Shown: positions 1 to 30,130 of the stretch, in pieces
How positions within the stretch are numbered: the first letter of the stretch is position 1
Layout of the letters: each line of letters starts with the position of its first letter
Source of the DNA: Thermoanaerobaculia bacterium
GTDB taxonomy: Bacteria > Acidobacteriota > Thermoanaerobaculia > Multivoradales > UBA5704
Direction of reading: 5' to 3'
NCBI GenBank assembly: GCA_044226625.1
Contig: JBGAGQ010000073.1
Coordinates: 1-30,130 of the forward strand
DNA length: 30,130 bases
Notes under the pieces: generated by a model
Databases searched by the model: none
What the model was told of the DNA's origin: nothing
The model's input: only the letters and a program-made list of their open reading frames with translations
Program-made: the position numbers and the translations under genes

Positions 1-62
1 AATACCGCGCGTTCCTGTTGGAATTCGGCGTGCCGTTCGATGAACGTTACGTTTGGGATTGA
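1..62 (+). CDS. tnpA: 3' end of IS200/IS605-family Y1 (HUH) transposase, REP-associated (RAYT-like) type; truncated by the window start
   Basis: The frame from nt 3 reads YRAFLLEFGVPFDERYVWD-TGA (60-62). This matches the characteristic ...EYRxFLxxxxVxFDERYVWD* C-terminus of IS200-like TnpA proteins. Hairpin repeats follow immediately. Not in the ORF track. Confidence 0.75.
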   Translation, partial: YRAFLLEFGVPFDERYVWD

Positions 63-77
63 GGGAAAGGAAAGAAA

Positions 78-168
78 ATGGAGCGGGCTTTCAGCCCTAG
101 AAATTTCCCTCCGCGGCTCGGTTCCTGGGGCGTTGCCCCAGGCTATTATGAATCGGGCCTTCGGCCCT
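78..168 (+). repeat. REP-like three-hairpin unit, copy 1
   Basis: GGGCT-TTC-AGCCC (85-97), CCTGGGGC-GTT-GCCCCAGG (124-142), CTATTATG, GGGCC-TTC-GGCCC (155-167). Confidence 0.85.
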
Positions 169-313
169 TATTTCTCGGCCATCCCGGAGCGTTGGTGCGC
201 GGTGGGCAACGGCCTGGTACGAAGTGCCCTGCGAATCCTGGACGTTTGTTTCTCGGCGGAAACACCACGACGGCATCGCCGTTCGAGCAACTTTTCTTTG
301 TGAGCCGCGAGAG

Positions 314-339
314 ATGAGGCGGGCTTTCAGCCCTTGAAA
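314..339 (+). repeat. REP-like unit copy 2, left part (interrupted by IS3)
   Basis: ATGAGGC-GGGCT-TTC-AGCCC-T; the hairpin (321-333) is identical to 85-97. The IS begins 6 nt after it. Confidence 0.8.
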
Positions 340-400
340 TGGAATTCCCCCGCTTTTGTGGACACCCCAGAAGGCGCGATGATGCGCCGGGAGGTGTCGA

Positions 401-697
401 ATGGCACGGAGGCAGCGGCGTCACTTTTCCCCTGATTTCAAAGCGGAGGCCGTCCGGTTGGTTGCGGCGGGCAATCGCTCGCTGAGCGCGATCGCTCGGG
501 ACCTGGACTTGGCCCCGAAGTCTCTTCGGCAGTGGAGGACCGAAGCTGAAAACGAGGCCCATCCCTCTCCGACCGGTCCTCTGACCAACGCGGAGCGCGA
601 GGAGCTCGTGCGACTTCGCCGGGAGAACCGACGGCTGGAGATGGAGAGAGAAATTTTAAAAAAAGCGGCGGCCTTCTTCGCGAGGGAGAACGAATGA
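401..697 (+). CDS. IS3 transposase OrfA (HTH)
   Basis: RRHFSPDFKAEAVRLV...IARDL...LRQW...LRRENRRLEMEREILKKAAAFF, typical of IS3 OrfA. GGAGG RBS upstream. Confidence 0.95.
   Translation: MARRQRRHFSPDFKAEAVRLVAAGNRSLSAIARDLDLAPKSLRQWRTEAENEAHPSPTGPLTNAEREELVRLRRENRRLEMEREILKKAAAFFARENE
656..665 (+). other. -1 programmed ribosomal frameshift site (A7G) producing OrfAB
   Basis: TTA AAA AAA G in the OrfA frame. orfB lies in the -1 frame and overlaps the orfA stop as ATGA (694-697). Confidence 0.8.
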
Positions 698-1566
698 GGT
701 ATGCGTTCATCGCGGCGGAGAAGGCCTTCTTTCCGCTCGTTCTTCTCTGCTCGGTGCTCCAGGTTTCCCGCAGCGGGTACTACGCGTGGCGGCATCGCAA
801 GGAGCCCCGGCGCCAAGCCCAGGATCGGCGCCTGGGTCTCGAGGTTGAAGCCATCTACTGCGGCTGCTTTCAGGGCTACGGCAGCCCGCGGATCCACCGC
901 GAGCTGGCCGCTCGCGGAGTCCACGTCGGCAAGAAGCGGGTCGAGCGGTTGATGCGGGAGCGAGGCCTTGCGGCCCGGCGTCCGAAGCGGTTTCGCCGAA
1001 CCACGGATTCCAACCACCAGCATCCGATTGCGAGCAATCTTCTCGAACGTAACTTCTCGGTTGCGGCTCCCAACCGAGCCTGGGTGGGTGACATCACCTA
1101 CCTCTGGACCGCGGAGGGCTGGCTCTATCTGGCGGTCTTGCTGGATCTGTTTTCTCGTCGAGTGGTGGGCTGGTCGCTGAGCCCACGCTTGGAGCTGGCG
1201 GTGGCGCTCGCGCCTTTGGATCACGCGATTGCCACGCGCCAGCCGGAAGCGGGCTTGATCGTGCACCACGATCGAGGCAGCCAGTACGCGTCGACGGTCT
1301 ACCAAAGCCGGCTAAGGAGCAGGGGCTATCGAGCGAGCATGAGCCGAAAAGGCGACTGCTGGGACAACGCAGCGGCCGAGAGCTTCTTTGCGACCTTGAA
1401 GAAGGAGCTGGTGCACCGAAGGCGGTGGGCGACGATGGCGCAGGCTCACCGTCAGATCGAGGATTACATCGAGAATTTCTACAACCGCCGCAGGCGCCAT
1501 TCCACGCTCGGCTACCTCAGCCCCGTGGAATTCGAGCTGCGCGCTCAGGCGAGACAGGTAGGATAA
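694..1566 (+). CDS. IS3 transposase OrfB (DDE/rve integrase domain)
   Basis: YGSPRI, WVGDITY, LYLAVLLDLFSRRVVGW, HHDRGSQY, GDCWDNAAAESFFATLKKE, YNRRRRHSTLGYLSP. Confidence 0.97.
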   Translation: MRYAFIAAEKAFFPLVLLCSVLQVSRSGYYAWRHRKEPRRQAQDRRLGLEVEAIYCGCFQGYGSPRIHRELAARGVHVGKKRVERLMRERGLAARRPKRFRRTTDSNHQHPIASNLLERNFSVAAPNRAWVGDITYLWTAEGWLYLAVLLDLFSRRVVGWSLSPRLELAVALAPLDHAIATRQPEAGLIVHHDRGSQYASTVYQSRLRSRGYRASMSRKGDCWDNAAAESFFATLKKELVHRRRWATMAQAHRQIEDYIENFYNRRRRHSTLGYLSPVEFELRAQARQVG

Positions 1567-1597
1567 CCAAACTGTCCACGAAATCGGGGGAGGACCA

Positions 1598-1660
1598 AGG
1601 TGCGGGGGTTGGGGACCTGGGGCTGCGCCCCAGGCTATTATGGGACGCGCCTTCGGCGCT
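1598..1660 (+). repeat. REP-like unit copy 2, right part
   Basis: CCTGGGGC-TGC-GCCCCAGG (1616-1634), CTATTATG, GCGCC-TTC-GGCGC (1647-1659). Collinear with 124-167. Confidence 0.85.
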
Positions 1661-1687
1661 GAAGATGTGTTGGAAAGCGAGACCTGT

Positions 1688-2062
1688 ATGGCGGCTCGAT
1701 CGTTCGTACCGTTGGCGACGGTAATCGCCATCGCACCGTTGTTGTGCTGTCTCGCTGGCTGCACGACGGACGTCCTCCCGCTGCGCGACGGCCTGACCGA
1801 GAGCGAGGTGCGAAACGTCGTCGGTGTGCCGCCGGAATCGGAGGCCGAAGCGCCGTTTCCTCGCGAGGTTCAGCCGACGTGCTCGGATCGAGCGAAAAAG
1901 GCGGTGGTGTTTCTCTTGCCGCGGCCTTGGACCCAGCGGGTTCTCGAGCGCTTCTCGCGGGACGGGACCGCTTTCGAGATGAGACGGCTCGTCTTCTTCG
2001 ATCGTCGGGGTCGGTTCGTCTGCGAGACGATGTCGTTTGGCTCGAGCGGAAAGCCACGATAG
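1688..2062 (+). CDS. Putative small lipoprotein (weak SmpA/OmlA-like motif)
   Basis: MAARSFVPLATVIAIAPLLCCLAG-C is a signal peptide with an LAGC lipobox. It is followed by GLTESEVRNVVGVP, resembling the GMTxxEVxxxLGxP motif. The ORF-track start at 1640 lies inside the REP and is less likely. Confidence 0.6.
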   Translation: MAARSFVPLATVIAIAPLLCCLAGCTTDVLPLRDGLTESEVRNVVGVPPESEAEAPFPREVQPTCSDRAKKAVVFLLPRPWTQRVLERFSRDGTAFEMRRLVFFDRRGRFVCETMSFGSSGKPR

Positions 2063-2092
2063 GGATCGCCCTACGGCGATCTCCCCAAAGCA

Positions 2093-2126
2093 AAACGGCG
2101 CCCGAGGTTGCCCCCGGGCGCCGTTT
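2093..2126. terminator. Bidirectional intrinsic terminator between convergent genes
   Basis: 12-bp perfect stem AAACGGCGCCCG / CGGGCGCCGTTT with A-rich 5' and T-rich 3' flanks. Confidence 0.8.
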
Positions 2127-2151
2127 CGTTTGAAGCGAGGAACGATTCGTC

Positions 2152-4575
<2,424 letters not shown>

Positions 4576-4999
4576 GAAATTCTCCCTCACCCGGGGTTGG
4601 TACGGCCCGAGTCGGTCGTTGATTGCCTGGGGTGGATCGCCGGGCTCTCGGTCGCACGCTACCCCGCGGATCTCCCGCGGCTTGCGGCCTCCGCAAGGCG
4701 ATCGGGATTCCGAGGACAGGGCGATGCCCGACGTGTTGCGCGGATTCTAGGGTTTAGACCCTTTCCCACGCAAGGAACCCGCCCGGCGGGCGGCGCCCGG
4801 ATGCACGGCAAAGACCGGGAGCGGAGGCGCATTCCGCCGGTCCGCGGGGTCCGCGGAACGGGTCGAGCCGGACCCTCCCGGCGGGCGGGGCGCCGTTTTG
4901 GTGCCGTGGTAAATAAAGCAGGTGCGATATGATTCTTTCGTGATTCCGTTGGCCCAACCTCCGGTCGCAAGCTTCTTCGACGGAAAGGGCCCGGGGCGG

Positions 5000-6400
5000 A
5001 TGGAGATGGGCTCCAAGCTGCTCTTGGGCCTGGTCGCCGCCTCGGCGCTGGTCGCGATGCTGCTGCTCGCGCTGGCGGTGAGCGAGCTCAACGTGTCGCT
5101 CGAATCGGGCCGGCGTTCGGAGGATCTGCGGCTGGTCGGCCGGTTCCTGATCGGCGCGCTGGTCACCATCGCGATCGGCGTGGCCGCGACGCTCGTCGCG
5201 GTGCGTTGGTTCACCTCCGCGACCCGAGGTCTCAACGCGGCGCGCGACGAAATCGCGAGCGTCACCGATCGGCTGCGCCAGGAAGAGGCGATGGAACGCT
5301 CGCTCGAGGAGCGTCTGGTCGAAGCGGGCCGGCATTGGGCGGTGACCTTCGACGCGATCGACGCGGTGATCGCGGTGGTCGACCAGAACGGGCGCCTGTT
5401 GCGCGCCAACCGCTTCGCCGCGGAGCTGCTCGGCGAACGCTCGCAGGATCTGGTGGGCAAGCCGCTCTCGACCTGGGCGCGCGTCGATCCTTGGCGGCGG
5501 ATGTGCGAGCTGATCGAGCCCGGGATCGGAACCGGTCCAACGCCGCTCGCCGCGTCGGCGCCTTCGGAGCACCTCTGGGCGAGCGACCAGGGGCGGTATT
5601 GGGTGATCAGCGCGAGCCATCATCCGGAGATCGGCGGCACGGTGTTCCTGGCCCGCGACGGGACGGACATGATCGAGATGCGGGCGCAGCTCGAGCGGCG
5701 CCGGCGCGACGACGAGATGGGCGCGTTCGTCGCGGGGGTCGCGCACGAGGTGAGGAACCCGCTGTTCTCGATCACCGCGAACCTCCAGGCGCTCCAGGAG
5801 GAGAGGGACAAGGCGTCGGTCTTCGACGAGTACTTCGGCTGGATCCAGAGCTCGGCGACCCGGCTCCAGGTCTTGATGCAGGACCTGCTCGATTACGCCC
5901 GGCCGCCGTCGGTGCAGCTTCGGGAGTGCGCGCTGCCGGAGGTGATCCAGTTGGCGCTCGCCGGCTACGTCGAATCCGCCCGGCGCGCGGGCATCGAGGT
6001 CCGGGTCGACGTCTCGCCCGGGCTGCCGAAGGCGTGGATGGATCCGCAGCAGATCGAGCAGGTGTTCCTGAACCTGGTCCAGAACGCGGTGGCTCTGTCG
6101 CCCCCCGGCGGCAAGGTGCGGGTCACGATCGCGCACGAGCCGGCGACGGGGCTGCTCGGATCGGTCGAGGACGACGGTCCCGGGTTTTCTCCCGAGGAGA
6201 TCGAGCGCGGCTTCGAGCCGTTCTTCACCCGGAGGAAAGGGGGGACGGGGCTCGGTCTCGCCGTGGTGCGGCGCATCATGGACAGCCACGGCGGCTCGGT
6301 CGACCTCGGGAATCGGGAAGGAGGCGGGGCGCGGGTCCGACTGACTTTCCCGTTGCGGGGCGCCTCGTCGACGGGCGGCCCGGCGCGGCCGACGGAATGA
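5000..6400 (+). CDS. Membrane sensor histidine kinase (2 TM, PAS, HisKA, HATPase; NtrB-like)
   Basis: H-box VAHEVRNPL, N-box QVFLNLVQNA, EDDGPG, FEPFFTRR, GTGLGL. PAS region TFDAIDAVIAVVDQNGRLLRAN. Start ATG 5000 or 5006 is uncertain. Confidence 0.92.
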   Translation: MEMGSKLLLGLVAASALVAMLLLALAVSELNVSLESGRRSEDLRLVGRFLIGALVTIAIGVAATLVAVRWFTSATRGLNAARDEIASVTDRLRQEEAMERSLEERLVEAGRHWAVTFDAIDAVIAVVDQNGRLLRANRFAAELLGERSQDLVGKPLSTWARVDPWRRMCELIEPGIGTGPTPLAASAPSEHLWASDQGRYWVISASHHPEIGGTVFLARDGTDMIEMRAQLERRRRDDEMGAFVAGVAHEVRNPLFSITANLQALQEERDKASVFDEYFGWIQSSATRLQVLMQDLLDYARPPSVQLRECALPEVIQLALAGYVESARRAGIEVRVDVSPGLPKAWMDPQQIEQVFLNLVQNAVALSPPGGKVRVTIAHEPATGLLGSVEDDGPGFSPEEIERGFEPFFTRRKGGTGLGLAVVRRIMDSHGGSVDLGNREGGGARVRLTFPLRGASSTGGPARPTE

Positions 6401-7776
6401 CGCCGGCCGACCCGGGCACCCCGCTCGGGGCCAAGCTGCTGCTGCTCGAGGACGATCCGTCGATCCGTTTTCCGATCGCCCGCCATTTCCGCGAGCGGGG
6501 GATCACGGTGGTCGAGGCGTCCAACTGCCGGGAGGCGCGCGACGCCGTCGAGGCGCTCACGCCCGAGGTGGCGGTGATCGACCTTGCGCTGCCGGACGGC
6601 GACGGCCTCGACCTGCTGCCGGAGCTCTGCGGCCGCGACGTTCCGATTCCGACCATCGTCCTCACCGCCTACGCGACGATCGAACGGGCGGTCCGCGCGA
6701 TTCAGCTGGGCGCGGACCATTTCCTCACCAAGCCGGTGGAGCTCCAGGCGCTGTTCCAGGTCGTCGAACGGCTGGTGAGCGGCGCCCTGGACCGGCGCAT
6801 CCACCGCGCGGTCCGGCGCAGCGCGCGCGAGGCGCCGCTCGATCCGTTCGAGGGGGAGAGCCCGGCGATGCGGGCGCTCGCGATCCAGGCGGCCCGGGTG
6901 GCCGAGGCCGACCACCCGGTGTTGATCCGCGGCGAGACGGGAACCGGCAAAGGGGTCCTCGCCCGCTGGCTCCACGCGGAAGGGCCGCGTGGCCGGGAGG
7001 CCTTCATCGACCTCAACTGCGCGGGTCTCTCCCGGGAGCTGTTCGAATCCGAGCTGTTCGGCCACGCGCGCGGCGCGTTCACCGGCGCGGTCGACGCGAA
7101 GCCCGGGCTGTTCGAGGTGGCGCACCGGGGGACGCTGTTCCTCGACGAGATCGGCGATCTCGCGCTCGAGGTCCAGCCCAAGCTGCTCAAGCTGCTCGAG
7201 GACAAGCAGTTCCGCCGGCTCGGCGAGGTGCGCGAGCGACGCTCGGACGTGCGGCTGATCGCGGCGACCCATCGCGATCTCGAGGGCGCGGTCGGGGAGC
7301 AGCGTTTCCGGCCCGATCTCTTCTATCGGATCGGCACGATCGAGCTGGTGGTGCCGCCGCTGCGCGAACGGGGAAGCGACGTGGTCGCCCTCGCGCGGCG
7401 CCTGCTGCTCGCGAGCGCGAGCGAGCTGGGCCGGCCGGCGCTCGCGCTCGAGCCCGAGGCGGAGGCGGCGATCCGCGCCCATCTTTGGCCCGGCAACATT
7501 CGCGAGCTGCGCAACGTGATCGAGCGCGCCGCCCTGTTCGCGACCGGTCCGAAGGTGACGGCCGACCAGCTCGCGATCGGCGCTCCGGCGAGCCGGCCGA
7601 GCCCGCCGAGCGGCGCGGGGCCGTCGCCCGAACGGACCCTCGACGAAGCGATGCGCGACCACATCGAGCACGTCGTGGGGCACGTCGGCGGCGACGTCCT
7701 CGCCGCGTCGAAAACCCTCGGCGTATCGCGCGCGACGCTCTACCGCTACCTGTCGCGCTATCGGATCCGGACCTGA
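6397..7776 (+). CDS. Sigma54-dependent response regulator (NtrC-family bEBP: REC-AAA+-Fis HTH)
   Basis: REC (LEDD, IDLALPDGDG, TKP), Walker A GETGTGKG, ESELFGHARGAFTGA, Walker B LFLDEI, WPGNIRELRN, HTH LGVSRATLYRYL. ATG overlaps the kinase stop (ATGA). Confidence 0.96.
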   Translation: MTPADPGTPLGAKLLLLEDDPSIRFPIARHFRERGITVVEASNCREARDAVEALTPEVAVIDLALPDGDGLDLLPELCGRDVPIPTIVLTAYATIERAVRAIQLGADHFLTKPVELQALFQVVERLVSGALDRRIHRAVRRSAREAPLDPFEGESPAMRALAIQAARVAEADHPVLIRGETGTGKGVLARWLHAEGPRGREAFIDLNCAGLSRELFESELFGHARGAFTGAVDAKPGLFEVAHRGTLFLDEIGDLALEVQPKLLKLLEDKQFRRLGEVRERRSDVRLIAATHRDLEGAVGEQRFRPDLFYRIGTIELVVPPLRERGSDVVALARRLLLASASELGRPALALEPEAEAAIRAHLWPGNIRELRNVIERAALFATGPKVTADQLAIGAPASRPSPPSGAGPSPERTLDEAMRDHIEHVVGHVGGDVLAASKTLGVSRATLYRYLSRYRIRT

Positions 7777-7779
7777 TCA

Positions 7780-7815
7780 TCTCACGCCTGCGACGGCCCC
7801 GTCGCAGGAGCGAGA
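7780..7815. promoter_or_regulatory. Candidate tandem enhancer (UAS) for the bEBP
   Basis: TCTCA-N4-TGCGA (7780-7793) and TCGCA-N4-CGAGA (7802-7815), centres 22 bp apart, about 80-110 bp upstream of a -24/-12 element. Confidence 0.55.
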
Positions 7816-7888
7816 AACCGGCGCCGGACCGCGCGTTCTCGCGAGCCCCAAGTCCCGTCGATCGTGGGCGTTCGAGGGCGGCAAGGCG

Positions 7889-7905
7889 TTGGTGCGGCCC
7901 TTGCT
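7889..7905 (+). promoter_or_regulatory. Sigma54 -24/-12 promoter candidate
   Basis: TTGGTGCGGCCCTTGCT: GG(7891-92)-N10-GC(7903-04) in a TTGCT -12 context. Confidence 0.65.
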
Positions 7906-7920
7906 CCACTCGGGTGCGTC

Positions 7921-8298
7921 ATGCGAGCGCGGGTGCTGTTGATGGAGGACGAGACCTCGGTGGCGTTTCCGATGAGGCGCTTCCTCGCGCATCACGAGCT
8001 CGAGGTCGACTGGGCGCGCGAGCTCGAGGAGGCGCAGACGCTGCTCCGCGAGCATCCATATCCCGTGGTAATCGCCGACCTGCGGCTCGGCGGCTCGCAT
8101 CACGCCGAAGGGCTCGAGCTGCTCGCCTTCGTCCATGGGCATCGGCCGGAGACGAAGGTGATCCTGCTCACGGCCTATTTCACCCCCGAGGTCGAGAAGG
8201 AGGCGCTACGCCGGGGAGCCGTGGCGGTCCTGCGCAAGCCGCAATCGCTCGGCGAAATCGCGCGGCTCGTCTTCGAGGCGTTGGGAGAACCCGAATGA
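7921..8298 (+). CDS. Single-domain response regulator (REC)
   Basis: VLLMEDE, VIADLRL (phospho-Asp), LLTAY, LRKP. Confidence 0.9.
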   Translation: MRARVLLMEDETSVAFPMRRFLAHHELEVDWARELEEAQTLLREHPYPVVIADLRLGGSHHAEGLELLAFVHGHRPETKVILLTAYFTPEVEKEALRRGAVAVLRKPQSLGEIARLVFEALGEPE

Positions 8299-8465
8299 GC
8301 GGCGAAAGCTGCCGGGGAAGGGATCGCGCTCGGCGCGGCTCTCACCTCGCGCGCGGATCGGCTCGAGCGCGAACTATCGGCGAACGAAGGGGCGGCGAAC
8401 GAAGGGGCGGCGAACGAAGGGGCGGCGGACGAAGGGGCGGCGAACGAAGGAGCGGCGGGCGTTGA
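8295..8465 (+). CDS. Possible 56-aa Arg/Gly-rich peptide with GERRG repeats
   Basis: Its ATG overlaps the upstream stop (ATGA 8295-8298) and its TGA overlaps the downstream TTG start (TTGA 8462-8465). Codon usage is atypical. Confidence 0.3.
   Translation: MSGESCRGRDRARRGSHLARGSARARTIGERRGGERRGGERRGGGRRGGERRSGGR
8378..8457 (+). repeat. 15-bp tandem repeat, 5 copies (CGGCGAACGAAGGGG)
   Basis: Units start at 8378, 8393, 8408, 8423 (1 mismatch) and 8438 (ends AAGGAG), plus a partial CGGCG. Confidence 0.95.
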
Positions 8466-9550
8466 CGGTCGAGGAGATCCCCGGCGAGCTGTTCTCCCGG
8501 TTTCCGCTCGGGATCGTCCTGGTCGACGAGGCCGGGACGGTGACGCGGATCAGCCGAGAGGCGAGCGAAGCGCTCGGTCACGCGCCGGGCTCGCTGGTGG
8601 GGACTTGCGTCGACGACCTGGTCGGCCGGCATCACGGGCTGGTCGAAAGCCTGAAGCGTCTTGCGCCCGGTACCGAGCGCCGGACCTCCTTCCGAGTGCG
8701 TCAGGCCAGCGGCTCGGAGCGGGAGCTGGGGCTCACCCTGGTCGCCTTCGAGACCGGCGCCCCGCCGTTCGCCTATGCGCTGATCGTGGGCGACCTCGGG
8801 CGCCTGCGTGAGGTCGAGCTCGACGTCCGGCGGTTCGAGCTCCTGGGTAGCTCGCTGCGGATCACCAGCGGCCTCGCCCACGTGCTGAGGAACCCGCTCG
8901 CGGCGATCCTCGGCTTCGCCGAGCTGCTCTCGTTCGAGCTGCCTCGCGATTCGGTGCACTGCGAGGACGCCGAGCGCATCCTCGCCATGGTCGGGCGCAT
9001 CGACGGGTTGATCAGCTCGTGCATGCGGCTTTCGCCGAGCGGCGCGCGGCGGATCGAGGTCGATCCGCTCATCGTGGTCGGCGCCGCGAGCGCGGCGCTC
9101 GCGGCGCGGTTTCCCGGCCTTCCGGCTCCCGGCCTGGCGATCGACGAGCCGCCGCCGCCGCTTTTCGTCGATCGCGAGCAGGCGGTCGAGGCGCTCTCGG
9201 CCCTGTTCGAAAACGCGGTCGAGGCGGCGGGCGGCGACGGAGCCCGGTTCGAGGTCGCCATCTCGGTCGAGCGGGGCGCGAGCGGACCGCCGTACGTGCG
9301 CCTGGCCGTGCGCGACGCGGGACCGGGGTGGGACGGGCTCGATCCGGCCCGCCTGTTCGATCCGTTCTTCACCACCAAGCCCGGGCACGTCGGGCTCGGC
9401 CTGGCCGTGGCTCAGGCGCTCGCGGTCGAGAACCGGGGGTTCATCGAGGCCGCGGGCCGCCCCGGAACCACGACGTTCTCTCTCGTGCTGCCCGCCGCCG
9501 GGCCGGGAAGGACGAAAGCTCCCGGAGCGGCGGAGAGCGCGTCGCCATGA
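8462..9550 (+). CDS. Cytoplasmic PAS histidine kinase (NtrB-like)
   Basis: N-terminal PAS (FPLGIVLVDEAGTV), H-box LAHVLRNPL, LFENAVEA, RDAGPG, FDPFFTTK, GLGL. TTG start 9 nt after AAGGAG. Confidence 0.88.
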   Translation: MTVEEIPGELFSRFPLGIVLVDEAGTVTRISREASEALGHAPGSLVGTCVDDLVGRHHGLVESLKRLAPGTERRTSFRVRQASGSERELGLTLVAFETGAPPFAYALIVGDLGRLREVELDVRRFELLGSSLRITSGLAHVLRNPLAAILGFAELLSFELPRDSVHCEDAERILAMVGRIDGLISSCMRLSPSGARRIEVDPLIVVGAASAALAARFPGLPAPGLAIDEPPPPLFVDREQAVEALSALFENAVEAAGGDGARFEVAISVERGASGPPYVRLAVRDAGPGWDGLDPARLFDPFFTTKPGHVGLGLAVAQALAVENRGFIEAAGRPGTTTFSLVLPAAGPGRTKAPGAAESASP

Positions 9551-10359
9551 AAGGCCCGCTCCTCCTCGTCGACGACGGGCAGGCGGAGATCGCCGATCTG
9601 GTGCAGATGTACGCCCTGAGCCTCACGAGCGGCCGGCTGGAGGTCCGTGAGGGAGATTGCCGCGGAGAGATCTGGTTCGAGCGGGGGCGGATCGTCCACG
9701 CGCAGGCGGGAGATCTCGAAGGGGACGAGGCGTTCTATCTCCTGATGACCTGGAGCGCCGGTGAGGTGGCGCTCAGCCGGGACTCCGCCCGGGCACCCCG
9801 AGCGACGATCGGGACCAGCTGGCAGCATCTCCTGCTCGAGGGGGCGCGGCGGATGGACGAAGGAGGACGCGAAAGTTACGATTTGGGGGAGGATCCCGAG
9901 GAGCCCGACGATCTTTCGCTCCGGTTCGGCCGGACCGGAGCGCTCGAGCCGGCGGGCGACGCGGCGGCCTTCGATACCCTCGAAACGGGAAACGGCATGG
10001 CAAACATCGAAGAAGGACTCCAGCGGCTGGCCGAGCTGGACGGCTTCGTCGGCGCCTGCTTGGTCGACAGCCACAGCGGTACCCTGGTGGGCTCACAAGG
10101 AGGGGGAAGCTTGAGCCTGGAGGCGGCGGCCGTCGGAAATTCCAAGGTCATCCGGGCCAAGCGGCAGACGATCTCGACGCTTCACCTCAAGGATTCGATC
10201 GAGGACATCTTGATCACCCTGGGCCGGCAGTACCACCTGATCCGGCCGATCGCGACGAACGAGGAGCTCTTCCTCTATCTCGTGCTCGACAAGACGCGCG
10301 CCAACCTCGCCCTCGCGCGTCACAAGCTGGCGGACACCGAGCGGGGCTTCGCGAGGTGA
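9547..10359 (+). CDS. DUF4388 (PATAN/PatA_N-like) domain fused to a roadblock/LC7-like domain
   Basis: IADLVQM..SGRLEV..GEIWFERGRIVHAQ..GDEAFYLLMTW..LLLEGARRMDE (DUF4388 pattern). The C-terminal 120 aa from Met 9997 are paralogous to 10591-10953. ATG overlaps the upstream stop. Confidence 0.85.
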   Translation: MKGPLLLVDDGQAEIADLVQMYALSLTSGRLEVREGDCRGEIWFERGRIVHAQAGDLEGDEAFYLLMTWSAGEVALSRDSARAPRATIGTSWQHLLLEGARRMDEGGRESYDLGEDPEEPDDLSLRFGRTGALEPAGDAAAFDTLETGNGMANIEEGLQRLAELDGFVGACLVDSHSGTLVGSQGGGSLSLEAAAVGNSKVIRAKRQTISTLHLKDSIEDILITLGRQYHLIRPIATNEELFLYLVLDKTRANLALARHKLADTERGFAR

Positions 10360-10398
10360 GACAAAGGGGGCCGGGAACGACCCCCGTCCGTCGTCGAG

Positions 10399-10416
10399 TG
10401 GGCACGAATCGTGCTA
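10399..10416 (+). promoter_or_regulatory. Sigma54 -24/-12 promoter candidate
   Basis: TGGGCACGAATCGTGCTA: GG(10401-02)-CACG-N6-GC(10413-14), exact N10 spacing and consensus GGCACG. Confidence 0.65.
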
Positions 10417-10590
10417 ACGGATTTCGCCTATCCAAGGGCACGCCTGAGTTTCTGTGCGCGCGGGGAAGTTCGGTAGGATCCCCCAGCCTACCCCTTGGGG
10501 TAGGGTAGGCGGTCGAAACGCCTCTGGTGGAGCTCGAACGACATCCAGCAAGGACCGAGGACGGGCGCATTTACAGGAGGACTGGTACAC

Positions 10591-10953
10591 ATGGCAAACA
10601 TCAAAGAGAGTCTGCAGAGCCTTGCCGAAATCGAGGGTTTCATCGGCGCCTGCCTCACCGACAGCAACAGCGGCATGATGATGGGTGCCGAAGGGGGAGG
10701 CACTCTCAACATGGAAACCGCGGCCGCCGGCAATACGGAGGTCGTCCGCGCCAAGCGCAAGACGATCGCCTCGCTCGGCCTCAAGGACAACATCGAGGAC
10801 ATCCTGATCACGCTGGGCCGGCAATACCACCTGATCCGCCCGCTGGCCACCCGCGAGGGCCTGTTCATCTACCTCGTGCTCGACAAGGGGCGTTCGAACC
10901 TCGCCTTGGCTCGCTTGCGCCTGGCCGACGCGGAGCGTGATCTCGTCGTTTGA
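10591..10953 (+). CDS. Roadblock/LC7 (MglB-like fold) protein
   Basis: Strong RBS CAGGAGG. GFIGACLTDSNSGMM, AAAGNTEVVRAK, IEDILITLGRQYHLIRP, LFIYLVLDK..NLALAR. Confidence 0.85.
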   Translation: MANIKESLQSLAEIEGFIGACLTDSNSGMMMGAEGGGTLNMETAAAGNTEVVRAKRKTIASLGLKDNIEDILITLGRQYHLIRPLATREGLFIYLVLDKGRSNLALARLRLADAERDLVV

Positions 10954-11004
10954 TCCGAGTGTCCGGACGCATTCCGGACGACTTACTAGGGAGGCAGCAT
11001 CGAC

Positions 11005-11373
11005 ATGGCGACTGAAAAAGACTACGCGGAGTTCTTCAACAAGATCGATGCCGAGATCTCGGGCCTGATCGCGGCTTCGGTCGTCGATCTCGAGTCGGGT
11101 ATGACGCTGGCCGTCCGCTCCAATCGGCAGGATTTCGATCTCTCGACGGCGAGCGCGTACAACAGCGAGATGGTCAAGATGAAGCTCAAGACCATCCAGG
11201 CGTTGGGACTTCGATCGGCGCTCGAGGACATGCTGCTCACGCTGTCCGACCAGATCCACCTGATCCGCTTGATCTCGCCCTCCGCATTCGTCTACATCGC
11301 CGTCGACAAAGCGAAGAGCAACCTCGCCATCGTTCGCACCGTGGTGGCGAAGCACGCCACGGCTCTCGCCTGA
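11005..11373 (+). CDS. Roadblock/LC7-like protein, more divergent paralog
   Basis: RBS GGGAGG. GLIAASVVDLESGMTL, ASAYNSEMVKMK, LEDMLLTLSDQIHLIR, FVYIAVDKAKSNLAIVR align to the preceding protein. Confidence 0.85.
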   Translation: MATEKDYAEFFNKIDAEISGLIAASVVDLESGMTLAVRSNRQDFDLSTASAYNSEMVKMKLKTIQALGLRSALEDMLLTLSDQIHLIRLISPSAFVYIAVDKAKSNLAIVRTVVAKHATALA

Positions 11374-11425
11374 CCTGAACGGGCGCCTGGCCGAGGGTGC
11401 CGGGCGCCGCTTTTCCCTTCCTCCC

Positions 11426-12904
11426 ATGGCGCGACTGGATTCCGAGCGAGAGTGTCTGGTCGTCCGCATCGTGTACGACGGCACGGCCTTGTCGGGCAAG
11501 ACCACGACGGTCAGGGCCCTCGGCGCGAGCCTCGTCCGCGACGTCGAAACCCCGGTCGAAGAAGCCGGGCGTACGCTCTATTTCGACTGGCTCGATTACA
11601 CGGGGGGGCGGTTCGACGGATTCCCGATCCGCTGCCAGATCGTCACCGTTCCCGGCCAGGCCGCGTTGGCCCGTCGTAGAGAGAAGCTGATCGAGGACGC
11701 CGACGCGGTCGTCTTCGTCGCCGACACCTCGGCCGACGGCTACGGGCCGAGCTTGGAGGCGTTGGGCGAAGCGATCGGCCACCTGGGACGGCGGAGCCCG
11801 CCGGTCGGCTTGGTCGTCCAGGCGAACCAGCGCGACCGCGCCGACGCCGTGCCGATCGAGACCGTGCGCGCCGATTGCGCAGCCCTTTCCAAGACCCTCG
11901 CGGTGACCGAATCGTCGGCGTTGACCGGATACGGGGTGCGCGAGACGTTCGTCCTCGCCGTGCGTCTGGCGCTCGACCGGGTGCGCGAGCTCAAAGGGGA
12001 GCGCCAGCTCGAGGTCGGGCGCCCGGACGTGGACGACGCGGTCCAGCTGCTCGCCGCCCTGCGGGCGGCCGATGCCTCGGCGGGCGCTTCCGACGCCCCG
12101 GGGATCGCGGAGAGGACGCCGGAGACCTGGGAGCGGCGGAAGACGCCGCGTCCGGCGTCCGAGGGGTCGTTTCCGCGCAACGCGCCATGGCCTCCCGACG
12201 CCTCCGTGCCGAGCGGCCTGATCTGGCCGCCGATGACCGGGCGGATGATCCTGCACGATTGGACCGAGCGCTCGATCGTGCCGATCCGCCTGGGCGACGG
12301 CTCCTGGGGCTACGAGGAGCCGGCCTGGCGCCTCCGTTCGGATCTCGAGGACCTGTATTTCGATTTCGACGAGGGGCGCGCCGCGCTGATCGAATGGGCC
12401 CGGCACCACGCCGCGCTCGGATCTCTCCTCTCCTCCCGTCGCGCGATCGTCCTCGCCCGTGCCGCGCCCGGTGCCTGGCGTCTTTGGCAGTTGGTCGCCC
12501 GCCTCCCCTCGCTCGAGGCGGAAGTCGCCGAGGCGATCGCGGGGGGCGCCACCCGGGCGATCGCGAGCTCCCTGCTGGGGGCCGCCAAGAAATGCCTCGA
12601 TTTCGAGGGCCGGTTCGCCGGCACTCCGATCGGCGGCCGAGCCTCCCTCGCCGATGTCGTGATCGAGGACGGCACGGCGGTCTTCGGCGGCCTCTTCCCT
12701 CGCCTCGGGCAGCTCGAAGAGCGGTCGGAGACGTCGGCGGGCGAGATCCTTCGCCGCTATCTCGGCGAGATCGTGAAGCGCTTCGTCGTCGCCGCGGAGC
12801 GGGAGAAGGGTCTCGAGGTTACGGTCGGGATCCGCCGGCTCGCCGAGCAGCGCGGTTGGCCCGGTATCGGCGAAGTCCTCTGCCGCCTCTTTCCGTCCGC
12901 CTGA
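11426..12904 (+). CDS. mglA: MglA-like small GTPase with ~300-aa C-terminal extension
   Basis: IVYDGTALSGKTT (G1), RTLYFD (G2), TVPGQ (G3), DAVVFVAD, NQRD (variant G4), SALTGYGVRETF (G5). These are the MglA-family motifs, followed by a linker and an unassigned domain. Confidence 0.85.
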   Translation: MARLDSERECLVVRIVYDGTALSGKTTTVRALGASLVRDVETPVEEAGRTLYFDWLDYTGGRFDGFPIRCQIVTVPGQAALARRREKLIEDADAVVFVADTSADGYGPSLEALGEAIGHLGRRSPPVGLVVQANQRDRADAVPIETVRADCAALSKTLAVTESSALTGYGVRETFVLAVRLALDRVRELKGERQLEVGRPDVDDAVQLLAALRAADASAGASDAPGIAERTPETWERRKTPRPASEGSFPRNAPWPPDASVPSGLIWPPMTGRMILHDWTERSIVPIRLGDGSWGYEEPAWRLRSDLEDLYFDFDEGRAALIEWARHHAALGSLLSSRRAIVLARAAPGAWRLWQLVARLPSLEAEVAEAIAGGATRAIASSLLGAAKKCLDFEGRFAGTPIGGRASLADVVIEDGTAVFGGLFPRLGQLEERSETSAGEILRRYLGEIVKRFVVAAEREKGLEVTVGIRRLAEQRGWPGIGEVLCRLFPSA

Positions 12905-13001
12905 GGGCAACTCTTACAAACGTTCTGGGGTGGGCACGGATTTTTTGCCCCCGTCCGGCCCGGATTCGGCCCTCGTCGCGGCCGGAACCGGGGCATTTTG
13001 C

Positions 13002-13019
13002 CGGGCATAGAACGTGCTC
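13002..13019 (+). promoter_or_regulatory. Sigma54 -24/-12 promoter candidate for the chemosensory operon
   Basis: CGGGCATAGAACGTGCTC: GG(13004-05)-N10-GC(13016-17). Shares GGCA...CGTGCT with the 10401 site. Confidence 0.55.
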
Positions 13020-13083
13020 TGTCGATGGGTAGCACCTTCAATGCGCTGCCGTTCGTGGTTGTGATCGCGGGGGATCTCCAGGC

Positions 13084-13236
13084 ATGGACCCATCGGTGAA
13101 AAAGAACTGGATCGAGGTTCAGAAGCGGTACGCCTTTCCGGTCAACGCGATCGGCCTGCGGATCGATCCGAAGGACGATTTCACGATGAAGGTCTGGCGC
13201 GCCGAGGGGCTCGATCAGTATCTGAAGAAGGATTGA
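13084..13236 (+). CDS. 50-aa small protein of unknown function
   Basis: MDPSVKKNWIEVQKRYAFPVNAIGLRIDPKDDFTMKVWRAEGLDQYLKKD*. GC3-biased codons and protein-like composition. Fills the gap between the promoter and the next gene; below the ORF-track size cut-off. Confidence 0.75.
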   Translation: MDPSVKKNWIEVQKRYAFPVNAIGLRIDPKDDFTMKVWRAEGLDQYLKKD

Positions 13237-13273
13237 TCGCGTCGCCGCGAGAGGTCCGAGAGAACGGAACCGA

Positions 13274-14575
13274 GTGGTCAAAGAGAGCGTGGGATTTCTC
13301 GAGGAGGCGGTTCAGGCCGCGAAGCGAGGCGACTCGGGCGGCGCGCGGAGCCTTCTGCTCCGGGCGAGCGAGAGCGAGCCGGACAACGAGCTGATCTGGC
13401 TCTGGCTCGCGCACCTGTCGACCTCGCCCGCCGACAAGACGAGCTACCTGCGCCGGGTCCTGGCGATCCATCCCGGCCACGAGGTCGCCCGCGCCGAGCT
13501 CGCCGACGTCCTGCGCGCCGAGGGGGTCGCCCTGGCCCGGGCGGGCTCGCGACGGCGCGCCCGCGAGCTGCTCGAAGGCTCTCTCGCGCTCGACGAGGGG
13601 AAAGAGGATTCCTGGCTCTGGCTCGCGGCGGTCGCCGAAACCCGGGAAGAGCGCCGCCGGTGCCTCAAGAAGGTGCTCGAGATCAATCCGCGCCACCGCC
13701 ACGCCCTCGCCCTGCTCGATCTGCCGGAGCTGCGCGATCCCACGAAGCCGGCCGCTCCGGGCGCCGAGACGCCGAACGCCGAGCCGAGCGGGTCGGCCGC
13801 CCCGAGCGGATCGTTCGCGCCGAAACGCTGCCCGTTGTGTCGCGGCGTCGGCTTCACCGGCGAGCGCTGCTCCTGGTGTCGGGCGCATTTCTCGCTCGGC
13901 GACCTGCGCGCGTTGGTGCGCAATGCCGAGGTCGATCGCGACCTGGTGGCCGCGGGGCTCCGCCGCCTCGCCGGCCTGCCGGGGGGCGCGGAGAATTTCG
14001 ACGTGCAGTTCGTCCTCGGCCTCGGGTACCTGAACCTCGGCCGGCTCGACGAGGGGATCCACGCGCTGGAAGGCGCGAGCCGGTTGCGCCCGGGGGACGG
14101 CCTGATCGCGACCCAGCTCGACGTCCTCAAGCTCTGGCGCCGGGGCAAGCCGACGTCCAAGCCCGTTCGCCGCGGCCGCGTGCTGGCGGTCGACGACAGC
14201 CCGACGGTGCTCAAGCTGGTGGCGAGCAGCCTGGAGCCGCACGGCTTCGAGGTCGAGGCGGCCGCGGCGGGCCTCGAGGCGCTCGCCCGCCTGCGCGAAG
14301 CCAAGCCGGATCTGGTCCTGCTCGACATCAACCTGCCGGGCATGGACGGCTATCAGGTCTGCAAGATCATCAAGTCCGATCCCGTCCTCAAGTCGGTGCC
14401 GGTGGTCTTCCTGTCCGGGCGCGGAGGGCTGTTCGATCGCATGCGCGGCCGGCTCGCCGGATCTTCGGACCACGTCCAGAAGCCCTTCGAGCCGCAGGCG
14501 CTGCTCGAGCTCGTCGAGCGCTTCGTCGCCGCGGGACGCGAGCCGGGCGCCGCGGGAGCCGCGCGGACGGCTTGA
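13274..14575 (+). CDS. TPR repeats + CxxC/CxxC zinc ribbon + TPR + PilG-like receiver
   Basis: Two WLWLA-type TPR repeats and CPLC..CSWC. C-terminal REC VLAVDDS, LLDINLPGMDGY, GGLFDRMRGRLAGSSDHVQKPF resembles the PilG GLFDxARGRxxG signature. Confidence 0.88.
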   Translation: MVKESVGFLEEAVQAAKRGDSGGARSLLLRASESEPDNELIWLWLAHLSTSPADKTSYLRRVLAIHPGHEVARAELADVLRAEGVALARAGSRRRARELLEGSLALDEGKEDSWLWLAAVAETREERRRCLKKVLEINPRHRHALALLDLPELRDPTKPAAPGAETPNAEPSGSAAPSGSFAPKRCPLCRGVGFTGERCSWCRAHFSLGDLRALVRNAEVDRDLVAAGLRRLAGLPGGAENFDVQFVLGLGYLNLGRLDEGIHALEGASRLRPGDGLIATQLDVLKLWRRGKPTSKPVRRGRVLAVDDSPTVLKLVASSLEPHGFEVEAAAAGLEALARLREAKPDLVLLDINLPGMDGYQVCKIIKSDPVLKSVPVVFLSGRGGLFDRMRGRLAGSSDHVQKPFEPQALLELVERFVAAGREPGAAGAARTA

Positions 14576-14661
14576 CGCGCCGTCGCAAGAAACCGGTTAC
14601 ATCGCAATCGCTGCAAAAATTGAAACACGTTTCGAGAAACACGTCCGAAAGGAAAAGACCG

Positions 14662-15027
14662 ATGCCGAGCGGAAAGATTCTGGTGGTCGAGGACAGCCCG
14701 ACCGAAATGACCCTGGCCACGTCCGCGCTTCAGGGGCGCGGTTATCGGATCGCCACCGCGGCGGACGGCGAGGAGGCGCTGAAGAAGATCCAGGACGACC
14801 GGCCCGACCTGGTCCTGCTCGACGTCGTCCTGCCCGGGAAGAACGGATTTCAGATCTGCCGTGAGATCAAGTCGAAAGCCGAAACCAAGGCGATCAAGGT
14901 CGTGCTCGTGACCAGCAAGAACCAGGAGTCCGATCGGTTCTGGGGCATGAAGCAAGGGGCCGACGAATATCTGACCAAGCCGTATTCGAACGACGACCTG
15001 CTGGCCCTCGTGTCTCGGCAGATCTGA
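14662..15027 (+). CDS. pilH: Single-domain CheY-like response regulator, PilH-like
   Basis: ILVVEDSPTE, LLDVVLPGKNGFQICR, TSKNQESDRFWGMKQGADEYLTKP (PilH signature). RBS AAGGA. Confidence 0.88.
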   Translation: MPSGKILVVEDSPTEMTLATSALQGRGYRIATAADGEEALKKIQDDRPDLVLLDVVLPGKNGFQICREIKSKAETKAIKVVLVTSKNQESDRFWGMKQGADEYLTKPYSNDDLLALVSRQI

Positions 15028-15063
15028 TCGCGCGACGGACCGCGGCGGCGAAGGGAAAAGGAT

Positions 15064-15765
15064 TTGGACGGCGAGCCCGGCAACGGCGATCGAACGAACG
15101 AGCCCGAAGCGGCCGAGCCGCGCGGCTCCGGGGCGGAGCCTGCCCGCGCCGTGCCGCTCGAGGAGTGGATCGGCCGCCTGGAGGCCGATCTCGAGCGCGA
15201 CCGAGCGGGCTCGGCGGTGGAGCGGGGACCGGCCGCGGCGCCGCGCGCCCCGGCGCGGCGCGGCGCGAGCGCCGGGCGGTCGGTGCTCTTCGACCTCGGC
15301 GGAACGCGTTCGGCGCTCCCCATCGACCGGGTCTTCGAGGTGGGCGAGGTGCCGAAGATCACGCCGGTGCCGAACGTCCCCCGCTGGCTCGCGGGAGTCG
15401 TCAACCTGCGCGGCGACGTCCTCGCCGTGGTCGACCTGCGGGCGCTGGTGGGGCTGTCGCCGTTCGATCGCGAGAGCCGGCCGGGGCGACTCCTGGTGGT
15501 GCGCTCCGCGCCGGGCGCCGACGGCGAGGTCGCCGCGGGGCTCTGGGTCGACGCCGTGCTCGGCGTCGCCGAGCTTTCGCCCTCCGATCTCGCGCCGCCC
15601 GAAGGGCCGCTCGACGACGCGCTCGCGGCGCTGGTCGAAGGGGTGACCGTGCGCGACGGCCGGATGATCGCGGCGCTCGACCTCGACGCCCTGCTCGCGC
15701 ATCCGGAGCTGGCGCGGCTGCGCTCGGAAGGCGCGCCGCGAGGCTCCTCGCGAGCGAGATTTTGA
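15064..15765 (+). CDS. cheW: CheW-family coupling protein (PilI-like) with low-complexity N-terminal extension
   Basis: ITPVPNVPRWLAGVVNLRGDVLAVVDL, GLWVDAVLG, LDLDALL. Start codon (TTG) uncertain. Confidence 0.9.
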   Translation: MDGEPGNGDRTNEPEAAEPRGSGAEPARAVPLEEWIGRLEADLERDRAGSAVERGPAAAPRAPARRGASAGRSVLFDLGGTRSALPIDRVFEVGEVPKITPVPNVPRWLAGVVNLRGDVLAVVDLRALVGLSPFDRESRPGRLLVVRSAPGADGEVAAGLWVDAVLGVAELSPSDLAPPEGPLDDALAALVEGVTVRDGRMIAALDLDALLAHPELARLRSEGAPRGSSRARF

Positions 15766-15874
15766 GACATGAACTCGAACGTTTCGTTTCCTGCTGGGTT
15801 GAGGCGTACCGCAGCACGCCGGACGCCGATGGAGCTTGCGTAGACCAGCCGGGTAGACCTAGGGAAGGACGGTC

Positions 15875-18052
15875 ATGCTGAAGAATTGGAAGATTTGGCA
15901 GAAGTTGACGGCGATCGCGGTGACGATGGGTCTGATGATCCCGGTGCTGCTCTACCTCGCGGTCTCCACCCGCAACCAGGACATCGAGTTCGCGCGGAAA
16001 GAAAACGTCGGCGGCGAGTTCCTCAAGCCGCTCACCCTCCTGTTCGCCAAGCTTCCCGAACACCGCGGCCGAACGAACACGCTGCTCTCTGGCGATGCGG
16101 GCCAGCGGGAGGAGATCACCGCGGTCCGGGTGGAGATCGACCGGGATTTCGAGGCCCTGGCGGCGGTCGACCGCGTGGCGGGTAAGACGCTCGGAGCCAC
16201 CGAGGCGCTCGCCACGATTCGCCAAGGGTGGGAGGCCCTCAAATCCGGCGGCGAGCGGATGACCTCGGATCAAAACTTTGCCGCCCACACCCAACTCATC
16301 GCTAAGGTCTCGACGCTGATCGAAGACGTCGGCGACAGCTCGAACATCCGGCTCGATCCGGTTCGTGACACGTACTACCTGGGTGAGATCGTCCTGCTCT
16401 GGGGGCCTCGAGCGATCGAGAACCGGGGCCAGCTGCGCGGTCGAGCCGGTGGCGTGGTGGCGCGCGGCCGGGTAACGACCGACGAGGCGGCGGAGCTCAG
16501 CTTGTTGATCGCCCAGCTGAACTCGTCGAGCGCGCCGGTCGAGCGCGCCGTCCGGTTGGTCGTCGAGGACAACCCGGACTTCGCCGAAAAGGCCAACGGC
16601 CTCGCCAAAGACGCGGAGGAAAAGACCCGGGCCTTCGCCCAAATGGTGCAGAACCGGATCCTTCGGGTCGCCGCGCCCACCGTTTCGACCAACGAGCTGT
16701 TTGCGGCCGGAAACGCCGCCGTCGACTCCCAGGCCGCTCTGTCCAACGCCATGGTCGACCGGCTCCAGATCGAGCTCGGTGACCGCGTTGCGACCCTCAC
16801 TCGCGCTCGCAATCTCTTGATCGCCGGCAGCCTCGCCTCCGCGCTCCTCGCGATCTTCCTGGTCGCCTACGTGACGGGTTTGATCACGCGCCAGGTCAAC
16901 GCCATCTCGAGCATGTTCCAGCACATCGGCATCGGCGATTTCGGCGCCCGCGCCCAGGCCTACTCGAACGACGAGCTGGGCGTGACGGCGGCTTCGATCA
17001 ACGCCGTCTTGGACAACACGATCGCCCTGATGCAGTCGCGCGACGAGCGCGACCGGATCCAAAGCAGCATCATGAAGCTGCTCGACGAGATCAGCGGCCT
17101 GGCCGAGGGCGACCTCTCGCGCGAAGCGGAGGTCACTGCGGACCTCACCGGCGCGATCGCAGACGCGTTCAACACGGTCACCGGCCAGCTGCGCGAGATC
17201 ATCGGCAACGTCCAAGAGACGACTCTCCAGGTCAGCTCGGCGGCGAGCGAGATCCAGACCACGACGGAGCATCTGGCCGACGGCTCGGAGTCGCAGTCCG
17301 GCCAGATCGTCGACACCTCCGCGGCGGTCGACGAGATCGCGCTCTCGATTCAACAGGTATCGGAGAACGCGACCTCGGCGGCGGGCGTCGCCGACCTCGC
17401 CCTTTCGGCCGCCCGGCAGGGCGCCGACGCGGTGTCCCGGACGGTCGACGGGATGAACGGCATCCGCGTGCAGGTACAGGAGTCCGCCAAGCGCATCAAG
17501 CGACTGGGCGAAAGCTCCCAGGAGATCGGCGAGATCGTCCAGCTGATCGGCGACATCGCCGACCGAACCAGCATCCTGGCGCTCAACGCCTCGATCCAGG
17601 CCGCGATGGCCGGCGAGGCGGGGCGCGGATTCGCGGTCGTCGCCGAAGAGGTCGAGCGCCTCGCGGTCCGCTCCGCCGATGCCACCAAGCGGATCGGCTC
17701 GCTGATCCGCACGGTCCAGAGCGAGACCCACGAAGCGGTGCGCGCGATGGAGGACACGACGCGCGAAGTGGTCTCGGGCTCCGGCCTCGCGAACGCCGCG
17801 GGCCAGGCGCTCGGCGAGATCCAGTCGGTCTCGGGCCGCCTCGCCGAGCTGATCCAGTCGATCTCGATGGCGGCCAAGCAGCAGGCACGCGGCTCGGATT
17901 CCGTGGCCAAAGCGATGGGCGACATCTCGGAGAACACGCAGCAGACCGCCGCGGGCACCAAGCAGGTGGCGGTGTCGATCAAGAACCTGGCCGAGCTCGC
18001 CGACAACCTGCGCGAGTCGGTGGCGGCGTTCCGCCTGCCGGCCCGGGGCTGA
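15875..18052 (+). CDS. Methyl-accepting chemotaxis protein, PilJ-like (2 TM, helical periplasmic sensor, 2 HAMP)
   Basis: [37 protein letters not shown] hairpin. [32 protein letters not shown] and [18 protein letters not shown] are PilJ-type. No C-terminal pentapeptide. Confidence 0.95.
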
Positions 18053-18074
18053 GGGCTAGCGGAGCAGGGGTTCG

Positions 18075-19013
18075 ATGATGCGTGGGTCGATGGACATCGA
18101 TCGGCCGGAGCTTTTGCTCCACGAGGCCGCGCTGTGGCGCTCGGCGATCGCCGGGCGCTGCGGGCTCGACTTCGGCGAGGGGCGGGAAAAGAGCCTCTCG
18201 CGCGGCCTGTGGGGCCGGGCGCGCGAGGTGGGCGTCAGCTCGTACGCCGAATACCGGCGCTACCTCGCCGCCGACGGTCGCGAGTGGCAGCGCCTGATCG
18301 AGCGGCTGGTCAATCACGAAACCCGCTTCTGGCGCCACGCGCCCTCCTTCGAATACCTCACCGAGGTGGCGCTGCCGACGCTGCGGCGGGAGCGGGCGCA
18401 GCGAGGGGATTTGCGGCCGATCGTCCTCTGGAGCGCCGGCTGCTCGACCGGCGACGAGGCGTACTCCCTCGCGATGGCGGGCCTGGCGGGGGCACCGGTT
18501 CTGGCGCCGGGAGGGAAGGCTCCTTCGTCCGGGGCGGTGCGTGTCCTCGGCACCGATCTTTCGGAAGCCGCGATCGAGCGCGCCCGCGCCGGCCGCTACG
18601 CCGAGCGTTCGGTCGCGTCGTTGCCGCCCGGCTTCGCGCGCCGATTCCTGATCGAGACGAAAGAGGCGGAAGGGGGCGATCGCCGGCGTCCTTTCGCGGT
18701 CCGCCCCGAAGTGCGCGCGGTGACCTCGTTTTGGTGCGCGAGCTTGGTCGCGTCCGGGGGAGAGGGCGTGCCGGCCGAGCCGGTCGACGTGATCTATTGC
18801 CAGAACGTCCTGCTTTATTTCCAACCCGAGGTGCGCCTCGACGTGGTTCGCCGCCTGGCGCGGCGTCTCGCGCCGGGCGGCTATCTGATTCTCGCCCCGG
18901 GCGAGATCGTCGGTCTCCGCCTGCCGGAGCTCGAAGGTCCGCGCTCCTCGTCGGCCGCGGTTTACCGGCGGGTCTCGTCGTCCGAGGCCGTACGAGCCGC
19001 GGAGGAGAGCTGA
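18075..19013 (+). CDS. cheR: Chemotaxis methyltransferase CheR (PilK-like)
   Basis: NHETRFWRH, WSAGCSTGDEAYSLA, GTDLS, DVIYCQNVLLYF, LAPGGYL. Confidence 0.93.
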   Translation: MMRGSMDIDRPELLLHEAALWRSAIAGRCGLDFGEGREKSLSRGLWGRAREVGVSSYAEYRRYLAADGREWQRLIERLVNHETRFWRHAPSFEYLTEVALPTLRRERAQRGDLRPIVLWSAGCSTGDEAYSLAMAGLAGAPVLAPGGKAPSSGAVRVLGTDLSEAAIERARAGRYAERSVASLPPGFARRFLIETKEAEGGDRRRPFAVRPEVRAVTSFWCASLVASGGEGVPAEPVDVIYCQNVLLYFQPEVRLDVVRRLARRLAPGGYLILAPGEIVGLRLPELEGPRSSSAAVYRRVSSSEAVRAAEES

Positions 19014-22000
19014 TGGCGCGTCCGATCGATCCGGAAATCCTCGCCGGCTTCCTCGCCGAGGTGCGCGGCTACCTGCCGCGGATCGCGAGCGCGCTCGCCG
19101 GGGCGCGCGACGGCGACCGAGACCCCAAGGCGTTCGCCGAGGCGTATCGCCTGATGCACAGCATCAAAGGGGCGAGCTCGATGATCGGCCTCGCCGGCCT
19201 GTCGCACATCGCCTTCTACGCCGAGCAGCTGCTCGACGAGCTGCAGCTCGGCGAGCGGATCCTGGACGATCCGCTCACCCGCTTGCTCGGCGCGCTGCTC
19301 GACCGGATCGACGCCACGATCGACGGCATCGACAGCGCCGGCGGTGCGGGCGACGGCGAGCTCGCCTCGCGCGAGAGGCTCGCCGCGACGGTGGCCGAGT
19401 GCCGCCGGCTGCGCGGCCTGCCGCCGGAAGGCGACGCGGCCGAGCTCGAATCGCTGCTCGAGGCCGGGAAGGGGGCGCCGCCGGTCGAAGGTCTCTCGTC
19501 GGCGTCTCCGGCGGTCGAGGAGCCGCAAGCCGGCGGACCGAGCCCGTTCGAGGAGGAGACCCTTCCCGATCTTTCGATGCTCGACTTCGACGCCCTTCCG
19601 TCGGCCCGGGAGCCCGTCCGTGAGTCGATTCGCGAATCGAAACGACCGGCGATCGCCGCGGACCTCCTCGAGACCTTCCTCGAAGAAGCCGAGGTCCACC
19701 TCCAAGCGATCGCCGGGGCGCTGCGCGCCCTGTCGGCCGACGCCGCGGATCGCTCGGCGCTCCTGTCCGTGCGGCGCAGCGTCCATACCTTGAAAGGTGC
19801 GGCGAGCCTGGTCGGCTTCGGCGACCTGGCGCGCATCGCCCACCGCATGGAGGACCTCCTCGATTCCCTCGCGGACGGCGGCGAGGAGCCTTCGGAATCC
19901 GACCTCCAGCTCCTGTTCCGCACCACGGACGCGCTCGAAGATCTGGCGGCGGGCGGCACGCCGGCCGACCTGGCGGAGATCGCCGAGATCGCCGAGCTCG
20001 CCGGCCGCTACGACGCGCGCCTCGGAGACGGCGAGCCGTCCGCCGCGCCTGCGCCGCTACGCCTGGCTCCTCCGCTCGACCCTGGGCCCTCGTTGCGCCT
20101 CGCGAGCTTCCTCGAGCGCTCGGCTCCGGAGGAGCCCGTCGGGGATCTCGGGGATCTTAGGGATCGCGCCGATTCCTCGGGCGATTCGATGACCGCTGGG
20201 AGCAGCGATCGGTCCGCCGATCGCACGACGGACCGAATGACGGATCGAATGGCGGATCGAACCTCCGATCGCATGGCGGGGCCGACGCTCCGCGTGCCGC
20301 TCGAGCGGCTCGACGACGTCGTCCGTCTGGCGAGCGAGCTGGTGGTCCATCGCTCGGTCTTCGAGCGTCACGTGGCGGAACTGCAGCGCCGGGTCGACGA
20401 GATGATCGCGAGCCACGAGCGGCTGCGGCGTCTCGCCGGGCGGCTCGAGGCCGACTACGAGGTGCGCGCCCTTCTCGGCGTCGCGGCGGTCGGCTCCGGC
20501 GTGGCTCCGGTGGGTGTCGGCGCCTCGGGCTTCGAGGCTCCCTCCGGGTTCGATCCGCTCGAGCTCGACCGCTACACCGAGTTTCACCTGCTGTCGCGGG
20601 AGCTGGCCGAGACGGCGAGCGACCTCTCGGCGGTAGGCGTCGAGATCACGTCGTCGCTGGTCGATTTCGACGGCGACCTGACGCGTCTCGGGCGCCTTTC
20701 GAGCGACGTCCAGAACCGGCTGATGCGTCTGCGCATGGTGCCGCTCGCGCAGCTCGCCTCGCGGCTCCATCGGACGGTCCGCGTGACCGCGGAGCAGGAG
20801 GGCAAGCAGGTCGACCTGGAGATCGTGGGCGAGACGGTCGAGATCGACAAGACCGTGCTCGAAGAGCTGGCGGACCCCTTGCTTCATCTGCTGCGCAACG
20901 CGGTCGCCCACGGCATCGAGCCCGCGGCGCTGCGCAGCGCGACCGGCAAGCCCGCTCGGGGACGCATTCGCGTCCACGCGATCTACGAGGGAACGCAGGT
21001 CACCGTGCGGGTGAGCGACGACGGTGCGGGGATGGACCCGCAAGGGCTGATCGCCGCGGCGCTCGCCGCGGGACGGATCACGGAGGAGGCCGCCGCGACG
21101 CTCTCCGAAGAGCAGGCGATCGACCTCGCCTTCCTACCCGGTCTTTCGACCGCGGGCGCGCTCTCCGAGGTCTCGGGGCGCGGCGTCGGGCTCGACGTCG
21201 TGAAGGCCGGCGTCCACCGCGCCAAGGGGAACGTCTCGGTCCGCTCCGCGCCGGGGCTGGGCACGACGTTCTCGATCCGCCTGCCGATGAGCCTCGCGGT
21301 CGCGAAGGTGCTCATGGTGCGTTCGCGGGGCGAGACGTTCGCCGTGCCCCTCGCCTCGGTCGCCCAGATCCTGCGGGTCGACCGCTCGGCGGTCGAGACG
21401 TTCGGTCGCGAGCCGGTCATCTCGCTCGACGGCAAGGTCTACCCCTTCCTCGACCTCGGCGAGCGCTTGCGGCTCGGTGGCGCTCCGGAGGAGCCCGCCG
21501 CCCAGGTGCCGGTCCTGTTCCTCTCGTTGGGAGAACGCAAGGCGGCGCTCGCGGTCGATCAGGTCGGCCAGGCGCGCGAGGTGGTCGTCAAGCCGCTCGG
21601 ACCGCTGCTCGGCCGGGTTCCGGGCATCTCGAGCGCCACCCTCTCGGGCGACGGCGAGGTGGTGCTGATCGTCAACCCGTCCGAGCTGGTGGGCATCGAT
21701 CCGGGCGCCGGGTTCGAGGTCGACGCCACGTCCGGGCCGTCGACCGCCGCGCCGCCGCGCCCGATCGAGGTCATGGTGGTCGACGATTCGCTCTCGGTGC
21801 GGCGCGTGCTGGGCAACCTGATCCACGGCGCGGGGTGGCGCGCGGTTCCGGCCCGCGACGGCCTCGAGGCGCTCGAGCTGCTCCAGGAGGGGGACCACGA
21901 TCCCGACGTGCTCCTGCTCGACATCGAGATGCCGCGGATGGACGGCTACGAGCTCACGGCGACGTTGCGCGGCATGCCGGAGTTCGCGGGTCTGCCGATC

Positions 22001-22144
22001 GTCATCCTGACCTCGCGGGCGGGCGAGAAGCACCGGCAGCGCGCCTTCGAGCTCGGCGCCACGGAATACCTGGTCAAGCCGTACGAGGACGCGACCCTGC
22101 TCGCGGTGGTCCGGCGGCTCGCTCGCGAGGCGCGCCCGACGTGA
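19013..22144 (+). CDS. cheA: CheA/ChpA-like hybrid kinase (2 Hpt, dimerization, HATPase, CheW, REC)
   Basis: Hpt1 MHSIKG, Hpt2 VHTLKG, LRVPLERLD, PLLHLLRNAVAHGIE, SDDGAG, SGRGVGLDVV, CheW domain, C-terminal REC LLDIEMPRMDG..KP. ATG overlaps the cheR stop. Confidence 0.96.
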   Translation: MARPIDPEILAGFLAEVRGYLPRIASALAGARDGDRDPKAFAEAYRLMHSIKGASSMIGLAGLSHIAFYAEQLLDELQLGERILDDPLTRLLGALLDRIDATIDGIDSAGGAGDGELASRERLAATVAECRRLRGLPPEGDAAELESLLEAGKGAPPVEGLSSASPAVEEPQAGGPSPFEEETLPDLSMLDFDALPSAREPVRESIRESKRPAIAADLLETFLEEAEVHLQAIAGALRALSADAADRSALLSVRRSVHTLKGAASLVGFGDLARIAHRMEDLLDSLADGGEEPSESDLQLLFRTTDALEDLAAGGTPADLAEIAEIAELAGRYDARLGDGEPSAAPAPLRLAPPLDPGPSLRLASFLERSAPEEPVGDLGDLRDRADSSGDSMTAGSSDRSADRTTDRMTDRMADRTSDRMAGPTLRVPLERLDDVVRLASELVVHRSVFERHVAELQRRVDEMIASHERLRRLAGRLEADYEVRALLGVAAVGSGVAPVGVGASGFEAPSGFDPLELDRYTEFHLLSRELAETASDLSAVGVEITSSLVDFDGDLTRLGRLSSDVQNRLMRLRMVPLAQLASRLHRTVRVTAEQEGKQVDLEIVGETVEIDKTVLEELADPLLHLLRNAVAHGIEPAALRSATGKPARGRIRVHAIYEGTQVTVRVSDDGAGMDPQGLIAAALAAGRITEEAAATLSEEQAIDLAFLPGLSTAGALSEVSGRGVGLDVVKAGVHRAKGNVSVRSAPGLGTTFSIRLPMSLAVAKVLMVRSRGETFAVPLASVAQILRVDRSAVETFGREPVISLDGKVYPFLDLGERLRLGGAPEEPAAQVPVLFLSLGERKAALAVDQVGQAREVVVKPLGPLLGRVPGISSATLSGDGEVVLIVNPSELVGIDPGAGFEVDATSGPSTAAPPRPIEVMVVDDSLSVRRVLGNLIHGAGWRAVPARDGLEALELLQEGDHDPDVLLLDIEMPRMDGYELTATLRGMPEFAGLPIVILTSRAGEKHRQRAFELGATEYLVKPYEDATLLAVVRRLAREARPT
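20207..20278 (+). repeat. Six degenerate 12-bp coding repeats (DRxx)6 in the CheA linker
   Basis: DRSA DRTT DRMT DRMA DRTS DRMA, encoded by GAY-CGN-based 12-mers. Confidence 0.8.
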
Positions 22145-23262
22145 GCCGGCCGGCGCGGGTCCTCGTCGTCGACGATTCGCCGTTCGTCTGCCGGCTGGTC
22201 GCGGGCTACCTCGCGGCCGAGCCGGATCTCGAGGTCGCGGGCACGGCCCATTCCGGATCGCAGGCGCTCGAGCGCCTGCGCGAGCTCCGGCCGGACGTGG
22301 TCGCGCTGGATCTCGAAATGCCCGAGCTCGACGGCCTCGAGGTCGTGCGGCGCGCGATGGCCGAGCGGCCGACGGCGATCGTCGTGATCACCGGCGCGAG
22401 CGGCCGCGCGGCGACCCGGACGCTGCAATCGCTCGACGCGGGAGCGGTCGATTTCGTCCTCAAGTACGCGCCGGGCACGCGGCTCGACCCCTTGGAGCTC
22501 CGGCGCGAGATCGTGGCGAAAGTCCGCGCCGCGGCGGGCGTGCGCGTGGTCCGCTCGCTGCCGCAGCGGACCGCCTATCTGCCGCCTCCTTTCGCCGTGT
22601 CGCTCTCGGAGGGCGCCGCGCGCGCCCGGACCGCGGGACCGGGTGGCGTCGTGGTGATCGGCGCCTCGACCGGCGGACCGCTCGCGCTGCGCCAACTCCT
22701 CGCCGAGCTGCCGAGCGATTTCACCTGGCCGGTGTTGATCGTCCAGCACATCCCGGCGAGCTTCACCGGCGTCCTCGCGGCCCAGCTCGACCGTCATTCG
22801 CCGCTGCCGGTGCGGGAGGCGGAGGCGGGCGACCGCCTGGTTGCGGGATCGGTCTTCGTCGCGCCGGGCGGGCGCCATTGCCTGGTCGGCCGCGACGGCC
22901 GGATCGAGCTCTCCACCGGGCCGGAGGTCGGCGGACATCGGCCGTCGGTCGACGTCGCGCTCCAGTCGGCCGCGCAGGCTCTCGGCGGCCGCTCGATCGG
23001 CGTCCTGCTCTCCGGCATGGGCGACGACGGGGTGGAGGGGCTGCGCGCGGTGCGCGCCAAGGGGGGCCGCACGTTCGCCCAGGACGCGGCGAGCTGCGTC
23101 GTCGCCGGCATGCCGCAGCGCGCGATCGAAGCGGGCGTGGTCGATGCGGTGGCGCCGCCGTCCGAGATCGGCCGCCTGCTCGGCGCGATCGACCGGGAGC
23201 GGCCGGGCGAAGTCGGCGCCTCGGGGTCCGCGCCACCGGCACGGCGGGCCGAGGGAGGGTGA
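22141..23262 (+). CDS. cheB: Chemotaxis methylesterase CheB (REC + esterase)
   Basis: REC VVDDS, LDLEMP. Catalytic GASTGG, VQHIP, SGMGDDG; HRPSVD. GTG start overlaps the cheA stop. Confidence 0.95.
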   Translation: MSRPARVLVVDDSPFVCRLVAGYLAAEPDLEVAGTAHSGSQALERLRELRPDVVALDLEMPELDGLEVVRRAMAERPTAIVVITGASGRAATRTLQSLDAGAVDFVLKYAPGTRLDPLELRREIVAKVRAAAGVRVVRSLPQRTAYLPPPFAVSLSEGAARARTAGPGGVVVIGASTGGPLALRQLLAELPSDFTWPVLIVQHIPASFTGVLAAQLDRHSPLPVREAEAGDRLVAGSVFVAPGGRHCLVGRDGRIELSTGPEVGGHRPSVDVALQSAAQALGGRSIGVLLSGMGDDGVEGLRAVRAKGGRTFAQDAASCVVAGMPQRAIEAGVVDAVAPPSEIGRLLGAIDRERPGEVGASGSAPPARRAEGG

Positions 23263-23265
23263 CCG

Positions 23266-24276
23266 ATGGCTCGGATCGCCCATTTCCTCCTCGGCAAGGA
23301 TCGATTCGCGATCGACCTCGCGGCCCTCTCGGGGATCGAACGGACGGACCGGCTGCAGAGGGTGCCCACGGAGCCCACCGCGACCTCACACCCGTCGGCC
23401 GCCGCGCCGGTCTCGGCGATCGGCTGGCTGCTCGGTCCGCGCGAGGACCTGCCGGTCTATCGCCTGAGCCAGCTGTTGGGGGTGCCCCAACCGGAGGAGG
23501 GACCGCGGGAAGGGGTCGTCCTGGTGTGCGCGGCGACGTCGGGCGGCGCCGCCGGCTCGTTCGGCCTCCTGGTCGATGAGCTCGAGCGCTCACGGGATTC
23601 GGCCGTCGCCGTCCATGCTTTGCCCGAGCCGTTCCGGCGCGCCGGCGTGGCGGCGTTCTCCGGCGTCGTCCGATCGGCGGGCGCGCTGTCGCTCCTGGTC
23701 GATCCGGCGCGGTTGTTGTCGGACGGACGCGGCGCGGGCTCGGCGGGCGAAGAGGGCCTGTCCCGCGTCGGCGCCGTGGAGGATGTCCCCGCGCCGTGCG
23801 CCGCGGGCTCGGCGCGTCCGGCGTCGCGCGTCCTGTTGGCCGATCTTTCGGTCGAGGATCCCGTCGGTCGGCGGACCTTCGCCGCGTTGGCCGCGGGACA
23901 GGTTCGGGAGGTGACCGAGGCGCTGCCGACGCTCGCCGTGCCCGGGGCGCCCTCTCGCCTGCCGGGGTTGATCCTCTGGCGCGATCAACCGCTGCCGTTG
24001 CTGGATCTGGCGGCGGGCCTCGATGGCTGGTCTCGGCCCGCGATCCCGCGGCGGGAGCCTCGGCGTTTCGTGATCGCCGACGCGGGACGCCAGATCCTGG
24101 CGCTGCCGGTGGGCCGGGACGTGCGGTTCGAGCGCCTGCCGCTGCCCGCGACCGAGCCGATCGAGATCGAGCCCGCTCTCGTCGAACTGGGGGTCCGCGC
24201 CGGCTACGTCCAAGCAGGCTCGCTCCTGCTCGTATTCGATCTTGGGCATTCGCTCTTGCGAGGCCAGTTGACATAA
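23266..24276 (+). CDS. Tandem CheW-domain protein (ChpC-like position)
   Basis: Two degenerate CheW repeats: IGWL..LPVYRLSQLLG..GLLVDE and VPGAPSRLPGLILWRDQPLPLLDL. RBS GAGGGAGG. Confidence 0.8.
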   Translation: MARIAHFLLGKDRFAIDLAALSGIERTDRLQRVPTEPTATSHPSAAAPVSAIGWLLGPREDLPVYRLSQLLGVPQPEEGPREGVVLVCAATSGGAAGSFGLLVDELERSRDSAVAVHALPEPFRRAGVAAFSGVVRSAGALSLLVDPARLLSDGRGAGSAGEEGLSRVGAVEDVPAPCAAGSARPASRVLLADLSVEDPVGRRTFAALAAGQVREVTEALPTLAVPGAPSRLPGLILWRDQPLPLLDLAAGLDGWSRPAIPRREPRRFVIADAGRQILALPVGRDVRFERLPLPATEPIEIEPALVELGVRAGYVQAGSLLLVFDLGHSLLRGQLT

Positions 24277-24288
24277 GGTTCGGCGAGA

Positions 24289-25326
24289 ATGCATCGGGTC
24301 CTCGTGATCGACGACAACCAGGACGACCTCGCGCTGGCCGATGCCGCGCTCTCCAAGGCGGGTTTCGAGGTGCTGCTGCTGGACGGGCCGCTGCGCGCCG
24401 TCGACATCGCCGCGGCGCACGCCGTGTCCGCGATCGTGCTCGACCGGCGGATGCCCGGGTCGTCCGGGATCGACGTGCTGCGCGCGATGCGCGCCGACGC
24501 CCGGACCCGACCGGTTCCGATCCTCTTCCTTTCCGCCGACGGCGACGTCCAGTCGCGCATCGAGGGGCTCGAAGAAGGGGCGGACGACTATCTCGGAAAA
24601 CCGTTCCATCCGAGCGAGCTGGTCCTGCGCCTGGAGCGCCTGGTCTCGCGCGGCGCGAGCGCGGAACACAGTTTGGAAGGTCGGATCGAGGACGTCCCCC
24701 TGCCCGACGTCCTCCAGACGCTCATGCACGGCCGGCTGAGCGGCGTTCTGATCGCGGCCGGCGGCGCGATCGGTCGGATCGTGCTCCACCGTGGCGAGAT
24801 TTGCGCCGCCTCCAAAGGAGACCTCTCGGGCCGGGAGGCGCTGATCGACTTGATGTCGACGCCGAAAGGGCGCTTCCGCTTCATCGCGGGCGATACCGAC
24901 CGGGAGCGCTCGGAGTGCGTGGCGGAGATCGATTTGAACGGCGCGCTCCTCGACGCCGCGTGGACCTCCGACGAGCTCCAGCGGGTCGAGAAGCACCTGC
25001 CGCCCAAAGAGGGTCTGCTCTGGCTCCGCCGGACGCCGCGACCGGTCGACGCCTCGCGGCCGCTGCCGATCGACGAGGTGGCGGCCGGTTTGCGCCGGCG
25101 CCCCGGCTCGACGTTCGCCGAGCTCGCGGCCGACCTCGCGCTCGCGCCCCAACGGGTGGCGCTCACCGTGGCGACGTTGATCGCCGAAGGGAGCGTCGCG
25201 GTGGCCGGAACGTTCGCCTCGACCGCCGCCATCGCGGCCGCGGCAGCTCCCGCCATCGTCGCTCCGCCACCCGCCGAACCTGCACCGTCCGAAGGGGTCG
25301 CGGTGGCCGAGGAGCCCCGTTCTTGA
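24289..25326 (+). CDS. Response regulator REC + DUF4388 (PATAN-like) + possible C-terminal helical/wHTH region
   Basis: VIDDN, VLDRRMPG, GADDYLGKPF. Then LEGRIEDVPLPDVLQTLMHGRLSGVL..GRIVLHRGEI..GRFRF..LLDAAWTSDE. Confidence 0.88.
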   Translation: MHRVLVIDDNQDDLALADAALSKAGFEVLLLDGPLRAVDIAAAHAVSAIVLDRRMPGSSGIDVLRAMRADARTRPVPILFLSADGDVQSRIEGLEEGADDYLGKPFHPSELVLRLERLVSRGASAEHSLEGRIEDVPLPDVLQTLMHGRLSGVLIAAGGAIGRIVLHRGEICAASKGDLSGREALIDLMSTPKGRFRFIAGDTDRERSECVAEIDLNGALLDAAWTSDELQRVEKHLPPKEGLLWLRRTPRPVDASRPLPIDEVAAGLRRRPGSTFAELAADLALAPQRVALTVATLIAEGSVAVAGTFASTAAIAAAAAPAIVAPPPAEPAPSEGVAVAEEPRS

Positions 25327-28300
25327 GCGAGCGCGCCCGCCCTCGGCGCCCGGGCCTCGCCGCGGGGGTCGCGCTCTCCGGCGCGGTCGTCCTCGCCTTG
25401 GTTTTGGGTTTGGCGATCGCCGGGGCGGATCGGCTCGGCGCTTGGCGCCGGGCGACCCAGTTCACCCTCCGTGACGTCGACGGCACGGCGGCCCGCGGCG
25501 GTCCCCCCGAGCTGCTGGCGGCGGAGCGGGCGCTCGAGGCCATCGAGGTCGCGAGCCTCGTCGGGCTCGTGGGCCTCATCGGGGGCGCCGCGTGGCTCTT
25601 GGGGCGCCGACGGTCGGTGGACGCGCAAGAGCCCGAGCGGCAGGCGGCGGCCGATTCCCATCCCCGGACGACCCGTCCGCCGATGGACGACCTGGGCGAG
25701 ACGATGCTCGAAAGCCGCGAGCTGTTCGCCCAGTCCCACGATCTGGTCTTCGTCCTCGACGCGCACGAGCGTTTCGTCGCGGTCAATCCGCGTTGGCTCG
25801 AAACCCTGGGCTATTCGCGCGAAGAGAACCTCGGGTTCCGTTTCTCCGACGTCCTGCGGCCGGACCAGGTTCCGTTCTGGCAGCAGATCTTCGCCGCCGC
25901 ACGCCTCGGCGAGCGGTCGCCCAGCTTCGAGGCCGTCCTCCTCTCCAGAGGAGGCCGCGAGGTCTTGGTCGAGGGGTTCTGCTGGCCGCGGCTCGATCCG
26001 CAGGGGCATTTCGTCGAGCTGCGCGGCCTGCTGCTCGACGTCTCGGATCGCCAGCGCGCGGAGCGGGAGCAGGCGCTCGGCGAGGAACGCTTCCGCAATC
26101 TGTTCCAGCGCATCCCCTCCCCGCTGCTGATCTACGACCGCAAGTCGTACGCCCTGCTGGGCGTGAACGAGCGGGCGCTCGAGCAGTACGGGTATACGCG
26201 GTCCGAGATCCTCGCCCTGCGGGTCACCGACCTGCTCGCGGCCGAAGAGGTGGAGCGGGCCGACCGCCTGCGCGAGCAGGGCTCGGCCGCCCTCGCGGGG
26301 GAGTGGCGCCACCGCCGCTGCGACGGCGGCACGTTCGACGTCGAGGTGGTCGCCTATCCCACCGAGTTTGCCGCCCGCGAGACGTGGCTCGCCTTCGTTC
26401 GCGACACGACGGAGGAGAAGAAGACCCGCGCCGCCTTGCGCGACAGCGAAGAGCGCTACCGCGCGCTGTTCGAGAACAGCCTGGCGCTGATCTGCACCCA
26501 CGATCTGGACGGCCAGGTGCTCGCGGTCAACCCCGCGGCGGCACGGCGGATCGGCCTGTCGGCCGAATCGATGGTCGGCAAGAACATCATGGACGCGCTC
26601 GCGCCGGCGTATCGCGACCGGTTCGACGGGTACATCGAGAAGATCCGGAGCGGCGGCTCGGCGGAGGGCTCGATGCACGTCCAGAGCGCCCGCGGCGAGG
26701 ACTTCGTCTGGGCCTATCAGTGCATCCGGTTCGATCGGCCGGGTGCGCCGTCGTACGTGCTCGGCCACGCCTTCGACGTCACCGAGCACCGCAAGGCCGA
26801 GCAGGCGCTCGCGCGTAGCGAAAAGCGCTACCGGGAGCTGTTCGAATCCTCGGGCGACCTGATCCAGAGCGTCGACGCCCAGGGGAAGTTCAACTACGTC
26901 AATCCGAGCTGGCTCAAGGCGCTGGGCTACTCGCAGGCCGAGGTCGCCGACCTCACGCTCTTCGACGTCGTCGCGCCCGAGGAGCAACCGCATTGCCAGG
27001 CGATCTTCGACACGTTGATCTCGGGCCGGCAGCAGAACCTGCAGGTGGAGACCGTGTTCCTCACCCGCGACGATCACCGGCCGATCCAGCTCGAGGGGCT
27101 GGTCTCGTCGGTGTTCTCGCACGGTCGGTTCATGGCCACCCAGGGATTCTTCCGCGACGTCACAGACCGGCGTCGCCTCGAATCGGAGCGCCAGATCTAC
27201 CTCGAGCGGATCGAGCGCCAGAAAGTCGACCTCGAGCTGCGCAACCGCGAGGTGGAGCGGGCGAACCGGCACAAGAGCGAGTTCCTCGCGACCATGAGCC
27301 ATGAGCTCCGGACGCCGCTCACCGCGATCATCGGATTTTCCGACCTGCTCGCGGACGGTTTCGCGGGTGACCTGAACGAGACGCAGATCAACTACCTCGG
27401 CTTCGTGCGCAAGGGCGCGCGCCACCTCCTCCAGCTGATCAACGACGTGCTCGACATGTCGAAGATCGAGGCCGGCCGCCTGGAGCTCGATCCGGAGGAG
27501 CTGGAGGTCGACGAGGTCGTCTCGGAGGTCTGCTCGACCATCGAGCCGCTCGCGGCCGCCAAGCGCCAGAAGGTCTCCTACCAGCTCACCGAGCCGTTGA
27601 TCGTGCACGCCGATCGAGTCCGTTTCAAACAGGTCCTGTTCAACCTGCTGAGCAACGCGGTGAAGTTCTCGCCCGACGGCGGGCGGGTGACGATCGAGGG
27701 CAACCGCGTCGGCCGCTTCGTCTGCCTCTCGGTACGCGACGAAGGATCGGGTATCGCGGCCGAGCATCAGGAGGCGATCTTCCAGCCGTTCCGCCAGGTG
27801 CCGACTTCCGGCCGGCGCGAGGGGACCGGCCTGGGGCTCGCGATCGTCCGCCGTCTGGTCGAGCAGCATGGCGGCCGGATTTGGGTCGAGAGCACGCCCG
27901 GCAAGGGGAGCACCTTCGCGTTCCTTCTCCCGTCGGCGAAAGCCGTGGAGGTGGCGCCGGTGCCGGCTCCCGCGCTGCGCGTCGAGGAGCGGACGCGGCC
28001 GCTGATCCTGGTGGTCGAGGACGACGCGGCCTGGCGGGAGCTCCTGGAGAGCCAGCTCGTCGCCGAGGGGTACGACGTCGTCGCGATGCCGTGGGATCCT
28101 TCGGCGGCGGCGAAGATCCGCGCCCTGTCGCCGGACCTCGTGCTGCTCGAGCCGCTCGCCGGCCAGTCGGCCGGCTGGAAGCTGCTCGAAGCGCTCGGCA
28201 GGGAGTCGGGCGGGGAGGCCCCGGCCGTCGTCGTGGTCTCGGATCTCGACGAGAGGCGGCGCGGCTTCTCGCTCGGCGCGGTCGATTTCCTGGTCAAGCC

Positions 28301-28772
28301 CGTAATGCGCGAGATCCTGCTCGAGGTGGTCGCGCGCCACGCGCCCCCCTCGGCCGCGGCGAAACCGGCCCCGGTTCTGCTGGTCGACCATCGGCCGGAG
28401 CGCCAACGGCTGCTCGCCGCCGCGATCCAGGACGCGGGCCTTCGGCCGCTGGTCGCGCGGGACGGCCCCGAGGCGCTCGACATCCTGGCCTGGGTCCATC
28501 CGTGTGCCTTGGTGATCTGTCTCGACCTGCCGGAGATGGACGGCTATCAGACCGTTCTGCGCCTTCGCGCCGATCCGGCTTCGACCAACCTGCCGATCCT
28601 CGCGCTGATCGCCGAGGGAACGGCGACGGACGGTCTTCGCGTCCTCTCCGGGCGCTCCCGGCTGCTCGAAGTGGCGGCCTCTCCCGATCCGCAGGCGGTC
28701 GCCTCGGAATTGCGTGCTTTGCTTGAAGTGTCCACCGCGACGCCGGTGCCGGCGGTCGCCATGTCGTCTTAG
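25323..28772 (+). CDS. Hybrid sensor kinase: 2 TM, 4 PAS, HisKA, HATPase, 2 atypical REC
   Basis: TTG overlaps the upstream stop. Four PAS blocks (e.g. YRALFENSLALICTHDLDG, YRELFESSGDLIQSVDAQG). FLATMSHELRTPL, NLLSNAVKF, DEGSGI, GTGLGL, GKGSTF. Confidence 0.93.
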   Translation: MSERARPRRPGLAAGVALSGAVVLALVLGLAIAGADRLGAWRRATQFTLRDVDGTAARGGPPELLAAERALEAIEVASLVGLVGLIGGAAWLLGRRRSVDAQEPERQAAADSHPRTTRPPMDDLGETMLESRELFAQSHDLVFVLDAHERFVAVNPRWLETLGYSREENLGFRFSDVLRPDQVPFWQQIFAAARLGERSPSFEAVLLSRGGREVLVEGFCWPRLDPQGHFVELRGLLLDVSDRQRAEREQALGEERFRNLFQRIPSPLLIYDRKSYALLGVNERALEQYGYTRSEILALRVTDLLAAEEVERADRLREQGSAALAGEWRHRRCDGGTFDVEVVAYPTEFAARETWLAFVRDTTEEKKTRAALRDSEERYRALFENSLALICTHDLDGQVLAVNPAAARRIGLSAESMVGKNIMDALAPAYRDRFDGYIEKIRSGGSAEGSMHVQSARGEDFVWAYQCIRFDRPGAPSYVLGHAFDVTEHRKAEQALARSEKRYRELFESSGDLIQSVDAQGKFNYVNPSWLKALGYSQAEVADLTLFDVVAPEEQPHCQAIFDTLISGRQQNLQVETVFLTRDDHRPIQLEGLVSSVFSHGRFMATQGFFRDVTDRRRLESERQIYLERIERQKVDLELRNREVERANRHKSEFLATMSHELRTPLTAIIGFSDLLADGFAGDLNETQINYLGFVRKGARHLLQLINDVLDMSKIEAGRLELDPEELEVDEVVSEVCSTIEPLAAAKRQKVSYQLTEPLIVHADRVRFKQVLFNLLSNAVKFSPDGGRVTIEGNRVGRFVCLSVRDEGSGIAAEHQEAIFQPFRQVPTSGRREGTGLGLAIVRRLVEQHGGRIWVESTPGKGSTFAFLLPSAKAVEVAPVPAPALRVEERTRPLILVVEDDAAWRELLESQLVAEGYDVVAMPWDPSAAAKIRALSPDLVLLEPLAGQSAGWKLLEALGRESGGEAPAVVVVSDLDERRRGFSLGAVDFLVKPVMREILLEVVARHAPPSAAAKPAPVLLVDHRPERQRLLAAAIQDAGLRPLVARDGPEALDILAWVHPCALVICLDLPEMDGYQTVLRLRADPASTNLPILALIAEGTATDGLRVLSGRSRLLEVAASPDPQAVASELRALLEVSTATPVPAVAMSS

Positions 28773-28810
28773 CCCCGAACTTTTGCGGGGTCTAGGAGGA
28801 GAGAACGCCG

Positions 28811-29635
28811 ATGCAGGCGAGTTACGACCCGTTTCTCGTCACGCTGTCCTATCTGGTCTCCGTTTTCGGCGCCTTCACTTCGTTTCGGCTGGCGCTCCGG
28901 CTGAAGGATGCCGAGACGACGTCCGCTGTCGGCTGGCTCGTGGGGGGGGCCTTCGCGATGGGGGGCGGCGCCATCTGGGCGATGCACTTTATCGGCATGG
29001 TGGCCTACAACATGGACATGACGGTGCGCTACGACCTGCGGTACACCGTGGCGTCGCTGCTCCTCGCGGTGCTCATGACCGGTCTCGGCCTCTGGATCGG
29101 CGGCCGCGGCGCCGCGAGCTTGCCGCGGTTGATCGCGAGCGGCGTGTTCATGGGCTTTGGAATCGCCGGAATGCACTATCTCGGGATGGCGGCGATGCGC
29201 ATGCCGGCCGACCTCGAGTACGACCCGTGGCTGGTCGCCCTCTCCCTGGTCATCGCGGTGGTCGCCGGCACGGCGGCGATCTGGCTCGCCTTCAACCTTC
29301 AGGGCGGCTGGCAGCACCTGGGCAGCGCGCCCGTGATGGCCACCGCCGTCTGCGGCATGCACTACACGGGCATGGCCGCCGCCACGATAAAGCCGAACGT
29401 GCGCGAGATGCCCCTCGATTCCGCCGCGCTCTCTCGCGACGACCTCGCCTTCTACGTCTCGCTCGCCGCCGTTACGATGCTTGCGATCCTGCTCTTTACG
29501 GCGCTTCGCGATCGGTTCCTCAGCGAGCCGCTCTACAGGAAGTGGGGCCGTTCCGCGGATCTCGGCGAAATCGACCTTCGGAAGAAATCGGCGAGTGCTC
29601 GAACCCTAACCCAGGGTGGGCCGAGAAAACGATAG
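28811..29635 (+). CDS. Stand-alone MHYT integral-membrane sensor protein
   Basis: Three MHYT repeats IWAMHFIGM, AGMHYLGM, CGMHYTGM. RBS AGGAGGAG. No output domain. Confidence 0.92.
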   Translation: MQASYDPFLVTLSYLVSVFGAFTSFRLALRLKDAETTSAVGWLVGGAFAMGGGAIWAMHFIGMVAYNMDMTVRYDLRYTVASLLLAVLMTGLGLWIGGRGAASLPRLIASGVFMGFGIAGMHYLGMAAMRMPADLEYDPWLVALSLVIAVVAGTAAIWLAFNLQGGWQHLGSAPVMATAVCGMHYTGMAAATIKPNVREMPLDSAALSRDDLAFYVSLAAVTMLAILLFTALRDRFLSEPLYRKWGRSADLGEIDLRKKSASARTLTQGGPRKR

Positions 29636-29685
29636 TTTTTCGGAAACTTTTTTCGATCCCTCGCCGTCCGGCCGTAGGTGCAGTG

Positions 29686-30120
29686 TCAGGAGGTCTGGCT
29701 TTCGGGGGCCGGCTGGCCGGGTGGCGGCCCGGCCCGCCGTTCGAAGCGTAGGGCGAGGCGTAGGATCTCGCGCCGTTGCGCCTCGGCGAACTGGGAGAGT
29801 CGCTGTTCGTACGGGTCGACCGTCCCGGACGCCGCACCGTTCCGCCGGGAGCCTGCTTTCGACAGCTCGGCGAGGAACCCCTCGAGGTGGCGCAGCTCGG
29901 CCGCCGCGGCTCGGATTCCGGCGCGTGCTACGGATTCGCCGAGGACGTGAGGATCGGGCGGGGTGCCCGCTTCCCGGAGCAGCGCCTCGGCGATGAGCTC
30001 GACGATCCGCCGGAGATGGGGAAGTCCGCGGAGCCGCAGCATCACGGTCTCGCGGAACGGAGCCGTTCGCCGGCGCTCCTTTTCCAGCTTGTCGAGGTGT
30101 TTTTCGATCTTCGGGTTCAT
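29686..30120 (-). CDS. Hypothetical helical protein (144 aa)
   Basis: ATG preceded by GAGGA and coding-like codon bias. Convergent with the MHYT gene; no motif recognised. Confidence 0.55.
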   Translation of the reverse strand: MNPKIEKHLDKLEKERRRTAPFRETVMLRLRGLPHLRRIVELIAEALLREAGTPPDPHVLGESVARAGIRAAAAELRHLEGFLAELSKAGSRRNGAASGTVDPYEQRLSQFAEAQRREILRLALRFERRAGPPPGQPAPESQTS

Positions 30121-30130
30121 TCCTCGTCCG

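Follow-up and report, generated by a model that had tools for sequence, protein, structure and literature searches.

This locus raises the question of whether a chemosensory operon controls the GTPase module that lies directly upstream of it. The window, a stretch of 30,130 nucleotides from a Thermoanaerobaculia bacterium (contig JBGAGQ010000073.1), carries a single string of genes co-oriented on the + strand, as judged from frame-specific GC3 and clean ORFs (Table 1). A preliminary description had placed an MglA-type GTPase with roadblock proteins ahead of a pilG-pilH-cheW-MCP-cheR-cheA-cheB-cheW operon, with DUF4388/PATAN proteins at both ends. GC3 and clean ORFs confirmed genes at these positions, Pfam confirmed the che genes and the PATAN proteins starting at 9547 and 24289, and the Pfam-annotated genes followed the claimed order. 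REC-REC-CheW-MCP-CheR-CheA-CheB-CheW is what we take to be the Pil-Chp order, and the gene-by-gene Pfam assignments therefore give the order that had been named. Our literature search found no description of a GTPase module, a Pil-Chp-ordered che operon and PATAN proteins in one locus, in agreement with the earlier remark that the arrangement was not recognised as characterised. We favor, at a probability of about 0.5, the reading that the che array, the GTPase module and the PATAN proteins form one coupled controller built of two joined signalling units. The two units are adjacent and have a protein domain in common, so the sensory array probably acts on the GTPase switch in this group of soil bacteria.

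Table 1. Genes of the window, with positions, strand and basis of assignment
Feature	Positions	Strand	Basis
PAS histidine kinase	5000-6400	+	Pfam
NtrC-type sigma-54 response regulator	6397-7776	+	Pfam
Single REC	7921-8298	+	Pfam
PAS histidine kinase HK2	8462-9550	+	Pfam
PATAN(DUF4388)-RD, 270 aa	9547-10359	+	PF14332, E 6.2e-18
RD2 (P0002), 120 aa, A-type RD-like	10591-10953	+	Paralogy
RD3, 122 aa, B-type RD-like	11005-11373	+	Paralogy
GTPase, 492 aa	11426-12904	+	PDB matches, motifs
Conserved 50-aa ORF, first che-operon gene	13084-13236	+	Conservation
TPR-CxxC..CxxC-TPR-REC response regulator (TPR-REC), PilG position	13274-14575	+	Pfam, alignment
Single-domain REC, PilH position	14662-15027	+	Pfam, 1.4e-28
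CheW, PilI position	15064-15765	+	Pfam, 5.8e-31
MCP with HAMP	15875-18052	+	Pfam, 2.2e-39
CheR	18075-19013	+	Pfam, 6.9e-35
CheA	19013-22144	+	Pfam: Hpt x2, H-kinase_dim, HATPase_c, CheW, C-terminal REC
CheB	22141-23262	+	Pfam, 5.1e-64; NCBIfam NF001965 above cut-off
Double-CheW protein, ChpC position	23266-24276	+	Pfam (two stretches), own-genome scan
REC-PATAN (REC+DUF4388) response regulator	24289-25326	+	Pfam, 7e-22 and 5.3e-12
Membrane hybrid histidine kinase, four PAS domains	25323-28772	+	Pfam
MHYT protein	28811-29635	+	Pfam

The GTPase gave nothing above cut-off in Pfam or NCBIfam. Its residues 12-186 matched the T. thermophilus MglA structure 3t12 (E 9.5e-21) and the M. xanthus structures 5ymx, 6h17 and 6hjh (7e-17 to 1.2e-16) in the PDB search. 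The motifs GxxxxGKT, R49-T50, T74VPGQ78 and N134QRD137 include the TVPGQ and the Arg beside the G2 Thr that mark Group 1 of MglA as defined in a section of PMC4316618. This G domain (~1-190) is followed by a variable linker and a C-terminal domain of ~240 aa (~255-492), and 55 invariant columns of the family alignment are spread over both domains. The C-terminal domain is conserved and of no known family, with no match in PDB, Pfam or Atlas. The protein is not MglA itself; a canonical mglB-mglA pair is on another contig of the same genome, and MglB of that pair is present in 41/41 family genomes. The preliminary description of an MglA-motif GTPase upstream of che had noted neither the length of 492 aa nor the C-terminal domain.

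The module is built on a conserved core, RD-RD-GTPase. The immediate upstream neighbour of the GTPase is an RD gene in 71/71 metagenome loci with 400 bp or more of upstream sequence, both RD types occur in 53/64 loci, and 14/16 genome loci have RD genes upstream of the GTPase. Of the metagenome loci that extend 5 kb or more upstream (37 loci), 24 have HK-like genes, 23 NtrC-like genes and 22 PATAN. The window's kinase/NtrC pair (5000-7776) belongs to the conserved upstream neighbours, with orthologues at the same position in L104, L105 and L243, and REC/HK2 (7921-9550) has orthologues in L043, L104 and L243. HK2 and PATAN-RD overlap by 4 nt, stop on start, as do REC-PATAN and the gene that follows it. 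Between the two units, the GTPase gene is separated by 179 bp from the small ORF and by 369 bp from TPR-REC; the RD-GTPase and che units may therefore be separate transcripts.

Linkage of the module to che in related genomes, as had been proposed, holds in part within the window's clade (Thermoanaerobaculia, by the relatives' titles), where it is ancestral but was broken in several ways, and almost never outside it. The che operon adjoins the GTPase in 3/80 metagenome loci, two of which are from this clade; outside the clade the counts were 0/13 genome loci, 0/8 family loci and 1/78 metagenome loci. Within the clade the junction is intact in three lineages, with the window's gene order shared by G049/L104 and L105; the order is also seen in G027, where RD3 and the GTPase are missing and the che operon is kept. 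The small ORF is 76-84% identical and directly 5' of TPR-REC in G049/L104 and G019 (public annotators call it as a 52-aa gene, and its 90% cluster has 10 members). In G019, G049, L104, L105 and G027 the hybrid kinase and MHYT genes accompany REC-PATAN and che. The che genes and the GTPase module of G019 are split between two contigs, and in G009, G034 and G040 the che operon is deleted with RD/GTPase retained. The deletions left scars: in the G040 spacer between GTPase and REC-PATAN there remain 15 codons from the start of the small ORF, part of TPR-REC (residues 204-260, E 4e-14) and an MHYT piece, and in G009 MHYT survives as its C-terminal half alone. In the GTPase tree, the three genomes without che group together as one clade (support 94/81). 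REC-PATAN lies directly 3' of the GTPase in che-less G009 and G040; with the hybrid kinase, it adjoins the GTPase in these two, the che operon in G019 and both in the window. Together, these neighbourhoods show a junction that dates back to the ancestor of the clade but is unstable and dispensable. The three modules first described, MglA-like GTPase/RD, che and PATAN, are present as one co-oriented string, but the junction is broken in several relatives.

Such losses invite the reading that the units are neighbours without coupling, the che genes, REC-PATAN and hybrid kinase being a self-contained Pil-Chp/Tax-like pilus controller and the RD-GTPase module being driven by HK2 and its receiver. 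We consider this unlikely, though the strongest of the alternatives. Either unit persists alone (G009, G034 and G040 versus G027 and G019), the largest intergenic gap of the string separates them, nearly all other lineages have the module without a che neighbour, and it is usually accompanied by a histidine kinase, a receiver and an NtrC-type regulator. Set against this are retention of the adjacency in four of the five che-bearing lineages with informative contigs, and an independent che link in the distant L110 (41% GTPase identity), where a divergent CheA-AAA-CheW-REC operon lies beside PATAN-RD-RD2-RD3-GTPase. The TPR domain argues further for coupling. Among 5.8 billion proteins, the TPR N-domain (residues 1-160 of TPR-REC) was found in 28, which comprised 20 TPR-REC and 8 TPR-RD proteins. 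TPR-RD2 or TPR-RD3' is a single ORF in G049/L104, L105, G009 and G034, and the TPR of the RD fusions is 65% identical to that of TPR-REC. A remnant resembling the small ORF lies 5' of TPR-RD2 in G027 and L105, which points to a duplication of the 5' end of the operon onto RD2. We regard the restriction of this TPR to TPR-REC and TPR-RD proteins as the best evidence that che and GTPase may be coupled. In the window, RD2 lacks the TPR that sister-genome RD2 carries, and PATAN-RD lacks a REC; a TPR contact here therefore cannot be one of RD2-TPR with TPR-REC. PATAN-RD is a REC-deleted form of the REC-PATAN-RD of sister genomes: its residues 1-12 match the REC start of the 386-aa orthologue P0454, beyond which the alignment resumes at residue 132.

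The coupled reading further assigns to the RD proteins an MglB-like role. P0002 (RD2) is 70% identical to PATAN-RD residues 151-266 (E 5e-60) and 42% identical to P0003 (E 2e-26), and the three ~115-aa RD domains are true paralogues. The paralogy of the three roadblock-fold domains first described was thus upheld, but Roadblock/LC7 was recognised by none of the sequence and profile methods used. The RD proteins had no Pfam or NCBIfam match, the RD family profile found no Roadblock/LC7 structure in the PDB search, and a six-frame PF03259 scan of the genome gave four weak-to-good matches, all off the window's contig, which had none even at E<=10. These proteins could instead be another small alpha/beta domain, serving as adaptor, effector or exchange factor for the GTPase C-terminal domain rather than as MglB-like GAPs, a possibility we hold doubtful. 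No significant Roadblock/LC7 similarity was found, and Povalibacter (L009) and Steroidobacter (L012) have true Robl_LC7 genes besides RD2/RD3, directly 5' of RD2; the GAP role could therefore fall to these genes. On the other hand, full-length hhalign alignments with MglB were in register over 103-110 columns at 28-32% identity (E 0.015 and 0.05, probability 3% and 1%), and the weak matches were to LAMTOR5 (5 of 41 A1 members), Robl_LC7 (1 of 41) and, as top PDB match, the Roadblock/LC7 protein 7yh1 (E 0.45), not to other folds. Two coupled MglB genes are known in some MglA systems, according to a section of PMC4316618. We suspect a roadblock fold in RD2. The RD profile search returned 2440 cluster representatives; 35 longer ones that were scanned comprised 10 REC-PATAN-RD, 8 PATAN-RD, 4 BLUF-RD, 3 REC-RD, 2 Dynamin_N-RD, 1 TPR-RD and 7 with nothing, and by these fusions, and by the true Robl_LC7 genes beside RD2 in L009 and L012, RD behaves like a GTPase-linked signalling output domain.

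Type IV pilus genes were, as anticipated, found elsewhere in the genome: a profile search gave PilB and six PilT-family genes above cut-off, and also PilM and PilQ, which makes an output machine available to the controller. No pilus genes adjoining the module were seen in L009, L012 or L178. The MCP has two TM segments, an unassigned ~280-aa periplasmic domain, HAMP and a signalling tip near residue 581 (hydropathy, tip motif); CheA has no P2 domain; CheR is also present in G019 and absent from G049/L104, L105, G027 and G045. About 93% of multi-Hpt CheAs are of the ACF or Tfp class according to an excerpt of PMC10782961, and in both classes CheA typically has several Hpt domains and ends in a REC. 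The operon might then be of ACF type and steer a non-motility output (for example gene expression via the hybrid kinase and sigma-54 regulator, or matrix or biofilm production), with the GTPase module as output or input. The conserved NtrC-type and kinase neighbours and an MCP in which Pfam finds no PilJ-type sensor domain would suit this, and the genome has three che clusters and, at 97.9% scored completeness, no FlhA found, so that some of the clusters may serve something other than pili. We think this improbable, given a gene order that we take to be that of Pil-Chp, the automatic JGI name PilG for some TPR-REC homologues, a pair of CheW-type adaptors like that of Tfp-class systems in gammaproteobacteria (from the part of PMC13599512 that also lists the Pil-Chp components), and the tie of PATAN to the pilus motor in the sole tested cases, with Synechocystis PATAN domains binding PilB1 and PilC (as reported in part of 10.1101/2021.06.11.447907).

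In the coupled controller, the first unit would be a widespread, uncharacterised switch, a GTPase of the MglA Group-1 type that carries an additional C-terminal domain. The two paralogous ~120-aa RD proteins would form its MglB-like, probably heterodimeric, regulator platform, PATAN-RD may serve as adaptor, and a histidine kinase with a receiver is the likely usual input. The second unit, running from the small ORF through TPR-REC, REC, CheW, MCP, CheR, CheA and CheB to the double CheW, would continue into REC-PATAN, the hybrid kinase and the MHYT protein, and in the clade ancestor its che genes lay between the GTPase gene and REC-PATAN. The receptor array would control CheA, which we expect to pass phosphate to TPR-REC, to the small REC and perhaps also to REC-PATAN. 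Through its TPR, the phosphorylated regulator would be brought to the RD/GTPase complex and change the nucleotide state or location of the GTPase, and the PATAN domains might couple this complex with the motor of the type IV pilus, by analogy with cyanobacterial PATAN regulators.

The M. xanthus MglA/MglB/MglC/RomR/RomX system under Frz resembles the locus in its Ras-like G domain with TVPGQ and intrinsic Arg, in small partner proteins encoded beside the GTPase, and in an upstream chemosensory pathway with a CheA-REC. The order of the Frz genes differs from the Pil-Chp order found here. A TPR protein, SgmX, links the GTPase to pili there, MglA acting on pili with it (part of PMC7519303). Here, however, the che operon adjoins the GTPase module, whereas in M. 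xanthus mglA lies away from the genes of its partners (a passage of PMC4316618); the GTPase has a ~240-aa extra domain, its partners are not recognisable MglB, and the genome has a separate canonical mglBA.

P. aeruginosa Pil-Chp (PilG, PilH, PilI, PilJ, PilK, ChpA, ChpB, ChpC) has the same order of gene types, a multi-Hpt CheA with C-terminal REC, two response regulators, two CheW-type adaptors, CheR and CheB. It differs in that the 'PilG' here is extended by 300 aa of TPR/zinc ribbon, CheA carries 2 Hpt domains rather than 8-9 (an excerpt of PMC10782961), 'ChpC' has two CheW domains and the MCP is without a PilJ-type sensor. P. aeruginosa is without an MglA-type module, according to part of a 2025 review.

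Cyanobacterial Tax/Pix systems with PatA-type regulators likewise encode PATAN response regulators with a Tfp-type che operon, and PATAN is there an output domain that binds PilB1 and PilC. Their domain order is PATAN-REC versus REC-PATAN and PATAN-RD here, the regulator in first position here carries TPR rather than PATAN, and the locus, unlike them, includes a GTPase. Actinobacterial conservons (CvnA kinase, CvnB roadblock, CvnC, CvnD MglA-like GTPase) share the operon of kinase, small roadblock-type proteins and MglA-family GTPase, but GTPases of their kind, Group 2, carry GTPGQ and lack the Arg (both from sections of PMC4316618). Conservons are without PATAN, a C-terminal GTPase domain or a che operon, whereas the locus has all three.

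Frame-specific GC3 and clean ORFs define a single co-oriented gene string on the + strand of the window (G+C ~70%), running from 5000 to 29635. The preliminary description had listed RD genes and an MglA-like GTPase directly ahead of genes in Pil-Chp order, and its gene list and order are correct because the Pfam, GC3 and ORF map agrees with them. From TPR-REC, the response regulator in the PilG position, to the hybrid kinase the intergenic gaps are –4 to 109 bp, and the widest gaps in the string lie 5' of RD2 (231 bp) and 3' of the GTPase gene (179 bp). The sigma-54 promoter pattern gave 4 matches compared to 5.6 expected, and a scan of 7700-15200 detected no sigma-70-like site. A hairpin between RD3 and the GTPase gene (11382-11408) was rejected, its folding being no better than that of shuffles (z = –0.58). 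Metatranscriptome contigs from two runs of one study span RD2-RD3 (10468-11360), part of the GTPase gene and part of the small REC gene; these give a weak hint of expression, as DNA carry-over is possible and the contigs cannot mark transcript ends.

Genes of the co-oriented string, with the basis of each assignment
Gene product	Position	Strand	Basis
PAS kinase	5000-6400	+	Pfam
NtrC-type sigma-54 regulator	6397-7776	+	Pfam
REC	7921-8298	+	Pfam
PAS kinase HK2	8462-9550	+	Pfam
PATAN (DUF4388) protein, PATAN-RD	9547-10359	+	Pfam PF14332
RD2, small protein	10591-10953	+	no Pfam family
RD3, small protein	11005-11373	+	no Pfam family
GTPase, 492 aa	11426-12904	+	no Pfam family above threshold
small ORF, 50 aa	13084-13236	+	no family; 76-84% identity in sister genomes
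TPR+REC (TPR-REC)	13274-14575	+	Pfam
REC	14662-15027	+	Pfam
CheW	15064-15765	+	Pfam
MCP	15875-18052	+	Pfam
CheR	18075-19013	+	Pfam
CheA: two Hpt, dimerisation, HATPase_c, CheW, REC	19013-22144	+	Pfam
CheB	22141-23262	+	Pfam
double-CheW protein	23266-24276	+	Pfam
REC+PATAN	24289-25326	+	Pfam PF14332
hybrid kinase, four PAS domains	25323-28772	+	Pfam
MHYT protein	28811-29635	+	Pfam

The sole minus-strand gene of the window, for an H+-pyrophosphatase (2152-4575), has a GC3 of 0.97-1.00 compared to 0.8-0.9 for its neighbours. Two Acido-Lenti-1 RNA motifs (RF01687) on the + strand (124-168 and 1616-1660; 42.7 and 48.9 bits, both above the gathering cut-off) bracket an IS3-type transposase gene (694-1566; rve, HTH_21), and the motif may be part of the insertion sequence's ends rather than a free-standing sRNA.

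Residues 12-186 of the GTPase match MglA structures (phmmer against PDB: 3t12, E 9.5e-21; M. xanthus MglA, ~1e-16), and the protein carries a P-loop, R49-T50, T74VPGQ78 and N134QRD137. Passages of PMC4316618 (Wuichet and Sogaard-Andersen 2014) define Group 1 MglA by TVPGQ and an intrinsic Arg adjoining the conserved G2 Thr. The GTPase has both of these together with the similarity to a Ras-like G domain. In an alignment of 41 homologues, R49, T50, P76, G77 and Q78 are invariant and V75 is at least 90% conserved; T74 falls outside the conserved columns, the consensus being SVPGQ, and 55 columns, drawn from both domains of the protein, show no variation. With its 492 aa and a C-terminal domain that is itself conserved, it exceeds the single-domain size of Group 1 (about 160-200 aa), and PF03259 recognises neither RD2 nor RD3, which adjoin it where Group 1 has a coupled MglB within four genes. 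The GTPase is not MglA itself. The genome has its own 194-aa MglA, 28% identical to the GTPase, adjoining a canonical 164-aa MglB on contig C5, and canonical MglB was found in all 41 family genomes and in 93 of the 121 genomes of a phylum sample (a count that takes in two genomes flagged unpublished, G084 and G109).

A word-index search (8000 candidates scored) gave 615 full-length homologues at E ≤ 0.001. Among the 120 matches listed, lengths are 443-538 aa, and the source names among the matches listed include Acidobacteriota, Thermoanaerobaculia, Vicinamibacteria, Polyangiales and Kofleriaceae. Judged from sequence, the 492-aa form is a family in its own right. The profile of its ~240-aa C-terminal domain reached a best E of 0.11 against PDB, 33 members gave no consistent Pfam family, and the ESM Atlas model of the homologue P0012, itself poor (pLDDT 0.49), yielded no usable match for the domain. 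A stand-alone 295-aa paralogue of this domain is present in the window's genome (G000:C81:118277-118819; L003 1255-2142, – strand), and a divergent gene for it adjoins the RD block of the related genome G019 (L045 17509-18039). A GTPase paralogue on contig C132 is without RD neighbours.

The C-terminus of PATAN-RD, RD2 and RD3 are ~115-aa paralogues (70% and 42% identity), and across 41 sequences the RD domains form two well-kept subtypes. The proposal that these are three roadblock domains holds in that the paralogy is real, but as to the fold, PF03259, PDB and hhalign comparisons were not significant. PF03259 did not match the window's RD proteins and matched only one of 41 relatives weakly (E 0.16). 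The best PDB match, to the Roadblock/LC7 structure 7yh1, was weak (E 0.45); LAMTOR5 was matched weakly by 5 of the 41 sequences, and hhalign aligned RD with MglB full-length and in register at 28-32% identity with a probability of 1-3%. None of the sequence or profile methods was significant for Roadblock/LC7 membership. A search for diverse MglB homologues brought up none below 84% identity to the query (range 84-100%), and with a phylum-level MglB alignment (A7) the hhalign score against RD was no higher. Because the hhalign alignments, the LAMTOR5 matches and the Roadblock/LC7 structure match point the same way, we believe that a roadblock fold of the RD domains, with its alpha-beta-beta-alpha-beta-beta-beta order, is likely. 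Additional Robl_LC7 matches in the genome, a pair at G000:C39:11948-12579 (E 3.8e-18 and 0.003) and one at G000:C5:72801-73043 (E 0.004), are all remote from the window.

The RD profile matched 2440 cluster representatives (E ≤ 0.001), most of them longer proteins that carry RD at the C-terminus. The 35 architectures scanned comprise 10 REC-PATAN-RD, 8 PATAN-RD, 3 REC-RD, 1 TPR-RD and 7 without other domain, with the remainder being fusions to the BLUF blue-light sensor (4) or to a dynamin-family GTPase (Dynamin_N-RD, 2). Fusion proteins are P0170, P0189, P0238 and P0245; P0251 and P0261. One dynamin-RD fusion is named from a Halovulum isolate.

RD and GTPase genes form a module well beyond the window. 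In a metagenome scan with the GTPase alignment (80 loci), an RD gene lay directly upstream of the GTPase gene in every one of the 71 loci that have 400 bp or more of upstream sequence, and both RD types were present in 53 of 64. Loci with at least 5 kb upstream frequently contained PATAN (22/37), kinase (24/37) and NtrC-type (23/37) genes, and among species-representative genomes RD genes were upstream in 14 of 16 loci. By source names, carriers of the module belong to Acidobacteriota, Myxococcota and Steroidobacteraceae. Its distribution is patchy (16 of 61 family genomes at E ≤ 1e-20; 3 of 401 phylum-sample genomes at E ≤ 1e-40, three candidates per genome scored). Cultured carriers, which could allow genetic study, include Povalibacter uvarum DSM 26723, Peristeroidobacter soli and Steroidobacter flavus. 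In the Povalibacter (L009) and S. flavus (L012) loci a true Robl_LC7 gene precedes RD2, and unrelated metabolism genes lie downstream of the GTPase gene. The S. flavus locus encodes at 8049-9157 an ATP_bind_1 (GPN-loop type) protein and a true Robl_LC7 protein, followed by RD2-RD3-GTPase, an arrangement that would bring two GTPases into one module. Leaving the che link aside, RD-RD-GTPase constitutes a signalling system that is large and unannotated.

Che genes adjoin the GTPase gene in none of the 16 species-representative loci, in none of 8 family loci outside the genus and in 3 of the 80 metagenome loci, namely two close relatives of the window (L104, L105) and L110. In L110 (1006-9187), with a GTPase of 41% identity, che genes adjoin PATAN-RD2-RD3-GTPase as a divergently transcribed operon of CheA, AAA_22 ATPase, CheW, REC and HEAT-repeat genes.

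The GTPase tree unites the eight closest GTPases, with full support and on a long stem, in one clade whose records are named Thermoanaerobaculia or Acidobacteriota. The window has the full string with CheR and CheB. G049 (L104) and L105 keep its order without CheR and CheB, and MHYT precedes REC-PATAN. In G027, of the same genus, kinases, REC-PATAN-RD and TPR-RD2 run directly into TPR-REC and the che operon (L243 10370-13858), this locus being without RD3, GTPase and REC-PATAN; a GTPase paralogue (43%) is on another contig (L246). In G019 the RD/GTPase block and the che operon are on separate contigs, the latter including CheR/CheB and accompanied by REC-PATAN, the hybrid kinase and MHYT. G045 has the che operon at a contig end, and the GTPase was not found in this genome, scored 85% complete. 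G009, G034 and G040 have no orthologous CheA (best 36-37%), and REC-PATAN and the hybrid kinase come next after their GTPase gene. Of MHYT, G009 retains just the C-terminal half, REC-PATAN and the hybrid kinase are both truncated in G034, and in G040 the spacer between the GTPase gene and REC-PATAN contains 15 codons from the start of the small ORF, a fragment of TPR-REC (E 4e-14) and a few codons of MHYT. Given these remnants, the che-less state is derived, and since the che-less genomes are also monophyletic (support 94/81), the che-GTPase junction is ancestral in the clade. At least three distinct kinds of break have affected it. The proposed hybrid controller of polarity, combining MglA/roadblock, Pil-Chp and PATAN modules, is partly borne out: the junction of Pil-Chp-ordered and MglA-like genes is real and ancestral, but it is confined to the clade and evolutionarily unstable.

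A TPR domain is common to the two halves of the locus across the sister genomes. TPR-REC consists of a ~145-aa N-terminal TPR domain, a CxxC..CxxC motif, a second TPR region and REC. Among 5.8 billion proteins searched, only 28 matched its residues 1-160. Twenty of these are TPR-REC proteins, several of them named 'twitching motility response regulator PilG' by JGI, and the other eight (297-345 aa) all have a C-terminal RD. In G049/L104, L105 and G009, TPR and RD2 are encoded together in one ORF of 313-360 aa (TPR-RD2); G034 carries the TPR fused to a third RD, and in G040 a stop splits TPR from RD2. The TPR domains of TPR-RD2 and TPR-REC are 65% identical. Sister genomes also have the small ORF directly upstream of TPR-REC, with 76-84% conservation, and it stays with the che operon where the operon is unlinked from the GTPase. 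Because a small-ORF-like remnant also precedes TPR-RD2 in G027 and L105, RD2 seems to have received a copy of the che operon's 5' end. No other evidence speaks as strongly as this TPR sharing for a common partner on which the che regulator and the RD/GTPase module act. In the window, RD2 is without TPR and shows no TPR remnant, and PATAN-RD has lost its REC by an in-frame internal deletion compared to the 386-aa orthologue P0454, retaining the first 12 REC residues followed by PATAN. The window is a stripped version of the sister arrangement.

At the level of domains, the sequences show evidence for coupling of the che operon and the GTPase module. One way in which this could work is that the array sets the state of the GTPase directly. 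CheA would phosphorylate TPR-REC, whose TPR domain would be the one that anchors RD2, and phosphorylated TPR-REC would displace or mimic RD2 on the GTPase through the TPR that the two have in common. We put the probability of this tentative scheme at roughly one in four.

The che operon has the gene set and order of the Tfp class by Pfam (two CheY-like genes, CheW, MCP, CheR, CheA, CheB and a second CheW), compared with the Pil-Chp reference order. CheA contains two Hpt domains with HxxKG motifs, no P2 and a REC at residues 920-1033. Such multi-Hpt CheA proteins with a C-terminal REC are common to the Tfp and ACF classes (passages of PMC10782961), and the architecture here fits both; the public names of the CheA orthologue are generic and point to no class. 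The MCP tip motif at residue 585 leaves 144 residues to the C-terminus and room for at most 20 heptads per arm, an arm length that appears to fit 40H, the heptad class of PilJ in the parts of PMC13599512 that also list the Pil-Chp components. Pilus genes, whose presence elsewhere in the genome the preliminary description had left to be checked, were found there above curated cut-offs (PilB, six PilT-family ATPases, PilM and PilQ). FlhA was not found in this genome (97.9% complete), which has three che clusters. Passages of a Synechocystis preprint (10.1101/2021.06.11.447907) report that PATAN domains bind PilB1 and PilC, and the abstract of PMC7519303 that M. xanthus MglA works on pili with the TPR protein SgmX. 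Because of these precedents, the presence of pilus genes and the failure to find FlhA, we infer pilus control to be the most likely output.

According to passages of PMC4316618, PATAN genes lie near MglB genes and occasionally near the MglA genes of Groups 1 and 5, and part of the Synechocystis preprint also mentions this proximity. The PMC4316618 survey concerns single-domain GTPases and, among chemosensory systems, Frz alone. Supplementary tables aside, we found neither a che operon linked with an MglA-like module nor the 492-aa GTPase family described in the literature. Pil-Chp-type systems and MglA-type polarity switches have been regarded as two different answers to how type IV pili are steered; here both are physically joined, with a domain in common, and offer a testable candidate for signalling from a chemosensory kinase to a small GTPase. 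If true, the TPR-REC path would be a direct link from CheA to a GTPase regulator, which is still unresolved for Frz and MglA, and it would use two families without a database model, the RD-like domain and the GTPase's C-terminal domain. Both PATAN proteins of the window share the PATAN/DUF4388 domain (PF14332) with PatA-type regulators, but the latter have an N-terminal PATAN and a C-terminal REC, whereas the window encodes REC-PATAN and PATAN-RD.

What the first reader, a model, noticed from the sequence alone, without database searches (positions are those of the whole stretch)
11426..12904. MglA-like GTPase fused to a possible pseudokinase domain
Seen: a ~190-aa MglA domain, a Pro/Ala-rich linker, then ~240 aa with no recognisable family motif. 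Canonical MglA is a stand-alone protein of ~195 aa. Inference: WRLWQLVARLPSL resembles a kinase beta5-hinge and ASLADVVIEDGTAVFGGL resembles a decayed catalytic loop/beta7-beta8/DFG segment. That would make this a GTPase-pseudokinase fusion, loosely analogous to Roco architecture.
Basis: partly seen in the sequence, partly recalled or inferred. Interest (0 to 1): 0.72.

Follow-up and report, generated by a model that had tools for sequence, protein, structure and literature searches.

The report
Long MglA GTPase with unknown tail
This gene joins a Ras-like switch protein of the MglA type to a conserved tail domain that matches no known family, and the same design, always beside two small helper genes, recurs in hundreds of soil bacteria, so it is probably an undescribed cell-polarity or motility switch.

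Summary
ORF 11426-12904(+) encodes 492 aa: an MglA-type G domain (aa 12-186, E 9.5e-21 to T. thermophilus MglA), a variable Pro/Ala linker, and a conserved C-terminal domain of about 240 aa.

The fusion is a family, not an accident. There are 615 near-length homologues. All 80 genome loci are fused. Of 80 metagenome loci found through the C-domain alone, 72 are fused and the other 8 are cut by a contig end.

In 77 of 80 loci two small paralogous, probably Roadblock/LC7-like genes lie just upstream. This window adds a PATAN-Roadblock fusion gene and a full Che cluster.

The G domain keeps every MglA catalytic residue at 99% or more.

The C-domain has no Pfam, PDB or profile-profile match to kinases (0.3-0.6%, against 95% for the control). 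It has no conserved Lys, Asp, Glu or Asn.

My co-evolution analysis gives a contact topology compatible with a kinase-like bilobal fold, but that is not proof.

Verdict: a real, widespread, apparently undescribed long-MglA module. The pseudokinase reading remains open, at about 0.35.

The parts
11426..12904 (+). Whole gene: 492-aa long MglA-family GTPase (G domain + linker + conserved C-terminal domain)
   Evidence: ORF and translation. 615 near-length homologues with E<=1e-3. The fusion is kept in 80 of 80 genome loci.
11459..11983 (+). MglA-type G domain core (aa 12-186). The G module with its conserved trailing helix runs to about aa 212 (nt 12061).
   Evidence: phmmer against PDB: 3t12 MglA E 9.5e-21. 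In about 340-360 family sequences G19, G24, K25, T26, R49, T50, D54, P76-G77-Q78, N134, D137 and A165 are conserved at 99% or more; position 74 is S/T in 90%.
12062..12187 (+). Variable Pro/Ala-rich linker (aa ~213-254)
   Evidence: Unconserved and gap-rich in the 40-sequence alignment A1.
12188..12901 (+). Conserved C-terminal domain (aa 255-492) of unassigned family. The conserved core is aa 257-363: GxIWPPxxGR, W294, S305, R318, WARxH 324-328, S336, R339, RLWQ 352-355.
   Evidence: 361 representative clusters at E<=1e-3. 27 columns are conserved at 85% or more; none is D/E/K/N and all but P425 lie in 257-363. No Pfam or PDB match.
11005..11373 (+). RblB: 122-aa small protein, probably Roadblock/LC7-like
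   Evidence: 42% identical to RblA. A homologue lies upstream of the GTPase in 77 of 80 loci. Family profile against a Robl_LC7 profile: hhalign 63%, E 6.8e-5, 108 columns.
10591..10953 (+). RblA: 120-aa small protein, probably Roadblock/LC7-like, very conserved
   Evidence: 74% mean column identity across 24 sequences from three phyla. 4 of the 120 listed homologues are named 'Roadblock/LC7/MglB family' by JGI. The Pfam Robl_LC7 HMM itself does not hit it.
9547..10359 (+). PATAN (DUF4388)-Roadblock-like fusion gene, 270 aa. Its ATG overlaps the stop of the upstream histidine kinase.
   Evidence: DUF4388 at aa 14-105, E 6.2e-18. aa 151-270 are 70% identical to RblA. ATGA overlap. The same in-frame fusion occurs in 19 other loci.
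8462..9550 (+). PAS-HisKA-HATPase histidine kinase
   Evidence: Pfam.
13274..14575 (+). TPR + receiver-domain response regulator
   Evidence: Pfam Response_reg 3e-27 plus TPR families.
15064..15765 (+). CheW
   Evidence: Pfam CheW 5.8e-31.
15875..18052 (+). Methyl-accepting chemotaxis protein (HAMP + MCPsignal)
   Evidence: Pfam.
18134..22144 (+). CheA-type hybrid kinase (Hpt, dimerisation, HATPase, CheW, REC)
   Evidence: Pfam.
21835..23262 (+). CheB (REC + methylesterase). The true start probably lies downstream of the listed ORF start.
   Evidence: Pfam CheB_methylest 9e-64.
23266..24276 (+). Protein with two CheW matches
   Evidence: Pfam CheW, 2 stretches.
24289..25326 (+). REC-PATAN (DUF4388) response regulator
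   Evidence: Pfam. An orthologue lies directly downstream of the GTPase gene in L001 and L002 (tblastn 1e-134 and 6e-131).

Best explanation
The gene encodes a member of a widespread family of long MglA-type GTPases that I could not find described.

Shown:
- The N-terminal G domain keeps all nucleotide-binding residues and the MglA-specific catalytic set: the Arg-Thr pair in switch I, the Ser/Thr-x-Pro-Gly-Gln G3 motif and NKxD.
- A flexible linker ties it to a conserved domain of about 240 aa. That domain has no conserved acidic or lysine residue. Its conserved residues (Trp, Arg, His, Ser, Gln) all lie in its first ~110 residues.
- The gene almost always follows two small paralogous genes. 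In a subset of loci, including this one, a PATAN-Roadblock fusion gene is added.

Inferred:
- The G domain is a working GTP/GDP switch.
- The two small proteins are Roadblock/LC7-like and form a hetero-dimeric regulator (GAP and/or GEF) of the G domain, as the MglB dimer does for MglA.
- The C-terminal domain is a non-catalytic output or docking domain. It reads the nucleotide state in cis or anchors the switch to a partner. Its fold may be kinase-like.
- In this genome the module is wired into a Che-type pathway (MCP, three CheW-domain genes, CheA-REC, CheB, TPR-REC, REC-PATAN). It probably sets cell polarity for type IV pilus-dependent movement, as Frz acts through MglA/MglB in Myxococcus.
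For: G domain:
- E 9.5e-21 to solved MglA.
- Catalytic and binding residues are conserved at 99% or more in about 340-360 sequences.

Fusion conserved:
- 615 homologues with E<=1e-3 among 8000 scored.
- 361 representative clusters for the C-domain alone.
- 258 of 325 pooled distinct sequences are 450-549 aa.
- G and C are both present in 80 of 80 genome loci.
- 72 of 80 metagenome loci found by a C-domain motif are fused in frame. The other 8 have at most 471 nt before the contig end.

Small paralogues:
- Found upstream in 77 of 80 loci.
- 78 loci have two Rbl-like places and 32 have three or four, out of 152 loci with any hit.
- Roadblock relationship: hhalign 63%, E 6.8e-5 over 108 columns; JGI names.

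PATAN:
- Window gene 9547-10359.
- In-frame PATAN-Rbl fusions in 19 loci.
- PATAN near the module in 30 of 80 genome loci and 7 of 80 metagenome loci.

Context and literature:
- Che cluster and REC-PATAN downstream.
- The own genome has 6 PilT-family genes above cut-off and a separate canonical mglB-mglA pair.
- PATAN-MglA/MglB gene neighbourhoods are noted in PMC4316618 (passages).
- PATAN binds PilB1 and PilC in Synechocystis, preprint 10.1101/2021.06.11.447907 (passages).

C-domain: no conserved D/E/K/N.
Against: - No function was tested. The motility and polarity role is inferred only from context and analogy.
- CheW and MCP genes lie beside the module in only 1 of 80 genome loci (L005, the closest relative). 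The Che link is therefore lineage-specific. Most Myxococcota loci instead have histidine kinases and receivers nearby, and those are generic hits.
- The Pfam Robl_LC7 model does not hit the small proteins. A family profile finds no Roadblock structure in the PDB. hhalign at 63% is only moderate.
- Whether the small proteins act on the G domain or on the C-domain is unknown.
- The C-domain also exists as a stand-alone paralogue in this genome and in relatives, so it can work without a fused G domain.
- Distribution among relatives is patchy: 15 of 41 genomes.
Confidence: 0.6

Rival explanations
1. The C-terminal domain has a protein-kinase-like bilobal fold that has lost every catalytic residue: a pseudokinase. 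It acts as a scaffold or allosteric module controlled by the fused GTPase, a Roco-like logic built on an MglA-type G domain. This rivals only the identity of the tail. It is compatible with the rest of the best explanation.
For: - Crude secondary structure from the alignment gives strands, a long helix (309-333), two strands (340-344, 351-358), two helices, two strands (406-411, 418-423) and three helices. That is the order beta3-alphaC-beta4-beta5-alphaD-alphaE-beta7-beta8-helices.
- plmDCA on 396 sequences (Meff 326) gives these top couplings:
  - 342-356: hairpin.
  - 317-343, 321-343, 324-355: the long helix packs on both strands.
  - 302-359, 305-352, 310-350: strand 300-310 lies beside 350-359.
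  - 364-409, 362-412, 362-421: the segment after the second strand touches the 404-424 hairpin.
  - 412-421: hairpin.
  - 331-401, 335-418: the helix end touches the later sheet.
  - 304-423.
- Most of these survive mean-field DCA without the window's own clade.
- The same method on the G domain returns top-20 pairs that fit the Ras fold as I recall it.
- Size (about 240 aa) is in the range of minimal kinase folds (recalled).
Against: - No sequence signal: Pfam none at E<=10 for the window and for 51 members; PDB profile search none.
- hhalign 0.5-0.6% to 29 Pkinase, 0.4-0.6% to 4 APH and 0.3% to 3 ABC1 sequences, while APH against Pkinase gives 95%.
- Genome scans with the Pkinase, APH, Kdo, ABC1 and RIO1 models do not hit this gene.
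- No conserved Lys, Asp, Glu or Asn and no Gly-rich loop.
- The strongest couplings include an N-terminal strand (259-263) beside 340-342. That is not part of the canonical kinase N-lobe.
- The strand 300-310 / 350-359 pairing, the most kinase-specific feature, is weak (z about 4).
- In the joint analysis 8 of the top 30 couplings were inter-domain, so up to about a third of the high-scoring pairs may be spurious.
- The match to kinase topology was made from memory, not against coordinates, and is open to confirmation bias.
Confidence: 0.35
2. The C-terminal domain is a platform of the Roadblock/longin kind, or another small alpha/beta docking fold. It stacks on the RblA/RblB dimer, giving an arrangement like the Rag GTPases (G domain plus C-terminal roadblock domain) sitting on Ragulator.
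For: - The architecture is parallel: a G domain with a C-terminal domain, plus a pair of Roadblock-like paralogues in one operon.
- The first ~110 residues have an alpha-beta-beta-alpha-beta-beta order.
- The review PMC3747258, seen only as title and abstract in the listing, describes Roadblock and longin platforms for GTPases.
Against: - hhalign of the C-domain against the Rbl family and against Robl_LC7 profiles gives 0.1-0.3%.
- The domain is twice the size of a Roadblock domain.
- The couplings give the 339-346 strand neighbours on both sides (259-263 and 350-359) and no third C-terminal strand directly after 350-359.
Confidence: 0.08
3. The C-terminal domain is an enzyme or small-ligand sensor of a new kind. 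It would use its invariant Arg, His, Ser and Gln residues (R273, S305, R318, R326, H328, S336, R339, R352, Q355), for example to bind a phosphorylated or nucleotide ligand.
For: Nine polar residues are conserved at 92% or more and cluster in aa 273-355. Many conserved arginines are typical of phosphate-binding sites (general knowledge).
Against: - No conserved acidic residue or lysine, and no known motif.
- No family match in Pfam, NCBIfam, PADLOC or PDB.
- Conserved Trp- and Arg-rich surfaces are equally typical of protein-protein interfaces.
Confidence: 0.1

Closest known systems
MglA/MglB polarity module (Myxococcus xanthus, Thermus thermophilus; Group 1 MglA of Wuichet & Sogaard-Andersen 2014, PMC4316618)
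   Same: - The G domain aligns over aa 12-186.
- The same hallmarks are present: Ser/Thr instead of Asp in G3, an intrinsic Arg in switch I, and the catalytic Gln.
- It is encoded next to small, probably Roadblock-like genes.
- It is linked to a Che-type system, and PATAN genes occur nearby as noted for some MglA/MglB loci.
   Different: - Only about 28-33% identical to the genome's own MglA-like proteins, which are encoded elsewhere with a canonical MglB.
- 492 aa rather than about 195 aa.
- It carries a conserved extra domain.
- The partners are two distinct paralogues of about 120 aa that the Robl_LC7 Pfam model does not recognise.
- The survey that defined the MglA groups excluded sequences longer than 240 aa.
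SofG and other extended MglA paralogues
   Same: An MglA-type G domain with extra sequence. This genome also has a 448-aa MglA with a long Pro/Ala-rich tail.
   Different: - SofG is 239 aa according to PMC4316618.
- The tail of the genome's 448-aa MglA is mostly low-complexity Pro/Ala sequence.
- Here the extension is a conserved domain of about 240 aa that also exists on its own.
Roco proteins (Roc GTPase-COR, often with LRR and kinase)
   Same: A Ras-superfamily G domain fused to a further signalling domain in one chain. If the tail is kinase-like, the logic (a GTPase controlling a kinase-fold module in cis) would be similar.
   Different: - No COR or LRR was detected.
- The G domain belongs to the MglA clade. 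PMC4316618 places Roco in the other clade, which is not coupled to MglB.
- The domains are joined by a flexible linker.
- The tail has no catalytic residues.
Rag GTPases with Ragulator (eukaryotes)
   Same: A G domain with a C-terminal non-G domain that works with a pair of Roadblock-fold proteins (recalled; the abstract of PMC3747258 was seen in the listing).
   Different: The C-domain shows no profile similarity to Roadblock (0.1-0.3%) and is twice as long. Homology is not claimed.
PatA-type (PATAN-REC) regulators of type IV pilus phototaxis systems in cyanobacteria
   Same: The window encodes a REC-PATAN regulator in a Che cluster, plus a PATAN-Roadblock fusion. The PATAN domain binds PilB1 and PilC in Synechocystis.
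   Different: Those systems are not described with an MglA-type GTPase carrying this C-domain. Domain order here is REC then PATAN.

Membership tests
MglA family of Ras-superfamily small GTPases | P-loop G domain with the G1-G5 motifs | tested here: met
   GxxxxGKT (G19, G24, K25, T26), T50, PGQ 76-78, N134-x-x-D137 and A165 are conserved at 99% or more. The alignment to solved MglA has E 9.5e-21.
MglA family of Ras-superfamily small GTPases | Thr/Ser in place of the conserved Asp of G3. The feature is stated in the abstract of PMC3000849 (listing). | tested here: met
   Position 74 is T in the window. Across 344 sequences it is S 71%, T 19% and G 7%.
MglA family of Ras-superfamily small GTPases | Intrinsic arginine finger and catalytic glutamine (Group 1 mechanism; PMC4316618) | tested here: met
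   R49 (99%) and Q78 (100%) align with the RT and PGQ of T. thermophilus MglA. Activity itself was not tested.
MglA family of Ras-superfamily small GTPases | Single-domain protein of about 150-240 aa | tested here: not met
   492 aa with a second conserved domain. The defining survey left out sequences over 240 aa.
MglA family of Ras-superfamily small GTPases | Gene coupled to an MglB (Roadblock/LC7) gene | tested here: inconclusive
   Small paralogues lie upstream in 77 of 80 loci. Their Roadblock identity rests on hhalign at 63%, E 6.8e-5 and a few JGI names. The Pfam model misses them.
Protein-kinase-like fold / pseudokinase (C-terminal domain) | Detectable sequence or profile relationship to a kinase-like family | tested here: not met
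   Pfam none at E<=10. PDB none. hhalign 0.3-0.6% against a 95% control. Kinase HMM genome scans miss the gene.
Protein-kinase-like fold / pseudokinase (C-terminal domain) | Bilobal kinase fold (N-lobe sheet with the alphaC helix, hinge, C-lobe with beta7-beta8) | tested here: inconclusive
The co-evolution contact topology is compatible, but it was compared with recalled topology only.
Protein-kinase-like fold / pseudokinase (C-terminal domain) | Catalytic Lys (beta3), Asp (catalytic loop) and Asp (DFG) for an active kinase | tested here: not met
   No D/E/K/N column is conserved at 85% or more in aa 250-490. D410 is variable. The domain is therefore not an active kinase.
Protein-kinase-like fold / pseudokinase (C-terminal domain) | Nucleotide binding | not testable with these tools
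   This needs biochemistry.
Roco proteins | Roc G domain followed by a COR domain (usually with LRR) | tested here: not met
   Pfam finds only a weak Ras match and no COR or LRR. The G domain's best matches are MglA.
Roadblock/LC7 (the small proteins RblA and RblB) | Match to the Robl_LC7 family model | tested here: not met
   No Pfam hit at E<=10. A genome scan with PF03259 hits other loci but not these.
Roadblock/LC7 (the small proteins RblA and RblB) | Profile-level homology over the whole ~110-aa domain | tested here: inconclusive
   hhalign of the 46-sequence family against 26 Robl_LC7 sequences: 63.4%, E 6.8e-5, 108 columns. A PDB profile search finds no Roadblock. P0121 alone has a weak hit to 7yh1, E 0.45.
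Rag-like GTPase (G domain + C-terminal roadblock domain) | The C-terminal domain is a Roadblock domain | tested here: not met
   hhalign 0.1-0.3% to the Rbl and Robl_LC7 profiles.
PATAN (DUF4388) as identity of the C-domain | Profile similarity to DUF4388 | tested here: not met
   hhalign 0.2% against 11 PATAN sequences of the own genome. No Pfam hit.

The most novel reading that the evidence does not exclude
A bacterial GTPase-pseudokinase signalling machine. An MglA-type switch is fused to a dead kinase-fold domain. It is regulated by a hetero-dimeric Roadblock pair and, in many lineages, tethered through a PATAN-Roadblock fusion to the type IV pilus motor. The kinase-fold domain docks in cis on the switch-I/beta2-beta3 face of the G domain. 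That would be a prokaryotic counterpart combining Roco and Rag/Ragulator design principles, spread over Acidobacteriota, Myxococcota and Steroidobacter-type Gammaproteobacteria.
Probability: 0.25. Interest if true: 0.85.

Novelty: new variant of a known kind. Interest (0 to 1): 0.62.

Why it matters
MglA/MglB is the model for how bacteria use a Ras-like switch to set front-rear polarity. The survey that defined the prokaryotic families set aside everything longer than 240 aa.

This family shows that a large group of soil bacteria carries a different build of that switch:
- It spans at least 361 clusters at 50% identity.
- 183 relatives turned up in a scan of one genome per species.
- The G domain is fused to a conserved domain of unknown fold.
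- It is served by two distinct Roadblock-like proteins, often with a PATAN-Roadblock adaptor.

It gives a concrete, testable link between chemosensory or two-component signalling, Roadblock regulators, PATAN domains and a small GTPase. If the tail is a kinase fold, it would be a rare prokaryotic GTPase-pseudokinase pairing. Cultivable carriers exist, for example Povalibacter uvarum DSM 26723 and Steroidobacter flavus, so genetics is feasible.

Tried and rejected

Sequence routes for the C-domain that gave nothing:
- Pfam at E<=10.
- Pfam on 51 members: 11 families, each hit by 1-2 members, best E 0.02.
- NCBIfam.
- PADLOC: only E 0.033 noise.
- PDB profile: best E 0.67, retinaldehyde-binding protein.
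- hhalign against Pkinase, APH, ABC1, Robl_LC7, the Rbl family and PATAN: all below 1%.
- The greedy hhalign alignments to Pkinase and ABC1 happen to place 339-346 and 350-358 on beta4 and beta5, and 404-423 on the catalytic loop and DFG. At P about 0.1-0.2 I do not count this as evidence.

Other dead ends:
- A third homologous-protein run (A3, near lengths) returned only 1 protein.
- A defence-system reading is rejected: no PADLOC match.
- A first pseudo-likelihood optimiser barely converged and was replaced by per-site plmDCA.
- The ladder-sum analysis could not tell parallel from antiparallel pairing, even in the G-domain control.
- Inter-domain couplings could not be separated from lineage effects.

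Literature. I found no description of this fusion in these searches:
- MglA / small GTPases in prokaryotes / Roadblock / C-terminal.
- MglA / Acidobacteria / Roadblock / GTPase / fusion.
- MglA-like / C-terminal domain / chemosensory.
- PATAN / MglA.
- small GTPase / Roadblock / pseudokinase / bacteria.
Subscription journals and supplements were not searchable. Supplementary table S2 of PMC4316618 may list long MglA-clade sequences.

Papers and what I saw of each:
- PMC4316618: passages and section 13.
- 10.1101/2021.06.11.447907: passages.
- PMC3000849, PMC3199381, PMC3747258 and PMC9481161: search listing and abstract start only.

Recalled, from no call: kinase (PKA) and Ras-fold topology, Rag/Ragulator architecture, the Chou-Fasman table used, and the Frz-MglA analogy beyond the abstracts.
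Full report
OBSERVATION

The ORF at 11426-12904(+) is real. It starts with ATG, is 492 aa long and has no internal stop. GC3 is 0.86 in a window of about 70% GC.

Residues 12-186 align to solved MglA proteins: T. thermophilus 3t12 at E 9.5e-21 and M. xanthus entries at about 1e-16. Pfam and NCBIfam see only sub-threshold Ras and small_GTP matches.

A 40-sequence alignment (A1) shows:
- a conserved helix after the G domain (P200 and L208 invariant);
- an unconserved, gap-rich Pro/Ala stretch (aa ~213-254);
- a conserved C-terminal region.

THE FUSION IS A FAMILY

- A near-length search found 615 proteins at E<=1e-3 among 8000 scored. The 120 listed are 443-538 aa, and nearly all cover 73-100% of the query.
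- The C-terminal 257 aa alone found 361 representative clusters (50% identity) at E<=1e-3 and 214 at E<=1e-10. The match lies mostly in the C-terminal half of proteins of about 500 aa.
- Of 325 distinct pooled sequences, 258 are 450-549 aa.
- A scan of one genome per species matched 200 stretches. Of these, 183 encode relatives, and 80 loci were kept.
- Record titles place them in Acidobacteriota (Thermoanaerobaculia, Holophagales, Vicinamibacteraceae), in Myxococcota (Polyangiaceae, Kofleriaceae, Sandaracinus, Nannocystaceae, Archangium) and in Gammaproteobacteria of the Steroidobacter group. The last group includes cultured strains.
- The closest loci are Thermoanaerobaculia and Acidobacteriota MAGs at 58-61% identity. 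The window is therefore probably acidobacterial (inference).
- All 80 loci carry G and C parts together.
- A scan of metagenome contigs with a C-domain motif alone matched 308 stretches. Of these, 214 encode relatives, and 80 were kept. 72 of the 80 are fused in frame to the G domain. The other 8 have at most 471 nt before the contig end.
- Among 41 related genomes including the window's own (G000), 15 have the C-domain. These include the own genome and 6 of the 7 other genomes of its genus.

NEIGHBOURS

In 77 of 80 genome loci the gene is directly preceded by homologues of two small window ORFs. These are RblA (10591-10953, 120 aa) and RblB (11005-11373, 122 aa). They are 42% identical to each other.

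Both small families are very conserved: 74% mean column identity for RblA and 68% for RblB, across three phyla.

Their Roadblock/LC7 identity is probable but not settled:
- Against: Pfam does not recognise them. A genome scan with PF03259 hits four other places but not these. A family profile finds no Roadblock in the PDB.
- For: hhalign of the 46-sequence family against 26 Robl_LC7 sequences from 21 genomes gives 63.4%, E 6.8e-5 over 108 columns. JGI names 4 of the 120 listed homologues 'Roadblock/LC7/MglB family'. P0121 alone has a weak hit to a Roadblock structure, 7yh1, at E 0.45.

A third copy lies at 9997-10356 (70% identical to RblA). It is the C-terminal half of a 270-aa gene (9547-10359). 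The N-terminal half of that gene is a PATAN/DUF4388 domain (E 6.2e-18). Its ATG overlaps the stop of the upstream PAS histidine kinase.

The same in-frame PATAN-Rbl fusion occurs in 19 further loci. PATAN-like sequence lies near the module in 30 of 80 genome loci and 7 of 80 metagenome loci.

Downstream genes in the window:
- TPR-REC, CheW, an MCP and a CheA-REC hybrid;
- CheB;
- a protein with two CheW matches, then REC-PATAN;
- a PAS-rich hybrid kinase.

Only the closest relative, L005, shares the CheW and MCP genes (1 of 80). In L001 and L002 the REC-PATAN gene follows the GTPase gene directly.

Elsewhere the genome has:
- a canonical mglB-mglA pair;
- a 448-aa MglA with a low-complexity tail;
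- six PilT-family genes.

THE G DOMAIN

In about 340-360 family sequences G19, G24, K25, T26, R49, T50, D54, P76-G77-Q78, N134, D137 and A165 are conserved at 99% or more. Position 74 is Ser or Thr in 90%.

These are the MglA hallmarks: Thr or Ser for Asp in G3, an intrinsic Arg, and the catalytic Gln (PMC3000849 abstract; PMC4316618 passages). A working MglA-type GTPase is the natural reading. It is inferred, not assayed.

THE C-TERMINAL DOMAIN

By sequence it belongs to nothing known:
- no Pfam match at E<=10 for the window;
- only scattered noise across 51 members;
- no NCBIfam match and no meaningful PADLOC match;
- no PDB match with a family profile.

Profile-profile tests of specific ideas all failed:

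| Target profile | hhalign probability |
|---|---|
| Pkinase (29 sequences) | 0.5-0.6% |
| APH (4) | 0.4-0.6% |
| ABC1 (3) | 0.3% |
| Robl_LC7 | 0.2-0.3% |
| Rbl family | 0.1% |
| PATAN | 0.2% |
| Control: APH against Pkinase | 95.2% |

Genome scans with the Pkinase, APH, Kdo, ABC1 and RIO1 models do not touch this gene.

Conservation is telling. 27 columns are conserved at 85% or more. None is Asp, Glu, Lys or Asn, and all but P425 lie in aa 257-363. They are P257, G264, W267-P-P, G272-R273, L276, W294, W301, S305, R318, L321, W324-A-R, H328, S336, R339, L343, R352-L-W-Q, V357 and L363.

The 'decayed catalytic loop' Asp (D410) is variable. So the domain is not an active kinase. Its functional surface sits in the first ~110 residues.

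The domain can stand alone. A 295-aa paralogue with all these residues is encoded at G000:C81 next to a HlyD-like gene. Relatives have similar short forms.

FOLD

Method and control:
- I pooled 407 sequences, aligned them to a hand-built HMM in window numbering, and ran per-site pseudo-likelihood DCA.
- On the G domain (344 sequences, Meff 202) the top pairs are 161-174, 15-94, 30-45, 99-131, 28-163, 13-94, 58-70 and 56-72. These are neighbours in the Ras fold as I recall it.

C-domain result (396 sequences, Meff 326). The leading pairs are:
- 317-343, 342-356, 261-342, 364-409, 362-421, 331-401, 412-421, 266-424, 304-423 and 420-466;
- 397-411, 335-418, 324-355 and 359-405;
- weaker: 302-359, 305-352 and 310-350.

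Most of these remain in a mean-field run without the 15 sequences of the window's own clade.

Crude secondary structure was added (the propensity table is recalled). Together they give this picture:
- A strand 259-263 lies beside strand 339-346.
- Strand 339-346 hairpins to 350-359.
- Strand 350-359 lies beside 300-310.
- The long helix 309-333 packs on both hairpin strands.
- The segment just after (362-364) and the end of the long helix touch a second hairpin, 404-424.
- That hairpin is backed by later helices.

Cautions:
- The comparison is with remembered topology.
- The extra N-terminal strand is not canonical.
- The most kinase-specific pairing is weak.
- In a joint G+C run, 8 of the top 30 couplings were inter-domain. 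Without the own clade the counts were 8 of 30, 12 of 50 and 31 of 100. Shuffled pairing gave 0 of 100. Up to a third of strong pairs may therefore be lineage artefacts.

I put the kinase-like fold at about 0.35.

A HINT

The top inter-domain couplings are 21-317, 57-293, 63-343, 20-262, 56-342, 68-324 and 74-367. They join the P-loop, switch-I and beta2-beta3 side of the G domain to the conserved N-terminal part of the C-domain.

That is the part of MglA said to move with the nucleotide state (PMC3199381 abstract). It could mean docking in cis, or it could be shared lineage history. I could not separate the two.

MECHANISM

Most likely: a GTP/GDP switch of the MglA type. Its cycle is set by an RblA/RblB hetero-dimer, by analogy with the MglB dimer. 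Its fused, non-catalytic tail is the output or docking element.

Where present, the PATAN-Rbl protein would tether the regulator to PATAN partners. In Synechocystis these are the pilus motor proteins PilB1 and PilC.

In this genome the module sits in one same-strand block with a Che pathway and a REC-PATAN regulator. It probably converts chemosensory output into pilus polarity.

Shown: architecture, conservation and gene linkage. Inferred: GTPase activity, Roadblock fold, GAP/GEF role, tail function and the motility link.

NOVELTY

The G domain and its Roadblock coupling are a known kind. The following I found nowhere in five literature searches:
- the conserved tail domain;
- the pair of divergent Roadblock-like partners;
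- the PATAN-Roadblock adaptor.

The defining survey dropped GTPases longer than 240 aa.

I rate the finding a new variant of a known kind, interest 0.62. It would rank higher if the tail proves to be a kinase fold.

Noticed in passing
window 9547-10359 (+): A 270-aa gene fuses a PATAN/DUF4388 domain (aa 14-105) to a Roadblock-like domain (aa 151-270; 70% identical to RblA). Its ATG overlaps the stop of the upstream histidine kinase. The same in-frame fusion is present in 19 other loci of the family.
   Followed up: yes
G000:C81:118076-118813 (-) = L091 1255-2142 (-): A stand-alone 295-aa paralogue of the C-terminal domain with all conserved residues and no G domain. It lies upstream of a HlyD-like gene and near a GspH-like pseudopilin gene. 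Similar short forms occur in relatives, for example G004:C16:96260-96985, about 3 kb from the fused gene.
   Followed up: partly
G000:C132 = L090 994-2340 (-): A 448-aa protein: a canonical-looking MglA domain followed by about 200 aa of Pro/Ala-rich low-complexity sequence and a short conserved-looking C-terminus.
   Followed up: no
G000:C39:11948-13712 (-): A second cluster with two adjacent Robl_LC7 genes (E 3.8e-18 and 3e-3) and a PATAN gene next to them. It is another Roadblock-PATAN neighbourhood in the same genome.
   Followed up: no
window aa 16-74 of the G domain against aa 262-367 of the C-domain: Strong inter-domain covariation (21-317, 57-293, 63-343, 20-262, 56-342, 68-324, 74-367): 8 of the top 30 couplings in a joint analysis. 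It persists without the window's clade and is gone when the pairing is shuffled. It is either cis docking or a lineage effect.
   Followed up: partly
window 10591-10953 and homologues: RblA is unusually conserved for a 120-aa protein: 74% mean column identity across Acidobacteriota, Myxococcota and Gammaproteobacteria. That is far more than the fused C-domain, at 37%.
   Followed up: no
window 694-1566 (+): An IS3-type transposase ORF (rve integrase core, HTH_21) near the left end of the window, beside an H+-pyrophosphatase gene at 2152-4746(-).
   Followed up: no
window 21835-22144: The listed CheB ORF overlaps the end of the CheA-REC ORF by about 300 nt in another frame. The real CheB start is probably further downstream.
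   Followed up: no
window 25329-28772 (+) and 28811-29635 (+): A large hybrid kinase (four PAS matches, HisKA, HATPase, two REC stretches) and an MHYT-domain protein continue the same-strand signalling block after REC-PATAN.
   Followed up: no
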